Source: an uncultured Oscillospiraceae bacterium (lineage in GTDB: Bacteria; Bacillota; Clostridia; Oscillospirales; Acutalibacteraceae). From it: 62,495 nucleotides of DNA. The position numbers and the translations under genes are program-made. This document shows, piece by piece, positions 1 through 62,495 of the stretch. The stretch lies in contig CABRWD010000001.1 of NCBI GenBank assembly GCA_902474595.1, positions 1 to 62,495 on the forward strand. The letters run 5' to 3'. How positions within the stretch are numbered: the stretch's first letter is position 1; each line of letters opens with the position of its first letter. The notes beneath the pieces are model-generated. The model worked only from the letters and a program-made list of their open reading frames with translations, did not search any database and was not told the origin of the DNA.

Positions 1-130
1 ATATAGGTTTATAAATTTGGGTATCATCAGTTTGTTATATATACCGATAACAGGCAGTATCATACACTTGTTGTATAAAAGATTAAAATTTTGGGGACAT
101 CGTATTTTTATATTCTAATATTTTCACTTT

Positions 131-165
131 CAGCACTTATCGTCGGATAGGTGCTGTTTTCTTTT
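131..165 (+). terminator. Rho-independent terminator-like hairpin
   Basis: cagcacttatc / gataggtgctg stem with gtcg loop, followed by ttttctttt. Confidence 0.5.
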
Positions 166-308
166 CGTTAATGTTTTCTTGAAAATCGAAAAAATCCCTC
201 CTCAACACTTTAATACATATCTTTAATATGTATTCAAAATTAGGAAGGAGAAATTCAAATTGACTAAGCACACTCAAATTTTGGCATACTTAAAAAGGAG
301 GAAATTAA

Positions 309-479
309 ATGCAAAATCTTGAGGCTAAACACGAAATTATGGCGGAAGAAATATGGCTGAAATACTATAACGAAGTTCTTTTTGAAAAGAAACTCATTAC
401 GGTAGAGCAACGGGACAAAATGATTTTGGCGATTGAAAGCCGTTGCGACCGCAAACGCAAACAACAAAAAGCCATATAG
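309..479 (+). CDS. small hypothetical protein (56 aa, below the ORF-track cutoff)
   Basis: ATG at 309 sits 7 nt after an aaaaggagg RBS. It translates to MQNLEAKHEIMAEEIWLKYYNEVLFEKKLITVEQRDKMILAIESRCDRKRKQQKAI. The antisense track ORF 264..467 has no RBS and looks spurious. Confidence 0.45.
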   Translation: MQNLEAKHEIMAEEIWLKYYNEVLFEKKLITVEQRDKMILAIESRCDRKRKQQKAI

Positions 480-626
480 TTTCTAAGGGTGCAACCGCAC
501 CCAATTACATATCAAAACTCAAGGACAGCGAATCAGGTAATAACCTCTTTAGCAAATATCGGTGGAATGTTTTTGGACTCCCACAAAGGTTGCATAAAAT
601 ATTTTGTATTTCGGTTAAATTGTTTT

Positions 627-1145
627 TCATACTTTACGCTCCTTTGTTAAATGTCCAAAAAGCAAATACCCCAACGCTCCAACAAAAGCACCTGAAGTGT
701 TGAAAATCACATCATCTATTTCACACACTCCTATTGAGCATAGATACTGCAAGCCTTCAATTATGGTTGAGACTGCGAATGATATTAAAACCGTAACCGC
801 TACATTTGATTTTCTATATTTACTTGATAGCAAATACGGCAAAAATGTACCAAATGGAACGAACAGAAGTGAGTTCATAAAAACTGTTCTGTAGTATTCA
901 GGGTACATTTTTGCCATAATGAAACTGTAAAAAGGTCTCAATTCTATATTGTAAGTACCAACTTCACGTCCAAATACAGTAAAAGACAAAATACCCAATA
1001 AAGATATAGTTGCACCTACAAATCCTATTGCTCTTAATATTTTAAAATTTTTAAAAACAAAATTTAAAACCGCATATGCAATTACGAAAATAGCGGCGAG
1101 AAAAAACAATAGAAATAAATCCTGGCAATAAATTTTTGCAAACAT
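627..1145 (-). CDS. VanZ-like family membrane protein
   Basis: 172 aa and multi-TM. Motifs NSLLFVPFGTFLPYLL and IIEGLQYL...GVCEIDDVIFNTSGAFVG are typical of the VanZ-like family. Confidence 0.7.
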   Translation of the reverse strand: MFAKIYCQDLFLLFFLAAIFVIAYAVLNFVFKNFKILRAIGFVGATISLLGILSFTVFGREVGTYNIELRPFYSFIMAKMYPEYYRTVFMNSLLFVPFGTFLPYLLSSKYRKSNVAVTVLISFAVSTIIEGLQYLCSIGVCEIDDVIFNTSGAFVGALGYLLFGHLTKERKV

Positions 1146-1156
1146 AACTTAGGCTC

Positions 1157-2176
1157 TTACCTATCACCATACATCTTTTCATAATAATTCTGATATTCGC
1201 CGGAGATGATGGTTCCCCACCATTCCCTGTTATTTAAATACCAATCTATTGTTTTCTTTATTCCGTCGGCAAATTTGGTTTCCGGCAGCCAACCCAATTC
1301 GTTATGAATTTTAGTAGGGTCTATGGCATAACGCATATCGTGACCCTTGCGGTCGGCAACAAATTTAATAAGGCTCTCGGGTTTTCCGAGTTCTTTACAA
1401 ATCAACTTCACAATATCGATGTTTTTCATCTCATTATGACCGCCGATATTGTAAACCTCACCTACTCTACCATTACGGATAATCAAATCTATAGCTTTAC
1501 AATGGTCTTCGACATATAACCAATCGCGGACATTAAGTCCTTCACCGTAAACAGGAAGCGGCTTATCGTTAAGTGCGTTTGCAATCATCAAGGGAATCAG
1601 TTTTTCAGGAAAATGGTAAGGTCCATAGTTATTTGAGCAACGGCTGATTGTTACGGGCAAGCCAAAGGTTCTGTAATAAGCAAGAACAAGAAGGTCTGCA
1701 CTCGCTTTTGATGCGCTGTAGGGTGAAGATGTGTGAATGGGTGTTTCTTCCGTAAAGAACAAATCAGGTCTGTCAAGGGGTAGATCACCATAAACCTCAT
1801 CTGTTGAAACCTGATGATAACGCTTAATACCATACTTTCTGCAAGCGTCCATAAGAGTTTGTGTTCCGAGAATATTTGTTTTAAGGAATATTCCGGGGTC
1901 CTCAATAGAACGGTCAACATGTGACTCTGCCGCAAAGTTTACAACAATATCCGGATGCTCCTCTTCAAATAGGCGATAAACAGCTTCCCTGTCACAAATA
2001 TCGCCTTTTACAAAACGAAAATTCGGTTTATCCATTATCTGAGCCAGAGTTGAAAGATTGCCTGCATATGTAAGCTTGTCAAGGCACACAATGCGATAAT
2101 CAGGATGTTCCTTTAACATATAAAAAACAAAGTTTGAGCCGATAAATCCGGCACCGCCTGTTACAATAATAGTCAT
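1157..2176 (-). CDS. rfbB: dTDP-glucose 4,6-dehydratase
   Basis: N-terminal [10 protein letters not shown] Rossmann motif, STDEVYG, and [11 protein letters not shown] (YxxxK). Length is 339 aa. It lies adjacent to and overlaps rfbA. Confidence 0.95.
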
Positions 2177-3072
2177 TATTTTGAGCCCTCCATATAATCA
2201 TTATCAATTATATTTTTAAGATATTTGCCATAATCAGATTTTCCGTATTTTTCAGCAGATTCAAGAAGTTTATCATTATCAATCCAATCTCTCCGCCAAG
2301 CAATTTCTTCAGGTGCAGAAATACGAATACCCTGCTGCTTTTGAATTGTTTTAACAAAATCAGCCGCATCAATAAGGCTCTCCATAGTTCCTGTATCAAG
2401 CCAAGAAAATCCACGGCCTAAAAACCTTACATCAAGTTCGCCGTTTTCTAAATATACTCTGTTCAAATCTGTGATTTCAAGCTCACCTCGTGTTGAGGGC
2501 TTTAAATTTTTAGCATATTCAACACAGCGATTATCATAAAAGTAAAGTCCGGTTATCGCCCAATTTGACTTAGGTTTTTTTGGCTTTTCCTCGACAGAAA
2601 GAACCTTATGATTCTTGTCAAATTCAACGATTCCGAAGCGCTCCGGATCGTCAACATGATAACCGAAAATAGTTGCTCTATGATTTTTTTCAACATTTTC
2701 AACTGCTTTTTCAAGCATTGAACTAAAACCGGAACCATAAAAGATATTATCGCCGAGAATCATTGCACAGCTGTCATCACCTATAAATTCTTCACCAAGA
2801 ATAAACGCCTGAGCAAGTCCGTCGGGGGACGGCTGAACCTTATACGACAGCTTGATGCCATACTGACTGCCGTCACCGAGCAAACACTCAAAATTCGGCA
2901 AATCTGTAGGAGTTGAAATGATAAGAATATCATTTATTCCCGCAAGCATCAATGTACTCAGCGGATAATAAATCATTGGCTTATCATAAATCGGCAACAA
3001 CTGCTTTGAAGTCACCATAGTCAGCGGATAAAGCCTTGTACCGCTGCCGCCTGCTAAGATAATACCTTTCAT
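2176..3072 (-). CDS. rfbA: glucose-1-phosphate thymidylyltransferase
   Basis: [18 protein letters not shown] signature, 298 aa, start/stop overlap with rfbB. Confidence 0.95.
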
Positions 3073-3084
3073 ATATGTATCCTC

Positions 3085-4179
3085 CTATTTTTTAAGAATC
3101 ACATCACATATTCTGTCTACATCATCGACGGTTAAATCTGCGAATAGTGGCAAGGTTAATACCTTCTTTGAAATATCAAGAGCAACCGGCGTACTGTTTA
3201 CATCATAATCATAGCAATCAAAAGAATTTGTCAGCGGATAGAAATACTTCCTTGCACCTATTCCCTGCTTGCCAAGATTATCCATAACCTCATCACGAGA
3301 TAAGCCGAATACATCTTTGTCGAATACAACGGGGAAATAAGCGTAGTTTGTTTCAACATGTTCCTGAAGCGGACAAAGTTTAATTCCTTCAACATTTCCA
3401 AGTCTTTCTCTATATCTTTCTACTGCTATCCTTCTCTTTGCAATTTCGTCATCAATATGGCGAAGATTGCATATACCCATTGCAGCAGAAAATTCATTCA
3501 TTTTGGCATTACCGCCTACAAATTCTACCGTTTCCTGTGTTGCAATGCCGAAATTCTTAAGCTTGTATAGCTTTTCACCGAAAGCTTTATCGGAAAAGCA
3601 TATCGCTCCCCCCTCGATGCTGTGAAACACCTTTGTTGCGTGGAAACTGAGCATAGATGCATCGCCGAAATTGCCGATACCCTTACCCTTGTACTTAACA
3701 CCGAAAGTATGAGCCGCATCATAAATAACCTTTAAATTATGTTGTTTAGCAATTCGCTCAATTTCCTCAACATCACAAATATTTCCATAAACATGGACAG
3801 GAATAATTGCAGAGGTTTTATCAGTAATCAGCGATTCTATTTTAGTAACATCGATTGTATATGTAACGGGGTCAATATCACAGAAAACAGGCTTTAAACC
3901 GTTACGCACAATAGCGTGAGTGGTGGAGGCGAATGTGAAAGGAGTGGTAATAACCTCACCGGTCAAGCCCATAGCCTGAATAGCCATCTCAAGTGCCATA
4001 TGACCGTTACAAAACAAATCAATATTGTCTACACCGAGATAATAGGTCAAATCGGCTTGAAGCTTCTTATGCTTCGCTCCCATATTAGTAAGCCATCGGC
4101 TATCCCAAATATCTTTGATTTCATCGCAGTATTCCTCAAATGTAGGCATTGAGGAACGAGTAACTAAAATCGAATTCAA
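3085..4179 (-). CDS. DegT/DnrJ/EryC1/StrS-family sugar aminotransferase, probably acting on a dTDP-4-keto-6-deoxyhexose
   Basis: 364 aa PLP-aminotransferase fold (…DAAHTFG…, SFHATK lysine motif). It lies directly downstream of rfbA/rfbB. Confidence 0.8.
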   Translation of the reverse strand: MNSILVTRSSMPTFEEYCDEIKDIWDSRWLTNMGAKHKKLQADLTYYLGVDNIDLFCNGHMALEMAIQAMGLTGEVITTPFTFASTTHAIVRNGLKPVFCDIDPVTYTIDVTKIESLITDKTSAIIPVHVYGNICDVEEIERIAKQHNLKVIYDAAHTFGVKYKGKGIGNFGDASMLSFHATKVFHSIEGGAICFSDKAFGEKLYKLKNFGIATQETVEFVGGNAKMNEFSAAMGICNLRHIDDEIAKRRIAVERYRERLGNVEGIKLCPLQEHVETNYAYFPVVFDKDVFGLSRDEVMDNLGKQGIGARKYFYPLTNSFDCYDYDVNSTPVALDISKKVLTLPLFADLTVDDVDRICDVILKK

Positions 4180-4194
4180 TTCTTATTGTCCCTT

Positions 4195-5028
4195 CTATTT
4201 TTCCCATAAATCAAATGGGAACGAGTCTATTAGGTTGCGTCGCATTGTGCTTAGATCGGGAATATCTGTCTTTTTTCCCACCGCATTAAATGCATTATTT
4301 AAATCAGAAAAGATCTCAATTCGGCGATTAGTGCTAAGATACCAGTCTTCGTACTTATAGTTTAATGCGTCTTCCCGATCCTGAAAGAATACTGCAGGTA
4401 TCCCATATGCCTCAGCTAAAATAATACCATGCAACGAACTAGATACGACATACCTAGCCGAGCATATCCTATCAATAATTTGCTTAAAGTTATTTGTTTG
4501 CATGCTAACAATTATCGAGTCTGGAACCAACTTTCGAATTGCCATCTCCGTATTCATATGCGGGATTACAATTATGTCTTCATTTTTGTCCGCATCAGGC
4601 ATATATATTAAAGGCATTAGTATTGCTGGATCTCCATAAACAGGCGGACAATCATACCCTAATGACAATAGTGTTTTTCTTGTTTTTGGTCCACGAACAC
4701 ACCTAATATCTAGTTTTCTATTAGGAAATGTATGCTTCTCCCTAATTTTAGGAAACAACTCATAAGGAAATCCCGTTCCCCACACAGTTGTATCCTGCAT
4801 ACCCATGCTTAATATAGAGCCAAGTGCATATAGGTTTTTTGTGGAGCTTGTTTCACAATCTAACGACAGTCCCCTACTATTTAACATCCACTCAACAATA
4901 ACCGGCGAAAGAGAATCACCCAAATTGACATCAGCAAAATCCTTCGATAACTCAGGATGATAATAATGTAGATTCACTTTGTTTTTTCTCAAGTGCAGTT
5001 CTTTGTACTCTAATATTGTATCTATCAT
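4195..5028 (-). CDS. polysaccharide pyruvyl transferase family protein
   Basis: Motifs NLGDSLSP, VWGTGF, VRGPKTR, YGDPAILMP and VVSSSLHGIILAEAYGIPA match the PF04230-type pattern. Confidence 0.7.
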   Translation of the reverse strand: MIDTILEYKELHLRKNKVNLHYYHPELSKDFADVNLGDSLSPVIVEWMLNSRGLSLDCETSSTKNLYALGSILSMGMQDTTVWGTGFPYELFPKIREKHTFPNRKLDIRCVRGPKTRKTLLSLGYDCPPVYGDPAILMPLIYMPDADKNEDIIVIPHMNTEMAIRKLVPDSIIVSMQTNNFKQIIDRICSARYVVSSSLHGIILAEAYGIPAVFFQDREDALNYKYEDWYLSTNRRIEIFSDLNNAFNAVGKKTDIPDLSTMRRNLIDSFPFDLWEK

Positions 5029-5063
5029 TATGTCATTTAAGCTCCTCTCATTTTCTATTATCC

Positions 5064-5834
5064 TTAAATATACTCTCCTGCTGTAATTCTAAATGTGCTA
5101 CCTGTCATCATCGATGAAGAATCAGACATCAGATATACTAAACCGTCAAGATAATCGGTTCTTTCAAGCATTCTACCCATCGGTAAAATAGTTGCGGCCC
5201 TTTGTCTTAATTCAAATTCGGTTTCTCCTTGAGCATTACGTAGAGAAACCTCGCCTTCGGTCGGTGTCCAGCCCAAAGTCAAATAGTTGCATCTGATTTG
5301 TTCTGTAGCATAATTATGGGCAATATGCTCCATAAGAGTAAGCAAAACACCCTTTGAACAAGCATACGCTGCTCTATCTTTTTGACCACCCCATGCATGA
5401 GCAGAACCGGTGAGAACAATACTTCCTCCCCTGTTTATACGCATATATTTAATAGCTTGCTGACAGCAAAAAAAGCAAGATTTGAAATTGACATCCATGA
5501 CCCAATCAAAGGTTTCCTCATCACAGGTATCAAGAGGACTCACGGGTGTAACACCGGCATAATTGAAAAAACCGTCAATCTTTCCGTAGGTCTCATATGC
5601 TCTATCAAAAAGCCGCTTACAGTCTTCTGTATTAAGCAAATCTGTGTAAACAAAGATACCATTGACGCCATATGTCTTCATGATACGTATCGATTTCAAA
5701 GCTGACTCTTCATCCCGTCCGCCTATGACTACATTTGCACCTTGTCTCGCAAATTCCTCCGCAGCAGCCCTGCCCACACCCTTTGTACCGCCGGAAACCA
5801 CAATAACTTTATCCTTTAGCTGTCCTAATATCAT
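5064..5834 (-). CDS. SDR-family oxidoreductase
   Basis: VSGGTKGVGRA glycine-rich motif and YACSKG catalytic motif, 256 aa. Confidence 0.85.
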   Translation of the reverse strand: MILGQLKDKVIVVSGGTKGVGRAAAEEFARQGANVVIGGRDEESALKSIRIMKTYGVNGIFVYTDLLNTEDCKRLFDRAYETYGKIDGFFNYAGVTPVSPLDTCDEETFDWVMDVNFKSCFFCCQQAIKYMRINRGGSIVLTGSAHAWGGQKDRAAYACSKGVLLTLMEHIAHNYATEQIRCNYLTLGWTPTEGEVSLRNAQGETEFELRQRAATILPMGRMLERTDYLDGLVYLMSDSSSMMTGSTFRITAGEYI

Positions 5835-5851
5835 TATTTATTCTCCCTGTC

Positions 5852-7141
5852 TCATTTCAGTTCCAACGCCTTATCCACATCAAAACCACCAAGAAGCATA
5901 TTATTACCGTTTATGTCATAAACTTTGACCTTATTTTGATACTCCTTCAAACATTCTGCTAATTCTTCTTTAGTATCGCAGACAAGATATAATCTATTCA
6001 ATACCTGCTTCTCTGTACCGATCCAATCGGGAATCACCTCATCTCCTTCATTCAAACGCTGAACATTAGCAACTACCCGCTTATCGGTATTGATTTCATT
6101 CAATCCTTCAATTTTTGCAATTTTCCCTTTTTTAAGCAAAAACCACAGGGTTGCCGCCCATTTGCCGCGCAGTCCGGCATCGTCATCTGTTTTCAGGTTA
6201 ATATTTCCCTCTGATCCTGTTAAAGCAAAACGTATTAGCATTTCTCTCTGGTCAAAACCATGAATTGCCTTCATCAACAGGTGCGGTGCTTCGCCCTGTA
6301 GCCTAAAACCGGTATCGTACACATAGAATTCTCCGTTTTCATAGAATCCAGATAACATAAGCACACCGTTCTTAATGCCTATTTCCTTAAAAAGGCGAAC
6401 AACATTTGGGTGCATTCGGGAAAAATACTCATCCAAATGTTTAGACGGATATGTACCGCCCAAACAAACCCGTGACAAGCCGGCTTGCTCATCAGTAGTA
6501 TAGCGGTCATAAATGCAGGACGCACTGCACTCACCGTCTTTAAATGTATAGTACATACCCATATCTTCGCACTGCATATAACGCTCAACAATGAATCTCT
6601 TATTCTTTGAAATGGATAATGCTTTCTCAACCGCAGCTGGTAGTTCTTCGGCTGTATAGCAAACAGTCATTCCTAATCCGCTATAGCCATCAACCGGCTT
6701 TACCATTACCGGAAACTGTATCTTATCAATATCTTCCGGATTCAAATTTGCATCAAGATAAAACTCCGGTATTCCATGTACACCGTATCTCTCACAGGTA
6801 GCTTTAAAAACATCCTTATAGGAGAACACATCTACAATTTCCTGTGTGGCATAGCACGGCAAATTCATCGCTGCACAAACCTTGCAGTAGACCGGCACCA
6901 AAATATCTGCTACACCCACTAAGATACCGTCCACCTTCTCTTCATTTGCCAATGCAATTAAACCGGGGATATCCATACCATCCACATTGCAAGCTTTCCA
7001 TGCGTATTTCTTTGCCGCATCCGTTGTTATATTACTCGTCACGATTGTCTTTACGCCCAACTCATTTGCCACCTGAACCAGGGGAATAGTTTCCGGGTTT
7101 GCACCTAATATCAAAAGCTTCTTTCCAAAAAGATCACTCAT
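5852..7141 (-). CDS. ATP-grasp domain ligase (carboxylate-amine ligase type)
   Basis: 429 aa. The N-terminal KKLLILGANPETIPLVQ pre-ATP-grasp segment, FPVMVKPVDGYSG and the central fold resemble CPS-large-subunit-like ATP-grasp enzymes. Confidence 0.7.
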   Translation of the reverse strand: MSDLFGKKLLILGANPETIPLVQVANELGVKTIVTSNITTDAAKKYAWKACNVDGMDIPGLIALANEEKVDGILVGVADILVPVYCKVCAAMNLPCYATQEIVDVFSYKDVFKATCERYGVHGIPEFYLDANLNPEDIDKIQFPVMVKPVDGYSGLGMTVCYTAEELPAAVEKALSISKNKRFIVERYMQCEDMGMYYTFKDGECSASCIYDRYTTDEQAGLSRVCLGGTYPSKHLDEYFSRMHPNVVRLFKEIGIKNGVLMLSGFYENGEFYVYDTGFRLQGEAPHLLMKAIHGFDQREMLIRFALTGSEGNINLKTDDDAGLRGKWAATLWFLLKKGKIAKIEGLNEINTDKRVVANVQRLNEGDEVIPDWIGTEKQVLNRLYLVCDTKEELAECLKEYQNKVKVYDINGNNMLLGGFDVDKALELK

Positions 7142-7158
7142 TATTAATTCTCCTTCTT

Positions 7159-7929
7159 TTATAATCTGATTTTTTCACCCATGGCCATCAACATAAAGTT
7201 ATTATCAGGATACTGTGTCTTCATAATCTCGCAAAACTTTCCCGGATTTCCTCCATGAGAAGCAAACATACCATAATGACAAGGAATGGTCAATTTGGGC
7301 TTTAAGGAATTACTAAGATCTGCACATTCGTTCTCATTTAAATTTCCATAAGCGCCATTGATCGGAGCAATCATCACATCAAAAGGACCATAAGCATTGT
7401 ACTCGTCCGCTCTATCCAAACGCAGGCAAGTATCCCCTGTTTCATAAATTATTTTTCCGTCTACCGTCACCACAACGCCCACTGCATCGGGCGCTCCGAA
7501 ACCGTGGTCACAAGTCACAAACTGGATTTTGAAATCTCCTGCCTCGAAATAATCTCCGGGTGCAACATATATTACTCTATCGTTATGCATATTCAGGAGT
7601 TGCACTTCCTTCTCACAGTTGAGAGATGCAAAAAGCTGAGTATGATTGTTTGACATCATTTGAGGAATCGCATCCATATCAAAATGATCAAAATGAGGAT
7701 GCGTTGCAATCAGTACGTCAAACTCCAAATCAAACGGTTCCAATATTTTTGGGAGTAGCCGTTTAAATCCGATGTTGCCCTCCACTCGTTCCACACATTC
7801 CGAGAGATATAAATCTATACCCAACAACTGTCCGTCAGCGCTTTTAATAATAAAGCCTGCCTGACCAACCGCAAATATATATGTATATCCAAGCGGTGCG
7901 GTCAACACTTTTACAGAAAAATCGTTCAT
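7159..7929 (-). CDS. MBL-fold metallo-hydrolase
   Basis: THPHFDHFD metal motif, 256 aa. Confidence 0.75.
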   Translation of the reverse strand: MNDFSVKVLTAPLGYTYIFAVGQAGFIIKSADGQLLGIDLYLSECVERVEGNIGFKRLLPKILEPFDLEFDVLIATHPHFDHFDMDAIPQMMSNNHTQLFASLNCEKEVQLLNMHNDRVIYVAPGDYFEAGDFKIQFVTCDHGFGAPDAVGVVVTVDGKIIYETGDTCLRLDRADEYNAYGPFDVMIAPINGAYGNLNENECADLSNSLKPKLTIPCHYGMFASHGGNPGKFCEIMKTQYPDNNFMLMAMGEKIRL

Positions 7930-7930
7930 T

Positions 7931-9403
7931 TTACTTACCTCTTTTTATTACTTTCAAAATAATTGGCTTAACCATTCCCCACAAATAATCAAACGCTTCC
8001 AGCTTAAAAATCTTTGAACATGCGATATATATAATAGCACCCAACGGCACCTGAATCAACAGGGTTACAACATCATGGAGTCCAAGCCACTGAATAGGAT
8101 AAATACATACACCCATAAACACTGCTAACAATATGCCCGGAAGTATATCCTTTAATTGTTCCAAATAACTATAATTCATTAATTTTTTATTTGGCCAAGA
8201 ATTTATTATCTGACTTAAAACACTTGTGACCAGCGAACTGTATGCCATAGCCATAACGCTGATTCTAAATGTAACCAAAATTGTCGTTAGTCCAACTATT
8301 TTTTTAAATATTTCTAATTTTAAGAAAAGATCGGATCTTCCCATCGCTTTTATAGCATTCAAATTAGCCGTATGTACGGGATAAAACATATATGTTGTAC
8401 AAAATATGACCATAAACGGATATGAAGGTAGCCATTTATCTGTAAGCAAAAGCGAGATTAAGGTTTGTCCGCAAGCCGCAAGTCCCATCAATAACGGTGC
8501 CATAACATAGGTGCTTGTTTTCATTGCACGGCGCGTCATTCCTTTTACGCTTTCCTTAGAATCTTGAACGGTTGACATTGACGGTAGCAAAACGCTGTCA
8601 ATTGATGAATTAACATTTCCTATGATCATACTCGGAAAATTATTGGCTTTGTTATAATATGCCAAGTCAGATAAAGAATACACCTTGCCGATCAACAAGC
8701 TTCTTAATTGATTATATCCTGTATCAAGCAAAGCTGAGCAAAGCAATTTCCAACCGTATGAGAATAAACCGCCTAAGCGTTTAATTGAAAACATCAACTT
8801 TGGTCTCCATTTAACGGTAAACAAAAGAATCAGCGTATCAATTAAGTTATTGCTTAAATTCTGTGCCACAATAGCCCATGCGCCGTATCCCTTGTATGCC
8901 AAAAACACTCCGACAAATGCCGAAAAAATCGTTCCACCCAATGTTGAAAAGAAAAATCTTTTAAAGAGCATATTTTTTGACACATAAGAGCATTGGATAC
9001 CCTTAACACCTGAAATCAAAAAGGTCAAGCTTAAAACCCTTGTCATTGTCGTTAGTTCAGGTCTGTTGTAAAATTTTGCGATTAGCGGAGAGCAAAAAAA
9101 CATAATTATATAGAGCATCGTGCACATAAACATATTAAAATAAAATACCGTTGAAAAATCCAAATCATCGGCATTCTTTTTTTGTATAAGCGCGCTACCC
9201 ATGCCGCTGTCTATAAAAACACCGAGTATAGATATAAATACGCTAATGAGAGCTACCGTTCCGTAATCATTCGGGGACAGCAATCGAGCCAGTAAAATTG
9301 AAACAATAAAGCCAACTCCCTGCGCACCGCATCTTTCAGCAAAGCGCCATAAAAAACCGCCGATTGTTTTGTTTTTAATTGAATCATTGCTCATGCTTTG
9401 CAA
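7931..9403 (-). CDS. oligosaccharide flippase (Wzx / MOP polysaccharide-biosynthesis family)
   Basis: 490 aa with about 12-14 predicted TM helices and the typical N-terminal KNK..GGFLWRFAER segment. The start may be the internal MSNDS. Confidence 0.85.
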   Translation of the reverse strand: MQSMSNDSIKNKTIGGFLWRFAERCGAQGVGFIVSILLARLLSPNDYGTVALISVFISILGVFIDSGMGSALIQKKNADDLDFSTVFYFNMFMCTMLYIIMFFCSPLIAKFYNRPELTTMTRVLSLTFLISGVKGIQCSYVSKNMLFKRFFFSTLGGTIFSAFVGVFLAYKGYGAWAIVAQNLSNNLIDTLILLFTVKWRPKLMFSIKRLGGLFSYGWKLLCSALLDTGYNQLRSLLIGKVYSLSDLAYYNKANNFPSMIIGNVNSSIDSVLLPSMSTVQDSKESVKGMTRRAMKTSTYVMAPLLMGLAACGQTLISLLLTDKWLPSYPFMVIFCTTYMFYPVHTANLNAIKAMGRSDLFLKLEIFKKIVGLTTILVTFRISVMAMAYSSLVTSVLSQIINSWPNKKLMNYSYLEQLKDILPGILLAVFMGVCIYPIQWLGLHDVVTLLIQVPLGAIIYIACSKIFKLEAFDYLWGMVKPIILKVIKRGK

Positions 9404-10382
9404 ACCTCTTCGTATATATGTCTATTATACGGGGGAAAAAAGCTGACAAAACTACATATAATTTCCCTTTTATGTCCAGACCTCTTAATATAAATCTATA
9501 CCTTTTTGAAAGACACGCTTTATAATTTCCAAGCAGTATATTCATTTGGTATTCATCAATTAGTATCTTTTTTTCAAAAGGCTTGTGATATTTATATTTA
9601 TAGTATTCGTCAACACATTTCAACATTCTGATTTCTTCCTTATAAACTTCAAGCCTCTTATTTGGATCGTTCCAAACCCTTGAAGTCCATGAGCCTTCTG
9701 TGCCGGAATTATAAAGAGACATAACATCAGCAAAACATCTAACTTTTCCGCATATCGCAGAATGTATAATCTCTTGATAATCGCTAAATCCTTGGGCTTC
9801 AAAGCAGGACGGTTTGCTAAATACTTGCTCAGTCCTTCTCATAATAGAATTTGTAGCTACTAAGGAGCCGCCGCCTATAATTGCATCATCGATTGTAATA
9901 TCAATATCTTCTGAAATTTCAGGTACAATAGTATCCTTATCATCTGAAACCGAATGAAATATTGCACAATGCACACATGTAGAATATTCGGGATTATTTT
10001 CCAAAAAATCATGCTGCTTCTGCAATTTGTTAGAATCAATCCAACAATCATCACCTTCACAAAGAGCAAAATATTTCCCTTTCACACGCGGAAATTGATA
10101 TATTTTACTTATCTTAACGCCTTTAGAATGCTGATTTTCGGTTTGATAAATCGGTTTAATGATGTCCGGATATCTTTGCTCATATTCTTTAATTATATCT
10201 GCTGTACCGTCTGTTGAAGCATCGTCGTGAATAAGTACCTCGAACTTAAAATCGGTCTTTTGGTTCACAAATCCGTCAAGACATTTTCTTATATATTTTT
10301 CATGATTATATGTCAAGCATGAAACGCTTACTTTAATCTCATCTTGCTTAGCTTTTGCTTTTTTTAATAAGTCTTTTTCCAT
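9384..10382 (-). CDS. family 2 glycosyltransferase (tandem paralogue 1)
   Basis: VSVSCLTYNHEKYIRKCLDGFVNQKT...VLIHDDASTDGT DxD region. I prefer the start MEKDLL at 10382, which abuts the upstream stop; the track ORF extends to 10412. Confidence 0.85.
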   Translation of the reverse strand: MEKDLLKKAKAKQDEIKVSVSCLTYNHEKYIRKCLDGFVNQKTDFKFEVLIHDDASTDGTADIIKEYEQRYPDIIKPIYQTENQHSKGVKISKIYQFPRVKGKYFALCEGDDCWIDSNKLQKQHDFLENNPEYSTCVHCAIFHSVSDDKDTIVPEISEDIDITIDDAIIGGGSLVATNSIMRRTEQVFSKPSCFEAQGFSDYQEIIHSAICGKVRCFADVMSLYNSGTEGSWTSRVWNDPNKRLEVYKEEIRMLKCVDEYYKYKYHKPFEKKILIDEYQMNILLGNYKACLSKRYRFILRGLDIKGKLYVVLSAFFPRIIDIYTKRFAKHEQ

Positions 10383-10383
10383 A

Positions 10384-11370
10384 TTATTTGCATATCCTAT
10401 AGTAAAAATCAACGACTTTTGGAGCGTATGCCATCAAAAAAAGATATACTCTTAATTTTATATATCCGATTTTTGAACAGTAACGCTTACCTTTTTTGAG
10501 CAATATTTTTAAGTTTTTTTTATCGTCTAAACATAACACACATTTTAGTGTGAAACAATCTTTTCTTTTTTGCGACAGTTGCTTTTCATACTTATTAGCA
10601 GTAAATTCATTAAACGCATCATACATTTCCAGCATAGAAGTACAATGAGCCAAGCGTTTTTTAGAATCTAAATTGACCCTTGACGACCAACTTCCTACAC
10701 TGTTTACTCTATAGCAAGACATTATTTCGTCAATATAATAAACATCGCCGAGAAAGCCAAAATATAACATCAATGGCTCATCCCCGACATCTGCCACCTT
10801 TACAAATTCCGGAGTATTATTTATATACTCATCTACATCCGCCTTTCTTCTGAAATAACTGCTTGTTTGAAATGGGTAAGTAGTTCCCAAAATTTCCATA
10901 AAACGCTCTGTTTTTATTGCACCTGTATCTAACGCAAATTTGGGATAGTATTGATTTAGCGACTCACCGTTTTCCTTAATAGCACAAACCTTATGTACGC
11001 AAAAGTGACATTCAGGGTTTGATTCCATAACATCATATTGTTTTTGTAATTTATATTCATCGCACCAATAATCATCACCCTCGCATAAAGCTACATACTT
11101 TCCGTTAGCCAGAGGGAACAAAATAGTGTTAATGATTTTTACGCCTTTAGAATGCTGATTTTCGGTTTGATATATTGGTTTTATAATGTCGGGATATTTG
11201 GCTTCATATTCTCTTATAATATCTGCCGAATTATCGGTTGATGCATCATCGTGAATAAGCACCTCAAACTTAAAATTGGTTTTTTGGTTTACAAATCCTT
11301 CTAAACATTTCCGCAAATATTTTTCATGGTTATAAACCAAGCATAATACTGATACTGCAATTTCTTCCAT
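10384..11370 (-). CDS. family 2 glycosyltransferase (tandem paralogue 2)
   Basis: The N-terminal ~100 aa are nearly identical to the downstream paralogue (VSVLCLVYNHEKYLRKCLEGFVNQKT...IHDDASTDNS). Confidence 0.85.
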   Translation of the reverse strand: MEEIAVSVLCLVYNHEKYLRKCLEGFVNQKTNFKFEVLIHDDASTDNSADIIREYEAKYPDIIKPIYQTENQHSKGVKIINTILFPLANGKYVALCEGDDYWCDEYKLQKQYDVMESNPECHFCVHKVCAIKENGESLNQYYPKFALDTGAIKTERFMEILGTTYPFQTSSYFRRKADVDEYINNTPEFVKVADVGDEPLMLYFGFLGDVYYIDEIMSCYRVNSVGSWSSRVNLDSKKRLAHCTSMLEMYDAFNEFTANKYEKQLSQKRKDCFTLKCVLCLDDKKNLKILLKKGKRYCSKIGYIKLRVYLFLMAYAPKVVDFYYRICK

Positions 11371-11391
11371 TAAAAAATGCTCCTTATATTT

Positions 11392-11592
11392 CTACTTTTT
11401 GAATATTTTTCTTTTAATTATCTCTTTATAATCTCTCTTATAGTGATTAAATATCGCTCTTTTTTTAGCTTTTTCTAAATCAATGTTCTTTAAATATTCA
11501 TATACTTCTTTATAATGAATTTTTTCATAATTATCTGCCATTTTATGAATAATATCATTCCAAAAAACGATAAAACTGTCCCCTGAAACCAT
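11392..11592 (-). CDS. hypothetical 66-aa ORF, possibly a gene remnant
   Basis: Only an open frame is visible, with no recognisable motif. It sits next to a degraded acyltransferase. Confidence 0.2.
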   Translation of the reverse strand: MVSGDSFIVFWNDIIHKMADNYEKIHYKEVYEYLKNIDLEKAKKRAIFNHYKRDYKEIIKRKIFKK

Positions 11593-11694
11593 GATAACAT
11601 ATTAATTAAGTACACACTGTTACCCTTTAAAAATATTCCATAATTTTAATTCTATTATTGCTAATGTAGGATTAATTTTAAACATTCCAATTTC

Positions 11695-12127
11695 CTACAT
11701 TACAATTTTTTTAAGTACGGGTAATTTAATTAGAATTGATACAATTACATAAGACACAAAGAATAAGATGCTGTATAACGGAATAGAAATCATCGGGTTA
11801 ATAAACTCTAATTCCACGCCGATTATATGAAATAAAACCCAAAACCGAAAGGCAAAAAAGTATTCTCGGTATGTAATTTTTTATCATTGCTGAAAAAGAA
11901 TATTCCTTTTCGGTTCGCAGAAACATAGCACCGCTAATCATAAAGAATGCAGGTACACTCCAACGAACCAATCCATTATATATAATTCCTACATTAGAAG
12001 TGAATGTTCCGATATCATACGATACAGCAATAGCTGAGACATGAATTACTACAACACCAAACATTGCAAATATTCTTAATAAATCTAAGTATATAACTCT
12101 ATTTGAAGTATGCATATTATTCTCCAA
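11695..12127 (-). pseudogene. acyltransferase family 3 remnant (internal deletion plus frameshift)
   Basis: The N-terminal 85 aa (VIYLDLLRIFAMFGVVVIHVSA..WSVPAFFMISGAMFL) stop at 11798. A -1 shift at a T-run continues into a C-terminal-like TM tail (…ISIPLYSILFFVSYVIVSILIKLPVLKKIVM*). Total length is far short of a normal ~340-aa family member. Confidence 0.6.
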
Positions 12128-13289
12128 TCAACTTCTCTATTTTTTTAATTTCCTCTATATTTCCTTTCTTTTCCTTTTTCAAATTAGCAATAATATGTTC
12201 TTGTAACGCCTTGTCATTAGAGAGATACTCAATAGCATCAGAAATTGCCGTTGAATTCATGTCGACAATCAAACCGTTTTCACCGTCTCGGATTTGATTA
12301 TACACAACATCAAAATTTGTGCTGATTACAGGCTTATTTAATATCCGTGCTTCACCTAAAGTTAAACAGTAGCCTTCAAATCGGGATGTTTGGACATAAA
12401 TATCTGCATTTTTCATATATACATACGGATTATCTTGAGCGCCAACCAAAATTACTTGCTCCGACAAGTTATAATCTGCAATCATAGCTTCCAATTGCTC
12501 TCTGCACGATCCTTCTCCGACAAAAAACCATTTAAAATCAATACCCTTATCTTTAAGCTTCTTAGCAGCTTCAATTGCCAGATCATATCCTTTTTGAGCC
12601 TCAAGTCGTCCTGCTGTAACAAGAAAAAGTTTTGATTTATAGTTTTCAAAAGGATTGAAAGCAGAAGACATTTTTTCAATAAGTTCAGCATTGTTTATAT
12701 CATAAACAGTCCTAATTTTATGCTTGAAATCAGGAAAAATCTTAGCAATAATACTTTCCAGTTTATCAGATACGGCAATAATATATTCATACTTTTGGTA
12801 AAACGGATAATCAAAACTCTTTTCATAACCCGCCGCTTCATAATTTACATTAATAACCGCAATTTTCTTTTCCGCCCGCACATTATCGGCAACATAATGT
12901 GTTGGATTACCCTGACCCCAAGCAATGGCAACATCGTATTTCTTTTCTAAGGCGTTAAATGCTTTCCCCGCATATTTCCAATAACACTGAGAAGCGTGTA
13001 GTATATGTTTTCTATTGTTAATTCGTAGACCTATAGAAGCACAAAGATGCGAAATCAAATATTTAGGATGATTCAACTGTGCCGAGATAGAACCATTTTT
13101 GAAAAAATCTAACTCCGGCAATACATTAACTTCCTTCGGCAAAAGTTTTAAAAACATTCCTTCCGCTCTAAACATAAGTAAATCAACATTATAATTATCA
13201 TAATCAAAAGTCGACAAAAGAGATGTCAAGCTTTTTTCTGCTCCTCCTAAGCACAAAGAGTTGATCACAAATAGAATTGATTTTTTCAT
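12117..13289 (-). CDS. family 4 (group 1) glycosyltransferase
   Basis: Start MKKSILFVINSLCLGGAEKSL at 13289, directly after the upstream stop. The C-terminal region has an EGYCLTLGEA E-x7-E-like motif. Confidence 0.85.
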   Translation of the reverse strand: MKKSILFVINSLCLGGAEKSLTSLLSTFDYDNYNVDLLMFRAEGMFLKLLPKEVNVLPELDFFKNGSISAQLNHPKYLISHLCASIGLRINNRKHILHASQCYWKYAGKAFNALEKKYDVAIAWGQGNPTHYVADNVRAEKKIAVINVNYEAAGYEKSFDYPFYQKYEYIIAVSDKLESIIAKIFPDFKHKIRTVYDINNAELIEKMSSAFNPFENYKSKLFLVTAGRLEAQKGYDLAIEAAKKLKDKGIDFKWFFVGEGSCREQLEAMIADYNLSEQVILVGAQDNPYVYMKNADIYVQTSRFEGYCLTLGEARILNKPVISTNFDVVYNQIRDGENGLIVDMNSTAISDAIEYLSNDKALQEHIIANLKKEKKGNIEEIKKIEKLIGE

Positions 13290-13290
13290 T

Positions 13291-14394
13291 TTATCTACTC
13301 CCGTAAATCGCATTGTCAATATACGCTTTTGATTCATCTATTTTTTTATTAAGTAATTCTTTAATCATTGAGAAATCAACCGACTCAAAATTAATATCAA
13401 ATACATTTGAAACCAAACGATTTCCCAAATCTATAGATTCAACTAAATCTCTCATACGCGTATTTATGGCTTCTTTGCGGTTTATCACCCAAAAATTTTT
13501 CTCAAAAATCAACGAGAATGCCGTTGCATGAAAAGAATTTGAAATCACCATTTCAGCATTTTTTATCAACCCGAGGAAGGCTCTGGGACCGGCGTTTTTA
13601 AAGCTCCGATCACAGTAAGGATTATCAAGGTATGAATAAACCTTCCAACCGTTTTTATGTGCTAACTCCCTTGTGGCTAAGTCAAGTTGTTCATTTTTAT
13701 CAAAATCATACAGCAAAATATACGAATCATTTTCAGCCGTATATTCAATAATAGACTCCCATTTTTCCTTTGGCAACAGAAACACAGGGTCTAACACCTG
13801 AACCGCTCCTTGTATACCCAAGTCATTAAGTATATTTAAGCCGGAGCTTTCCCTTACAGAGATATAATCCATATTGGATAACCATTCTTTAACCTGCGGC
13901 TTTAACTCTGTAACTATGTTTTCGGTAGCAAAGCTTGCCGCATATGAAGCTTTTACAGCACTTAAAGGCGCAAAATCAAGATAAAAAGCGGGATCTTTTC
14001 CGTTATTGAAAAAACTGTTCCATATTTGGTCGCTTCCCGCAAAAAAGATATCTGCTTCGGGAGGATTGCTTTTTAGTTCCTCGTTTGATGTATAACATTC
14101 GTTTGTAACAGGCAAATAATCCGTTGTAAAACGGTCGTATTCTTTCTTTTTATTACCGTATTTTTCCTTTAAGCGTCCCGGAAATTTAGATATATTATAG
14201 AGTTCTCTCAATACAGGTTTATCGTAACGGGGGTTTGATACGCCGAACAGCTTATAATGTTCAAGATAGTCAGGCTTGTAGTCAATAATTTGACATTCAT
14301 GACCGATACTGTTTAAGTATTCTGCAAGAGCATATGCCTGTAAGCTTGCACCGGCATTATATACATTATGAAAGGTTATTGTTTTGATTTTCAC
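13291..14394 (-). CDS. polysaccharide pyruvyl transferase family protein (second copy, different subtype)
   Basis: The MKIKTITFHNVYNAGASLQAYALAEYL N-terminus is typical of the Firmicute/Bacteroides pyruvyl transferase family. Length is 367 aa. Confidence 0.65.
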   Translation of the reverse strand: MKIKTITFHNVYNAGASLQAYALAEYLNSIGHECQIIDYKPDYLEHYKLFGVSNPRYDKPVLRELYNISKFPGRLKEKYGNKKKEYDRFTTDYLPVTNECYTSNEELKSNPPEADIFFAGSDQIWNSFFNNGKDPAFYLDFAPLSAVKASYAASFATENIVTELKPQVKEWLSNMDYISVRESSGLNILNDLGIQGAVQVLDPVFLLPKEKWESIIEYTAENDSYILLYDFDKNEQLDLATRELAHKNGWKVYSYLDNPYCDRSFKNAGPRAFLGLIKNAEMVISNSFHATAFSLIFEKNFWVINRKEAINTRMRDLVESIDLGNRLVSNVFDINFESVDFSMIKELLNKKIDESKAYIDNAIYGSR

Positions 14395-15590
14395 AGGTCT
14401 TCCTCCATAAAGCGATACAACTTTTCGATTTCCCCCGCGTTGGTATAATCCGTCTTCTTTGTGTTTTCAACCAACTTGTCCTGCAATTCTTTATCCTTAA
14501 TAACCTCGATTATTCCGTCGGCGCAAGCGTCAATATCCATCGGAACGATTACACCGTCAACGCCATCATTAAGCTGACTCGCCGCCGTTGCGTAGTTAGT
14601 TATAATCACGGGTTTACCCAGTATCTGCGCTTCTCTTACCGCAACAGACTTGCCTTCATAACGGCTGGGTTGTATATAAATATCGCAGGCTTTTATATAA
14701 GGATACGGATTTTCCTTTTTGCCCAAGATTATTACATAATCCTCCGCACCGACATCTGCAATCCTTTGCCGTATCAGCGTTTCATCCCCGCCGAACCCGA
14801 TAAGATACCATTTAGCATCAATACCGCTTTCGCGTATACGCTTGCAAATTTGCGGAATTTCATCCATCCGTTTCGCATTGCAAAACCGCCCTATGGTTAG
14901 GAGACTTACCTCACTTTTCGGCATTTCCTCTTTGGCGGAAAATTCGTCAGTCAACTGACTCATATATTGCATTGGCATAATATTTTCAATCACAGACACT
15001 CTTTCCTCTAATGTAGGAAAAGTCTTCACAAAACTTTCCATAGCGTTATCTGAAATTGATATGATGTTGTCATACCGCTCCCACATTTTAAGTTGTGACT
15101 GCCGATCTACCTCAACAAAGGCATAATCCGTATGTATCCAGGCAATTTTCTTTTTGGCTCTGACTTTGTCTGCAACAAAATAGTGAGGGGTTAAAAAGCT
15201 TATAGCCAAATCATACTCTTCTTTGCTCACCTGCGGCATATACCTTAATGTATACTTATGGCTGTATTCCAAAGCAACATCATTATCGCCGAGTTTCAAC
15301 TGTTTTACCCGTTTTCTTGCCGCAAACAAACCCCTTATTCTTCCGAAAGCAACACCGAATTGACGTTGCCTAATTACCTCTTTCATAGGAATTGCAAGGC
15401 AAGAATACTTTTTTTTCTCAGGCAACAGGTTGACATTATCGGGAATATACTTCAACAGTTCTCCCTGATGCCGCATAAGAAACAAATCGACGCTGTATTT
15501 TGTTGTATCAATCGCTTCAAGCAGTCCGAGCAATGCACGCTCCGCACCGCCGAGCTCCATCGCATGAGAGAATATAAGTATTTTTTTCAA
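14391..15590 (-). CDS. family 4 (group 1) glycosyltransferase
   Basis: MKKILIFSHAMELGGAERALL and the C-terminal EGKSVAVREA motif. It is a paralogue of 12117..13289. Confidence 0.85.
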   Translation of the reverse strand: MKKILIFSHAMELGGAERALLGLLEAIDTTKYSVDLFLMRHQGELLKYIPDNVNLLPEKKKYSCLAIPMKEVIRQRQFGVAFGRIRGLFAARKRVKQLKLGDNDVALEYSHKYTLRYMPQVSKEEYDLAISFLTPHYFVADKVRAKKKIAWIHTDYAFVEVDRQSQLKMWERYDNIISISDNAMESFVKTFPTLEERVSVIENIMPMQYMSQLTDEFSAKEEMPKSEVSLLTIGRFCNAKRMDEIPQICKRIRESGIDAKWYLIGFGGDETLIRQRIADVGAEDYVIILGKKENPYPYIKACDIYIQPSRYEGKSVAVREAQILGKPVIITNYATAASQLNDGVDGVIVPMDIDACADGIIEVIKDKELQDKLVENTKKTDYTNAGEIEKLYRFMEEDL

Positions 15591-15610
15591 ATTATACGCT
15601 CCTTGAATAT

Positions 15611-16629
15611 TTATTTTACAATAAGCTTTTTCAAAGGCTTTTCCAACATTAGTAGAACAAAAGAAACAGATAAGGTTATCACAAGCATAAAGGCAAAAAT
15701 CAGTAGAGGATATTTCGCTATATAGACTAAATTAACAAACATTACCGAATAGAAAAACATATGCGTAAGCCATAAATTTGTTGAATGTTTTCCTACTGTT
15801 AAAAATACTTTTTTAATAAATTCCGGTTTTTCCCAGAAATGAAACAATGTTACGATAGCAAACCCCGTGATCGGAGCAACAAAAAGAGTAGGAACAATCA
15901 AAGTGCGTGCATAAAGCATAGCAATTATCATTATTATTGCGAGAACACACCGTGCAACCTTAGGAACCTTAATCCATATTTTATGAATTTTAGTAAACAC
16001 CTTAAGCTTACAACATTCCGCACCAAGCAAATACTCAAACAAAGTCATACCAAAAGGTCCGAGTTTCCCGAGAATCCGGTTGCTATATCCAAGATTAAAC
16101 CTTATATAATAAGCCGCACAGTAAATTAAAAATCCTATAGAGAGTACTATTATCGGATGAAGCTTTTTCACGCATTTAAGCAGCATCGGAGAAATAATCA
16201 CCAAGACCGCATAGGCAAACATATACCACCACGCACCGTTATAGGAATTATCGAGGGTAAGAAAATTCATTATGAATTTTTTTAAGCTGCCCGGCATAAA
16301 ATCCGCTTGCCCTGCTATTACGCTTACTATTGAAAATGTTATTAAAACAATCCAATAGCTAACCAAAACCGACAGGAGGCCTTTAAGGCGTTTTTTATAA
16401 TATCCTGTTTCCTCATACTGCACCGTATGCGCATAACCGCTGCAAAAAGCAAATCCGAATACGCAAAAATCACAAAGTTGGGCTATGTAAAAGCTTAAAG
16501 GCGTACCCCCCCCGCAAAAATTATCGGCGTAAATAATCCGATATAGTCTTTACAGAAAAGGTGCAGCCAAATCATTGCCAAAACCGAAAGCCCCTGTAGC
16601 ATCTTCGTATCGTTTTTGCTTAATTCCAT
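15611..16629 (-). pseudogene. acyltransferase family 3 (O-acyltransferase) gene interrupted by a frameshift at a homopolymer; possibly phase-variable
   Basis: ATG at 16629 with RBS aggaaacaaat gives MELSKNDTKMLQGLSVLAMIWLHLFCKDYIGLFTPIIFAGG, then stops just after the G8 run. The 270-aa track ORF (15611..16423) continues the same protein in another frame (…TPLSFYIAQLCDFCVFGFAFCSGYAHTVQYEETGYY…). Confidence 0.7.
16506..16513. repeat. C8 (G8 on the coding strand) homopolymeric tract inside the acyltransferase gene
   Basis: Read directly: gcgta-cccccccc-gcaaaaa. Confidence 0.9.
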
Positions 16630-16639
16630 ATTTGTTTCC

Positions 16640-17371
16640 TCACCTGTGCTTTTTTAAACTCCCGAAACAATCAACACCGAAAATGCGATGAAGTGGTTTG
16701 CTTATAACCGAACGGATTTTTTGCCCTGCCGTAAGACAGCTTCCCATATACCAATGTATAGAAACGGTATTTTCGGTTTTATTCAAAACTCCCGTTGTAC
16801 TCTCATATGGATTAAAATATTCCTTTGGATAAACAGTCCCCCAAGGGAATTCTTGGTATGAACCATCTCTTTTAAGCCCTAATTTAACCAATGCTTCTGT
16901 ATTCAGTTTCGGACAGCCTATTACACCATGTTTGCCGTCAAGCAACGGCTCGTATTCTTTAAGCATAGTCTCTAAGGCAAGTCCGCCTGCCACCGAGCCG
17001 TAGGCGAGGCCGGAATTAGTTTCTGCGTTTTTTGGATTTGAAAACTCGTTGCCATCCGTTTCAAAACCGAAAAACGCTTGATTTTCAAGCAAAAAATCAG
17101 GATTTCTTATGAGTTCCACATCGGTATCAAAATAAATCCCGCCGTGCCTATATACAACCAATAGGCGCACATAATCACTTAAAAAAGCATACTTTTTATT
17201 TTCATAGCACCATTTTGTGTACTCGTTGGTGCATATATCAAAATTATCCTCGTTCCACTCAATAATTTCATAATCGGGGCAGTATTTTTTCCAGCTTGCA
17301 ATGCATTTTTTAGCAAGTTTTGGCTTTTCTCCTCTGCCAAACCAACAGTAATGTATTTTTTTGGGTATCAT
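16640..17371 (-). CDS. glycosyltransferase with DXD sugar-binding region (GT32 / capsular polysaccharide synthesis type)
   Basis: IPKKIHYCWFG...YAFLSDYVRLLVVYRHGGIYFDTDVEL. I prefer the ATG at 17371, which follows a gaaggag RBS. Confidence 0.8.
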   Translation of the reverse strand: MIPKKIHYCWFGRGEKPKLAKKCIASWKKYCPDYEIIEWNEDNFDICTNEYTKWCYENKKYAFLSDYVRLLVVYRHGGIYFDTDVELIRNPDFLLENQAFFGFETDGNEFSNPKNAETNSGLAYGSVAGGLALETMLKEYEPLLDGKHGVIGCPKLNTEALVKLGLKRDGSYQEFPWGTVYPKEYFNPYESTTGVLNKTENTVSIHWYMGSCLTAGQKIRSVISKPLHRIFGVDCFGSLKKHR

Positions 17372-17388
17372 AAATACTCCTTCTGACA

Positions 17389-18444
17389 CTATAACGAATA
17401 CAATAGTTGTTTCAATATTCGTTTTGGCGTGTCTTTCTTTATCTTCTTAATAACTAACTCTGAAATTTTTTCATATTCGCCTTTTTCAAGCTGTGCTGAA
17501 ATTAAGTGCGTTTTTTTCCTATCTCTTAACACTTTAAGACAATCCAACACTTCAGGGAGAACAGATACTCTTTTAATTTCCGCAATTAAATCGTTTTCTG
17601 TGTGCTTTCCCTGTTGTTTGAACATTTCAAACCATGTAAGAAGAACATTCAACAGTTCAACAGACATATAATATTCCGCATCCTGCGGAATTGGGAATTT
17701 TTTCCTCATCTCGGTTTTAAAACGATATAAAGACAAAAAATCATCAAACATATACGGCATATATTTAGAGGTATTTCCGCCTATTCTGTAATTGTAAATA
17801 ACATTTGGAATTATACTCAGACTTTGTGTTTCCGTAAGTAGCCGAAGTGTTACGCTCAAATCCTCCCCCATAAATTTCACAATTGGAGGATTGCTAATTA
17901 CCTTTGTAAGCAATTCGGTACTATAAAGCTTTGCATAAAGCGTAACCGGATAATTGCTAATGCCAAAGCAGCTGATATACAATTCATTGATGATATCCTC
18001 CTGCGTATACATTTTAGGGTTGTCAAAACAGGGTGCCTGATACTTGCTGTGAAATTTTACACCCTTCCACATTTTCTGCGTAGATGCACACACGCAATCC
18101 AAATGATTTTTCTCCGCTTCTTCATAGAGCAATCGAAGGGCATCGGGCATGAGGGTATCGTCCGCATCAGCCAGAAAGATATACTTTGAATCTTGTGCAT
18201 ATTCCGAAAGAACACCCGTTGTTCTTGCCAGAACAGAGCCCTTATTTTGCTGATGTATTACCTTGATGCGTGAGTCCTTAACTGAATAAGCATCACATAT
18301 CTGTCCGCTGCCATCGGTAGAACCGTCATCAACCAAAACTAAACAAAAATCCTTAAGTGTTTGATTAATTACACTATCAATACACTTACGCAAATGGCAT
18401 CCGGCATTATAAACGGGAATAACAACTGCAATTGTTCTATCCAT
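17389..18444 (-). CDS. family 2 glycosyltransferase
   Basis: IAVVIPVYNAGCHLRKCIDSVINQT...VLVDDGSTDGS. I prefer the start MDRT at 18444, which follows a gaggag RBS. Confidence 0.85.
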   Translation of the reverse strand: MDRTIAVVIPVYNAGCHLRKCIDSVINQTLKDFCLVLVDDGSTDGSGQICDAYSVKDSRIKVIHQQNKGSVLARTTGVLSEYAQDSKYIFLADADDTLMPDALRLLYEEAEKNHLDCVCASTQKMWKGVKFHSKYQAPCFDNPKMYTQEDIINELYISCFGISNYPVTLYAKLYSTELLTKVISNPPIVKFMGEDLSVTLRLLTETQSLSIIPNVIYNYRIGGNTSKYMPYMFDDFLSLYRFKTEMRKKFPIPQDAEYYMSVELLNVLLTWFEMFKQQGKHTENDLIAEIKRVSVLPEVLDCLKVLRDRKKTHLISAQLEKGEYEKISELVIKKIKKDTPKRILKQLLYSL

Positions 18445-18457
18445 ATTTCCATTCTCC

Positions 18458-19513
18458 TCAATGCTCGTCAAAAATATTGCAAATAATTGGGTACTTTTTC
18501 ATAATCAGAATATGCTTTATTATTGGCAAAGCAAATAGATGCTTTCTGATTTTTTCTAAAACTCCAATTAACCTCTGTTTAAATATCCAACTTGAAGAAA
18601 ATTTTTGTACATACTGTTCAACAGAAACTTCCGGACTTTTTTTCTTAATAAGATTTTCAAATCTATTCAATACTCTAATAATATCCGATAACTTTTCTCC
18701 TTCTCTGATTGCATCTCTAACCATATCATCAATATAATACATTGCCGATTTTATGGCACTCTTAGAATTGCCACCATTCACCGTGATATTTTGGTCGCTT
18801 TTTATCCAACCGCTAATCAAATCTTCATAATGGTATAATGCCGTAAAAGAAGAATGACTCACAGATTTTGTGTTTTCCCTGTATCCATAAACAAGTTTAT
18901 CCGAAAAGAAACAATTTTTTGAAAGTGCCATTGCCTCTAATCTAAAATCCAAATCTTCGCCTAATCTTTGACCATTGTGAAATCTTATATTACAATTTCG
19001 CAATAATTCAGTTTTATAAATTGTTGAACCGAAATGTTTGCAATTCATTTGAACCGCTTTGTCTCCACCTGAGATAATGCCTTTAAAAGTGTTGCCGATT
19101 TTTTCTCTTCTTTTTAAATCCTGTGTAAGTTTGCAGGAATTAAATATAATTGTATCAAAATCCTCAGAAATTAATTTTTCTACTTCTGTATCATACCATC
19201 CTGGAAACCATACATCATCTGCATCTAAAAACATAATGTAATTTGCATTTAAATGATTAAGGACATAATCAATCCCTGAATTTCTTGCTGCGCTTACTCC
19301 AGCATTTTCTTGCCGAATAATATGTCCTTTATGCTTAGGCTCAAGTGACTTGATTATTTGCAAAGAATTATCAGTAGATCCATCATCAACAATAACCAAC
19401 AAGAAATTTTGAGATTTCTGGTTTAGCACACTTTCAATACATTGTTGTATATATTTTTCTGCGTTGTAAACGGGAATAACAACGGCAATCATTTTATCCA
19501 TATTTTCACTCAC
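18458..19513 (-). CDS. family 2 glycosyltransferase
   Basis: IAVVIPVYNAEKYIQQCIESVLNQ...VIVDDGSTDNS...FLDADD. Confidence 0.85.
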   Translation of the reverse strand: MSENMDKMIAVVIPVYNAEKYIQQCIESVLNQKSQNFLLVIVDDGSTDNSLQIIKSLEPKHKGHIIRQENAGVSAARNSGIDYVLNHLNANYIMFLDADDVWFPGWYDTEVEKLISEDFDTIIFNSCKLTQDLKRREKIGNTFKGIISGGDKAVQMNCKHFGSTIYKTELLRNCNIRFHNGQRLGEDLDFRLEAMALSKNCFFSDKLVYGYRENTKSVSHSSFTALYHYEDLISGWIKSDQNITVNGGNSKSAIKSAMYYIDDMVRDAIREGEKLSDIIRVLNRFENLIKKKSPEVSVEQYVQKFSSSWIFKQRLIGVLEKIRKHLFALPIIKHILIMKKYPIICNIFDEH

Positions 19514-19555
19514 TTTACTGCTGAAAAGAAATATTACAAACTAGTTAATATTTCT

Positions 19556-20440
19556 TTATTTTTTCACTCTCTTTAAGATATACCTCGTCAGCAACCAACC
19601 TATCGGAGTACACAGTAGCGTCAACAGCGGTTTGGGGCTTTCCTTAATATAGTTTATATTATGGCTGATTTGACTGCTTGAACAATAATGAATCACCGTT
19701 TTAATCAAATACTTTATCGGAACATTCGGTAAACTCATAATAACCCTTCTGAGTTCTGCATAACTGTTGGGACTGTCGACATATTGTTTAAATTGATTTG
19801 CGGTCATCCCGTCAGGCTGATAATCCACAATACATAACGGCTCATCAACAGCCAAAAAGCTATAATTTCTACTTAACTTTAAAATCATATAATGAGGATT
19901 AAAGTTTTTTTCTCCCTCAAAAACAGGCATTGGTGCGACTTGCTTATATAAGTCCGTACGCACCACATATTTTTTATCACCGCGATTATTCTTTGAAGCC
20001 AATAAATCTATTGGATTAATTTTGCTTCCGTTTGGTAAATGATCGCCAATGATATCACCTTCTGCTGAATAATCTAATCCGATAAGTCCGGCAATATCAT
20101 CTGATTTATTACTATTCCAAACTGTTAGAATTTTATCAATTGCCCCGTCCGGCAACCAATCATCCGAATCAATGCAAATCGAAAGCTCAGTATCTAAATT
20201 TTCTATCGCAGTATTATAACCTGTGTGCAATCCGCCATTTTCTTTATATATGTATTTTATTTCAATTCGATTATCTTTTAAAAAAGCGTCAACCACATCT
20301 TTTGTATTGTCAGTAGATCCGTCATCAATAATAAGCCATTTAAAACTCTGATTACTCTGCCTTAAAAGGCTATGATACAACTTATGTAATAAATGTGCAC
20401 GATTATATGTGGGTGTAAAAACTGTAATTTCTTTATACAT
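19556..20440 (-). CDS. family 2 glycosyltransferase
   Basis: ITVFTPTYNRAHLLHKLYHSLLRQ...LIIDDGSTDNT...IDSDD. Confidence 0.8.
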   Translation of the reverse strand: MYKEITVFTPTYNRAHLLHKLYHSLLRQSNQSFKWLIIDDGSTDNTKDVVDAFLKDNRIEIKYIYKENGGLHTGYNTAIENLDTELSICIDSDDWLPDGAIDKILTVWNSNKSDDIAGLIGLDYSAEGDIIGDHLPNGSKINPIDLLASKNNRGDKKYVVRTDLYKQVAPMPVFEGEKNFNPHYMILKLSRNYSFLAVDEPLCIVDYQPDGMTANQFKQYVDSPNSYAELRRVIMSLPNVPIKYLIKTVIHYCSSSQISHNINYIKESPKPLLTLLCTPIGWLLTRYILKRVKK

Positions 20441-20442
20441 AA

Positions 20443-20994
20443 TCAGTCGATAAAAGCAATGCCATTTTTGGTAGCTTTTTTAATCTCCTCTTTCTTTTGT
20501 TCTGACAAATCTTTGGAAAAACGATATTCCTTCCCAAACACCCGAGTTTGTTCCATCAAATCAGAATTTTTCTTTTTAAATTCCTCAAGATTGCATATCA
20601 CATGTGCAGGATTTCCCGCAACAACACAATTTGGCGGGATATTTTTTGAAACAACGCTGTTGGCACCGATTACTGAATTGTCCCCTACGGTAACATTCGG
20701 CAAAATTGTTGCATTCGCTCCTACAAATACATTATCACCTATTATTACCTTACCTATTTTTGTATATCCTAAACTCTTTTTTGTACTTGCATCGTGGGCT
20801 AATACAGTTACTCTTATAGAAAAAGTTACATTATTACCAATTTCAATTAAAAAACAATGGGTTGGATCGATATAAGAGCCTTGCTGACGGTTGAAATCAT
20901 TTCCAACCTTCATTCCTCTTGCGACAAGAACCGATATGGGAACCTCTCCTGAGATTCTCTTTACTATCGACTTTATTCTCTCGCTCACTTTCAT
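20443..20994 (-). CDS. hexapeptide-repeat (LbH) O-acetyltransferase
   Basis: Repeated [LIV]G-x4 hexapeptides (IGDNVFVGANATILPNVTVGDNSVIGANSVV), 183 aa. Confidence 0.85.
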   Translation of the reverse strand: MKVSERIKSIVKRISGEVPISVLVARGMKVGNDFNRQQGSYIDPTHCFLIEIGNNVTFSIRVTVLAHDASTKKSLGYTKIGKVIIGDNVFVGANATILPNVTVGDNSVIGANSVVSKNIPPNCVVAGNPAHVICNLEEFKKKNSDLMEQTRVFGKEYRFSKDLSEQKKEEIKKATKNGIAFID

Positions 20995-20995
20995 C

Positions 20996-22141
20996 TTATT
21001 CTTCCTCCGTTACACCGACCTTAGATAAATAATAATCCTGAAGCCACTTGGCATTTTCCGCAATGTCAAATCCTGCTTCTTTGATGAATTCACTTGTATC
21101 CTGCCTAACCGTACTCATAGCCGTTTTAATTATTGTTTCGGCCCAATATTCAGCAGGAACCGATAAGTTTATTTGGATAACTAAATCTGTTACTTTGCAC
21201 TCAATCGGCACTTTTTCTGAAATCACACAAGGTAGTCCTGCGGATTGTGCTTCAATCATCGTAACCGGCAATCCTTCATATTTTGAGGGGAATACAAAAA
21301 CATCCATTGCTTGCATCAAATCGGCAACATCGCTTCGTAAACCTGTGAAAATAACAGAATCCGATAATCCTAGGTCGGCAACCTTGCGCTTAATATTATC
21401 GGCTAACTCTCCCCTGTCATCTCCAACAAGTAACAATTTTGAATTCGGGAATTGAACCTTAATTTGATGAAATACATCTATTAAATACGTATGATTTTTT
21501 TGTAGGGAAAAGCGACCGACATGACCAATAACGAGTTCATCGTTATTTAATTCGAGTTGCTTACGTACTGTCCGCCTCTTTTCAAAATTATAAACATAAT
21601 TTGCAGAATTGATTGCATTATTTAACACTATAAAAGGTGCTCCGCAAAACATCCAATTTCCTGCATCTTTACCGCATGCAAACAATTCTGTAGCGTATTT
21701 TGAAATAAAATGACGGTAAAAAATTTTAATCAGATATTTCAAGTCCTTATCTTGACTAGAACAGTGACTATGTGCAATTCGCACCGGTATTCCACATTTT
21801 TCAGCTTCTTTCAGTATCACTGAACTCAAGCAGTCTTGATGAACATGAATTATTTGATATTCGGGATGATGTTCAAAAAAATATCCCAATGTCTTTTTAT
21901 AGCTTGAACTAAACGGATTCAGAGTTGGTAAATGATAAATTATTCCACCTAATTTTTTAATTTCTTCACCGTAATCGCCGTCATATTCGCGATGTGTCAA
22001 AAAGTCGAACTGAACCTGTGTGCGGTCAATATGTCGATAATAGTTCATCAACATAGTTTCAAGTCCGCCACGATTCATGTGGGTAACAATGTGAAGAATT
22101 CTAAGCATATAAAAACCGCCTTTTTGTTCCCAATTTTCCAA
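20996..22141 (-). CDS. family 4 (group 1) glycosyltransferase
   Basis: MLRILHIVTHMNRGGLE...FPSKYEGLPVTMIEAQSAGLP. The real start may be the internal MLRIL. Confidence 0.85.
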   Translation of the reverse strand: MENWEQKGGFYMLRILHIVTHMNRGGLETMLMNYYRHIDRTQVQFDFLTHREYDGDYGEEIKKLGGIIYHLPTLNPFSSSYKKTLGYFFEHHPEYQIIHVHQDCLSSVILKEAEKCGIPVRIAHSHCSSQDKDLKYLIKIFYRHFISKYATELFACGKDAGNWMFCGAPFIVLNNAINSANYVYNFEKRRTVRKQLELNNDELVIGHVGRFSLQKNHTYLIDVFHQIKVQFPNSKLLLVGDDRGELADNIKRKVADLGLSDSVIFTGLRSDVADLMQAMDVFVFPSKYEGLPVTMIEAQSAGLPCVISEKVPIECKVTDLVIQINLSVPAEYWAETIIKTAMSTVRQDTSEFIKEAGFDIAENAKWLQDYYLSKVGVTEEE

Positions 22142-23272
22142 TTAAATCAACTGCTTAATATAATCAAAAATACTCATAAAGGAGTAAGCGACATCGAATC
22201 CGCCGTTAGCAATAGCGGAGCCGTAATAATAATATGCAAAATACAGAATAACGCACGCTGTTTTCAATTGACTTTTACTTTGCTTATCAAATAAATTCAA
22301 TACGTACGGCAAAGCCAGTGTTTGAAAAATTAAAAAATAATTTGCAAGTCTGGCAAAATAGTTTGCTGTTCCAAAAAGACCTATAAACATTATCATTGCG
22401 TTAATCATTGAAGCGTTTATGACTAATTGAGCAACCCTATCTGTATTATTTTGCAATTCTTTTCTTACAAATAAGGAAAGAATGATTGGCGACCATACAA
22501 CCAAAACTCTGAATATATTTACGCCTTCACCAACAAAACTGTTAGAATCGTAATCATACCCCAATGATTCAGTCATTGCAAAAATACCACTCATTAGATA
22601 CTCAAGAAGTAAAGCAACTACTACGGTGCCTAATAAAAACGCATATGTACGGTCACTCCAAGGTTTGAAAAAGAGGAATGGAATAATTAAATAAACAAAT
22701 GCATATGGATGGAAAAATTCTGCAATCAAGACAAAAATTATAAATTGCAGCCATTTTTTATTTATCGCCCTATCGGTTGCAATAACAAGAAACGCGACTG
22801 CAGTTGTTTGCTTTATGGCAGCCATTGTAAAAGTGTACACGCCCATTGTGACAAATAAATACACCGACATAAAAGTATGCGAGGAATATTTTCGTATAAA
22901 CCAAAGATATGTAATAACGGTAAACAACGCAAAAATCATGAGATAATCCTGCGATGTTGCACCGATGGTCTTTAACACAATACTTACAAAAGTTAAACCG
23001 GGAGCTGCAGAAATATTACCAAAATCTATTTTTGAGACAGCATTAAAACCTGTACCCAACCTTTCAAATGTATTTATATAAGCGTATGTATCATTACCAC
23101 GGATTCTTAGCCCAACAAAAACAGCCATGCAAAGTGCCATTAGAAAGAAAGCAATCTTATCTTTCTTAATATACCGTTTCGCCCCGACTTCATCGATTTC
23201 GACAACAGAATTCATCTCAGATAAATAAGCCATTGCAAAGCAAAATATTGTTATAGGAATTAGTACCTTCAT
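22142..23272 (-). CDS. EpsG-family / Wzy-like polysaccharide polymerase
   Basis: 376 aa with about 10 TM helices and the RIRGNDTYAYINTF motif typical of EpsG-type polymerases. Confidence 0.7.
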   Translation of the reverse strand: MKVLIPITIFCFAMAYLSEMNSVVEIDEVGAKRYIKKDKIAFFLMALCMAVFVGLRIRGNDTYAYINTFERLGTGFNAVSKIDFGNISAAPGLTFVSIVLKTIGATSQDYLMIFALFTVITYLWFIRKYSSHTFMSVYLFVTMGVYTFTMAAIKQTTAVAFLVIATDRAINKKWLQFIIFVLIAEFFHPYAFVYLIIPFLFFKPWSDRTYAFLLGTVVVALLLEYLMSGIFAMTESLGYDYDSNSFVGEGVNIFRVLVVWSPIILSLFVRKELQNNTDRVAQLVINASMINAMIMFIGLFGTANYFARLANYFLIFQTLALPYVLNLFDKQSKSQLKTACVILYFAYYYYGSAIANGGFDVAYSFMSIFDYIKQLI

Positions 23273-23286
23273 TTAGACACCCTTTA

Positions 23287-24396
23287 TTATATTTTCATAT
23301 AAATATTGTTTATTGTTTCCTCAACAACTTTTCTCTTATCAAAAATTTCTTCCATACGTTTTCTTCCGGCAAGTCCCATATCTCTACGATGCTCATAAGG
23401 AAGTTCAACAAACCGTTTCATTACTTTATAAAGGCTTTCGGGGTTTTGCTTTTCACACAGGAATCCCGTAACACCGTCCTCAACCGCTTCAAGGCAGCCG
23501 TGAATATTGCTTGTGATAACGGGTCTTGCCATAGCGGCACATTCAAGGTTAGTATTCGCCATACCCTCGTGCCAGGAAGGAAGAACAAAGCAATGAGCCG
23601 CCTCGATAAACGGGCGAACATCTTTCTGTATTCCGTGATAAGTAAGCCAACCGTCATTTTCGTACTGCTTTATCTTTTCTGAATAATCCTCTTCATAGCC
23701 GCCGACCACATCTAATACGCAGTCGATTCCATCTGTACTAAGTAACTGCATAGCTTTAAACAGCTCGTCGATACCCTTTTCTTTCATAACCCTGCCGATA
23801 AACAGAAATCTTGTTGTTTCGTTTTCTGCGGGATACTCTGCGACACCAAAACGCTCAAGATTTACTCCCGCTCCGTTTAACAGGCAGGTCTTTTCCTCTT
23901 TGACTATTTTTTCATCAATGAAAATCTGCCTGTTTTCCGAATTTTCAAAAAATACGGTTTTCGCTTTTTTTAAGCCTACCTTATACATTAAGGTGACTAA
24001 TTTGCGGAGCATGCCTTTGCCCTGAAACGCCGTGCCGAGACCCGTAATATTCGCCGCATACGGAATTTTAAGCATCCGACAAACAAACCCGCCGTAGACA
24101 TTCGGCTTAATTGTATATGTAATGACTAAATCGGGTTTTATCTCCTTAAGAAGCTTTTTGTAATTTTTCAACAACTTAAAATCCTCCGCAGGATTAATCC
24201 CGCGGCGGTTTATCGGGGTTTCTATCAGTTCGGCACCCAACGCCTTAAGCTCATCGATTTTGTCGTCAAAAGGTGTGAGCGCAATAACTGTATCACCACG
24301 GCTTATAAGTTCCGACATAAGCATTCCTCGGAAATCATATAATCCGCCGGAATTATTCGCTAAAATTACAATTTTTTTAGGCATTTGAAAAGTCAA
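23287..24396 (-). CDS. family 4 (group 1) glycosyltransferase
   Basis: KKIVILANNSGGLYDFRG...LPSWHEGMANTNLECAAMARPVI. Confidence 0.85.
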   Translation of the reverse strand: MTFQMPKKIVILANNSGGLYDFRGMLMSELISRGDTVIALTPFDDKIDELKALGAELIETPINRRGINPAEDFKLLKNYKKLLKEIKPDLVITYTIKPNVYGGFVCRMLKIPYAANITGLGTAFQGKGMLRKLVTLMYKVGLKKAKTVFFENSENRQIFIDEKIVKEEKTCLLNGAGVNLERFGVAEYPAENETTRFLFIGRVMKEKGIDELFKAMQLLSTDGIDCVLDVVGGYEEDYSEKIKQYENDGWLTYHGIQKDVRPFIEAAHCFVLPSWHEGMANTNLECAAMARPVITSNIHGCLEAVEDGVTGFLCEKQNPESLYKVMKRFVELPYEHRRDMGLAGRKRMEEIFDKRKVVEETINNIYMKI

Positions 24397-24482
24397 TTCC
24401 TTTTGATTGGTTAGTTACCATAATAAGAGATAGTGAAGAGAAAATTTTCCAAGACAAACACAAATTATGCATTTATTGAACC

Positions 24483-25460
24483 TTACTTTGCTAACTCACC
24501 CGTTTTTCTAATAACAACACTGTCATACATCATCATAACAATATTTTCTTCATATTCGCCAATAATTGATTCGTTTGCTATTCCGTTTAGATTATTTTCA
24601 ATAAGATTGACAAAATCAACACCGGCACCGTATGCATGAAGATATGCACCGCCGAACCGCGGATTTATTTCGGAAAGATAGTATTCGCCGTCTCTTTCAA
24701 AAAAATCAATATCAATCGGTCCATTAAATTCAAAATGCTTTAAAGCCTCTTTTATCAGCTGAAACAATTTTTCATCTTTAAAAGAGACAGTTTTATTGGC
24801 ACCACCGATAGTAGTAGAAATTTTCTTCTTTGAAAAAATTGCCACAGGTTGCTTTGAAATAGTGTCAATATATACATCCGCATCCAAATCTCTGCATTGC
24901 ATATATTCCTGTACTATTAATGAGGGATCCGTCTCAAACGCTTCTTTTAAAGCCTCAAGATTATTTATCCGTCTTGCACCAACGCTACCGCTTCCGTTTC
25001 TCGGCTTAACAAAAACCGGTAATGTTATAGTGCCTTTATCAAAAGCCGATTTAAAAGAATCATAGCCTCCGAATGTCATTACAGTAGGTATTCCGCAGGC
25101 TGTAAGATATTTAAACATCTCAAATTTATCAAAGCACAGCTTAGCAGTTTCCTCGTATGGTGCTAAAACCTCCACGCCTATACTCTCAAATTTTTCACGG
25201 TTTTTTGCCAATATCTCTATTTCGGGATCAATTACAGTTGTTACCGCATCGATATTTTCTTTTTTGCAAATATCCACTACCGTATCCAAATATGTCGGAT
25301 CGTTAATCGGGGGTACTAGGTAAGCCTTATCTGCAAAATACAAGGCGGGGGCATATTCAGACAGGTCAGTTGCAATTATCTTTCCTTTGTCACCCATAGA
25401 CTGTCTGAAATTTTTTAACAGCTGTCCTCTTCTGCCGGCACTGCAAAACAAAATATTCAT
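24483..25460 (-). CDS. ATP-grasp domain ligase
   Basis: 325 aa with MNILFCSAGRRGQLLKNF, LPVFVKPRNGSGS and EINPRFGG motifs. Confidence 0.8.
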   Translation of the reverse strand: MNILFCSAGRRGQLLKNFRQSMGDKGKIIATDLSEYAPALYFADKAYLVPPINDPTYLDTVVDICKKENIDAVTTVIDPEIEILAKNREKFESIGVEVLAPYEETAKLCFDKFEMFKYLTACGIPTVMTFGGYDSFKSAFDKGTITLPVFVKPRNGSGSVGARRINNLEALKEAFETDPSLIVQEYMQCRDLDADVYIDTISKQPVAIFSKKKISTTIGGANKTVSFKDEKLFQLIKEALKHFEFNGPIDIDFFERDGEYYLSEINPRFGGAYLHAYGAGVDFVNLIENNLNGIANESIIGEYEENIVMMMYDSVVIRKTGELAK

Positions 25461-25688
25461 TTATTATTCCTCGCTTATAATTAAACTTTGTCTTTATACA
25501 AATTCTCGTAGTATTCACGAGTATTCCATAACTTAGCAAAAGGCTCAGTTTCCATTTCTTTTTTTAAATCTTCGAGCATTTTCAAATAGCTATATTGCGG
25601 ATTATATTCTAAATCCTTTTGAGTTTTTGACCAATCCAGCATCGACTGTAAGGTATCGGGCTTAGAAGGGTCATATGAGATTTGCTCA

Positions 25689-26378
25689 TTATACCATTGC
25701 TTCCTGTTTAAGTTTTTCCTCTCTTATTTCGGCTAAATTGCCCTCGTGGTTAAGTTCTACTCCCTCGACCTTGATAAAAGCCTTTTTAACCGTTAATAAA
25801 ATAATTTTTATATCGCCGAAAAAGGTTATATCGCCTACATATTTTAAATCCCAAGAAAACTTTTCTTCCCAGGTCACGGCATTTCTTCCGTTTATCTGGG
25901 CGAGTCCCGAAAGCCCGGGTCTTACATCGTGACGGTGGCGTTCTGCCTCGGTATAATAAGGCAGATATTCGGGCAAAAGAGGGCGAGGTCCGATAATTGA
26001 CATATCCCCTTTTAAAATATTAAAAAGCTCAGGCAGCTCGTCAAGGGAGGTGTGGCGGAGGAAATTGCCGTAGCCCGTTAGTCTTTGTTCATCGGGAAGA
26101 AGCTTTCCGTTCTTATCCTTTTCGCAGGTCATTGTTCGAAATTTTATGAGCTTGAATATTTTTTCGTTTTTACCCGGGCGTTGCTGAAAGAAAAAGGGAT
26201 TGCCTTTCATCACTACTGCACCGATAACCGTAAGAGCGAGCAAAATCGGAGATAAAACAATAATCGCACAGAGTGAAAGAATAAAATCCATCGGGCGTTT
26301 TATGTACCTTGCGTAAATTCCGTTAGAAACGGCGATTATTTCCTCTGTCTCGGGTTCTTTTATAAGAGTTTCGGGCAT
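25689..26378 (-). CDS. initiating sugar phosphotransferase (bacterial sugar transferase, PglC/EpsL-like)
   Basis: 229 aa with a single N-terminal TM. Motifs: KRPMDFILS, PFFFQQRPGKN, KFRTM, DELPQ-like DELPELFNILKGDMSIIGPRP. Confidence 0.9.
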   Translation of the reverse strand: MPETLIKEPETEEIIAVSNGIYARYIKRPMDFILSLCAIIVLSPILLALTVIGAVVMKGNPFFFQQRPGKNEKIFKLIKFRTMTCEKDKNGKLLPDEQRLTGYGNFLRHTSLDELPELFNILKGDMSIIGPRPLLPEYLPYYTEAERHRHDVRPGLSGLAQINGRNAVTWEEKFSWDLKYVGDITFFGDIKIILLTVKKAFIKVEGVELNHEGNLAEIREEKLKQEAMV

Positions 26379-26390
26379 TTTGTATTCCCC

Positions 26391-27572
26391 TTAAAAACAA
26401 GACTTAATTATTTCAATGACTTTATCCTGCTCGCCGTCGGTCATCTTAATATCGCTCGGCAGACAAAGACCTCGCTTAAAAATATCCATTCCCACATCCG
26501 TGTTTCCTACCGAAACGAATGAATTATTTTTATAAATAGGTTGAGCATGCATGGGTTTCCAAACAGGCCTGCCCTCGACATTGTATCTTTCAAGCGTTTC
26601 TAAAATTTCGGTTGGGCAAGATTTACCTTTTTCACTTTTGTAAACAGCGGTACAATCGGTTCTTGTCTGTTCGCACATAGCATCTTTATCAATAATAATG
26701 CAGGAAAGCCAGAAATTAGGCTCGGATTTTGCTTCGTCATAAGGATTCATACTTACTGGCAAATCCTTAAAACCTTCTTTATATCTTTCATAAATTGCCT
26801 TTTTCTTAGCAATGTGTTCTTCTAAATACGGAAACTGTCCGCGAACAACACCTGCAACCACATTACTCATTCGGTAGTTATATCCCAAATCAACATGCTG
26901 ATACCAAGGCGCGTTTTCTCTTGATTGAGTTGACCATTTTCTTGCCTTTTCTGCCGCCTCTTTATCGTCTGTCAAGAGCATACCGCCGGAAGAACCGGTA
27001 ATAATTTTATTGCCGTTAAATGAAATTGCATTGTATGTGCCGAAAGTTCCGGTTTGTCTTTCTCTATATCTAGCGCCTAAGGATTCCGCCGCGTCCTCGA
27101 TAATTACCGCATTATGCCTTTTGGCAATTTCACAAATCTCGTCCATTTTTGCCGGCGTGCCGTAAAGGTTTGCAACAACAACCACCTTAGTTTCGGGATA
27201 CATCTCAAAAGCCATTTCCAATGCTTTCGGGTCCATATTCCAGGTATCATACTCCGTGTCAATAAACACAGGCGTAGCCTTTTCGTAAACAACAGGATTT
27301 ACGGTTGCCGCAAAGGTCATATCAGTACAAAAAACCTTATCCCCCGGCTTTATTCCGGCAAGTTTAACCGCAAGATGCAGTGCCGCAGTGCCGCAAGATA
27401 AAGCAACTGCATACTTGCAGCCGACCTTTTCACAAGCCATTCGTTCAACCTCGTTGATGTTTTCACCTATGGTTGACATCCAATTTGTTTCGTAGGCTTC
27501 TGTCATATATTTGATCTCACCGCCGTGCATTGTAGGTGATGAAAGCCATATTCTGTTTTTGAACGGTTCCAT
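26391..27572 (-). CDS. DegT/EpsN/PglE-like sugar aminotransferase
   Basis: I prefer the start MEPFKNRIWLSSPTMHG at 27572, which follows a ggaggagag RBS. The 77-codon N-terminal extension in the track ORF crosses a terminator hairpin and looks non-coding. An SFNGNK lysine motif is present. Confidence 0.9.
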   Translation of the reverse strand: MEPFKNRIWLSSPTMHGGEIKYMTEAYETNWMSTIGENINEVERMACEKVGCKYAVALSCGTAALHLAVKLAGIKPGDKVFCTDMTFAATVNPVVYEKATPVFIDTEYDTWNMDPKALEMAFEMYPETKVVVVANLYGTPAKMDEICEIAKRHNAVIIEDAAESLGARYRERQTGTFGTYNAISFNGNKIITGSSGGMLLTDDKEAAEKARKWSTQSRENAPWYQHVDLGYNYRMSNVVAGVVRGQFPYLEEHIAKKKAIYERYKEGFKDLPVSMNPYDEAKSEPNFWLSCIIIDKDAMCEQTRTDCTAVYKSEKGKSCPTEILETLERYNVEGRPVWKPMHAQPIYKNNSFVSVGNTDVGMDIFKRGLCLPSDIKMTDGEQDKVIEIIKSCF

Positions 27573-27680
27573 TTGTAAGTCTCTCCTCCGTTGTCGAAAA
27601 CACCCGTATTTTAAAGGGATATTCGCATTTCGGCAAACAATGATAATTGTATCGGGGATGCATAAAAGGCAAATAAAACT

Positions 27681-27714
27681 TAAAAAACCGATAGAGGATA
27701 TACCTATATCGGTT
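27681..27714 (-). terminator. intrinsic terminator-like hairpin on the minus strand, upstream of the polysaccharide operon
   Basis: Minus strand reads aaccgata-N13-tatcggtt followed by tttttt. It is nested inside a gatgcat...atgcatc outer inverted repeat. Confidence 0.45.
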
Positions 27715-27949
27715 AAATGCATCACAAGATTTTGCCGTTTTTTGAGCATACTAAAGGCTAAGTAATCGGCTATGCTGCCATTTTTATGTACTGAAAGCCG
27801 CATTGATTTTTCCTACTCTTCCGCAAGTTTGCAAAATCCCGCACACTTATCCCAATATAACAATTATCTCACGATTATTTTACCACAAAGCCCATTCTTT
27901 GTCAACAAATCAAACATATAAATAGACTAAAAATACTAAATTGTTTTTA

Positions 27950-27978
27950 TTGATTTTACCGAAAAAGCGTGATATAAT
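27950..27978 (+). promoter_or_regulatory. sigma-A-type promoter for the recombinase gene
   Basis: TTGATT, 17 nt spacer, TATAAT, with a TGa extended -10 element. Confidence 0.5.
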
Positions 27979-28028
27979 GACAGTAAAACATATGATGATA
28001 CAATTACCTTTTGAAAGGCGAAACAGCA

Positions 28029-29741
28029 ATGGATATTTTAAATGTCAGAAATTTAATGAAAACAAGCAGTATCTATGATATACCTATGCGGGTGACATTT
28101 TACGCCCGTGTTTCCAGCGAAAAGGATGAGCAGTTAAACTCCCTCGACAACCAAATTTCTTACTACAAAAATTTTATAAAGCAAAACAAGGCTTGGAAAT
28201 ATGTTGAGGGGTATATTGATGAGGGGCTTTCGGGCATATCCACCGCCAAACGAGATAACTTTAACCGTATGATCAAGGACGCAAAGTTAGGGCAGTTCGA
28301 CCTTATAATCACCAAGGAAATCACCCGTTTTGCCCGTAATACGGTTGACAGTATTCAGTTTACCCGCGACCTTATAAACTACGGTGTAGGCGTCTTTTTT
28401 CAAAATGACAACATCAACACCTTAGACGAGGACTCGGAGCTTCGTTTAACCATAATGTCGGGTATTGCTCAAGACGAACTCAGAAAACTGTCAAGCCGTG
28501 TAAAGTTCGGTCATCAAGAGGCAATAAAGAAATCGGTTGTACTCGGAAACAGCAGAATGTTCGGCTACAAAAAGGAGAACAAAAAACTTGTAATTGACGA
28601 AACCGAAGCGCCTATGGTTCGTGAATTATTCGAGTTATATGCAAGTGACAAGTACAGTATGAAACAACTCGAAGACCTGTTTTGGGAGAAGGGTTACCGC
28701 AATCTAAACGGCAAGAAAATCTGCCACTCTACAATGTCCAATACCATTTCCAACCCAAAATACAAGGGCTATTATGTGGGTAACAAGGTGCGAATTGTTG
28801 ATATGTTCACCAAAAAGCAGAAGTTTTTGCCGCCCGAGGAATGGGTTATGTTCAAGGACGAAACCGGCGAAATTGTCCCTGCTATTGTTAGCGAGGAATT
28901 ATGGGACAAAGCCAACGAGGTGTTAGCCCGCAGAAGCAAGGATGTTAAAAACCGCCAAAACCGATGCAACCACCGCAATTTGCTTACCGGCAAGCTTATT
29001 TGTACCCACTGCGGAAGAGCCTACTACCGAAAGGACAGCAAGGATAAAGACGGCAATATAAACTCAAAATGGGTGTGCAGCGGAAAGATAACGGGCGGTG
29101 CCGACTCCTGTGCCTCCTTTCCTCTTTATGAAAGCGAATTAAAGCCCATACTTTTTGCGGCTTTTAAGGACACCTCCGACACCGCCGAAAAAATGGTGGA
29201 GGAATATACCGAAATGCTAAGGCAGTTGGAAATGGGGGAGGATTTGGGGGTTGCCGTAGATACCGTAAACAAAAAAATCGACTCCTTAAATAAACGGAAG
29301 TCAAAATTACTGGAACTTGTAACCGAGGGCAATATAAGCAACAAAAGCTTCGGGGAAATGAACAAACAAATTGAAGAAGAAATACTGGAATTAGAGCGAG
29401 AGCTTGCCGAAATCGGCGAAAAGCAAGAGTCCCGAGAGGAATACAAAAAGCACATTAACACCATTAAAAAGGTTTTAAGAAATGCCGAAAAGGATGCGGC
29501 AGAGGGGATAGTAAACGCCGACTTTGTAAATAAATATATCGACAAGATTTATGTAACACCAGACGGCGGAGACACCGTAAATCTTCAAATCAAGATATTT
29601 ACGGGCGAGGTTTTTGAGGGTATGCTGACACGCTTAAAATCCCGTAGTAATGCGGGTTTAGAGGGTGCGGAAACACTCACGGGTCGTACGGGACACACTT
29701 TTAAAAAGATGATTGAGTCTTACGAAAACAGCATGAAATAA
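28029..29741 (+). CDS. large serine recombinase (resolvase/invertase N-terminal domain, recombinase domain, zinc ribbon, coiled coil)
   Basis: The catalytic region VTFYARVSSEKDEQLNSLDNQ...ITKEITRFARN is present. A CTHCGRAYYRK...WVCSGK...C zinc-ribbon and a long E/K-rich coiled coil follow. Length is about 570 aa. The start could also be the TTG at 28011. Confidence 0.9.
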   Translation: MDILNVRNLMKTSSIYDIPMRVTFYARVSSEKDEQLNSLDNQISYYKNFIKQNKAWKYVEGYIDEGLSGISTAKRDNFNRMIKDAKLGQFDLIITKEITRFARNTVDSIQFTRDLINYGVGVFFQNDNINTLDEDSELRLTIMSGIAQDELRKLSSRVKFGHQEAIKKSVVLGNSRMFGYKKENKKLVIDETEAPMVRELFELYASDKYSMKQLEDLFWEKGYRNLNGKKICHSTMSNTISNPKYKGYYVGNKVRIVDMFTKKQKFLPPEEWVMFKDETGEIVPAIVSEELWDKANEVLARRSKDVKNRQNRCNHRNLLTGKLICTHCGRAYYRKDSKDKDGNINSKWVCSGKITGGADSCASFPLYESELKPILFAAFKDTSDTAEKMVEEYTEMLRQLEMGEDLGVAVDTVNKKIDSLNKRKSKLLELVTEGNISNKSFGEMNKQIEEEILELERELAEIGEKQESREEYKKHINTIKKVLRNAEKDAAEGIVNADFVNKYIDKIYVTPDGGDTVNLQIKIFTGEVFEGMLTRLKSRSNAGLEGAETLTGRTGHTFKKMIESYENSMK

Positions 29742-29747
29742 GACTTT

Positions 29748-29793
29748 GCGTCAATAAAGAGGATCCGATTACGGGTCTTCTTTTTTTGAATAA
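29748..29793 (+). repeat. direct-repeat copy 1 (46 nt), which also forms an intrinsic terminator
   Basis: gcgtcaataaagaggatccgattacgggtcttcT7gaataa. It forms a hairpin aagaggatccg/cgggtcttctt plus a T-run. It is identical to 54506..54552 apart from one T in the run. Confidence 0.9.
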
Positions 29794-30025
29794 GAAGGAC
29801 ACAGGGGACGGAGAACGCTGATAATCACTACAAATTTCAGACCATAATATCTGCTTTTTTATCCCTTGAAAATTTATGTGCCGTAGCACATAACGGGCGT
29901 AAAACAGTCTGTGCGCAAGCATAACGGACGGCCTTTACAAGGTAAAAATCATATTTAATTATTGTAAAAAAAGCTTTAAAATTCGGCTTGTAATGTGCAA
30001 AATTCACAAAATTGATGAAGCGTAA

Positions 30026-30055
30026 TTGACATTGCACACGAAAATAAAATATAAT
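30026..30055 (+). promoter_or_regulatory. candidate sigma-A promoter of the ABC/pyrimidine cluster
   Basis: TTGACA, 18 nt spacer, TATAAT. Confidence 0.4.
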
Positions 30056-30080
30056 ATTGTCAAACAAAAAACAGTTTACG

Positions 30081-30131
30081 AAACAGACAATGGCGCCTGG
30101 TAATAAAAAAGGTGCGGTTGTCTGTTTTTTT
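30081..30131 (+). promoter_or_regulatory. terminator-like hairpin in the 5' leader (possible attenuator)
   Basis: aaacagacaa ... ttgtctgttt forms a perfect 10-bp stem, extended by cgcc/ggtg, followed by ttttt. It ends 27 nt before the ATG at 30158. Confidence 0.4.
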
Positions 30132-30157
30132 AATACTAAGGAACGGAGCGGTGACAA

Positions 30158-30922
30158 ATGAGCGCAAAGGACATAGAAATAAGTCTTAAAAACATCGGTA
30201 TGGAATATCAGAACGGCGTAACAGCTCTTACAAATTTGAGCATTGATATTAAAAAGGGCGAGTTTGTCTCGCTCCTCGGTCCGTCGGGCTGCGGTAAAAC
30301 TACCCTATTGCGAATTATTGCCGACCTGTTAAAGCCCACAAACGGCGTGGTCACCGTAGGCGGCGAAACCCCGACCGAAGCAAGACTTAAACGCAAATAC
30401 GGCATAGTCTTTCAAAGCCCCGTGCTTTACGACTGGCGCACGGTAAAGAAAAATGTGATGCTGCCTATGGAGATTTTAAAGGTTCCCAAGCCCGACCGCG
30501 AGGAGCGGGCAATGCAAATGTTAGAGCTTGTGGGACTTACGGACTTTGCTGACCGCTATCCGAAACAGCTTTCGGGCGGTATGCAGCAAAGGGTGGGCAT
30601 TGCGAGAGCGCTTGCAATTCAGCCCGAGATACTCTTAATGGACGAACCCTTTTCTGCACTTGACGAGTTCACCCGCGAAAAGCTGCACGAGGATCTCCTT
30701 AGAATTTGGCGCAAGACCGATAAAACGATAGTTTTTGTTACCCACAACATTGCGGAGTCGGTTTTCCTTTCCGACAGGGTCTGTGTGCTGTCGCCCCACC
30801 CGGGCAGACTTTCGGCGCTGATCGACATTGACCTGCCGAGACCCCGAACGGCTGAGATAAAAAATACCATAGAGTTTACGGATTATGTTGCTAAGATAAG
30901 AGGAAGCTTTGAGGGAGTGTAA
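30158..30922 (+). CDS. ABC transporter ATP-binding protein (NitT/TauT nitrate/sulfonate/bicarbonate-type family)
   Basis: Walker A GPSGCGKTT, signature LSGGMQQRV, Walker B LLMDEPFSALD. Confidence 0.9.
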   Translation: MSAKDIEISLKNIGMEYQNGVTALTNLSIDIKKGEFVSLLGPSGCGKTTLLRIIADLLKPTNGVVTVGGETPTEARLKRKYGIVFQSPVLYDWRTVKKNVMLPMEILKVPKPDREERAMQMLELVGLTDFADRYPKQLSGGMQQRVGIARALAIQPEILLMDEPFSALDEFTREKLHEDLLRIWRKTDKTIVFVTHNIAESVFLSDRVCVLSPHPGRLSALIDIDLPRPRTAEIKNTIEFTDYVAKIRGSFEGV

Positions 30923-30925
30923 GAA

Positions 30926-31738
30926 ATGAAAGCCCTTAAAAAAATAACAAATGCAAAATGGTTTATGCCCCTTTTGTGGACGCTTATTATCATATGTATA
31001 TGGGAGCTGTTCGCAACCGTGGTTGAGCATACCGAACGCTCGCCCGAAAATTTTTTACCGCACATAAGCGGAATTGTGGAATCGGTGCTGTCACGGGAAA
31101 AGATTAACGGCAGTCAGACCGCTGTCGGTATGGTGCTTCAAAACGCGGGGGCGACCCTTTCCCGCGCGGGCATAGGCTTTGCGGTAGGCGTGGCGGCGGG
31201 CTTTGTATTAGCCCTTTTAATGAGCCTTTTCGGCACGGTCGAAAAAATCGCCTTCCCGTACCTAATGCTTATTCAGATGATTCCGGTTTTGGGGCTGGCA
31301 CCAATTATTTTAGCCCTTACGGGCGACATTGCCACCAGCCGAATAGTGATAGCCGCGATACTTACCTTTTACCCCGTTGCGGCGAATACCTTAGCCGGCT
31401 TTAAGTCGGTGCAAAAGGAAAAGTACGAGCTTATGTATTCCTACGCGGCGAGCAGGAGACAGCTTTATATTAAAACTATGTTCCCCGCCTGCCTGCCCTA
31501 TTTCTTTACGGGACTGAAAATTGCCGCTCCCATGGCGGTGACCGCCTCGATACTTGTTGATACGCTTCAGGGCGGTATAGGACTCGGGTGTCTTTTATCA
31601 CAGTCGCTTAAAGGCGCTATGACGCGGTATGTTTTCTGGCAGATTATAGTACTAAGCGCAATAGTCGGCGTATTAAGCTTTGTGCTGATAGGAAAAATAG
31701 AAAAGCTGTTGTGTCCCCATAACAGTGCGGAGGTGTAA
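30926..31738 (+). CDS. ABC transporter permease
   Basis: 270 aa with 6 TM helices and the binding-protein-dependent permease EAA-like region (SYAASRRQLYIKTMFPACLP). Confidence 0.85.
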   Translation: MKALKKITNAKWFMPLLWTLIIICIWELFATVVEHTERSPENFLPHISGIVESVLSREKINGSQTAVGMVLQNAGATLSRAGIGFAVGVAAGFVLALLMSLFGTVEKIAFPYLMLIQMIPVLGLAPIILALTGDIATSRIVIAAILTFYPVAANTLAGFKSVQKEKYELMYSYAASRRQLYIKTMFPACLPYFFTGLKIAAPMAVTASILVDTLQGGIGLGCLLSQSLKGAMTRYVFWQIIVLSAIVGVLSFVLIGKIEKLLCPHNSAEV

Positions 31739-31743
31739 AAGCA

Positions 31744-32556
31744 ATGACAGGAATGAAGCTGCCCGCCACGGCAAAGCACAGCGGCGTAAAATCGGTAGTG
31801 TATCCTATCGTTTTCGGGGCGCTTGTGCTGACCCTCTGGCAAACGGGCATTTTACATAAGCTTTTGCACACCACCACAACAATTCTTCCCTTGCCGACAA
31901 AAATAATTGAGATTATAGGTGATAATGCCGCCGTTATTTGGCAAAACACCTCAGCAACCCTCGCGGTTATAATACCGGGGCTTGTTATCGGATCTGTTAT
32001 AGGCTATCTGCTCTCTGTCCTTGCCTGTAACTCGCCGCGCTTTGGCGCAACGGGACTTACTATTATAGCAGCGATAAGCGCAATACCTATTGTTGCGCTG
32101 TCGGCGGTAATGCTCCAATGGACAAGGCGGGTAAGCACCGATGTAACCGTCAGAAGCTATGTTATGAAGCTTCTTATAGTAATAATCGTCAGCATAGCCT
32201 CAATGACCCTTAACGCCTACAGAGGACTGACCGAATTACAGCCCTTTTCGCTCGACCTTATGAAATCCTATGCGGCGGGACGGCTGACGGTGCTAATTAA
32301 GCTCCGCTCTCCCAACAGTATTCCTTATATCTTCACCTCCCTTAAGGTAAGCGTTCCGGCAAGCGCTATGGCGGCGCTGGTAAGCGAATACTTTGCCGAA
32401 AAGGTCACAGGCGTGGGGCGAATGATAAGGGAAAATATACTAAAGGCACAGTATTCCACAGCGTGGGCATATATAGCGGTCGCCTGTCTTATAGGTATAA
32501 TTATGTTTGCCATACTTCTGGCAACCGAAGCTTTGGTAATGAAAAAGCGGCGCTGA
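31744..32556 (+). CDS. ABC transporter permease (second subunit)
   Basis: 270 aa with 6 TM helices and the analogous SYAAGRLTVLIKLRSPNSIP loop. Confidence 0.85.
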   Translation: MTGMKLPATAKHSGVKSVVYPIVFGALVLTLWQTGILHKLLHTTTTILPLPTKIIEIIGDNAAVIWQNTSATLAVIIPGLVIGSVIGYLLSVLACNSPRFGATGLTIIAAISAIPIVALSAVMLQWTRRVSTDVTVRSYVMKLLIVIIVSIASMTLNAYRGLTELQPFSLDLMKSYAAGRLTVLIKLRSPNSIPYIFTSLKVSVPASAMAALVSEYFAEKVTGVGRMIRENILKAQYSTAWAYIAVACLIGIIMFAILLATEALVMKKRR

Positions 32557-32603
32557 GCTTTTTTGTTAATATATTAATTCCAATTAAAACGGAGGTAATT
32601 AAA

Positions 32604-33668
32604 ATGAAAATGAAAAAATTTGCAGCGATTGCCCTTTCGGCGGCGCTTACCCTCTCCTTTGCGGGTTGCGGGAGCAAGAACACAGGCTCTGAAACCGCCT
32701 CTAAGGCTATGACCGATGAAGAAAGGATTGTTTCCGCGGCACAGGCGGGAATGGTAGGTAACTGGGGACTCGGCAACGAGTACGAGATTCAGGCTCTGCT
32801 TTCAAAATACGGTCAGTCAACCGATTATGTAAGTATGGACTTTACTATGGACCAGTTCGACACCGACGCTATCACCTTAGCCTCGGCTATGACCTACAAT
32901 GAATTGGGACTTGTGGTAAACGACTATGACGGCGGCTACGGCTACGGCGACAAGGTCGGCATTATAGATATGAACGATCAGGGCGTTGCAATGCTTGAGG
33001 ATATGATTTTCTGCACAAAGAGCTTTGCACAGAATAACCCGAACACCGTCCGCGCCTTTGTTTCGGCTTCGCTCAAGGGCTGGAAATACGCCTGCGAGAA
33101 CCCCGAGGAGGCGCCAGAGATAGTTTACAAGGCAGGTTCTTCGGTTTCCTCCGAACACCAGGCATATATGGCTAAAGAGGTTAAGAAGTTAGTTGAGACC
33201 GACACCAAGGGCAACACCGTAACCAATTACGGCAATATGGACGAGGAGGCTTTACAGCAAACCCTCGACCTTGCAAAGAAGTACATTAAGCTTGACGACT
33301 CCGCGGCGGCGGAAAAGCTAAGCAAGCTTACCCTTGACGATATCCGCGATTCCTCCTACTTAACAGGCGAGTTCGGCGAACCCGAGAAGAAGGATGTTTC
33401 CATTCAGCTTAAATGGCTGCCACAGGCTCAGTTTATGGGCTACTATGTAGCTAAGGACAAGGGCTATTACGACGAGGTCGGTCTTAATGTCACCATCACT
33501 CCCGGAGGCGGCGACATAGGCGAGACCACCGCCGTAAGCAACGGAACGGTCGATTTCGGCGTAACCTGGGTTTCAAACCTTATCACCGCTAACGCAGGCG
33601 GTATGGACTTAGTAGATGTAGCGCAAATCTATCAGCGCTCGGGACTTGTACTTGTCTACAAAAAGTAA
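32604..33668 (+). CDS. lipoprotein substrate-binding protein, NMT1/THI5 (SsuA/ThiY)-like, with apparently permuted domain order
   Basis: I prefer the ATG at 32604 after a ggagg RBS; the track ORF starts at 32463. A signal peptide plus lipobox LSFAGC is present. NMT1-type segments are present but in swapped order (see findings). Confidence 0.8.
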   Translation: MKMKKFAAIALSAALTLSFAGCGSKNTGSETASKAMTDEERIVSAAQAGMVGNWGLGNEYEIQALLSKYGQSTDYVSMDFTMDQFDTDAITLASAMTYNELGLVVNDYDGGYGYGDKVGIIDMNDQGVAMLEDMIFCTKSFAQNNPNTVRAFVSASLKGWKYACENPEEAPEIVYKAGSSVSSEHQAYMAKEVKKLVETDTKGNTVTNYGNMDEEALQQTLDLAKKYIKLDDSAAAEKLSKLTLDDIRDSSYLTGEFGEPEKKDVSIQLKWLPQAQFMGYYVAKDKGYYDEVGLNVTITPGGGDIGETTAVSNGTVDFGVTWVSNLITANAGGMDLVDVAQIYQRSGLVLVYKK

Positions 33669-33747
33669 ATTTCTAATTTATTCTCTGCCTTTCTCAAAAG
33701 AGGAGGGCAGAGAAAGATATGTTTTAAGATAAGAAAGGGTGTTTTTT

Positions 33748-35103
33748 ATGGATCTGCTTATAAAGAACGGAACGGTTGTAACCGATTCCGAAATGTTTGC
33801 CGCCGATATTGCGGTAACCGACGGAAAAATTACGGCTGTCGCCGCCGATTTAAAGCCGACAGCAGATACTGCCGTTGTGGACGCGGCGGGCAAGCTTGTA
33901 CTGCCGGGCGCCATTGACGCCCACACCCACCTTGCGATGCCCTTCGGCGGCACTATTTCCTCGGACGATTATTACGCGGGAACCCGTGCTGCCGCCTGCG
34001 GTGGCACTACCACGGTGTTTGATTTTGTTTTGCAGGATTTCGGCGAGACTATGGTGGACGCGATAAAGCGGCGTGACGAGCTTTGCAAACCCGTTGCCGC
34101 GGTAGATTATTCCTACCATGTTGCGATAAAGGATGTAAGCGGCGAGCTTATTGATTCTATAGGCGACGCGGTGGAATACGGCGTTCCCTCCTTTAAGGTG
34201 TTTATGGTTTACGATTTTGGGGTTAAGGACGGCGTTTTCTATCAGGTACTCGAAAAGGCAAAAGAGGTCGGCGCGCTTATTGAGGTTCACGCCGAGAATA
34301 ACGAAATGGTAAATATGTTTACCAAGAAATTTTTGTCGGAGGGAAAGACAAGCGCGTGGTATCACTACCTCTCCCGCCCCGAATTTGTGGAGGCGGAGGC
34401 GGATATAAGGGCGATACAGTGGGCAAAATCATTGAACGCTCCCCTTTACATAGTACACCTTGCAAATAAAGAAGGTGTAGAGGCGGTGACCAAGGCGCGG
34501 GACGAGGGCTACGAGATTTACGCCGAGACCTGCCCGCAGTACCTTGAATTTACTTCTGATGTATACAAGCGCGAGGACGGCAGAAACTTCGTCTGCTCGC
34601 CGCCGATGAAGGGCGAGGAAAGCAGAAAATCTCTGTGGGAGGCTATTAAGCGCGGCGATATTGCCACAATAGCCACCGACCATTGCCCCTTCCAATCCTT
34701 TGAAAAGGATTGGGGCAAGGACGATTTCTCAAAAATTCCCAACGGCTGTGCGGGAATTGAAAATATGTACCCCTATATGCTCTCAGCCGCAAACAAGGGG
34801 GTTATAAGCTACCAAAAGGCGGTGGAGCTATGCGCCGCTAACCCCGCTAAGATATTCGGCTGTAAAAATAAGGGCTCCCTTACCGTCGGCAAGGACGCGG
34901 ACATTGTAATCTACGACCCGAACACAGAATTTACAATTACCAACGATAAAATGCACTCCGACTGCGACCACACGATCTGGGAGGGGGTAACCCTTAAGGG
35001 CTACCCCGAAAAGACCTATTCCAGAGGAAGGCTCGTCTACGATAAGGGCGAGTTTAAGGGCGAAAAGGGCTGGGGTAAATTTGTAAAATGCTCCCTTAAA
35101 TAA
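33748..35103 (+). CDS. hydA: dihydropyrimidinase / D-hydantoinase
   Basis: IDAHTHL, PSFKVFM (carboxylated-Lys position), EVHAEN, IVHLA and ATDHCP metal-site motifs. Length is about 451 aa. Confidence 0.9.
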   Translation: MDLLIKNGTVVTDSEMFAADIAVTDGKITAVAADLKPTADTAVVDAAGKLVLPGAIDAHTHLAMPFGGTISSDDYYAGTRAAACGGTTTVFDFVLQDFGETMVDAIKRRDELCKPVAAVDYSYHVAIKDVSGELIDSIGDAVEYGVPSFKVFMVYDFGVKDGVFYQVLEKAKEVGALIEVHAENNEMVNMFTKKFLSEGKTSAWYHYLSRPEFVEAEADIRAIQWAKSLNAPLYIVHLANKEGVEAVTKARDEGYEIYAETCPQYLEFTSDVYKREDGRNFVCSPPMKGEESRKSLWEAIKRGDIATIATDHCPFQSFEKDWGKDDFSKIPNGCAGIENMYPYMLSAANKGVISYQKAVELCAANPAKIFGCKNKGSLTVGKDADIVIYDPNTEFTITNDKMHSDCDHTIWEGVTLKGYPEKTYSRGRLVYDKGEFKGEKGWGKFVKCSLK

Positions 35104-35119
35104 ATTGTCGCTATGCGGC

Positions 35120-35393
35120 AGGCTGACGAGGGTTGAACCTATTACGGTTTGGGTTTCCGCCTTTTCCCGCCGGCTTTGCACCTATTTTTGAAAAAGCTAA
35201 GTATTCCTGCAAATTCGTAGACAATGCCTAATGAAAAAAGGCGGAGACACAAACTCTTTGACCTGCCATTTAGAAGAATTTTGATTCGGGCGAAGTCGAA
35301 GAACGCAGCAATACTGGCGTATTGCAAGTGATGAGACAAGTACGAACAAAATTATTCAAATGTCAGGCGTGATGGGTTCGACTCTCGTCAGCC
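35120..35393. repeat. 274-nt element bounded by terminal inverted repeats (MITE-like or structured RNA)
   Basis: aggctgacgagggttgaacc at 35120 and gggttcgactctcgtcagcct ending at 35393. The outer 11 bp are perfect and about 17 of 21 match overall. It fills most of the hydA/preA-like spacer. Confidence 0.6.
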
Positions 35394-35409
35394 TAAAGAG
35401 GTGAAGAAA

Positions 35410-36867
35410 ATGCTTAATATTAAGGAAGAGGCTTCAAGGTGTCTGCTCTGCGCGGACCCCGCCTGCACAAGAGCCTGTAAAAGCGGTCTTGACCCGGCAA
35501 GGGCGGTGCGCTCGGTTTATTTCGATAATCCCGAAGGCGCGGCGATTTTTACAGACCAAGGCATTTGCGCTGAGTGCTTCGGCGAGTGCGAACAGGCTTG
35601 CGTACATTACGATACGCCTATCAGAATAAGGGAGCTTGTAAATCTGCTCCCGCAAAAAGAAAAACCGACAAAAACCGATTTATCTACCCAATTTTTAGGT
35701 GTTCATTTTGAAAACCCCTTTATTCTCTCGTCTTCAATAGTGGCGGGCAGCTATGATATGTGCGCCGCCGCCTTTAAGGCGGGCTGGGCGGGAGCGGCTT
35801 TTAAAACCATAGGCTTTTTAAAGCCTAAAGAGGTTTCGCCCCGCTTTGACGCGATAAGCAAGGAAAGTGCGCCCTTTATAGGCTTTAGAAACTTAGAGCA
35901 GATTTCCGACCATGATTTAAGCCGCAATCTTGACGATTTAAGAAGACTTAAAGAGGACTTTCCGACTAAGGTTATCGTTGCCTCAATAATGGGGCAGAAC
36001 GAGGAGGAGTGGACAAAGCTTGCCGAGCTTGTAACCGAGGCTAAAGCCGATATTATCGAATGTAATTTCAGCTGTCCCCAGATGTGCGGCAAGGGCTTAG
36101 GCTCGGATGTGGGGGAAGACCCCGAATTAGTCGCCCGCTACACCGCGGCGGTAAGAAAGGGAACAAAGCTCCCAATACTTGCAAAGATGACCCCCAATCT
36201 CGGCAAGATGGAGCCGCCCGCAATAGCCGCGATAAGGGCGGGAGCAGACGGCATTGCCGCCATCAACACGGTAAAGAGCATAACGGGACTCTCATATGAC
36301 TGCAAAAGCCCACGGCTTGATATTGACGGAAAAAGCGCGGCTTCGGGCTATTCGGGCAAGGCGGTAAAGCCCATTGCCCTTAGGTTTATAAACGATATGA
36401 AGCATTGCCCCGAGCTTAAGGATATTCCGATAAGCGGAATGGGCGGCATTGAAAGCTGGCACGACGCGGCGGAGTTTATAGCACTCGGTTGCGGAAATGT
36501 TCAGGTTACCACGGCGGTAATGCAGTACGGCTACCGAATAATCGACGACCTTACAGACGGGCTTTCCCGATTTTTATCGAAGAACGATTATGAAAGACTT
36601 TCGGACTTTGTAGGCACGGCAAAAGAGGAATTTGTCTCGGCTGACGAGCTTAACCGCAGCAGTACCGTTTACCCCGCCTTTGATAAAAAGAATTGTGTGG
36701 GGTGCGGAAGATGTATGCTTTCCTACCGTGACGCGGGGCATCAGGCAATTTCTATTACAGAGGATAAAAAGCCGAGGCTTGACCCTAAAAAGTGCGTCGG
36801 ATGTCTTTTATGCTCCCTTGTCTGTCCGACAGGGGCGATAGGTCGGTCGAAACGGATTTATAAATAA
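35410..36867 (+). CDS. dihydropyrimidine dehydrogenase PreA-like (DHOD-fold FMN domain plus C-terminal ferredoxin motifs) with an extra N-terminal 2x4-Cys domain
   Basis: The N-terminus has CLLCADPACTRAC and CAECFGECEQAC. The core has FENPFILSSS...ECNFSCPQM...GGI. The C-terminus has CVGCGRC... and CVGCLLCSLVCP. I prefer the ATG at 35410 after aaagagg. Confidence 0.8.
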   Translation: MLNIKEEASRCLLCADPACTRACKSGLDPARAVRSVYFDNPEGAAIFTDQGICAECFGECEQACVHYDTPIRIRELVNLLPQKEKPTKTDLSTQFLGVHFENPFILSSSIVAGSYDMCAAAFKAGWAGAAFKTIGFLKPKEVSPRFDAISKESAPFIGFRNLEQISDHDLSRNLDDLRRLKEDFPTKVIVASIMGQNEEEWTKLAELVTEAKADIIECNFSCPQMCGKGLGSDVGEDPELVARYTAAVRKGTKLPILAKMTPNLGKMEPPAIAAIRAGADGIAAINTVKSITGLSYDCKSPRLDIDGKSAASGYSGKAVKPIALRFINDMKHCPELKDIPISGMGGIESWHDAAEFIALGCGNVQVTTAVMQYGYRIIDDLTDGLSRFLSKNDYERLSDFVGTAKEEFVSADELNRSSTVYPAFDKKNCVGCGRCMLSYRDAGHQAISITEDKKPRLDPKKCVGCLLCSLVCPTGAIGRSKRIYK

Positions 36868-36889
36868 AAACGCAAGGAGGCGGAGGAAA

Positions 36890-38056
36890 ATGGCTATTAC
36901 CATGGCAAAGCTTTGCGAGGACGCAAGGGCGAAATACGATATGGAGCTTATAGCAGGCAAGGGCGGCGCGGAAAACACCGTAAGGTGGGTGCATATGGTT
37001 GAGGACAGAGAAGTTCCCGACTTTCTGCACGGCGGCGAGCTTATCTTTACAACGGGTATCGGTCACATCGAAAGCGATGACCGTATGCTTGAGTTTACCC
37101 GTAATCTCCACGCCCACGGCGCGGCGGGGGTTGTTTTCAACATAGGACCCTACATAAAAAGGATTCCTCCCGAGGTTATAAGCTACGCCGACCAAAACGA
37201 TTTTCCCGTCTTTACCCTACCTTGGAAGGTGCACATAATCGATATTACCTATGATTTCTGCGGCAGGATAATCGAAAACGAAAAGGCGGAAATGAGCCTT
37301 ATGCAGGCGTTCAAAAACCTGATATTCAGCCCCGAAAAGGAGGACGAATATCTCCCCGCCATACAGAAAAACGGCTTTGCCGCCGCCTCGCATTACAGGG
37401 TGTTTGCATTAACCTTCTTCTCGTCAAACGGCAAAAAGGCAACCGCTCCCGTAGTCGCAAAAAACAAAACCCTTTTGTGGCGTATATTCGCCCGTTCCGA
37501 CTCCCCCGTCGCTATGTTTGAGTACGCCTCAAGCCTTATTGTTATAAAGCAGAACAGTCCCCCTAAATGCGTTGAGCGTATTACCGCCGCTTTAGAACGG
37601 GCTTTCCAAAAAAGCAGTATCACCTATAAAATCGGAATTTCCGACGAGGGGGCGGGCTATCTTTCGGTACCTTATCTTTACCGTCAGGCAAACGCGGCGC
37701 TTGTAACGGCGAAATATCAGGACTTGGTCACAAAAAGCTACTGCGATATAGGGCTTAACCGCCTTATACTCGCCGTGGAGGACAAGGATTTATTAAGCCG
37801 TTACGCAAACGAAGTACTTAAGCCCGTTGCGGATTATGACGAGAAAAACGGCACAGACTGCCTTGAGCTTTTAAAGCTTTATGTTGAAAGCGATTCAAGC
37901 GTGATAGCCGTGGCGGAAATGAGCGGCGTTCACCGCAACACGGTAAATAACCGAATAAAGCTTGTCCGCGAGCTTTTAGGCTATGAGCTTACCGAGAAAA
38001 GAAAGGCGGAGCTGATATTAGCCTTTCAGATTAAGGATATTTTGAATTTTATTTAA
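36890..38056 (+). CDS. PucR-family transcriptional regulator
   Basis: The N-terminal purine-catabolism-regulator-like domain reads ELIAGKGGAENTVRWVHMVED..GGELIFTTG. The C-terminal HTH reads SVIAVAEMSGVHRNTVNNRIKLVRELLG. Confidence 0.85.
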   Translation: MAITMAKLCEDARAKYDMELIAGKGGAENTVRWVHMVEDREVPDFLHGGELIFTTGIGHIESDDRMLEFTRNLHAHGAAGVVFNIGPYIKRIPPEVISYADQNDFPVFTLPWKVHIIDITYDFCGRIIENEKAEMSLMQAFKNLIFSPEKEDEYLPAIQKNGFAAASHYRVFALTFFSSNGKKATAPVVAKNKTLLWRIFARSDSPVAMFEYASSLIVIKQNSPPKCVERITAALERAFQKSSITYKIGISDEGAGYLSVPYLYRQANAALVTAKYQDLVTKSYCDIGLNRLILAVEDKDLLSRYANEVLKPVADYDEKNGTDCLELLKLYVESDSSVIAVAEMSGVHRNTVNNRIKLVRELLGYELTEKRKAELILAFQIKDILNFI

Positions 38057-38070
38057 CGGAGGCATTTAAA

Positions 38071-39402
38071 ATGGATGCGAAAACAATAAAAGAATATCAC
38101 AAGAAGTACAATCTTCAGTCCTGGTCTAAGCAGGCAAATATCAATCCCCTGCCTATAAAGGACGCCGAGGGCATTTATCTTTACGACTTTGACGGCAACC
38201 GCTACACCGATATGTCAAGCCAGCTTGTAAACCTAAATGTCGGTCACAAAAACCGTCAGATAATTGACGCTATCAAGGAGCAGGCGGAAAAGTACTGCTA
38301 TTTAGCCCCGTCCTACGCGTCAGAACCCCGAAGCGAGCTTGCAAAAATGATTATCGAGCTTATGCCCGATAATATGGCTAAGGTATTTTTCACCAACGGC
38401 GGCGCGGACGCTAATGAAAACGCGGTTAAAATTGCCCGTATGTATACGGGCAGGCAAAAGGTTTTCTCCCGCTACAGGAGCTACCACGGCTCAACCTACG
38501 GCGCGGGAAATCTTACGGGCGAGCCGCGGCGTTATCCCCTTGAACCGGGCGCACCGGGCTTTGTAAAGTTCTTCGACCCCTATGTTTACAGGGAGAAAAT
38601 AAGATTTAATTCCGAAAAAGAGGCGGCGGACTATTATGTCGCCAAGCTCCGCGAGCAGGTGATTTACGAGGGACCCGAATCTGTAGCCGCTATTGTGGTT
38701 GAGACGATAACAGGCTCAAACGGCGTTATTATCCCGCCCGAGGGGTATTTAAAGGGAGTCCGCGCAATCTGCGATGAGTTCGGCATTATGATGATATGCG
38801 ACGAGGTAATGGCGGGCTGGGGCAGAACAGGCAAAATGTTCGCCTTTGAAAACTTTGGTGTAAAGCCCGACATCGTTTCCTTTGCAAAGGGAGTCACCTG
38901 CGGATATGTTCAGTTAGGCGGCGTTTGCGTATCAAAGGCGATTTCGGAGTATTTCGACGACCACCTGCTCTCCTGCGGGCTTACCTACAGCGGTCATCCC
39001 CTTGCCTGCGCCGCCGGCGTTGCCTGCCTTAACTTCTACAAGGATTCTAATATCCTTGAAAATGTTAATAAATCGGGCAAGGCTTTGGGCGAGGCGCTTG
39101 AAGAAATGAAGCTTAAACACCCGAGCGTGGGAGATGTTAGATACATAGGTCTTTTCTCGGCGGTGGAGCTTGTAAAGGACAAGGAAACAAGAGAGCCCCT
39201 TGTCCCCTACGGCAAGGACCCCGAGGGCATTATGGGCAGACTTATAGGCGAACTTAAAAAGCGCGGCTTTATGACCTACTCCCACGAAAATATGATTATA
39301 ATAGCTCCCCCGCTTATCATAACGGTCGAGCAAATTAAAGAGGAGCTTTCAAAGCTTGACGAGGTATTGTATATCGCAGATGAAATTATCGGCAAGAGGT
39401 GA
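38071..39402 (+). CDS. class-III (omega) aminotransferase, candidate beta-alanine aminotransferase
   Basis: 443 aa with FTNGGADANENAVK, DEVMAGWGRTG and SFAKG (PLP lysine) motifs. Confidence 0.85.
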   Translation: MDAKTIKEYHKKYNLQSWSKQANINPLPIKDAEGIYLYDFDGNRYTDMSSQLVNLNVGHKNRQIIDAIKEQAEKYCYLAPSYASEPRSELAKMIIELMPDNMAKVFFTNGGADANENAVKIARMYTGRQKVFSRYRSYHGSTYGAGNLTGEPRRYPLEPGAPGFVKFFDPYVYREKIRFNSEKEAADYYVAKLREQVIYEGPESVAAIVVETITGSNGVIIPPEGYLKGVRAICDEFGIMMICDEVMAGWGRTGKMFAFENFGVKPDIVSFAKGVTCGYVQLGGVCVSKAISEYFDDHLLSCGLTYSGHPLACAAGVACLNFYKDSNILENVNKSGKALGEALEEMKLKHPSVGDVRYIGLFSAVELVKDKETREPLVPYGKDPEGIMGRLIGELKKRGFMTYSHENMIIIAPPLIITVEQIKEELSKLDEVLYIADEIIGKR

Positions 39403-39407
39403 GGAGT

Positions 39408-39803
39408 ATGTCAGGCGAGCATTTTAAAAATATGAAAAACGCAAATTTGTTCGACTGCCTTAAGCTTGAGCAGACCCGCCTTGTGCCCACCTCTCTCCGC
39501 CACATTCACGCGGGCTATTCCGAAGTACCGCTTGAATTTCACCTTAAGCCCGAAACGGTAAAAAAGCTGTCCTTTAAGGTTCCGTGGGGCGGTACTCTGT
39601 ACGGTTTTGTCCACCCGAAGGCGGCAATTAAGGAGCGCTTAGGGCTTAAATCAGATATTACCTGCGTTACCGTTTCGGACTGGGACGGCAGATTTGTACT
39701 GATTTTTGAAACCGAAAACGAGGCGGACGCGGCGGCGTACAATGTCTCCGAAAATGATGTTATAAAGCTTTTGGAAAACTGCTGTAAACCTATAGATTTT
39801 TAG
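39408..39803 (+). CDS. hypothetical protein (131 aa), no recognisable motif
   Basis: Open frame tightly packed between the aminotransferase stop (39402) and the amidohydrolase start (39820), same strand. Confidence 0.55.
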   Translation: MSGEHFKNMKNANLFDCLKLEQTRLVPTSLRHIHAGYSEVPLEFHLKPETVKKLSFKVPWGGTLYGFVHPKAAIKERLGLKSDITCVTVSDWDGRFVLIFETENEADAAAYNVSENDVIKLLENCCKPIDF

Positions 39804-39819
39804 AAAGGAAGAATGTCTT

Positions 39820-41082
39820 ATGTATAAATGCAGCGAAGAAAGAATGAAGGATAAAATTGAGACCTTTTCAAAATTCGGCGACGCGGGTCACGGCGGAATA
39901 ACAAGATATTCCCTGTCGGACGCGGCGGTTATGGCGCGCAAGGAGTTTGTCCGCCGTATGACGGCGATAGGCGCTAAGATTGAGACCGACGACCTTGCTA
40001 ATATGTACGCGACCTTAGAGGGTACCGACCCCTCGGCAAAGCGTATTGTAATGGCTTCCCATGTCGATTCGGTTAAAAACGGCGGAAACTATGACGGAAT
40101 ACTCGGCGTAATGTCGGCAATGGAGGTCTTAGAGACCGTTGCCGAGCAGAAAATCGAGCATAAGCACCCGCTTACCGCTATGATTTGGACAAACGAGGAG
40201 GGTTCGCTCTATCCGCCCGCTATGATGTGTTCGGGTATCGTCTGCTACGATTATCTTCCCGAGGACATCCGCCAGAAGTTTAAATACGAGGATATGATGG
40301 CTTCAAAGAGCATTCTCGATCCCACAAAAACCTTTGGCGACGCGCTTAATAAATCGGAATTCAAGGGTGATAAGGCAAACCGCATTTCCCCTGAAAAGTA
40401 TCAGTATATGTTTGAAACCCATATTGAGCAGGGTCCGATTCTCGAAGATAACGGCAAGGACATAGGCGTTGTGGACTGCGTCCTCGGTATGTTTAACTAC
40501 CGTGTAAGATTTTACGGTCAGACCGTTCACGCGGGTACATTCCCGATGCCGAAACGCCGCGACGCGCTTTACGCCGCCGCCGAAGCGCTCTGCTACCTGC
40601 ACACCGAAATCGATAAGCTGAATATTCCCGAGCTTGTTTACACCACGGGTGAAATCGTCTGCCACCCCTGCGTACACACCTGCGTTCCCGATTATGTGGA
40701 CTTTTCAATCGATGTACGCCACAAGGACGCCGACGCCCTCGAAAAGGTGCTCGCTGTAGTTAAAAGCTGCGGCGACAAAGAGTGGGCAGGCTGTAAATGC
40801 GAGGTAGAAAAGGCGTGGAACCGCGACACCGTTTACTGGAACGAAAAGCTTGTAGGCTACGTTGAGGAATCGGCTACAGAGTGCGGCATACCCCATATGC
40901 CCATACATTCGGGCGCAGGACACGATGCCCAGTTCGCCGCCTATATGCTGCCTACCACTATGGTTTTCGTGCAGTCCAAGGACGGACTTTCCCACTGCGA
41001 GCCTGAGTTCTCCTCTGTAAAGCATTGCACCGAGGGTGCAACCGTAATGCTTAACGCCGTGATTAAGGCGGATAAGGATTAA
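39820..41082 (+). CDS. M20-family amidohydrolase (beta-ureidopropionase / N-carbamoyl-amino-acid hydrolase / allantoate amidohydrolase type)
   Basis: GGITRYSLSD, ASHVDSVKNGGNYDGILGV, WTNEEGS and HSGAGHDAQ motifs, 420 aa. Confidence 0.85.
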   Translation: MYKCSEERMKDKIETFSKFGDAGHGGITRYSLSDAAVMARKEFVRRMTAIGAKIETDDLANMYATLEGTDPSAKRIVMASHVDSVKNGGNYDGILGVMSAMEVLETVAEQKIEHKHPLTAMIWTNEEGSLYPPAMMCSGIVCYDYLPEDIRQKFKYEDMMASKSILDPTKTFGDALNKSEFKGDKANRISPEKYQYMFETHIEQGPILEDNGKDIGVVDCVLGMFNYRVRFYGQTVHAGTFPMPKRRDALYAAAEALCYLHTEIDKLNIPELVYTTGEIVCHPCVHTCVPDYVDFSIDVRHKDADALEKVLAVVKSCGDKEWAGCKCEVEKAWNRDTVYWNEKLVGYVEESATECGIPHMPIHSGAGHDAQFAAYMLPTTMVFVQSKDGLSHCEPEFSSVKHCTEGATVMLNAVIKADKD

Positions 41083-41093
41083 GCCTGCAAATT

Positions 41094-41263
41094 GGGGCTG
41101 TAAAAAAACAAATCGGGGTTTGTAGGACTAATTAAAAATAGGCCCCCTTGCCTAAAGGGGGCTGTCGAGCGTAGCGAGACTGGGGGATACATAGGTTTGC
41201 AGAAGCCCAAATGTATCCCTCCACCGCCGTTCGGCGGTCCCCCTCCCTTTAGGCAAGGGAGGC
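41094..41263. repeat. composite palindromic repeat, family A copy 1
   Basis: ggggctgtaaaaaaaca, aaatcggggtttgtagg, then a long hairpin: cccccttgcctaaagggggctgtcgagcgtagcgagactggggga ... tccctcc..ccctccctttaggcaagggagg. Confidence 0.85.
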
Positions 41264-41322
41264 GTTTTTGTGCAAAATGTCTTTAAAGCAACAACCCCGT
41301 AACAATGAAAAGAGGTACATTT

Positions 41323-42477
41323 ATGTCACGGGAATTTTTTATACCTAAAAAAATACTGTCGGGTGACGGCGCCCTCGGCTCACTTCCGGAGCTTATAACA
41401 GACTGCGGCAAAAAGGCGCTTATTGTAACGGGCAAAAATGTAAGACAGCTTCCCTGTTTTACCGCTCTTTGCGATATGCTGACCAAAAGCTCCGTTGATT
41501 TTGCCGTATTTGACGGCATTACCGGCGAGCCTGACGATATTATGATAGATTCGGGAGCAGAAGCTTACAGCAAAGAAAACTGCGATTTCCTTATAGCGAT
41601 TGGCGGCGGAAGTCCTATTGACTCAATGAAAGCAATCGCGGTGAATGTCTCGGGTGAAAAGAATATCTGCGACTATTACGGACAGATTATAAATTTAAAG
41701 CTCCCCAAGATGATTGCAATTCCCACCACCGCGGGTACAGGCTCGGAGGCTACACAGTTCACCGTTATAACCGATACAAAGCGGGATATTAAAATGCTTT
41801 TAAAGGGGGCGGCTTTAGTTCCCGACATTGCGGTTGTGGACGGCTCTCTCGGTATATCCGCGCCTAAAACGGTCACCGCCAACACCGGTCTTGACGCGCT
41901 TACCCACGCGGTCGAGGCGTATACCTCCCGCCGCGCACAGCCCCTTACCGACAGCGTTTGCATTTCGGCGGTAAAGCGACTGTTTAAATATCTGCCTAAA
42001 GCATATGAGAACGGAAACGATTTGACCGCGCGGAACGAAACGGCGATTGCGGCGCTTGAGGCCGGGATTGCGATTAACAATTCCTCGGTTACAATAGTTC
42101 ACGGCATGAGCCGACCTATAGGCGCGCTCTACCACGTCCCCCACGGTCTTTCAAACGCTATGCTTTTATATAAGTGTATGTCCTTTGCAAAGGACGGCGC
42201 GGTTTCCCGCTTTGCAGAGCTTGCAAGGGCGGTAGGTAAAGCCCTGCCCGACACCGACGACAGCACCGCCGCCGACCTCTTTTTAGACGCTTTGGGTGAG
42301 CTTTGCAAGACCCTCCAAGTCCCAACACTTAAAGAGTACGGCATAAAAAGGCAAGATTTCTTTAATAATATCGATAAAATGGCAACCGACGCCCTTGCGA
42401 GCGGGAGTCCCGCCAACACCGTAAAAGAGGTAACAAAAGCGGATATAGTAAATATTTATCGTTCGCTGTTTGACTGA
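41323..42477 (+). CDS. iron-containing (group III) alcohol dehydrogenase, candidate malonic-semialdehyde reductase
   Basis: GGGSPIDSMKAIA, PTTAGTGSE and the HxxxH region (LTHAVEAY...VHGMSRP). I prefer the ATG at 41323 after aagagg; the track start is 41305. Confidence 0.85.
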   Translation: MSREFFIPKKILSGDGALGSLPELITDCGKKALIVTGKNVRQLPCFTALCDMLTKSSVDFAVFDGITGEPDDIMIDSGAEAYSKENCDFLIAIGGGSPIDSMKAIAVNVSGEKNICDYYGQIINLKLPKMIAIPTTAGTGSEATQFTVITDTKRDIKMLLKGAALVPDIAVVDGSLGISAPKTVTANTGLDALTHAVEAYTSRRAQPLTDSVCISAVKRLFKYLPKAYENGNDLTARNETAIAALEAGIAINNSSVTIVHGMSRPIGALYHVPHGLSNAMLLYKCMSFAKDGAVSRFAELARAVGKALPDTDDSTAADLFLDALGELCKTLQVPTLKEYGIKRQDFFNNIDKMATDALASGSPANTVKEVTKADIVNIYRSLFD

Positions 42478-42605
42478 TGATATGTGCAGATTATTATATA
42501 CAAATAATCGCTTATAAAATCAACAAATATTAATAACTTTTTTGTCGGATTGTTGTTTTACGGTACGAAAAGGTATTTTTTATGTAAGTTTTAGGATAAA
42601 AACGG

Positions 42606-42634
42606 TTGACAGCCAAGTTATACGGTGCTATTAT
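42606..42634 (+). promoter_or_regulatory. consensus-like sigma-A promoter with no downstream ORF
   Basis: TTGACA, 17 nt spacer, TATTAT, with a TGc extended -10 element. Confidence 0.35.
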
Positions 42635-42650
42635 ATATGCATAGAAGCAA

Positions 42651-42685
42651 AGGCGTTTCGGCTTTAGACCGAAGCGCCTTTTTTG
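42651..42685 (+). terminator. Rho-independent terminator
   Basis: aggcgtttcgg / ccgaagcgcct stem followed by tttttt. Confidence 0.7.
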
Positions 42686-42757
42686 TATTTTATGGTTCCT
42701 TTGCACAATTTGGGGCGTTTTTGACACTTAAGCCTTACGGGTGATTGACTAACCAAA

Positions 42758-42959
42758 GGCCCCCTTGTGTAAAGGGTGCGGGTGTCCGGTGGACACCGCC
42801 CAGAAGCAACAGCACCGACCGAGGTGGCAGCCGAGACGCTGTCAGCGTAGCTGACTGGGGGATTGTTTTGGAAACTTTAATTATATTGTTGATTTTTGTA
42901 TTAACAACAATCCCTCCGTCTCGACAAAGTCGAGCCACCTCCCTTTACACAAGGGAGGC
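42758..42959. repeat. composite palindromic repeat, family A variant carrying a family B insert
   Basis: ggcccccttgtgtaaaggg, then [tgcgggtgtccggtggacaccgcccagaagcaacagcaccgaccgaggtggcagccgagac], then gctgtcagcgtagctgactggggga ... tccctcc..cctccctttacacaagggaggc. Confidence 0.85.
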
Positions 42960-43015
42960 AAAATATCATATAACCCCAATATTAGAATTAGAATCTATTT
43001 TATAACGAAGGAAGG

Positions 43016-44341
43016 ATGAACAGAATGAATACACCTGTCGCTAATTCACGCGAGATAAACAAGCTTCTCGCAAGATACGGGGTAAAATTCGGAATTTACA
43101 AAAACGGAGTGTTCAACGAACAGCTTTTCCCGTTTGACGCGATTCCGAGGGTTATTACCTCGGCGGATTTTTCCAAAATGGAAAAGGGCCTCATACAAAG
43201 AGTGGACGCTCTAAATATGTTTTTGCGGGACATTTACTCCGACAGAAAAATTGTAAACGACGGCATTATTCCCGAGGATTTTGTTTATTCTTCAAAGGGC
43301 TACCTTGCCGCTTGCGCCGACCTTATTCCACCGAAGGGAATTTACAGTCATATTTCGGGGATAGATTTGGTTCAGGCAAAGGACGGGGAATGGTACATAC
43401 TTGAGGATAATTTAAGAATACCGTCGGGTGCCAGCTATCCCCTTATCGCAAGGGAAATTTGCCGAATGGCAAGCCCCGTTACATTTGAAAACAACCGAAT
43501 TGTTGACAACCGTAACTATGCCTCCCTCTTAAGTGAGACTATGAACCATGTCAACTGCGGCGGAATAAATGTCATACTTACCCCGGGAAGATATAACGCC
43601 GCGTATTTTGAGCACAGCTACCTTGCGGAAAAGACGGGCGCCGTACTTGCCCAGAACACCGACCTCTTTGTAGAGGACAATATACTGTATCTGATGGATT
43701 ATAACGGATGGAGAACAAAGGTAGGCGCAGTTTACCGCCGTATTTCGGACGAATATTTAGACCCCCTTACCTTCCTGCCCGAATCCCTTATAGGCGTGCC
43801 GCATATTATGGACGCTTTCCGCGCGGGAAATACCGCTATAATCAACGCTCCGGGCAACGGCGTGGCGGACGACAAGGGTATTTATTACTTCGTTCCTAAA
43901 ATGATAAAATATTACCTCGGGGAGGAGCCGATACTTAAAAACGCCCCGACCTATCTTCCCTTTTACGAAGAGGACAGAAAATATGTGCTCGACAATCTCG
44001 AAAAGCTTGTTGTTAAAGACGTTTCCGAGGCGGGCGGTTACGGCGTTGTCTTCGGCAGGGATATGACTAAGACCGAGCTTGAGGACTGGCGAAGGCTGAT
44101 AACCGAACAGTCGCGCCGGTTTATAGCGCAGGAGGTTATCGACTTTATCGATTTAGAGGTTACCGAAAACGACAAGACGGTTATGCGCAAGGCGGATTTA
44201 AGGGCCTTTGTGCTTTCGGGCGAAAAGACCCGCGTTTGGGCGAGCGGTCTTACCCGTTTTTCACGAAACGCGGATTCATTTGTTGTTAATTCATCTCAAG
44301 GAGGAGGCTTTAAAGACACATGGGTGCTATTACCAGAATAA
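43016..44341 (+). CDS. circularly permuted type-2 ATP-grasp protein
   Basis: LFPFDAIPRVITSADFSKMEKGLIQRVDALNMFLRDIYSDRKIVNDGIIP matches the CP_ATPgrasp_2 (DUF404/DUF407) pattern. The start may be the second ATG at 43025. Confidence 0.85.
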   Translation: MNRMNTPVANSREINKLLARYGVKFGIYKNGVFNEQLFPFDAIPRVITSADFSKMEKGLIQRVDALNMFLRDIYSDRKIVNDGIIPEDFVYSSKGYLAACADLIPPKGIYSHISGIDLVQAKDGEWYILEDNLRIPSGASYPLIAREICRMASPVTFENNRIVDNRNYASLLSETMNHVNCGGINVILTPGRYNAAYFEHSYLAEKTGAVLAQNTDLFVEDNILYLMDYNGWRTKVGAVYRRISDEYLDPLTFLPESLIGVPHIMDAFRAGNTAIINAPGNGVADDKGIYYFVPKMIKYYLGEEPILKNAPTYLPFYEEDRKYVLDNLEKLVVKDVSEAGGYGVVFGRDMTKTELEDWRRLITEQSRRFIAQEVIDFIDLEVTENDKTVMRKADLRAFVLSGEKTRVWASGLTRFSRNADSFVVNSSQGGGFKDTWVLLPE

Positions 44342-45015
44342 ACATTAACAATCTTTTTTGGCTCGGCAGATATGTTGAGCGGGTATTTATCACGCTTGAC
44401 AGCTTTTTCAAATATGCCGACAGGTTTATAGAGGGCGGGGAATCGGCATATATAAAATATCTAAACGATATAAGCGTGCCGAATATTTATGAAAATTCCC
44501 GGGATTTTTTTGAGCGCTATGTTTTCGACCTTTCCAATCCCGATTCCATTATAGCTAATTTGGACCGCGCGCTCGGTAACGGAATAGTTCTGCGGGAGGA
44601 GATAAAAACCCCGTCCCTTTCCTATCTGCAAATGGCTATGGATAAATTCAAAAAGTGCGAGGGAACAAACAAAATCAGGTACGATATGCTTCCCGTCCGG
44701 GACGCGCTGTACGCCTTTTGGGGCAGCGCTGACAGCAATATGACAAATGAAGCCGCCCGCAGAATAATCCATCTCGGAAAAGCTGTGGAGCGAATAGATA
44801 TGTATTTGCGGTTGGGTTTCCCCTCGGAAAGTATTTCATCGGAGCTTAACAATCTGCTTAAGCATATTTCAAGATATGCCGGTGACAGTACCTTTATTAA
44901 CAATGAAGCCTTTGAAGAATTAAAGGCATATGCTATAAACAGTACAAGCTTTGAAAAGAACCGAGACGGCGTTCTTGCAAGCGTAGAAAGTCTTATTGAG
45001 GTGAACGATTTTTGA
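44320..45015 (+). CDS. alpha-E domain protein
   Basis: N-terminal NNLFWLGRYVERVFITLD signature. It overlaps the ATP-grasp gene by 22 nt. At 231 aa it is shorter than I expect for this family. Confidence 0.8.
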   Translation: MGAITRININNLFWLGRYVERVFITLDSFFKYADRFIEGGESAYIKYLNDISVPNIYENSRDFFERYVFDLSNPDSIIANLDRALGNGIVLREEIKTPSLSYLQMAMDKFKKCEGTNKIRYDMLPVRDALYAFWGSADSNMTNEAARRIIHLGKAVERIDMYLRLGFPSESISSELNNLLKHISRYAGDSTFINNEAFEELKAYAINSTSFEKNRDGVLASVESLIEVNDF

Positions 45016-45788
45016 GAAGTCTCAGGTTTGAATATGAAACAAGGCTTGATTTTTCCTGCTGTGTAACCGAGCACAGCTTTTCGCTGAGATGTATGCCCTT
45101 TTCGGACGGAAGACAGACAGTAGCCGAGCCGATATGCGAAATATCGCCCGAGCCCGAGAGCGTTTGGTACAGCCGCGACAGCTTCGGGAACACGGTCATC
45201 TGCGGAAAAAACAGTCAGCCGCATTTAAGCTTTTCCTTTAGGGTGTACGGAGAAGCGAGAATAGCAAACTCCAACAAGGTTTTAGGCTCCGCACAGCCCT
45301 TTTACAGATTTTATTCCCCGCTTACACAGCCGGGCGTGGCATTGACGGAATTTTATGCAGAACACAAGCCGACAGGCTCCGGCATTCTCGCAAGAGCCGA
45401 GGAGCTTTGCAACAGCGTTTATGAGAGTATGACCTACAAAAAGGGTTGTACAGGCGTTGATACCACGGCTGAAGCGGCAATGAAAATGAAAGCGGGCGTA
45501 TGTCAGGATTACGCCCATATTCTGCTGTCACTTCTCAGAACAGACGGCATTTGCTGCCGATATGTGGCGGGGCTTGCCTTTGAATCGGGCGAGACCCACG
45601 CTTGGGTTGAGGTAAACGACGGCGGCGGCTGGATAGGAATCGACCCTACCCATAACAGATTTATAAGCGACAGCTCTATAAAGCTTTGTCACGGCCGCGA
45701 TTATTCCGACTGCCCTATTGAGCGGGGTATCTATCTTGGAAACGCCGTCAGCCTTCAAACCGTGTATTCGAGGGTTTCGGAAATCTGA
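45012..45788 (+). CDS. transglutaminase-like cysteine protease-fold protein with Bact_transglu_N-type N-terminus
   Basis: GVCQDYAHILLSLLR (Cys), THAWVEV (His) and IDPTH (Asp) form the triad. A TTGA start/stop overlap links it to the alpha-E gene. Confidence 0.85.
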   Translation: MRSLRFEYETRLDFSCCVTEHSFSLRCMPFSDGRQTVAEPICEISPEPESVWYSRDSFGNTVICGKNSQPHLSFSFRVYGEARIANSNKVLGSAQPFYRFYSPLTQPGVALTEFYAEHKPTGSGILARAEELCNSVYESMTYKKGCTGVDTTAEAAMKMKAGVCQDYAHILLSLLRTDGICCRYVAGLAFESGETHAWVEVNDGGGWIGIDPTHNRFISDSSIKLCHGRDYSDCPIERGIYLGNAVSLQTVYSRVSEI

Positions 45789-45803
45789 AAGGGGAAAATC
45801 CAA

Positions 45804-46748
45804 ATGACTACAGTTATTGCGAGCGCGGGTCTTGCCGTAAATGAGCGCATAGAAATACGCCGCAACAGAATACAGAATCTCGACCACAAAAGTCCTTCAA
45901 ACAAACGGGTGTGCATAGTTTCGGGAACCCACGGCGACGAGCTGGAGGGTCAGTATGTCTGCGCTAAGGCGGCGCAGATACTAAGAGACAATATATCCAG
46001 CTTAAACGGAACCGTGGATATATATCCCGCGCTTAATCCATTGGGAATCGACAGCATAAACAGGGGCATCCCGCTTTTCGACCTTGATATGAACAGGATT
46101 TTTCCTGGTACTGCCGACGGAACGATGGCGGAATGTATTGCCGCCGATATAATAGACGATATAAGCGGGGCGGATATATGTATAGACATACATTCGAGTA
46201 ATATTTATCTAAAAGAAATTCCTCAAATCAGAATAAACGAAATAAGCGCGGAGGAGCTTGTACCCTACGCAAAGCTTTTAAACTGCGACTTTATATGGGT
46301 TCATTCCTCCGCAACGGTGCTTGAAAGCACCTTAGCCTACAGCCTTAATACGACAGGCACAAAGACTCTCGTGGTTGAAATGGGGGTCGGAATGAGGATT
46401 ACAAGCGAATACTGCAAACAGCTTACGGCGGGTATTTTTAATCTTTTAAAGGAGCTCGGAATGTGGCAGGGCGAAACCGAGCCGGTCAAAAGCCCCATCA
46501 TTTCAAGCGACCATGAGGTTGCCTTTGTAAACAGCGGTGCAGACGGCATTTTTGTCCCCTCGGTCGGGCATTGGGTGGATATTAAAAAGGGCGAGCATAT
46601 CGGCGATGTAATAGACCCTGTGACCGGCAAAACAGAGGAATATGTAACCGCTCCCTGCGGCGGTAAAATATTTACATTAAGGGAATTTCCCATAGTCTAC
46701 GGCGGCTCGCTTATCGCGCGTATTTTGGGAGGAAAAACAGATGCGTAA
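45804..46748 (+). CDS. succinylglutamate desuccinylase/aspartoacylase (AstE-AspA, M14-like) family protein, metal site intact
   Basis: VCIVSGTHGDELEG (HxxE) and CIDIHSS (third ligand). Confidence 0.8.
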   Translation: MTTVIASAGLAVNERIEIRRNRIQNLDHKSPSNKRVCIVSGTHGDELEGQYVCAKAAQILRDNISSLNGTVDIYPALNPLGIDSINRGIPLFDLDMNRIFPGTADGTMAECIAADIIDDISGADICIDIHSSNIYLKEIPQIRINEISAEELVPYAKLLNCDFIWVHSSATVLESTLAYSLNTTGTKTLVVEMGVGMRITSEYCKQLTAGIFNLLKELGMWQGETEPVKSPIISSDHEVAFVNSGADGIFVPSVGHWVDIKKGEHIGDVIDPVTGKTEEYVTAPCGGKIFTLREFPIVYGGSLIARILGGKTDA

Positions 46749-47667
46749 ACAGATTCTTTATTCCATACAGTCGCCCTACCGCGCTCCTATGGATATAATC
46801 GGCTTTAAATTCGGCGGCGGCGAAAAGGCGATGTGCGTTGTCGGAGCGATGAGGGGCAACGAGGTACAGCAGATGTATGTCTGCTCACAGCTTGTAAAAC
46901 GGCTTAAGGCTCTCGAAAAAAGCGGCGCTATATTAGACGGAAAGGAAATAATGATAATCCCCTGCGTCAACTATTATTCAATGAATATCGGCAAGCGGTT
47001 CTGGACAATGGATAACACCGATATAAACCGTATGTTCCCGGGCTACAACCTCGGCGAAACCACCCAAAGGATAGCCGACGGTCTTTTTGAGGAAATCAAG
47101 GGCTATACCTACGGCGTACAAATGGCAAGCTTTTATCAGCAGGGGGATTTTCTTTCCCATGTCAAAATAATGGAAACGGGCTTTACGGAGCATGGGGTTC
47201 TTTCTGATTTCGGTCTGCCCTACGCTTTTGTACGCACTCCCCGCCCGTATGATACCACAACCCTTAACTACAACTGGCAGGTTTGGGAAACAAAAGCCTT
47301 TTCGCTTTACACCAACGCGACCGATACGATAGACGAGGACTCCGCGAAAACAGCGGTTGACGCGATACTCAGATTTATGAAAAAGCGCGGCATAATAAAG
47401 GCGGAGGTTTTCAGCGGCTATAATACCGAAATAATAAGCGAGGACAGGCTTCTTCAGGTTCATTCTACCGCGGCGGGCATTTATAAAAGCTATGTTAAGA
47501 CGGGCGACGAGGTAAGAAAGGGCGATCTGCTGTGTGAAATAATAGACCCGCTTGAGGGAGTTGTTATCTCAAAGGTTTTGGCACCCGCCGACGGAATTGT
47601 ATTTTTCAGATATAACCGTCCCCTTGAATTTGAAAAAACCGTACTTTACAAAATAATCAGAATATGA
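46741..47667 (+). CDS. AstE-AspA family paralogue with a degenerate metal site
   Basis: MCVVGAMRGNEVQQ has Arg where the paralogue has His, and no DxH-type third ligand is visible (VQMASF). It overlaps the preceding gene by 8 nt. Confidence 0.75.
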   Translation: MRKQILYSIQSPYRAPMDIIGFKFGGGEKAMCVVGAMRGNEVQQMYVCSQLVKRLKALEKSGAILDGKEIMIIPCVNYYSMNIGKRFWTMDNTDINRMFPGYNLGETTQRIADGLFEEIKGYTYGVQMASFYQQGDFLSHVKIMETGFTEHGVLSDFGLPYAFVRTPRPYDTTTLNYNWQVWETKAFSLYTNATDTIDEDSAKTAVDAILRFMKKRGIIKAEVFSGYNTEIISEDRLLQVHSTAAGIYKSYVKTGDEVRKGDLLCEIIDPLEGVVISKVLAPADGIVFFRYNRPLEFEKTVLYKIIRI

Positions 47668-47678
47668 AAAAATAATAC

Positions 47679-47707
47679 TTGACACAGCCCCAAAACGGTG
47701 CTAATAT
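47679..47707 (+). promoter_or_regulatory. sigma-A promoter of the trp leader
   Basis: TTGACA, 17 nt spacer, TAATAT, with a TGc extended -10 element. Confidence 0.5.
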
Positions 47708-47714
47708 TAATATA

Positions 47715-48005
47715 AGTTTAATAGTTTAAACCGTTGAAGCGGAGATAAAGTCGGTTATGCTTCCACAGAGAGTCCGAGGTGCTGTGATTCGGGCGAAAAA
47801 CAGACCGTCAAATGGACCGCTGAGGGTGCGGTCAAATGCGTTTTCGCAGAGTATTCCGCAACGTTAAGGCATACGTTAGTTGTCGGGGATATGCTTGTAT
47901 CCTGCTAAGGCGCGTAGCTTTTTGCTATGAAAACAAGGTGGCACCGCGGATAATCGTTTTATTCGTCCTTGACAGAGGGTAGCTTTCTGTCGGGGGCGTT
48001 TTTTG
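47715..48005 (+). promoter_or_regulatory. T-box riboswitch leader, tryptophan specifier (UGG)
   Basis: AGAGA box cagagagtccgaggtgctgtga, specifier context aaaUGGa at 47813..47815, T-box sequence aacaaggtggcaccgcgg at 47932..47949, and terminator cgtccttgacaga...tctgtcgggggcg plus T-run at 47964..48005. Confidence 0.85.
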
Positions 48006-48055
48006 TTTTGCTCCCCGATGGAAACGGAAACCAAATTTTCAGGAGGTTAAGCAAA

Positions 48056-49522
48056 ATGAAATTTATGCCTGATTTAGAAGAGGTTAAAAGAATCGCGGCG
48101 GAGGGAGAATATAAGGTTCTGCCGGTCAGCTGTGAAATTCTGTCTGACATCTGCACGCCGATCGAGGCGGTGGGAATACTCAAAAACGTATCCGACCATT
48201 GCTATATGCTGGAATCGGTCGCCGAGAGCGAGCGTTGGGGACGGTACACCTTTTTAGGCTTTGAGCCGAAGCTTGAAATTACCTGTCTTGACGGCGAGGT
48301 AAAGGCGGGCGGCGAAAGCTTTTATACCGATAATCCCTCCGATTTTCTGCGGGAAATTTTAAAGGAATGGAAAAGCCCGAGATTTTCCTATCTTCCGTCA
48401 TTTACAGGGGGGCTTGTGGGCTACTTTTCCTACGATTACCTCTGCTACAGCGAGCCTACCGCAAAGGTAAAAACGCAGGACAGCGAAAATTTCAAGGATA
48501 TGGATTTAATGCTATTCGACAAGGTTATCGCCTTTGATAATGTTAAGCAGAAAATCGTGCTTATAGTAAATATGCCCCTTGGCAATCCCGAAAAAGAGTA
48601 CGAAAAGGCGGTAGAGGAGCTTAAAAGACTTGCCTATTTGCTTAGGAACGGGGACAGAAAAAAGGAGGCGGGCGGACGGCTTTTAGGCGAGGTCACACCG
48701 CTTTTTAACAGGGAGCAGTACTGCCGAATGGTCGAAAAGGCAAAGCACCATATAAAGGAGGGTGACATTTTCCAAATAGTCCTTTCCAACCGTTTAAGCG
48801 CGCCCTTTGAGGGAAGTCTTTTAAACACCTACCGAATTCTCCGTACCATAAACCCCTCGCCCTATATGTTCTATTTTTCGGGCACGGATGTCGAGGTTGC
48901 GGGCGCGTCCCCCGAAACCCTTGTAAAGCTTGAGGACGGGGTTTTACACACCTTTCCCCTTGCGGGAACAAGACCGCGGGGAGAAACCGAGGAAGAGGAC
49001 AAAGCGCTCGAAAAGGGACTGCTTGCCGACAAAAAGGAGCTTGCGGAGCATAATATGCTTGTTGACCTTGGAAGAAACGACCTTGGGAAAATAAGCAAAT
49101 TCGGGACGGTAAAGGTCGAAAAGCTCCACAGCATAGAGCGGTATTCCCATGTTATGCACATAGGCTCGACCGTAAGGGGCGAAATCCGCGACGGCTGTGA
49201 CGGGCTTGACGCGGTGGAGGCGGTACTGCCCGCGGGTACCCTTTCGGGCGCGCCGAAATTAAGGGCGTGCCAGCTAATAGGCGAGCTTGAAAACAACAAG
49301 CGCGGAATTTACGGCGGCGCTATCGGATATATTGATTTTACGGGGAACACCGACACCTGTATTGCAATACGCATTGCCTACAAGAAAAACGGCAAGGTAT
49401 TTGTTAGGAGCGGTGCGGGTATTGTTGCCGACTCCGACCCTAATAAGGAATTTGAGGAATGTATAAACAAGGCGAAGGCGGTAGTAAACGCCTTAAGACT
49501 TGCGGGGGAGGAAGATTTATGA
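48056..49522 (+). CDS. trpE: anthranilate synthase component I
   Basis: I prefer the start MKFMPDLEEV after an aggagg RBS; the track start at 47969 lies inside the T-box terminator. The chorismate-binding domain carries GAIGYI and similar motifs. Confidence 0.95.
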   Translation: MKFMPDLEEVKRIAAEGEYKVLPVSCEILSDICTPIEAVGILKNVSDHCYMLESVAESERWGRYTFLGFEPKLEITCLDGEVKAGGESFYTDNPSDFLREILKEWKSPRFSYLPSFTGGLVGYFSYDYLCYSEPTAKVKTQDSENFKDMDLMLFDKVIAFDNVKQKIVLIVNMPLGNPEKEYEKAVEELKRLAYLLRNGDRKKEAGGRLLGEVTPLFNREQYCRMVEKAKHHIKEGDIFQIVLSNRLSAPFEGSLLNTYRILRTINPSPYMFYFSGTDVEVAGASPETLVKLEDGVLHTFPLAGTRPRGETEEEDKALEKGLLADKKELAEHNMLVDLGRNDLGKISKFGTVKVEKLHSIERYSHVMHIGSTVRGEIRDGCDGLDAVEAVLPAGTLSGAPKLRACQLIGELENNKRGIYGGAIGYIDFTGNTDTCIAIRIAYKKNGKVFVRSGAGIVADSDPNKEFEECINKAKAVVNALRLAGEEDL

Positions 49523-50094
49523 TACTGCTTATTGATAATTACGACAGCTTTTCATATAACCTTTATCAGCTGATAGGCGAAATCGAGCCTAATATTAAGG
49601 TTATCCGCAATGATGAAATGACGGTAGAGGAAATAAGTAAGCTCTCCCCCGACCGCATAATTTTGTCCCCCGGTCCCGGCAGACCCGAGGACGCGGGGGT
49701 AATAATAGACTGCGTAAAGGAATTGGGCGGAAGGATACCGATTTTGGGAGTGTGTCTCGGTCATCAGGCTATCTGCGCGGCGTACGGAGCGGAAATCACC
49801 TACGCAAAGGAGCTTATGCACGGTAAGCAGTCTGAAGCCACCCTCGATTTAACCTGTCCCTTGTTTAAGGGCTGTAACGAAAAAACCGAGGTTGCGCGCT
49901 ATCACTCCCTTGCGGCAAATAAGGACACCCTGCCCGACTGTTTAAGAGTGACCGCCGAAACGGCGGACGGCGAGGTAATGGCGGTTATGCATACAGAATA
50001 TCCCGTCTTCGGCGTTCAGTTCCACCCGGAATCGATAATGACGCCGAGCGGCAAAATAATGCTTGAAAATTATATTAAGGAGTGTTCTTTATGA
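49519..50094 (+). CDS. trpG: anthranilate synthase component II (glutamine amidotransferase)
   Basis: [17 protein letters not shown] and GVCLGHQ catalytic Cys. An ATGA overlap links it to trpE. Confidence 0.9.
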
Positions 50095-51119
50095 TTAAGG
50101 AAGCTATTGTAAAGATTGTAAATAAGGGTGATTTAAGCTATGACGAGGCGTACGCCGTAATGAACGAAATTATGAGCGGCGAGACCTCCCCCACCCAGAA
50201 CGCCGCGTTTTTGGCGGCGCTTTCAACAAAAAGCGCGAAAGCCGAAACCATCGATGAGATAGCGGGCTGTGCCGCCGCAATGCGGGAGCACGCGTTAAAG
50301 CTTGATACCGATATGGAGCTTTTCGAGATAGTCGGCACGGGCGGAGACAACGCCCACAGCTTTAATATTTCCACCACCTCCGCCCTTGTCGCGGCGGCAG
50401 GCGGAATGAAGGTCGCAAAGCACGGCAACCGCGCCGCCTCCTCAAAATGCGGCACTGCCGACTGCCTTGAAGCTCTGGGGGTAAACATTGAGCAAAGCCC
50501 CGAAAAGTGCAAGGAGCTTTTGGAAAAGGTAGGAATGTGCTTTTTCTTCGCGCAGAAATACCACACCTCTATGAAATATGTGGGAGCTATAAGGAAAGAG
50601 CTCGGCTTCCGCACCGTTTTCAATATCTTAGGACCGCTTACCAACCCCGGAAGTCCTAAATATCAGCTTTTAGGCGTGTACGATGAGTATTTGGTCGAGC
50701 CGCTCACCAAGGTGCTTATGAGCCTCGGCGTTAAGCGGGGTATGACGGTTTACGGCAAGGATAAGCTGGACGAAATATCTTTAAGCGCACCCACAACCGT
50801 ATGCGAGTTTAAGGACGGCTGGTACAAGACCTATACAATAGCTCCTGAGGATTTCGGTTTAAAGCGTTGTGAAAAAAGCGAGCTTGTGGGCGGCAGTCCG
50901 GAGGAGAACGCCGAGATTACACGGGCGATACTAAGCGGCGAAAAGGGAGCTAAGCGTGACGCGGTGCTTATGAATGCCGGTGCGGCGCTTTACATAGGCG
51001 GCAAGGCGGAGACTATGGCGGAGGGCGTTGCCCTCGCCGGTCAGCTTATTGATTCGGGCGCGGCGCTAAAGGTGCTTGAGGGGCTTATTGAAATCAGTAA
51101 TTCGGGTGAAAAGCAATGA
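50091..51119 (+). CDS. trpD: anthranilate phosphoribosyltransferase
   Basis: [17 protein letters not shown] and [15 protein letters not shown] motifs. An ATGA overlap links it to trpG. Confidence 0.95.
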
Positions 51120-51898
51120 CGGTGCTCGACAGGCTCGCCGACTACGCAAGACAGCGCACAGAGGCGGAAAAAAGGGAATTACCCTTTAATGAATTAAGGC
51201 GTCAGGCGGAACAGCTCCCCAAGAAGGGCTTTGAGTTTGAAAAAGCGCTTAAAAAGGAAGAAATATCTTTCATTTGCGAGTGCAAAAAAGCCTCCCCCTC
51301 AAAGGGGATAATCGCCCCCGATTTTCCTTACTTAGAGATTGCGAGGGACTACGAAAGGGCGGGCGCGGACTGCATTTCGGTGCTTACCGAGCCTAAGTGG
51401 TTTTTAGGGAGCGATGAATATTTAAGCGAAATTTCCGCGAATGTCTCTATCCCCTGTCTTCGCAAGGACTTTACGGTGGACGAATATATGATTTATAAGG
51501 CGCGGCTTTTAGGAGCGTCGGCGGTACTGCTTATCTGCTCAATACTTGACGAAGCGAGAATAAAGGAGTATATTAATATTTGCGATTCGCTTGGGCTTTC
51601 CGCCCTTGTGGAGGCGCACGACGAAAACGAGGTTGTTTCAGCCCAGCGCGCGGGGGCGAGAATAATAGGAGTAAACAACCGTAATTTAAAGGATTTTTCG
51701 GTCGATACCGAAAACAGCGCGCGGCTAAAAAGTCTTGTATCAAATGATGTGCTTTTTGTTTCGGAAAGCGGGGTCAAAACCCGAGCTGATGTAGAAAAGC
51801 TGATAGAGATAGGCGCGGACGCGGTGCTTGTAGGCGAAACCCTTATGCGGGCAAGCGACAAAACCGCCGCGCTTAAAGAATTAAAGGGCTTACTATGA
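51116..51898 (+). CDS. trpC: indole-3-glycerol-phosphate synthase
   Basis: [17 protein letters not shown] and GVNNRNL motifs. Confidence 0.95.
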
Positions 51899-52503
51899 CA
51901 AAGATAAAATTTTGCGGACTTAGAAGGCAAGAGGATATTGATTTTGCTAACCTTATCCTGCCCGAGTACATAGGCTTTGTTTTCGCAAAGAAAAGCAAAC
52001 GGTATGTATCTCCCGAAAAAGCCGCGCTATTAAAGAAAAGGCTTGACGGCAGAATTAATGCTGTCGGGGTCTTTGTAAACGAGGAGCCCCTACAGGTCGC
52101 AGAGCTTTTAAATGGCGGGGTTATCGATATAGCCCAGCTCCACGGCGGCGAAAATGAGGAATATATAAGCGAACTGCGAAAGCTTACCGATAAGCCGATT
52201 ATTAAGGCTTTTAATGTAACAGACGAAAGCGATATTTCTTTAGCGTTAAATAGCTCGGCGGATTTTGTCCTGCTCGATTCTCCCTTGGCGGGAAGCGGAA
52301 CGCGGTTTGACTGGGAGCTGTTAAAAAATTTCGGCAGACCATATTTTTTAGCGGGCGGGCTTAATCCCGACAATGTTTTCGGCGCGGTGCTAAGTCTTCA
52401 CCCTTACGCGGCAGATGTAAGCTCGGGTATAGAAACAGACGGGGTTAAGGATTTTGATAAAATGAAGCGCTTTGCGGCGGTAAGAGAACTGAAAGGAACA
52501 TAA
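51895..52503 (+). CDS. trpF: phosphoribosylanthranilate isomerase
   Basis: MTKIKFCGL...IGFVF...QLHG pattern. An ATGA overlap links it to trpC. Confidence 0.9.
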   Translation: MTKIKFCGLRRQEDIDFANLILPEYIGFVFAKKSKRYVSPEKAALLKKRLDGRINAVGVFVNEEPLQVAELLNGGVIDIAQLHGGENEEYISELRKLTDKPIIKAFNVTDESDISLALNSSADFVLLDSPLAGSGTRFDWELLKNFGRPYFLAGGLNPDNVFGAVLSLHPYAADVSSGIETDGVKDFDKMKRFAAVRELKGT

Positions 52504-52506
52504 AAA

Positions 52507-53697
52507 ATGGCAGATAAAAAGGGACGCTTCGGAATACACGGCGGTCAGTATATTCCCGAAACGCTGATGAACGCGGTTATAGAGCTTGAAGAAGCCTACA
52601 ATCACTTTAAGGACGACCCGCAGTTTAATAAGGAATTAACCGACCTTTTTAACGATTATGCGGGAAGACCCTCAAGGCTTTATTTTGCCCAAAAAATGAC
52701 CGAGGATTTAGGCGGGGCTAAAATTTACCTTAAACGCGAGGATTTAAACCACACGGGCGCGCACAAGATAAACAATGTTTTGGGTCAGGCTCTGCTTGCT
52801 AAAAAAATGGGCAAGACCCGCTTAATCGCCGAAACGGGAGCGGGTCAGCACGGTGTTGCGACCGCCACCGCCGCCGCCCTTATGGGAATGGAGTGCGTGG
52901 TCTTTATGGGGGAGGAGGACACCGTCCGTCAAGCACTTAATGTTTACCGTATGCGGCTTTTAGGCGCGGAGGTTATCCCCGTAAAGAGCGGCACAGCAAC
53001 CCTTAAGGACGCGGTTTCCGAGGCGATGCGGGAATGGACGCGGCGTATTGCAGACACCCACTACTGCTTAGGCTCGGTTATGGGTCCCCACCCGTTTCCG
53101 ACGATAGTGCGCGATTTTCAGGCGGTAATTTCAAAGGAGATAAAAGAACAGCTCCTTGAAAAGGAAGGCAAGCTCCCCGACGCGGTTTTAGCCTGTGTCG
53201 GCGGCGGCTCTAACGCTATCGGAAGCTTTTATCACTTTATAGGCGATCCCTCGGTGCGGCTTATCGGCTGTGAGGCGGCGGGCAGAGGAATCGACACCTT
53301 CGAGACCGCCGCAACCGTAAACACGGGCAGAGTAGGCATTTTCCACGGTATGAAGTCCTATTTCTGTCAGGACGAGTACGGTCAGATAGCACCCGTTTAC
53401 TCAATTTCGGCGGGGCTTGATTATCCGGGCGTAGGCCCCGAGCACGCCTATCTTCACGATACAGGCAGGGCGGAGTATGTTCCCGTCACCGATGACGAGG
53501 CGGTAAACGCCTTTGAATACCTTTCAAAAACCGAGGGAATTATCCCCGCAATAGAATCCTCCCACGCGGTCGCCCATGCTATAAAGCTTGCGCCGACTAT
53601 GGATAAGGACAAGATTATTGTAATTACTATTTCGGGCAGAGGGGACAAGGACTGCGCCGCGATAGCGAGATACAGGGGTGAAAATATCTATGAGTAA
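52507..53697 (+). CDS. trpB: tryptophan synthase beta chain
   Basis: [16 protein letters not shown] (PLP lysine) and GGGSNAIG. Confidence 0.95.
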
Positions 53698-54463
53698 GAT
53701 TAAAAACGCGTTTGAAAACGGCAAGGCGTTTATTCCGTTTGTGACCTGCGGCGACCCGAGCCTTGATACTACCGCCGAGCTCGTAAAGGCAATGGAGACG
53801 GCGGGGGCAGACCTTGTTGAGCTTGGTATTCCCTTTTCCGACCCCACCGCCGAGGGACCGGTTATTCAGGCGGCGAATTTAAGGGCGCTGTCTGGCGGGG
53901 TTACGACCGATAAGATTTTTGATATGGTAAGAAATTTAAGAAAAACGGTTAAAATTCCGCTTGTGTTTATGACCTATGCGAATGTCGTCTTTTCCTACGG
54001 CGCGGACAAATTTATTTCAACCTGTGCCGAAATAGGTGTTGACGGACTTATTCTTCCCGATATTCCGTTCGAGGAAAAGGAGGAGTTTTTACCCGTTTGT
54101 AAAAAATACGGGGTCGATTTAATTTCTATGATAGCCCCCACCTCAAACGATAGAATAGGTATGATAGCAGAGAAAGCCGAGGGCTTTATCTACTGCGTTT
54201 CATCGCTTGGCGTTACAGGCGCAAGGGACTCTATTACCGCCGATATAGGCGAAATGGTGCGCCTTGTAAAGGAAAAAAACGATATCCCCTGCGCGGTGGG
54301 CTTCGGTATTTCAACCCCCGAGCAGGCAAGCAGTATTGCGCAAAAGGCGGACGGGGTTATAGTCGGCTCGGCTATAGTTAAAATGTGCGCCGAGTACGGC
54401 AAGGCTTGCGTTGAGCCTGTCGCGGAATATGTTAAAAAAATGAAGACCGCCGTGAACAGTTAA
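53690..54463 (+). CDS. trpA: tryptophan synthase alpha chain
   Basis: [10 protein letters not shown] and [18 protein letters not shown] prefer the ATG at 53690, which overlaps the trpB stop; the track start is 53678. Confidence 0.95.
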
Positions 54464-54505
54464 TCCTGCGGATAAAATGTATCTTAAATGCAAAATATAA
54501 GGTTG

Positions 54506-54552
54506 GCGTCAATAAAGAGGATCCGATTACGGGTCTTCTTTTTTTTGAATAA
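54506..54552 (+). repeat. direct-repeat copy 2 (47 nt), the intrinsic terminator after trpA
   Basis: gcgtcaataaagaggatccgattacgggtcttcT8gaataa. It is identical to 29748..29793 apart from the T-run length. Confidence 0.9.
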
Positions 54553-54594
54553 TAAAGCTTAATAGGCACAAAATAGTAAAAAAGGAGTGATAAA

Positions 54595-54801
54595 ATGTTT
54601 GATAAAATATGTCTTATACTTGTTATAATCGGCGCTCTAAACTGGGGACTTGTCGGACTTTTTGAGTTTGATCTGGTCGCGTGGGCGTTCGGCGGAGCAA
54701 CCGCTATTATAAGCCGTATTATTTATACCGTAATAGCTCTTGCGGGCATATGGTGCATTTCCCTTCTCTTCAGGGACAGCGGCGCTTCATCGGGCGATTG
54801 A
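54595..54801 (+). CDS. DUF378-family small membrane protein
   Basis: 68 aa. IIGALNWGLVGLFEFDLVA is the characteristic DUF378 motif. The RBS is aaaggag. Confidence 0.8.
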   Translation: MFDKICLILVIIGALNWGLVGLFEFDLVAWAFGGATAIISRIIYTVIALAGIWCISLLFRDSGASSGD

Positions 54802-54821
54802 TTGATTTAACAAGCGGTCTT

Positions 54822-54860
54822 AGAAACCTCCGCTACGGTATTAGACGGAGGTTTCTTTTT
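54822..54860 (+). terminator. Rho-independent terminator
   Basis: agaaacctccg / cggaggtttct stem followed by tttt. Confidence 0.8.
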
Positions 54861-55018
54861 ATATACTCAAAAGTCTTTGCGCCGACATATTAAAGTAATA
54901 TTTTAAATAATATGAAAAGGCATAATTAATAAAAAACAAGGTTGACTTTTAAGGCTTAGGCGAATAAAATAGTAATATAAGGCGTATTTGCGTTTTTTGG
55001 CTTTCGGAGGGATACGGT

Positions 55019-55765
55019 ATGAAAAATAAATTTATCTTGGCGGCTGTATTATCGCTTATTTCGTCGGTATTACTACTTACCGCCTGCAGCCCTGTGGATA
55101 AGAATTACGCCGTTTCAAGCGAAAGCCCCGTTACCTCGGTATCGCCCGTTAAGTCCGCTCCCGATGATGTAAACCGTCCGGACATTATGTCGGACGATAA
55201 AATTATGCCGCAGTTTGTCGATATAAGCGTCTTTGACGAGGAAAACTATTCCGAGGTTTATCTCGGCAAAAAATTCAAGTTCAATGTAACCTACGCGGGT
55301 GATGAATTTACCGTGCCCACCAAGCTTTCGGTGCTTCAAAAAAAGGGCTGGAGACTTGTTGAAACCAGTCAGTACGATGAAGAGTCCCTTGTTTACGCCT
55401 GTGACTTTGTTGAGACGGTTTTGGAAAGGCAAGACGGCACTAAAATAACCGCAACCTTCTATAATTCCTCAAACAGCTCGGTTCGGCTCGAAAAATGCAA
55501 TATAGTTAAATTTAAAATTGAAAACGATTTTTACACAAACGCCGATGCCTTCAACGAATTTAATGTCAACGGAATCAATAATAAAATGGCGATTACCGAT
55601 ATTATCGACACCTTGGGCACGCCCTCGCACTTTTACGGAATAGCGGACAATAGCTATTATCTTGACTATTTTATTTCGGAAAAAGACCGCAGAAACGGCA
55701 TAACGGTTTATATCAACCCGTCCGAGGATACGGTTACCGCAGTTGAATTTTCGTACTATAAGTAA
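55019..55765 (+). CDS. hypothetical lipoprotein
   Basis: Signal peptide with lipobox LLLTAC. No recognisable catalytic motif. Confidence 0.65.
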   Translation: MKNKFILAAVLSLISSVLLLTACSPVDKNYAVSSESPVTSVSPVKSAPDDVNRPDIMSDDKIMPQFVDISVFDEENYSEVYLGKKFKFNVTYAGDEFTVPTKLSVLQKKGWRLVETSQYDEESLVYACDFVETVLERQDGTKITATFYNSSNSSVRLEKCNIVKFKIENDFYTNADAFNEFNVNGINNKMAITDIIDTLGTPSHFYGIADNSYYLDYFISEKDRRNGITVYINPSEDTVTAVEFSYYK

Positions 55766-55829
55766 ATCGACTCCGCCCTCATACAATCAGCTTTGAGGGC
55801 GGATTAATAATTTTTAAGGGAGAATTGCA

Positions 55830-57029
55830 ATGACCGATAATCTTTTTTTACCCGCAAATATTCTTTTGCCGAAGGACGGCTTTGAAAGGTGGGCGGTAAT
55901 CGCCTGCGACCAGTACACCTCCGAGCCCGATTACTGGAAACGGGTAAAAGAGTATGTGGGAAGCTCACCCTCCGCGCTTAATATTGTTTTTCCCGAGGTT
56001 TATCTGACGGAGGACAACAGCGCAAAAATCTCGAAAATAAACGCGACTATGAAAGAGTATCTTGACGGCGATGTTTTTGATACATATGAAAACACCTTTG
56101 TCTATGTTAAGCGTACCCTTTCCTGCGGTAAGGTACGCCGCGGGATAGTCGGGCTTATTGATTTGGAGAATTACAGCTGTGAAAAAAACAGCCGTACCCT
56201 TATAAGAGCGACCGAGGAAACCGTAGCCGAGCGTATTCCGCCGAGGGTGGAAATAAGAAAGTACGCCCCAATGGAGCTCCCTCATATAATGCTGCTTATC
56301 GACGACCCCGAGAAAACCGTTATTGAGCCGCTTGACAGCGAGGATGAAACCGCTCCCCTGCTTTACGATTTTGATTTAATGCAAAATGGCGGACATATAA
56401 AAGGTACTGCGATAAACGGAAAAGCCGCCAAGGCTTTACAGGAACGGCTTTCCGCCCTTGCGGTGGAGGACGATGGCCGACTGCTCTTCGCCGTCGGCGA
56501 CGGGAACCACTCCCTTGCCGCCGCAAAGGAATGTTACAGACTTAATAAAACCGAGGCTTCGCGTTACGCGCTGGTTGAGATTGTTAATATTCACGATTCC
56601 TCCCTCGATTTCGAGCCGATTTACCGCCTGCTCTTCGGAGTAGACCCCGAAGAGGTTATAAACGGCTTTGTCGCCTCCTTGGGCGGAGAATATAAGGGAG
56701 CGGACGCGCAGAGCTTTACCTGCATTTACGGGGAAAATCAGCGTGAAATTTCGGTAAAACCCACCGCAAAGCTGGCGGTCGGCACGCTTCAAGGCTATTT
56801 AGATAAATTTTTAAGGCAAAACCCCGAGGCGCGTATAGATTATATTCACGGCGAAGACTCGTTGCGCGAGCTTGCCAAGACACAGAATACACTCGGCTTT
56901 TTGTTCAGCGGTATGCGCAAGGACGAGCTTTTCACAGCCGTAAGCCATGACGGTTCTCTCCCCCGCAAGACCTTTTCGATGGGCTGTGCGGACGACAAAC
57001 GCTTCTACCTTGAGGGCAGAAGGCTTTAA
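55830..57029 (+). CDS. DUF1015 domain protein
   Basis: LLPKDGFERWAVIACDQYTSEPDYW and AVGDGNHSLAAAK resemble the DUF1015 family. Confidence 0.75.
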   Translation: MTDNLFLPANILLPKDGFERWAVIACDQYTSEPDYWKRVKEYVGSSPSALNIVFPEVYLTEDNSAKISKINATMKEYLDGDVFDTYENTFVYVKRTLSCGKVRRGIVGLIDLENYSCEKNSRTLIRATEETVAERIPPRVEIRKYAPMELPHIMLLIDDPEKTVIEPLDSEDETAPLLYDFDLMQNGGHIKGTAINGKAAKALQERLSALAVEDDGRLLFAVGDGNHSLAAAKECYRLNKTEASRYALVEIVNIHDSSLDFEPIYRLLFGVDPEEVINGFVASLGGEYKGADAQSFTCIYGENQREISVKPTAKLAVGTLQGYLDKFLRQNPEARIDYIHGEDSLRELAKTQNTLGFLFSGMRKDELFTAVSHDGSLPRKTFSMGCADDKRFYLEGRRL

Positions 57030-57066
57030 CAGACATTACAGCCGAGAAACACCATAAAAGACGAGT

Positions 57067-57100
57067 GCCCCAACTACGCGTCTGCGTGTCGAGGCACTCG
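57067..57100. repeat. 34-nt direct repeat copy 1 (embedded in a hairpin, likely a bidirectional terminator)
   Basis: gccccaactacgcgtctgcgtgtcgaggcactcg. The flanking acgagtgcc/ggcactcgt stem gives a T-run on the minus strand. Confidence 0.8.
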
Positions 57101-57165
57101 TTTGTCAACAGGCATAAAAAAGAGATGCCGTTTCGACGCGAGAGTGAAAACCGTAAAAAATAAGA

Positions 57166-57199
57166 GCCCCAACTACGCGTCTGCGTGTCGAGGCACTCG
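57166..57199. repeat. 34-nt direct repeat copy 2, abutting the tRNA 3' end
   Basis: Identical 34-mer, 99 nt from copy 1. Confidence 0.8.
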
Positions 57200-57201
57200 A
57201 C

Positions 57202-57275
57202 TGGAGCGGATAATGGGAGTCGAACCCACCTATTCAGCTTGGGAAGCTGATGTTCTACCGATGAACTATATCCGC
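57202..57275 (-). tRNA. tRNA-Gly (anticodon CCC), CCA encoded
   Basis: Minus strand reads GCGGATATAGTTCATCGGTAGAACATCAGCTTCCCAAGCTGAATAGGTGGGTTCGACTCCCATTATCCGCTCCA. The cloverleaf folds by hand: 7-bp acceptor stem, anticodon loop TTCCCAA, T-loop TTCGACT. Confidence 0.9.
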
Positions 57276-57373
57276 GTTGTTTTACATTATATCACATTGT
57301 TTCTTTCTTTTCAAGCGTTTAGTTTAAGGTTTTGAAAAAGGCTTAGAAAAATATAGAATCATAAAAAATATTA

Positions 57374-57402
57374 TTGACATTTAATACTTATTAGTATATA
57401 AT
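57374..57402 (+). promoter_or_regulatory. sigma-A promoter with an internal palindrome (possible Fur-family operator)
   Basis: TTGACA, 17 nt spacer, TATAAT. The spacer contains atact-tatt-agtat. Confidence 0.45.
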
Positions 57403-57435
57403 ATCATTAAGAAAGGCATTGGGGATTTGAGAAAA

Positions 57436-57828
57436 ATGGTAAAGCGAAATACTATTCAGCGCGCATTGGTTTTGGAAACCGTGAATAAATTGCAGAATCA
57501 CGCCACGGCAGACGAGATTTATTCCGCACTTGTCGGCGAACACCCTAACATCAGCCGAGCGACAGTATACCGCAACCTGAATCTCCTGTCCGAAACGGGA
57601 GAGATACGCAAGCTGGAGATTCCCGGCGGTCCTGACCGCTTCGACCACTGTGTTCACAATCATTGCCACGTAAAATGCGAAAAATGCGGGCGGCTTTTTG
57701 ATGTGGATATGGATTACGTTTCGGGTCTTGAAAGCAACATAAGGGATACCCGCGGCTTTGATTTTACGGGCTACGATATTATTTTCCGAGGTGTTTGCCC
57801 CGAATGTAAAAAGAAGCCGCAGGACTGA
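57436..57828 (+). CDS. Fur-family transcriptional regulator (Zur/PerR/Fur; subtype not resolvable)
   Basis: A winged helix (TIQRALVLETV...ISRATVYRNLNLL) is present, along with a HCVHNHCH metal motif and the CxxC pairs CEKCG and CPEC. Confidence 0.85.
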   Translation: MVKRNTIQRALVLETVNKLQNHATADEIYSALVGEHPNISRATVYRNLNLLSETGEIRKLEIPGGPDRFDHCVHNHCHVKCEKCGRLFDVDMDYVSGLESNIRDTRGFDFTGYDIIFRGVCPECKKKPQD

Positions 57829-57891
57829 TATGTTTTAGGAAAAAGCTCGGAAACGAGCATTTTCAAATAAAAAATATTTAGGAGGATTATT

Positions 57892-58458
57892 ATGAGAAGC
57901 ATCACCACATTAGATTTACAGTACGCGCACCGTTTTTACGGCTTTAAGGGCGAGGCGCAGTATCTGCACGGACACACAGGGGTTTTAACAATCGAAGTCG
58001 AGGACACCGTCGAACCCGGCGTAAATATGGTTTTCCCCTGCAATGAAATTCAAAAAACCGCGTGGGAGGTTCTGAAAAATTTTGATCACGCCTTGATTTT
58101 AAGGGAGGACGACCCGTTGCTCCCCGCTATTTTAAAGGTTTACGAGGATCAGGGAATTAAGGACGGCGCACCGACCAACAAGATGAAGGGTCCCGCCTTT
58201 AAAACCGAGCTTGCCACGGCTTACCCCGATTGCCGCCTAGTTGTAACTAAGGAAACAATGACCGTTGAGGGTATGATTAAGATAGTATACGACCTTTTAA
58301 AGGATAAGCTGAATATCGCAAAGCTGACCTTTACAAGCGGCGTCAATGCGGCTACCCAGGAGTACAAGCCCGAAAAAAAGGTTGACCGCTGTCCGTTATG
58401 CGGTATCGCCCTTAACGAAAACGGCGTATGCCCGAAGTGCGGATACAGAAAGAACTAA
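57892..58458 (+). CDS. 6-pyruvoyl-tetrahydropterin synthase/QueD-like protein with a C-terminal zinc ribbon
   Basis: YAHRF...YLHGHTGVLTIEV matches the PTPS His-triad spacing. The C-terminus carries CPLCG...CPKCG. Confidence 0.7.
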   Translation: MRSITTLDLQYAHRFYGFKGEAQYLHGHTGVLTIEVEDTVEPGVNMVFPCNEIQKTAWEVLKNFDHALILREDDPLLPAILKVYEDQGIKDGAPTNKMKGPAFKTELATAYPDCRLVVTKETMTVEGMIKIVYDLLKDKLNIAKLTFTSGVNAATQEYKPEKKVDRCPLCGIALNENGVCPKCGYRKN

Positions 58459-58550
58459 TTTAACAAAAAGATATATTTTTAAAAACCGACAGGGGCTGTA
58501 AAAAAACACATTATCCGAAAAGACAAATTAATTCAGGGAAAATAAAAATA

Positions 58551-58603
58551 CAAGCTCTGCAAAAGCACAAAAATAAGGCTTTTGCAGAGCTTGCTTGCTT
58601 TTT
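58551..58603 (+). terminator. Rho-independent terminator
   Basis: Perfect 16-bp stem caagctctgcaaaagc / gcttttgcagagcttg, followed by cttgcttttt. Confidence 0.8.
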
Positions 58604-58610
58604 AAAAAAC

Positions 58611-58810
58611 AAATCGGGGTTTGTAGAGGTAAAATGATATTAAAAATAGCCTCCCTTGCCTAAAGGGAGGTGGCTGAGCGAAGCGAAGTCGGAGGGATTC
58701 GATTATTTTTCTGCTAAGCCAGTATCCCCCAGTCTCGCTACGCTCGACAGCCCCCTTTAGGCAAGTGGCCTTTTTATGCGCTAATCAATCACCCCTACAA
58801 ACCCTGATTT
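58611..58810. repeat. composite palindromic repeat, family A copy 2 (inverted relative to copy 1) with terminal inverted repeats
   Basis: The TIRs are aaatcggggtttgtagagg and cccctacaaaccctgattt. The core arm tcccccagtctcgctacgctcgacagccccctttaggcaag is the reverse complement of the 41147..41187 arm. Confidence 0.85.
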
Positions 58811-58850
58811 ATTATTTACGGTTCCGTTTAATGTATAACATCTAAAAAAC

Positions 58851-59068
58851 GGGCGGTCAAGGATGTCCGCCCCTATGGTGGTTAATTAAATTTGTGTAGG
58901 GTGCGGGTGTCCGGTGGACACCGCCCGGAAGCAACAGCACCGACCGAGGCGGCAGCCGAGACACAGGCGTCCTCGACTGTCCGTGGACATTCAAACGGGA
59001 TGATGTGGGCATCATCCCCTACTCATACTCTATTAACCTATGTAGGGGACGATGCCCACATCGTCCCG
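58851..59068. repeat. cluster of REP-like GTAG-hairpin units plus family B segment copy 2
   Basis: Four units: gggcggtcaaggatgtccgcccCTAT, GTAGggtgcgggtgtccggtggacaccgccc, gggatgatgtgggcatcatcccCTAC, and GTAGgggacgatgcccacatcgtccc. Positions 58892..58962 nearly match 42764..42836. Confidence 0.8.
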
Positions 59069-59079
59069 TATTACGCATT

Positions 59080-59118
59080 AAAAACCCCGCGAAAGACATT
59101 TCTGCCTTTCGCGGGGTT
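59080..59118 (-). terminator. Rho-independent terminator of nifJ
   Basis: ccccgcgaaag / ctttcgcgggg stem. The minus strand follows with ttttt. Confidence 0.8.
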
Positions 59119-59131
59119 TGTTGTTGTTGGA

Positions 59132-62100
59132 TTATTCCTCTGTGCCGTAGAGCTTAACGAGCTTTTCGAGGTGAGCGCGGCGAGCCTTTGCGGTCTCGGC
59201 GGCCTTGTCGAAGAGCTGTTCGGCGCGGTCGGGGAAGGAGCGTGTGAGTGAGGAGTAACGAGCCTCGCCCATGATGAAGTCCTTATAGTCAGCGGTTGCG
59301 GGCTTGCTGTCAAGCGCGAAGGGATTCTTACCCTCTGCCTTAAGCGCGGGATTGTAACGGAACATATCCCAGTAGCCGCAGTCTACAGCCTTCTTCATTT
59401 CCTTCTGGCAGTTAACCATACCGCCCTTAATCGAGTGCATCTCGCAGGGAGCGTAGCCGATTACAAGAGACGGGCCCGGATAAGCCTCAGCCTCTTTAAG
59501 AGCCTTTAAGGTCTGGTTCATATCAGCGCCCATAGCTATCTGCGCTACATAGATGTAGCCGTAGGACATAGCTATCTCTGCAAGGCTCTTCTTGGCGATA
59601 GCCTTACCTGCCGCCGCGAACTGAGCAACCTGACCGATGTTGGACGCCTTGGAAGCCTGACCGCCGGTGTTTGAGTAAACCTCGGTATCGAATACCATAA
59701 TGTTTACATCGTTGCCCTGAGCTAAAACGTGGTCAACGCCGCCGAAGCCGATGTCGTAAGCCCAGCCGTCGCCGCCGAAGATCCAAACCGACTTCTTGTT
59801 AAGGAATTCCTTATTGTCAAGAACATCCTTGCAAATCGGGCAGTTTGCGCCTTGCTTTTCAAGTGCGGCAACAAGCGCCTCGGAAGCGGCGGTGTTCTTA
59901 GCGCCGTTGTCAACGGTTGCGAGATATTCCTCGGCAGCCGCCTTAACAGCCTCGTCCGCCTTGTCGGAAGCGGCAATCTGCTTAACATCGTCAATAAGAC
60001 GGTCGCGGATAGCCTTCTGACCTAAATACATACCGTAGCCGTGCTCGGCGTTATCCTCAAAGAGGGAGTTAGCCCAAGCGGGGCCCTGACCCTTAGCATT
60101 GGTGGTGTAGGGTGAGGTAGCGGCAGGTCCGCCCCAGATTGAAGAACAGCCTGTAGCGTTGGAGACATACATTCTGTCGCCGAAGAGCTGGGTGATAAGG
60201 CGTGCATAAGAGGTCTCAGCACAGCCCGCGCAGGAACCGGAGAACTCAAGAAGCGGCTTTCTGAACTGTGAAGTAATAACGTTTGCGTCGGTAGCAACAT
60301 CCTTCTTCTCAGCAACCTTGGCAACGCAGTAATCGAAGGAAGCCTGCTCTACAAGCTGTGACTCCTGAGATACCATCTTGAGTGAATTGGTCGGGCATAC
60401 GCCTACGCATACGCCGCAGCCCATACAGTCAAGGGGAGAAACGGTCAAAGCATAGGTGTAATCTGTCTTAAGGAAGGGCTTGGGAGCCTTCTTTAATGTA
60501 GCGGGAGCCGCCGCAACCTCCTCGGCGGTGAGCACGAAGGGACGGATTGTAGCGTGGGGGCAAACGAAAGCGCACTTGTTACACTTAGCGCAGGTATCGG
60601 GATTCCACTCGGGAACCATAACCGCAACACCGCGCTTCTCGTAAGCCGAAGCGCCCTGCTCAAAGGTACCGTCGGCATGGTCCATAAATACAGATACGGG
60701 GAGAGAATCGCCGTTCATAAGACCAACCGGCTTCATAATATCGTCAACCATCTTGACAAGCTTTGCGGGACCCTCTTCCTTTACGGCAGCGGTGTTGTCC
60801 ACAGCGTCAGCCCAGTCGGCGGGAACGTCAATCTTAACATAGGCAGTAGCGCCTGCGTCGATTGCCTTCTCGTTCATCTCGACGATTTCTTTGCCCTTCT
60901 TCATAAACTTCTGGGCCTTCTCCTTCATATAGCCGATAGCCTCTTCCTCGGGGAGAACCTTGGAAAGTGAGAAGAAAGCGGACTGAAGAACGGTATTTGT
61001 ACGCTTGCCGAGACCTATCTCTGCGGCAATATCGATAGCGTTAACGGTGTAAAGCTGAATGTTGTTCTTGGCTATGTAACGCTTAGCCTCAGCCGGCATA
61101 TGAGTGTTAAGCTCATCGGCTGTCCACTGGCAGTTGATAAGGAATACGCCGCCCGGCTTTACATCGTTTACCATCTTGTAGCCCTTGATTACATAGGAGG
61201 GGTTGTGGCAGGCAACAAAGTCCGCCTTGTTGATGTAGTAGGGGCTCTTAATCGGCTTGTCCCCGAAGCGGAGGTGGGATACGGTGATACCGCCTGTCTT
61301 CTTAGAGTCATACTGGAAGTATGCCTGAACATACTTGTCGGTATGGTCGCCGATAATCTTGATGGAGTCCTTGTTCGCGCCGACGGTACCGTCGCCGCCA
61401 AGACCCCAGAACTTGCACTCGATAGTACCCTCTGCCGCGGTGTTCGGAGCGGGCTCCTCTGCAAGTGACAAATCGGTAACATCATCGGTAATACCGATTG
61501 TGAAGTTGTGCTTGGGAGCATCCTTTTCGAGTTCCTTGTATACAGCGAATACGCTTGAGGGCGGTGTGTCCTTAGAGCCTAAGCCGTAACGGCCGCCTAC
61601 AACGGTATCAACCTTTTTGCCGGTAGCGGCAAGAGCGGCTACAACATCGAGGTAAAGGGGCTCGCCTAACGCGCCGGGCTCCTTAGTTCTGTCAAGCACG
61701 GCAACCTTCTTAGCGGTAGCGGGGATAGCCTCTGCTAGTCTTTGGGCGCTGAAGGGACGGTAAAGGCGAACCTTTACAAGACCTACCTTCTCGCCCTTAG
61801 CGGTCAAGTAGTCGATAACCTCCTCCGCAACGTCGCAGATAGAGCCCATTGCTACGATAACGCGCTCGGCGTCGGGTGCGCCGTAGTAGTTGAACAGCTT
61901 GTAATCGGTGCCGATTTTGCTGTTAATCTTGTCCATATACTTCTCAACAATCGCGGGCATAGCGTCATAGTACTTGTTGCATGCCTCGCGGTGCTGGAAG
62001 AAGATATCGCCGTTCTCGTGAGAACCGCGCATTACGGGATGCTCGGGGTTAAGGGCGCGCTTTCTGAAGGCGTCAACCGCGTCCATATCGCACATTTCCT

Positions 62101-62494
62101 TAAGATCCTCGTAATCCCATACCTGAATCTTCTGAATTTCGTGAGAGGTGCGGAAGCCGTCAAAGAAGTTAATAAACGGAACTCTGCCCTCGATGGAAGC
62201 TAAGTGAGCTACGGGAGCTAAGTCCATAACCTCCTGGGGGTTGGTCTCGGCGAGCATAGCAAAGCCGGTCTGGCGGCAGGCGTATACATCGGAGTGGTCG
62301 CCGAAGATGTTAAGGGCGTGAGAAGCCACGCAGCGAGCCGATACATGGAAAACGCAGGGGAGCAATTCGCCCGCGATTTTATACATGTTCGGGATCATAA
62401 GTAATAGTCCCTGAGAAGCGGTGAAGGTGGTGGTTAAAGCACCCGCCGCCAAAGAGCCGTGTACCGTACCTGCGGCACCCGCCTCGGACTGCAT
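59132..62494 (-). CDS. nifJ: pyruvate:ferredoxin (flavodoxin) oxidoreductase, N-terminus beyond the window edge
   Basis: At least 1120 aa. It has two ferredoxin motifs (CAKCNKCAFVCP, CMGCGVCVGVCP) and the TPP-binding region GGDGWAYDIG. The ORF runs off the 3' end of the window. Confidence 0.95.
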   Translation of the reverse strand: MQSEAGAAGTVHGSLAAGALTTTFTASQGLLLMIPNMYKIAGELLPCVFHVSARCVASHALNIFGDHSDVYACRQTGFAMLAETNPQEVMDLAPVAHLASIEGRVPFINFFDGFRTSHEIQKIQVWDYEDLKEMCDMDAVDAFRKRALNPEHPVMRGSHENGDIFFQHREACNKYYDAMPAIVEKYMDKINSKIGTDYKLFNYYGAPDAERVIVAMGSICDVAEEVIDYLTAKGEKVGLVKVRLYRPFSAQRLAEAIPATAKKVAVLDRTKEPGALGEPLYLDVVAALAATGKKVDTVVGGRYGLGSKDTPPSSVFAVYKELEKDAPKHNFTIGITDDVTDLSLAEEPAPNTAAEGTIECKFWGLGGDGTVGANKDSIKIIGDHTDKYVQAYFQYDSKKTGGITVSHLRFGDKPIKSPYYINKADFVACHNPSYVIKGYKMVNDVKPGGVFLINCQWTADELNTHMPAEAKRYIAKNNIQLYTVNAIDIAAEIGLGKRTNTVLQSAFFSLSKVLPEEEAIGYMKEKAQKFMKKGKEIVEMNEKAIDAGATAYVKIDVPADWADAVDNTAAVKEEGPAKLVKMVDDIMKPVGLMNGDSLPVSVFMDHADGTFEQGASAYEKRGVAVMVPEWNPDTCAKCNKCAFVCPHATIRPFVLTAEEVAAAPATLKKAPKPFLKTDYTYALTVSPLDCMGCGVCVGVCPTNSLKMVSQESQLVEQASFDYCVAKVAEKKDVATDANVITSQFRKPLLEFSGSCAGCAETSYARLITQLFGDRMYVSNATGCSSIWGGPAATSPYTTNAKGQGPAWANSLFEDNAEHGYGMYLGQKAIRDRLIDDVKQIAASDKADEAVKAAAEEYLATVDNGAKNTAASEALVAALEKQGANCPICKDVLDNKEFLNKKSVWIFGGDGWAYDIGFGGVDHVLAQGNDVNIMVFDTEVYSNTGGQASKASNIGQVAQFAAAGKAIAKKSLAEIAMSYGYIYVAQIAMGADMNQTLKALKEAEAYPGPSLVIGYAPCEMHSIKGGMVNCQKEMKKAVDCGYWDMFRYNPALKAEGKNPFALDSKPATADYKDFIMGEARYSSLTRSFPDRAEQLFDKAAETAKARRAHLEKLVKLYGTEE

Positions 62495-62495
62495 T

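Follow-up and report, generated by a model that had tools for sequence, protein, structure and literature searches.

The window analysed here, a stretch of 62,495 nucleotides from an uncultured Oscillospiraceae bacterium, raises the question of how the same 46-nt sequence came to stand at both ends of a 24.7-kb block of genes, and whether the large serine recombinase gene next to the left copy had a part in it. The two copies lie in direct orientation and are identical over 46 of 46 positions:

29748-29793, + strand: repeat copy 1, GCGTCAATAAAGAGGATCCGATTACGGGTCTTC followed by T7 and GAATAA (sequence and fold)
54506-54552, + strand: repeat copy 2, the string of copy 1 with T8 (sequence and fold)

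Copy 1 follows the recombinase stop codon (29739-29741) after a 6-nt spacer, and 42 nt separate the trpA stop (54461-54463) from copy 2. Per copy, the fold prediction gives a stem of 12 bp, a loop of 4 nt and a T-run; the fold of copy 1 has an energy of -21.5 kcal/mol (z = -4.5), and a terminator scan detects both copies. With a G+C-rich stem-loop and a T-run just 3' of a stop codon on the coding strand, both are predicted strong intrinsic terminators. The coordinates, orientation and fold are exactly those given in the initial annotation, which also listed correctly the genes between the copies (ABC importer, pyrimidine cluster, ATP-grasp module and trp operon).

Concerning the copy number, the initial annotation had proposed searching the whole genome for the 46-mer; this search, covering the complete assembly (1.71 Mb, 189 contigs), returned two copies and no more. 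Allowing up to three mismatches, a 33-mer is found twice in the window against none expected (100 shuffles). Among the 212 genomes of the genus, two copies are present only in the source genome (G000); each of the 211 others contains at most one, with one copy each in four sister species, and the 46-mer is absent from the other 207 as well as from the plasmid, phage and viral collections searched. Both junctions of the repeats recur in independent assemblies from other samples, and the arrangement is therefore not an assembly artefact; one MEGAHIT k141 contig (ERZ27280253:k141_178761) contains the recombinase, copy 1, the block, copy 2 and the DUF378 gene.

The identity of the repeat was taken from the gene order in relatives; in the genus, ssp and its terminator have the following gene as their conserved neighbour on the 3' side:

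54595-54801, + strand: gene for a DUF378 small membrane protein

The comparison shows the repeat to be the native, predicted Rho-independent terminator of an alpha/beta-type SASP gene (ssp), which is usually the single gene of this type in the genus and which, in Bacillus and Clostridium, is expressed in the forespore. Genomes G113 and G216 contain an intact ssp, followed by 'gacttc', the orthologous hairpin, a T-run with GAATAA/T and then DUF378. The recombinase, an ssp tail, the same terminator and DUF378 are found in that order in G111, and the orthologous terminator is present in a single copy 3' of a recombinase–ssp tail in both G111 and G123. Many further species keep the order ssp, terminator, DUF378, with a terminator sequence that differs per species; this order is the ancestral one. 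In the window, copy 1 is still located 3' of the ssp tail, where it now closes the recombinase/ssp-tail ORF, and copy 2 now ends the trp operon, with the DUF378 gene directly downstream. That the recombinase ORF ends in a split ssp tail, and that the repeat is the ssp terminator, had been overlooked in the initial annotation.

The sequence between the two terminators comprises the following parts:

29794-54505, + strand: inserted 24.7-kb block, a mosaic of three modules (Pfam, module distributions, absence from conspecific contig L050 and sister species)
29794-29943, + strand: left inner edge of the block, species-specific, with the junction GAATAA/GAAGGACACAGG
29944-42477: module M1, with an ABC importer, dihydropyrimidinase-like and PreA-like enzymes, a PucR regulator, an aminotransferase, an M20 hydrolase and an Fe-ADH
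30026-30055, + strand: perfect match to a sigma-70-type promoter, TTGACA-18-TATAAT, preceding the ABC operon (consensus match only)
43016-47667: module M2, with a circularly permuted ATP-grasp protein, an alpha-E protein, a transglutaminase-like protein and two AstE/AspA genes
47969-54463: module M3, trpEGDCFBA
54464-54505, + strand: right inner edge of the block, the spacer that separates trpA from copy 2, with a homologous spacer following the trpA remnant in G123

M1 combines the ABC importer with pyrimidine catabolism, and because the promoter match lies 3' of copy 1 the block has its own predicted start signal. MITE-like dispersed repeats are found between the modules. All ORFs of at least 100 aa in the block have a metabolic assignment except one of 134 aa (39399-39803), which has no Pfam match. 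The composition of the block is host-like and within the genome background (GC 0.486 vs 0.459 for the genome; tetranucleotide distance 0.108 vs a background median of 0.096). No integrase or remnant of one is present in or beside the block, the block contains no relaxase or conjugation remnant and has no match in the plasmid, phage and viral collections searched, and a profile search for tyrosine recombinases (PF00589) found none on contig C1. M1, M2 and M3 differ in their distribution across the genus, and the modules occupy other loci in other species. M1 lacks flanking direct repeats in G033, G085 and G069; no integrase accompanies it in G085 and G069, and in G033 it is followed by a truncated tyrosine integrase.

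A precise empty site is found in the conspecific metagenome contig L050. Its right flank is 98% identical over 8 kb, and it contains a single 46-mer joined to the left flank of copy 1 and to the right flank of copy 2, the latter (TAAAGCTTAATAGG...) being identical in the two alleles. The block is thus a strain-variable insertion, around which the terminator has been duplicated. The synteny comparison proposed in the initial annotation gave the same result for the sister species: the block is absent from G111, G113 and G216, where ssp, terminator and DUF378 are contiguous. The ssp of L050 contains a different element, E2. The left junction is common to both block-bearing lineages, being identical in the window-type and the ~97% strains; in the latter, copies 1 and 2 differ by two substitutions and have therefore not been homogenised. 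The block insertion appears from these junctions to be a single, old event. The window type, the ~97% type and L050 are mutually equidistant (~98%), a pattern in which the local tree cannot separate an ancestrally empty L050 from a secondary deletion.

The same locus contains an independent insert in G123, flanked by an imperfect duplication of ~30 nt (23/30). This duplication overlaps the 46 nt of the source genome only in T7-GAATAA, and both duplications include TTTTTTTGAATAA. The insert also holds two further ssp-tail remnants with other boundaries, and a trpA remnant is retained at the locus. The boundaries of the duplications thus vary, which fits a homology anchor combined with illegitimate joining, unlike a recombinase with a fixed core.

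The large serine recombinase belongs to an element, E1, the parts of which are found to the left of copy 1:

1-27803, - strand: polysaccharide-biosynthesis cluster of capsule type, cargo of E1, AT-rich and compositionally foreign
28011-29741, + strand: large serine recombinase ORF of E1, with Resolvase, Recombinase and Zn-ribbon domains and the catalytic motif YARVSS
29682-29741, + strand: attR of E1 (comparison of attL, attR and attB in relatives; same P arm joined to GH36 in contig L106)
29682-29704: P arm of E1, GGTCGTACGGGACACACTTTTAA, with the crossover core TAA at 29702-29704
29705-29741: ssp-derived B' arm and stop codon

The recombinase ORF ends with 12 codons (KKMIESYENSMK and stop) that are the 3' end of ssp. 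In relatives, attL reads ...GATGGTTAA/TAACATCTGTCCTGTACGAC and attR reads GTACGGGACACACTTTTAA/GAAAATGAT; E1 extends leftward, with the P' arm and the remaining half of ssp at its far end. In the conspecific contig L106, a recombinase 99% identical (558/566 aa) is fused to GH36, with a clean attL and attR. Comparison with contig C87 of the source genome, which carries the uninterrupted GH36 site, shows that this attL and attR share TAA only, so that a second insertion of E1 duplicated only its core; both empty sites of E1, ssp and GH36, are thus known. Past the end of the contig, E1 goes on with Phd/ParE, SWIM, NT/HEPN and Fic genes. A search of the assembly found neither a P' arm nor the 5' half of ssp, and no SASP match; in the window-type strain, an IS256-family insertion marks the point, ~100 nt short of attL, at which homology to the intact element stops. 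Since attL and the ssp 5' half have been lost in this lineage, E1 is stranded and no longer able to excise; in one strain the recombinase gene is broken. The mapped att sites show E1 to be a separate mobile element that was not involved in making the repeat.

These results bear on two readings of the initial annotation. It is very improbable that the repeat pair represents attL and attR of the adjacent recombinase with the block as its cargo, even though the gene ends only 6 nt before copy 1 and the same recombinase has moved recently. The attL and attR sites of large serine recombinases are hybrids of attP and attB which share a core of 2-3 nt, at most ~16-18 nt among known examples, whereas the two copies are direct and identical and are not hybrid half-sites. 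The doubt that the initial annotation itself had voiced about such a pair is borne out by the GH36 insertion. Also, the mapped crossover lies inside ssp, 44 nt upstream of the start of copy 1, E1 lies to the left of it, and empty-site strains and species retain one terminator copy immediately 3' of attR sites that belong to other recombinase elements. The multi-copy terminator repeat, as a member of some dispersed family of terminator, REP or MITE type, is still less credible, as is an assembly join across a shared 46-mer. Genuine dispersed repeat families do occur in other spacers of the window; however, two copies in the genome, one in each of four sister species and none in the rest of the genus or in the collections searched are not the many copies at unrelated loci of such a family, and the independent assemblies with both junctions were made with k > 46 from different samples. 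Copy counts and independent assemblies together refute these two candidates.

We favour, with a probability of roughly 60%, the reading that the terminator was duplicated incidentally, by a homology-assisted insertion rather than by a site-specific recombinase. Two steps would be required: a single homologous exchange within the terminator or immediately to its left, and a single illegitimate joint at 54505/54506. A circularised fragment of terminator and block may have integrated by a single (Campbell-type) crossover; alternatively, a linear fragment may have been anchored in the conserved ssp tail and its far end joined just upstream of the resident terminator, by homology-facilitated illegitimate recombination. 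Both routes would yield the identical product, and we infer the mechanism from end products alone. The repeat matches the sequence that is resident in single copy, and the population also contains a precise allele with one copy (L050 vs the window); the Campbell-type scar suggested in the initial annotation is, with this empty site and the blockless sister species, the best supported of its proposals, the Campbell route itself being conjectural. The model calls for a donor with the block directly after the terminator, or for an illegitimate circularisation. The searches turned up no donor of this kind, the left inner edge being seen only in this species, and for RecA to recombine efficiently in Firmicutes a stretch of 46 nt is short, which counts against the homology model. 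The two 46-nt copies are predicted to be able now to support a precise RecA-type deletion of the block.

The strongest competitor, which we regard as possible yet unlikely, is an island without an integrase of its own, mobilised in trans into the ssp terminator by a tyrosine-type recombinase encoded elsewhere; the 46-nt repeat would then be the att identity segment of attL and attR, and crossing over would occur in the T-run/GAATAA. Such islands classically combine direct repeats of the single-copy 3' region of a target gene with a precise empty site in relatives, the independent duplications of the source genome and G123 overlap on the shared segment noted above, 11 tyrosine recombinases are encoded on other contigs of the source genome, and M1 of G033 precedes a truncated tyrosine integrase. 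Against this stand the lack of any integrase or remnant in or beside the block, the repeat-free M1 loci (two of them also free of an integrase), the differing distributions of the modules and their host-like composition, the differing extent of the two duplications and the other boundaries of the ssp-tail remnants in G123, as well as the 46-mer being found nowhere else in the genome and in none of the viral contigs. Less probable again is a block that is ancestral at the site, with the repeat arising from local duplication or terminator convergence and the empty forms from deletions. The equidistance of the three conspecific lineages would allow a deletion in L050, and the trpA remnant of G123 lies at the same locus; however, the blockless order is found in G111, G113, G216 and many distant species, the modules sit elsewhere in other species, convergence cannot give 46/46 identity, and L050, with E2 in its ssp, is not a simple deletion derivative of the haplotype with E1 and the block.

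Concerning known systems, ICESt1, ICESt3 and the integrase-less CIME derivatives at fda of Streptococcus thermophilus reportedly lie between direct copies of the 3' end of the target gene. As at the present locus, an accessory block stands between direct repeats taken from the 3' part of a conserved gene, and other strains have a precise one-copy empty site; with the CIME derivatives the locus also shares a block without integrase. The present locus differs in that the repeat is a non-coding terminator hairpin 3' of the stop codon, that the block, made up of metabolic operons in a host-like mosaic, lacks an integrase, a relaxase and conjugation remnants, and that an insertion at this locus in a second species duplicated a segment which overlaps the present one without being the same. 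A further comparison is with Campbell-type single-crossover insertion and with homology-facilitated illegitimate recombination, described for the naturally transformable Acinetobacter and Streptococcus pneumoniae. There, too, a short homologous anchor combined with an illegitimate joint gives an insertion with an anchor-proximal duplication of variable length, which recombination between the copies can remove again. The present case differs in that the host is an uncultured gut bacterium and that no donor arrangement was found.

E1 resembles the sporulation-gene intervening elements with large serine recombinases, namely skin in sigK, SPbeta in spsM and gin in gerE (PMC4191935, PMC5595907, PMC5025042), in having the recombinase gene at the element end and in interrupting a small sporulation gene, with a short core as the point of insertion; with gin it also shares a non-phage cargo. 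The known intervening elements split mother-cell genes (PMC4191935, PMC5595907), whereas E1 targets the forespore gene ssp. Reconstitution of ssp is impossible in the source genome, which lacks its other half and attL; both halves are present in G123, where a complete element of 15.4 kb is found on a single contig. A further difference is the insertion of E1 into GH36, a non-sporulation target, which looks like ordinary mobile-element behaviour.

The two copies of the repeat lie in the same orientation on the + strand, as the initial annotation had claimed, and a 33-mer of the repeat has two matches in the window against none expected. In each copy, folding yields a stem of 12 bp closed by a loop of 4 nt and trailed by a T-run, and a terminator scan detected both, in agreement with their description as terminators. 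Pfam also agrees with the gene content proposed for the 24.7-kb block between them (ABC importer, pyrimidine genes, ATP-grasp and trp genes). The features of the locus are listed below; ssp denotes an alpha/beta-type SASP gene, and a slash marks a junction.

Features of the repeat-flanked block and its surroundings (window coordinates)
28011-29741: large serine recombinase gene; to its left, an AT-rich polysaccharide cluster on the - strand
29682-29704: P arm of the attR of the recombinase's element, E1 (core TAA, 29702-29704), followed by the ssp tail to 29741
29748-29793, + strand: copy 1, GCGTCAATAAAGAGGATCCGATTACGGGTCTTC + T7 + GAATAA; left flank ...AAATAAGACTTT; right flank, the block's left inner edge, GAATAA / GAAGGACACAGG
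29944-42477: module M1 (Pfam), ABC importer with NMT1-type binding protein, dihydropyrimidinase-like amidohydrolase, PreA-like dehydrogenase; further genes, PucR regulator, class-III aminotransferase, M20 hydrolase, Fe-ADH
30026-30055: perfect match to the sigma-70-type promoter consensus, ahead of the ABC operon
Within the block: module M2 (Pfam), circularly permuted ATP-grasp, alpha-E, transglutaminase-like and two AstE genes
Within the block: module M3 (Pfam), trpEGDCFBA
54506-54552, + strand: copy 2, the string of copy 1 with T8; left flank, the block's right inner edge, ...ATATAAGGTTG; right flank, toward DUF378, TAAAGCTTAATAGG...

Concerning the identity of the repeat, the order ssp, terminator and DUF378 small-membrane-protein gene is seen in many species. 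A pattern scan of 212 genomes of the genus recovered the orthologous terminator in four other species, once each. In G113 and G216 ssp is intact, and behind it come 'gacttc', the hairpin, a T-run with GAATAA/T and DUF378; in G111 the same terminator as the 46-mer stands between a recombinase with the ssp tail and DUF378. This orthologous terminator after ssp in sister species identifies the 46-mer as the native terminator of ssp, and we put the probability of this assignment of the parts of the locus at roughly 0.85. A multi-copy terminator repeat, one of the explanations first offered, is contradicted by the counts: the 46-mer occurs twice in the whole assembly of the window's genome (G000), the only one of the 212 with two copies, and the 33-mer likewise has only two copies in these 1.71 Mb. 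The 33-mer had no match in a genome contig collection, and the sole match of the repeat in a metagenome contig scan was a contig 100% identical to window positions 51744-54882, possibly from the same sample. Searches of plasmid, phage and viral sequences with the repeat or the block gave nothing except a 58-nt, MITE-like stretch that matches a Vescimonas replicon, and Rfam found only a tRNA in the window, with no riboswitch or T-box above threshold at the block leaders. In another genome, a homologous DegT/sugar-transferase cluster (G013:C17:2220-3710) adjoins a second DUF378 paralogue (90% amino acid identity) without recombinase or ssp between them; ssp, terminator and DUF378 are present there too, on another contig.

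The block is an insertion bounded by the duplicated ssp terminator and is polymorphic within the species. We sought an empty site among contigs that encode exactly the DUF378 protein of the window. In many assemblies from the human gut, trpA, the repeat and DUF378 are arranged as in the window. In a 48.8-kb contig (L050, ERZ27242832:k141_214650), another recombinase (75% nucleotide identity) carries the same ssp tail, and behind it come GACTTT, a single 46-mer (with T9), TAAAGCTTAATAGG... and DUF378. Its right flank is about 98% identical to the window across 8 kb, and it is therefore of the same species; in alignment it is a perfect empty site, with the left flank of copy 1, a single repeat and the right flank of copy 2. 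The filled arrangement was recovered in independent assemblies, and one single k141 contig covers both junctions, so it is not an assembly artefact. The left junction, GAATAA / GAAGGACACAGG, is identical in window-type strains and in a second block-bearing lineage (the ~97% strains), in which copy 1 (GAGGACCCGATTGCGGG) and copy 2 (GAGGATCCGATTACGGG) are two substitutions apart; this indicates one insertion that predates the split of the lineages, the copies having since evolved independently. By exact-protein comparison, the two lineages share no identical block protein. Right-flank divergence places window type, ~97% type and L050 at equal distances from one another, and the local tree thus does not polarise insertion versus deletion. 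The ssp of L050 is occupied by an element other than E1, so L050 is no simple deletion derivative of the window haplotype; it is simpler to suppose that the site was empty ancestrally. Strains of this human-gut species differ in tryptophan prototrophy and pyrimidine use, and a single step between the 46-nt copies can remove both.

Judged from module matches, the block is a mosaic. M1 matches at 77-88% in G033, G085, G069 and G095, in other chromosomal contexts, and the trp operon at 71-92% in G147, G103, G066, G132 and G123; in G147 and G103 trpA lies elsewhere with its own terminators. No other genome of the genus searched carries M2. As for donor context, M1 sits in unrelated or conserved chromosomal settings without flanking repeats in G033, G085 and G069, the five species whose modules are most similar lack the block's boundary regions, and its left inner edge is confined to the window's species in comparison with relatives. 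The composition of the block is host-like (GC 0.486 vs 0.459 for the genome; tetranucleotide distance 0.108 vs a background median of 0.096), and that of the polysaccharide cluster is clearly foreign (GC 0.37, distance 0.342). No tyrosine recombinase or remnant was found on the window contig.

The inter-module spacers contain dispersed MITE-like repeats. A nested-palindrome (MITE/REP-like) family (window 41094-41276, 42748-42971 and 58637-58962; dozens of copies across the contigs of G000) marks the module borders of the block, and a 58-nt piece of it matches a Vescimonas fastidiosa replicon. Another dispersed repeat, of about 280 nt (35120-35398), lies between the amidohydrolase and PreA-like genes; it recurs on at least eight more contigs of G000 and across the genus in dozens of genomes, at 70-90% identity. 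In G033 the Fe-ADH gene of M1 is directly followed by a truncated tyrosine integrase (165 aa; L082:6765-7262, G033:C3), and none lies beside M1 in G085 or G069. In the ~97% strains (L047, L049, L053), trpD (window-equivalent 50082-51119) is called as two ORFs of 133 and 194 aa, an indication of trp operon decay in some strains.

The recombinase to the left of copy 1 belongs to a separate element. The last ~41 nt of its ORF are 88-95% conserved in many species without a recombinase there, in which they form the 3' end of a gene of 61-66 aa for an alpha/beta-type SASP (PF00269) ending in ...NRFKMEAANEVGVNLKQGYNGDLTSKQAGSIGGQMVKKMIESYENSMK and a stop. The window recombinase ends in ...GRTGHTF / KKMIESYENSMK and a stop; its ORF thus terminates in the SASP tail, and its element therefore sits inside ssp. 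The other ssp half lies at the far element end in G003, G008, G010 and G123, where attL reads ...GGTCAGATGGTTAA / TAACATCTGTCCTGTACGAC... and attR GTACGGGACACACTTTTAA / GAAAATGAT.... The reconstructed attP, GGTCGTACGGGACACACTTTTAA / GAAAATCTGTCCTGTACGGC, is an imperfect palindrome around TTAA/TAA; such a palindrome around a short core is the usual anatomy of large serine recombinase sites. A second target is provided by a contig from the same sample as L050 (L106, ERZ27242832:k141_137604), whose recombinase is 99% identical to that of the window (558/566 aa) through ...GRTGHTF and then continues in frame into a GH36 alpha-galactosidase gene. Both junctions are clean (attL ...GAGTATCTAA / GAAAATCTGTCCTGTACGGC; attR ...CACTTTTAA / CCTTACATATAAGG), and the GH36 gene is uninterrupted in G000 (C87:2126-2725), with flanks 100% identical. 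The same element thus occupies two targets within one species, and its insertion duplicates TAA only. In the L106 strain ssp is occupied by another element, and empty forms of both targets are available; a new large serine integrase can thus be assayed with attP and attB sequences that already exist.

Other assemblies extend past the left end of the window, into Phd/ParE, SWIM, NT/HEPN and Fic genes. At 86% identity, the Phd/ParE pair matches the one next to attL in a complete 15.4-kb element of G123; this makes the polysaccharide cluster cargo of E1, and the cargo grew from about three polysaccharide genes, as in L106, to the cluster of over 27 kb in the window. Homology of the window-type strain to the intact element breaks off ~100 nt short of attL, where an IS256-family element is inserted, with unrelated genes beyond, and the G000 assembly has no P' arm, ssp 5' half or other SASP gene. 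The recombinase gene of a near-identical strain (L058) is broken (108 + 428 aa), and an exact-protein look-up of the window recombinase returned no record. E1 is stranded in the window lineage, and it has put the sole alpha/beta-SASP gene of the gut bacterium out of action.

A related species, G123, carries an insert at the same spot that is second to and independent of that of G000. From left to right its locus comprises a recombinase with the ssp tail, the orthologous terminator and a CsoR/HMA/P-type ATPase cluster; then the terminal 135 nt of trpB, trpA and a homologous post-trpA spacer; and finally the terminal 12 nt of ssp, here with another terminator, a further ssp tail (26/33), a GNAT gene, TTTTTTTGAATAAT... 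and DUF378. The trpB end and trpA are 92% identical to the window, as against 79% for the flanking core genes. The insert is flanked by an imperfect duplication of ~30 nt (T7-GAATAA plus 17 nt, 23/30), which in alignment overlaps the 46-nt duplication of G000 in the T-run and GAATAA only. It is possible, if speculative, that a 15-nt deletion could turn a G123-like junction into the right junction of G000. The spot behind ssp is a hotspot that accumulates cargo in several species. The ssp 3'-end remnants inside the insert (L078, G123:C53, 8172-8183, 12 nt, and 8281-8313, 26/33) resemble footprints of repeated rearrangement. A remnant as the P' arm of the recombinase was ruled out, the real P' arm (TAACATCTGTCCTGTACGAC...) being unrelated.

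Among the explanations for the duplication, a substrate of the adjacent recombinase was suggested by its position, and fails on two counts: the E1 crossover lies 44 nt upstream of copy 1, and the TAA-only duplication at GH36 is direct evidence that the E1 recombinase did not make the 46-nt repeat. The block's repeat is thereby shown to be independent of the neighbouring recombinase, and the earlier doubt that a 46-nt identity fits a serine att pair was justified, as the real sites have a TAA core. The accessory island, with tryptophan synthesis, pyrimidine catabolism and the ATP-grasp module, is thus separated from the serine-recombinase element to which it seemed linked. It is of an ordinary kind, a repeat-flanked island at a hotspot; the ssp-targeting element family is the more unusual biology here. 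The proposed scar of Campbell-type integration agrees with the precise one-copy empty site in L050. In our preferred reading the duplication came from a single homologous exchange, within the terminator or to its left, together with one illegitimate joint at 54505/54506. Either a circularised fragment of terminator and block integrated in Campbell fashion, or homology-facilitated illegitimate recombination took place; both routes would give the same outcome. The two copies would now permit precise loss of the block, copy 1 would shield it from recombinase transcription, and copy 2 would end transcription of the trp operon.

The alternative to homologous exchange with an illegitimate joint is a site-specific recombinase acting in trans, with its core in TTTTTTTGAATAA; as against it, we give our preferred mechanism about even odds. 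A fixed-core recombinase is expected to give constant boundaries, whereas the duplication boundaries differ between the partial copies at the ssp locus; partial ssp-tail/terminator copies of this kind, with differing boundaries, are the expected trace of repeated recombination that is anchored by homology and closed by an illegitimate second joint. It is rather improbable that the post-ssp stretch (hairpin, T-run, GAATAA) serves again and again as a docking site, with metabolic islands that lack an integrase coming and going there. Such islands would be mobilised in trans by a recombinase encoded elsewhere, or would be carried with the neighbouring ssp-targeting elements during transfer; the overlapping duplications of G000 and G123 and the stacked remnants in G123 would then be repeated site-directed captures, not accidents.

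Across the genus, the recombinase-ssp junction is found at the same codon in 38/212 genomes and in 19 of the 108 high-quality ones (for example G008:C19:4836, G010:C98:48955 and G123:C53:17922), and an intact site, nearly always single copy, in 71 of the 110 genomes at least 90% complete. Most genomes have only one alpha/beta-SASP gene. About one-fifth of species thus have their usually single ssp split at an identical codon, which raises the question of how spore DNA is protected, or whether sporulation persists. Published sporulation-gene intervening elements interrupt mother-cell genes (PMC4191935, PMC5595907), in contrast to the ssp target of the E1 family, and a literature search found no paper on intervening elements in ssp. 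Intact and split ssp occur in one assembly in G009, G068 and G157, which may reflect population heterogeneity or excision. A second split position at about codon 27-33 (...HSGTSR / EVGVNLKQ; G017:C57:37895-38017 with G017:C59:5218-5313, and the contig end of G018:C69) suggests another element family aiming at a different ssp site. Also, a 53-nt direct repeat with a 99-nt period (57048-57199), beside a tRNA (57205-57275, - strand), varies in copy number between strains: L048 has one unit fewer, and L047 and L050 also differ.

Follow-up and report, generated by a model that had tools for sequence, protein, structure and literature searches.

A five-gene ATP-grasp/Alpha-E/transglutaminase cassette with an active/inactive AstE/AspA pair and a predicted place in the nitrogen regulon of Oscillospiraceae

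Five genes on the plus strand of contig CABRWD010000001.1 from an uncultured Oscillospiraceae bacterium are best explained as a single operon that has evolved as a unit, namely a version of the ATP-grasp/Alpha-E/transglutaminase triad in which an AstE/AspA-type pair follows the first three genes. The whole stretch of DNA analysed (62,495 nucleotides) is referred to here as the window. In the overall explanation, which we consider probable with appreciable reserve, this single operon is a relative of the triad of the Anbu operon, is switched by nitrogen and would run a cycle in which amide bonds are built and broken.

The five ORFs and their junctions were as originally predicted when compared with the ORF list and the sequence, and all of the family calls were upheld by a Pfam profile search of the five genes. 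For gene 1, the ORF from 43016 (43016-44341, +) stood but translation probably begins further in. The ATG at 43025 (MNTPVA..., giving 43025..44341 and a product of 438 aa) appears more likely because it is conserved in relatives and was also called in the related loci L086 and L001. The protein matched CP_ATPgrasp_2 (E = 2e-134) and, over its full length, PDB entry 3n6x (E = 3e-112), a structural-genomics "putative glutathionylspermidine synthase", and is a predicted carboxylate-amine ligase of the circularly permuted ATP-grasp type. Gene 2 (44320..45015, +; 231 aa) matched Alpha-E (E = 4e-17) over profile positions 7-164 of 294, making it a short form; the WLGRYxER motif is conserved, and an all-helical AF2 model (pLDDT 84) gave no fold match when compared with the PDB. 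Gene 3 (45012..45788, +), which has a TTG start, matched Bact_transglu_N (1e-9) and Transglut_core (2e-17) and has a papain-like fold in which the Cys-His-Asp triad is intact, its GVCQDY, ETHAW and GIDP motifs being kept in relatives and aligning to 3isr. Genes 4 and 5, termed E1 (45804..46748, +) and E2 (46741..47667, +), both matched AstE_AspA_cat (E = 3e-24 and 3e-11, respectively).

The operon-like packing of these genes was likewise borne out by overlapping or near-abutting junctions. The ATP-grasp and Alpha-E genes overlap by 22 nt, the stop of Alpha-E and the start of the transglutaminase-like gene overlap in TTGA, E1 is set off by a gap of 15 nt with GAAAGGGGAAAA ahead of it, and E1 and E2 overlap by 8 nt, with GGGAGGAAAA ahead of the overlap. 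No convincing candidate for an internal promoter or terminator was found within the five-gene run.

The prediction of an intact and a degenerate AstE/AspA copy was confirmed at the level of residues. E1, an AstE/AspA-family zinc deacylase, retains HGDE...H...E, with the motifs HGDE, IDIHSS and VVEMG, and its active-site residues (H-E-H + E) are invariant across five phyla. The solved structures nearest to it are 2qj8, 3cdx and DoeB (6twm), and it resembles AstE, aspartoacylase and DoeB (M14-like) in fold, H-E-H zinc site, catalytic Glu and N-R carboxylate-binding motif. In alignment with DoeB, E2 shows His replaced by Arg (RGNE), the second His by Ala and the catalytic Glu by Asn, and so is without two zinc ligands and the catalytic residue. 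Both proteins fell far below all NCBIfam equivalog cut-offs (for DoeB, 62 bits against 403). The word "degenerate" holds for this residue loss and not for decay: E2 is full length, its orthologues across phyla (34-52% identity) carry identical losses, and the motifs NR...FPG...GETTQRIA are kept. As residues are lost in every second deacylase and in none of the first, E2 is by sequence comparison a conserved pseudoenzyme rather than a decaying gene, and probably a non-catalytic partner of E1. The two genes overlap or abut in most cross-phylum loci, and we infer an E1/E2 heteromer solely from this coupling and from their co-conservation. An obligatory pseudoenzyme paralogue of this kind distinguishes E1 from AstE, aspartoacylase and DoeB.

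Among 80 Oscillospiraceae/Ruminococcus species genomes, 66 have an identical five-gene order and a further 11 are interrupted by contig ends; the order also occurs in Hallerella porci (Fibrobacterota), a Porphyromonadaceae MAG (Bacteroidota), Persephonella (Aquificota) and a Nitrospirota-like MAG contig. The flanks of the cassette differ between loci, including those in the four other phyla. The AstE/AspA genes thus proved to be strongly linked to the triad elsewhere, a linkage whose absence would, by the original prediction, have counted against its reading; its view of the genes as having been fused here, as a local event, is contradicted. Recurrence of the order in dozens of species and five phyla is more than would be expected by chance, and the comparison points to an old cassette that has reached five or more bacterial phyla, most likely through horizontal transfer.

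A σ70-type promoter (42606..42634, +; TTGACA and TATTAT spaced by 17 nt, the -10 preceded by TG) was identified upstream and scored 11/12 as an extended -10 promoter. Most related loci have a TTGACA-type -35 and a TATAAT-type -10 at the same position, directly 5' of a conserved leader RNA. In the window this leader (42635..42689, +) consists of a short A-rich 5' end, AGCAA, a stem at 42649-42681 and a U-tract, the GC-rich stem of 11-13 bp being terminator-like in combination with the U-tract. The covariance of the leader was marked, with compensatory changes at 9 of 11 pairs, and its folding energy was -25.2 kcal/mol (z = -4.8). The leader model R1 matched this copy at 53.3 bits and nothing else in the window. 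Alignment cells were paired in 97% of cases against 76% in shuffles, a percentage inflated by the use of a hairpin-finding script to choose the hairpins; the covariation and an independent scan are unaffected by that choice. The hairpin had no match in Rfam, and neither an antiterminator structure nor a trans-acting factor came to light for it.

In about 60 loci the hairpin lies between promoter and ribosome-binding site, and it is likely to be an attenuator common to nitrogen-assimilation operons. Like the leader-terminator attenuators of Firmicutes (T-box, PyrR, ANTAR targets and the pyrG leader), it is a GC-rich hairpin with a U-tract, situated between promoter and start codon and common to a functionally coherent set of operons. 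It differs from ANTAR targets in being without the dual-hexaloop pattern, and from T-box leaders and riboswitches in having only about 8-25 nt 5' of the stem, which therefore leaves no room for either. The hairpin could instead stabilise the mRNA.

The same leader motif precedes, in related loci, genes for citrate synthase/IDH, NadE, a C26 amidase, GS-III, Amt-PII, a small alarmone synthetase and a FUSC-HAD protein. The independent scan, a pattern search of metagenomes, returned GS-III (18 hits) and Amt-PII (5), and also GltB, AsnB, PurF, PyrG, UreA, EutH, a NifB-like radical SAM protein, amino-acid ABC transport genes and the circularly permuted ATP-grasp. Because the hairpin precedes GS-III, Amt-PII, GltB, AsnB, urease and further nitrogen genes, the cassette is assigned on these comparative grounds to a nitrogen regulon in Oscillospiraceae/Ruminococcus; it is most likely on under nitrogen limitation, a direction deduced from the content of the regulon. 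This membership agrees with the report that in Burkholderia the triad belongs to the regulon that NtrC/σ54 controls under nitrogen limitation (PMC5491218). Anbu was upregulated in nitrogen-limited Pseudomonas putida, according to work cited in PMC5666114, and in marine metagenomes the domains of the triad and those of urea metabolism have been seen to co-vary (PMC3597751). A leader held in common with core nitrogen genes provides a route to testing an enzyme set whose product is uncharacterised. Regulon membership, the strongest functional clue, had not been caught by the original prediction.

Identification of the first three genes as a known, uncharacterised triad was correct, this being the one discussed around the Anbu operon, whose first three families and their order match those of the cassette (Iyer et al., 2009; Fuchs, 2017, PMC5666114; Piasecka, 2018, PMC6376114). 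In both systems, each of them uncharacterised, a hydrolase gene follows the triad and there is a link to nitrogen limitation. However, the fourth slot is taken by the AstE/AspA-type active/inactive pair here and by the proteasome-like Anbu hydrolase there, and regulation is by a leader RNA hairpin rather than by NtrC/σ54. The Alpha-E protein of the cassette is also mostly a short form (210-238 aa), with 313 aa in Persephonella.

To our knowledge, none of the triad members has a known substrate, product or phenotype. Comparison across Oscillospiraceae/Ruminococcus indicates that a transcript from the σ70-type promoter would first traverse the promoter-proximal, terminator-like leader hairpin. 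In the cytoplasm the ATP-grasp enzyme, aided by Alpha-E, would spend ATP in coupling a carboxylate with an amine or amino acid; the Cys-His-Asp enzyme may hydrolyse or transfer amide bonds in the resulting compound, and the E1/E2 deacylase may likewise act on them, most likely freeing an amino acid (for instance Glu or Asp) from a peptide C-terminus or an N-acyl amino acid. The lean towards a small molecule is due to the characterised members of the family (AstE, aspartoacylase and DoeB), all of which, as far as we know, deacylate small N-acyl amino acids. Together, ligase and hydrolases would form a build-and-break cycle tied to the nitrogen economy. The ATP-grasp protein of the Yersinia Anbu operon has been reported to liberate phosphate from ATP (PMC6376114). 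Glutathionylspermidine synthetase/amidase (GspSA) offers a likeness in logic only, as an ATP-grasp amide ligase with a papain-like thiol amidase able to reverse the bond; 3n6x, deposited as a putative synthase of this kind, is the nearest ATP-grasp of solved structure. The cassette, in contrast, encodes separate proteins, with a circularly permuted ATP-grasp and a thiol enzyme whose domain is of the transglutaminase type and not CHAP, and two components are added (Alpha-E and the E1/E2 pair).

In the tubulin C-terminal code, amino-acid additions are written and erased by members of three superfamilies also represented in the cassette: ATP-grasp (TTL/TTLL), transglutaminase-like cysteine peptidases (vasohibin) and M14-like zinc peptidases (CCP). 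The families within each superfamily differ from those of the tubulin system, and the cassette is bacterial, cytoplasmic and nitrogen-regulated. A putative writer/eraser reading, on tubulin-code or NAAG logic, fits this domain set. By extension, the ATP-grasp might add amino acids to the C-terminus or a side chain of a protein or peptide, with the hydrolases trimming or removing the tag and with E2 and the helical Alpha-E possibly serving as substrate adaptors. Peptide synthesis or tagging was put forward for the triad by Iyer et al. (2009), as quoted in PMC5666114 and PMC6376114. We consider tagging possible but unlikely: no candidate target or small tag gene is conserved in or beside it across phyla; the nearest relatives of E1 (2qj8, 3cdx and DoeB) are small-molecule deacylases or uncharacterised; and the Anbu-operon proteins showed neither stable complexes nor peptidase activity (PMC6376114).

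Nitrogen scavenging would also fit membership of the regulon, with the hydrolases freeing ammonia or amino acids from an amide, whether imported or internal, and the ATP-grasp activating or re-capturing an intermediate, on the model of Puu γ-glutamylation (ligase, then hydrolase). The amide could be, for example, an N-acyl or γ-glutamyl compound. AstE carries out the final step of an NtrC-controlled scavenging pathway in E. coli, 15 loci have a Peptidase_C26/GATase gene with the same leader close to the cassette, and a putative pyrimidine-degradation cluster adjoins it in the window. This proposal is nonetheless quite doubtful, as simple hydrolysis has no obvious need of an ATP-spending ligase, the cassette has no conserved gene for a transporter, an oxidoreductase or another modifying enzyme, and the neighbouring genes vary between lineages.

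An exported, peptide-like secondary metabolite, with the hydrolases acting in maturation or self-protection, is highly improbable. A fusion of a FUSC_2/ArAE-type membrane protein and a HAD phosphatase, with the same leader, adjoins the cassette in 30 of ~65 loci, and mobile-element genes occur near some copies, but that neighbour is absent from the window and from the four distant phyla, the cassette contains no precursor peptide, NRPS or dedicated exporter, PADLOC gave zero hits, and control in common with GS, Amt and GOGAT suggests a role in primary nitrogen metabolism. Mere adjacency of the AstE/AspA genes to the triad, with the second copy a decaying pseudogene, has only the weaker Pfam score of that copy in its favour and can be dismissed, being contradicted by collinearity in five phyla with unrelated flanks, by the conservation of E2 with its many invariant motifs and by the E1/E2 overlap or abutment kept in most loci.

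The surroundings of the preferred nitrogen-switched operon need some revision. The trp promoter predicted as its downstream boundary was found 5' of trpE (47679-47707), and a T-box leader (47725-47973, 88.8 bits) is to be added between them. Upstream, the "repeat-filled spacer" does contain repeats but is not mere spacer, comprising the promoter, the leader hairpin and a strain-specific, MITE-like insertion of ~306 nt. The latter (42692..43001, no strand assigned, edges accurate to about ±5 nt) occupies the part of the 5' UTR that separates the hairpin from the ribosome-binding site, has an internal inverted repeat (42762-42776/42941-42955) and is flanked by ATTTTAT direct repeats. It is absent from loci L086 and L087, which have common synteny and an Alpha-E 99% identical, and it might change expression of the cassette in the window. 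Partial copies were found at 58892-58962 (94% identity) and 58628-58675.

The original prediction placed five coupled genes on the plus strand between 43016 and 47667, and both the ORF listing of the window and a reading of the junctions bear it out. The ATP-grasp and Alpha-E genes overlap by 22 nt, and the Alpha-E gene and the transglutaminase-like gene share a TTGA overlap with a TTG start inside it. A 15-nt gap with its own purine-rich ribosome-binding site (RBS) precedes the first AstE/AspA gene (E1, 45804–46748), which overlaps the second (E2, 46741–47667) by 8 nt, with a GGGAGG site preceding E2. No strong promoter or terminator was seen within the cassette, which together with the overlapping junctions and the conserved gene order supports the five genes being a predicted single operon read as one transcript.

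The family assignments were likewise supported by Pfam for all five proteins, with gene 1 matching CP_ATPgrasp_2 (E = 2e-134), gene 2 Alpha-E (E = 4e-17, over profile positions 7–164 of 294 only), gene 3 Bact_transglu_N and Transglut_core (E = 1e-9 and 2e-17, respectively) and genes 4 and 5 AstE_AspA_cat (E = 3e-24 for E1 and 3e-11 for E2). Comparison with relatives indicated that the ATP-grasp protein starts at a conserved ATG at 43025 (MNTPVA...) and not at 43016. This protein was found to match PDB entry 3n6x (E = 3e-112), and an exact-sequence look-up of it gave no record. The GRYxER motif of the Alpha-E protein is invariant in an alignment of relatives, and its AF2 model is all-helical and confident (pLDDT 84); no Foldseek match to a fold in the PDB was obtained (best E = 0.24, TM 0.4) and a sequence search of the PDB found nothing. 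The transglutaminase-like protein has a conserved Cys, His, Asp triad and aligns to 3isr. The PDB entries for these families, 3n6x and 3isr with none for Alpha-E, come from structural genomics only. No NCBIfam equivalog was found for any of the five cassette proteins, and none of the five matched a PADLOC anti-phage defence model.

An intact and a degenerate copy had been proposed for the AstE/AspA pair, and alignment of the active sites agrees with this. E1 keeps the zinc ligands His-Glu-His in HGDE and IDIHSS and the catalytic Glu in VVEMG, and it carries an Asn-Arg carboxylate-binding motif. In E2 the first His is replaced by Arg, the second His by Ala and the Glu by Asn, with the same residue losses in all E2 orthologues examined. 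Judged by these residues E2 is a pseudoenzyme, which retains the fold family and would not be expected to be catalytic. Neither protein reaches the curated NCBIfam cut-offs of the succinylglutamate desuccinylase, aspartoacylase or DoeB equivalogs, E1 and E2 scoring 61.9 and 39.8 bits against DoeB (cut-off 402.7) and 21.3 and 18.2 bits against aspartoacylase (cut-off 180). Their relatives of solved structure are 2qj8, 3cdx, 3na6, and DoeB (PDB). E1 orthologues are 43–54% identical to the E1 of the window, E2 orthologues are 34–52% identical to its E2, and E1 and E2 share ~22% identity with each other. By these levels, duplication and inactivation are old and E2 is under selection. As E2 is coupled to E1 and conserved together with it, the simplest reading is that it serves as a non-catalytic partner, which would form a heteromer with E1.

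Linkage of the AstE/AspA genes to the first three genes (the triad) in other genomes had been set beforehand as a test of the original prediction, and the linkage proved strong. Going by the source names of its close homologues, the window falls in Oscillospiraceae/Acutalibacteraceae. Around three E1 homologues (80, 75, and 64% identity) the five genes are arranged as here, and the flanks are unrelated. A scan of related genomes, with one genome per species and the E2 alignment as query, gave at least 582 confirmed matches, the best 80 of which were all from Oscillospiraceae or Ruminococcus, including the cultured R. flavefaciens FD-1 and 007c. Local HMMs found all five genes collinear on one strand in 66 of these best 80 loci, while a further 11 end at contig edges and agree as far as they reach. 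Three loci are anomalous, two of them (L012 and L035) probably through frameshifts or ORF merging and the third (L021) through what may be rearrangement or misassembly. An exhaustive E2 search of 50%-identity representatives returned 1084 clusters at E ≤ 1e-3 and 110 at E ≤ 1e-30. The E2 clade lacking the catalytic residues extends to ~26–35% identity and has members whose names indicate Nitrospirota, Persephonella, Porphyromonadaceae, and Hallerella porci as the source. All four distant lineages with contigs inspected have the order ATP-grasp, Alpha-E, transglutaminase-like, E1, E2, with E1 always intact and E2 always missing the same residues. Chance adjacency of the AstE/AspA genes and the triad is excluded by this collinear order in distant phyla with unrelated flanks.

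The triad is the core of the Anbu operon, in which the order is ATP-grasp, Alpha-E, transglutaminase-like protein, Anbu (PMC5666114, PMC6376114). The cassette has the same CP ATP-grasp, adjacent Alpha-E and adjacent transglutaminase-like genes; however, its fourth and fifth genes are AstE_AspA_cat by Pfam, where an Anbu operon in the strict sense has Anbu, a proteasome-β-like Ntn hydrolase, as its fourth. No Anbu gene was found in any locus examined. In Yersinia the ATP-grasp protein frees phosphate from ATP, and the same work on the Anbu operon detected no complexes and no Anbu peptidase activity (PMC6376114). A role in peptide synthesis or tagging was proposed by Iyer et al. (2009), and two later papers describe it as unproven as of 2017–2018 (PMC5666114, PMC6376114). 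A paper on a Klebsiella ATP-grasp was rejected as precedent, the protein being of a different family. In the literature searches no paper was found to tie the five families together and none to pair ATP-grasp, transglutaminase and succinylglutamate desuccinylase; an earlier mention of an AstE variant by Iyer et al. (2009) is possible. The triad occurs in many bacterial phyla and has been debated since 2008–2009 in relation to proteasome origins through Anbu. To our knowledge it has no known product. The cassette is a variant of a known, uncharacterised system, and what is new is its breadth, the ancient pair of active and inactive deacylases, and the leader hairpin that places it in a nitrogen regulon. 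This second, equally conserved version of the triad has a heteromeric-looking zinc deacylase in place of Anbu, which speaks for an amide hydrolase of the pathway, and not a protease chamber, as the fourth component.

Upstream, the cassette had been described as bracketed by a repeat-filled spacer. The bracketing region is present, but it contains a promoter, a hairpin with a U-tract and a MITE-like insertion. A strong promoter-like site (42606–42634; TTGACA, 17 nt, TATTAT, extended -10) is directly followed by the leader hairpin and U-tract (42635–42689, with the stem at 42649–42681), for which a fold of -25.2 kcal/mol was calculated (z = -4.8). The insertion of ~306 nt into the 5′ UTR (~42692–43001) has ATTTTAT direct repeats at its flanks and an internal 15-nt inverted repeat, and is MITE-like. 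It is missing in two 99%-identical strains (L086 and L087), and partial copies of it lie at 58892–58962 and 58628–58675 of the window. The promoter and hairpin are kept upstream of the ATP-grasp gene in ~60 related loci, usually 24–60 nt before the start codon, and the hairpin and U-tract thus lie between promoter and start codon as in an attenuator.

In an alignment of 49 distinct leader copies, AA and two G residues are invariant around AGCAA-N-GGCGC, and compensatory changes are present in nine pairs of the 11-bp stem. Among these copies, which were chosen by a hairpin-finding script and so are biased towards pairing, 97% of stem cells are paired compared with 76% in shuffles and 42–60% with slid partners, and double-change cells number 119 compared with 40 in shuffles. 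The covariation pattern, the covariance-model matches and an independent metagenome scan do not depend on the choice made by the script. The stem interior and loop length are variable, which favours an RNA structure over a DNA operator; the operator reading was rejected on the grounds that stem spacing and inner sequence vary with complementarity kept. Readings of the leader as an ANTAR element, a T-box or a riboswitch were also rejected, as the 5′ segment is too short and neither conserved loops nor an ANTAR-type double hairpin are present. The leader has no Rfam match at the gathering threshold (the sole match at E ≤ 1 is at chance level and on the other strand), no description of it was found in the literature searched, and the analysis turned up neither an alternative structure nor a trans-acting factor for it.

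A covariance model built from the leader copies (R1) finds one copy in the window and 98 matches in 1.1 Mb of related loci, ~70 of them cassette leaders and ~28 elsewhere. Most of the latter also lie between a σ70-type promoter and an RBS. They precede genes for citrate synthase (with isocitrate dehydrogenase), glutamine-dependent NAD synthetase (NadE), Peptidase_C26/GATase, glutamine synthetase type III, an Amt-PII fusion, a RelA_SpoT small alarmone synthetase, a GNAT and a FUSC_2-HAD membrane protein. Since the related loci had been picked around the cassette, a separate scan of metagenome contigs with the exact pattern AAGCAANGGCGCTT-N6-26-GCGCCNTT served as a test without this selection bias. 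Stems of at least 8 bp were present in 82 of its 121 matches. The first downstream ORF was glutamine synthetase III in 18 matches (five clusters) and Amt-PII in five (three clusters). Others were glutamine-using enzymes (glutamate synthase GltB, asparagine synthase AsnB, PurF, and CTP synthase PyrG), proteins of nitrogen acquisition or scavenging (urease γ, a NifB-like radical-SAM protein, LamB/YcsF and an M20 amidohydrolase), and a third group for transport and other functions (EutH, amino-acid ABC transport proteins, a class-III aminotransferase, RelA_SpoT and FUSC-HAD). A CP ATP-grasp was the ORF behind one match. The HNH and SASA matches and several short or unannotated ORFs resemble chance matches or miscalls.

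A leader common to the cassette and to these nitrogen genes argues that the cassette is co-regulated with core nitrogen assimilation. On the distribution of the leader, the cassette belongs to a predicted nitrogen regulon marked by the hairpin. The content of the regulon suggests a nitrogen signal for the leader, which is a candidate nitrogen-regulon attenuator, and the cassette would be induced under nitrogen limitation. This assignment agrees with the literature on the triad and Anbu. In Burkholderia under nitrogen limitation the triad depends on NtrC/σ54 (PMC5491218), work cited in PMC5666114 reports upregulation of Anbu in P. putida when nitrogen is limiting, and in marine metagenomes the domains of the triad vary together with those of urea metabolism (PMC3597751). 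No description of leader-RNA nitrogen control in Ruminococcus was found in the literature searches. Here the link to nitrogen would run via a route unrelated to NtrC, so that two independent regulatory systems indicate the same physiology. The leader hairpin is a candidate new nitrogen-control element of abundant gut and rumen bacteria. The interest lies less in a surprising gene set than in an old open question which now has a defined condition, nitrogen limitation, and cultured hosts (Ruminococcus flavefaciens FD-1 and 007c, and Hallerella porci).

Recurrent neighbours of the cassette are FUSC-HAD (30 of ~65 loci), C26 (15), and RelA_SpoT (12) genes, which are absent from the window and from the distant-phylum loci and are regulon mates, not cassette parts. 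The first is a membrane protein with a FUSC_2/ArAE domain fused to a Cof-type HAD phosphatase, adjoining the cassette up- or downstream on the same strand (L002 9963–11138, L004 1045–2313, L071 2796–4076, and others among the related loci), and its gene carries a leader hairpin of its own. Copies of the leader motif (A-rich 5′ end, AGCAA, GGCGC stem, U-tract) occur in Oscillospiraceae/Ruminococcus as well as in metagenomes of gut and rumen. Several hairpin-led operons of the Ruminococcus clade (L004, at ~5030–5050, and L062, L065, L067, L072, and L073) have a TTGTCA-N5-TGACAA palindrome over the -35; the palindrome is like a GlnR/TnrA-type site with one spacer base fewer. The TGTCA...TGACA palindrome was rejected as a general regulatory element, being found in some clades only and absent from the window promoter.

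Mechanistically, the ATP-grasp with Alpha-E would form an amide bond, which the thiol enzyme and the zinc deacylase would hydrolyse or remodel. The substrates of characterised AstE/AspA enzymes are small N-acyl amino acids. Because of these substrates and of the Asn-Arg motif kept in E1, we lean by analogy towards a substrate that is either a small N-acyl amino acid or a short peptide whose C-terminal carboxylate is free, and from which Glu or Asp would be released. It is possible, and we propose it tentatively, that the leader acts in cis in a nitrogen-responsive attenuation system, so far undescribed, of gut and rumen Clostridia (covering GS-III, Amt-PII, GOGAT, urease, and nif-like genes) and that the cassette, as a member, makes and breaks an amide compound of nitrogen status or storage. 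If true, the widespread ATP-grasp/Alpha-E/transglutaminase triad would have its first physiological role. Among the alternatives, a protein tag with a logic like that of the tubulin code appears unlikely, and a scavenging pathway quite unlikely. An exported metabolite is highly improbable.

Downstream of the cassette, the expected trp promoter was confirmed. The region at 47679–47998 has a TTGACA/TAATAT promoter, followed by a T-box leader (47725–47973; 88.8 bits, just below the Rfam cut-off of 93 bits) closed by a terminator (47964–47998), and the trp operon (trpE, G, D, C, F, B, A) occupies 47969–54463. No terminator was found between the last cassette gene and the T-box leader. A weak R1 match on the minus strand at 58540–58610 (22.4 bits, E = 0.1), near the partial MITE-like copies, is probably just a terminator. 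Upstream of the cassette, the run at 33739–42477 encodes an Amidohydro_1 protein, one protein with DHO_dh and ferredoxin domains, a PucR-family regulator, a class-III aminotransferase, an M20 amidohydrolase, and an Fe-alcohol dehydrogenase, and the same genes are found at 1–8456 of the L086 strain. From its gene content it looks like a cluster for reductive degradation of pyrimidines (or a related N-heterocycle), and so read would add a further function in nitrogen scavenging; the run has no leader hairpin. A low-GC region (1–27800 on the minus strand and 28011–29741; GC 0.31–0.41 compared with ~0.48 elsewhere in the window) is taken up by a surface-polysaccharide cluster with a dTDP/GDP-sugar dehydratase, DegT aminotransferases, several glycosyltransferases, a flippase, and an ordinary ATP-grasp at 5852–7141, and a large serine recombinase lies at the GC shift.
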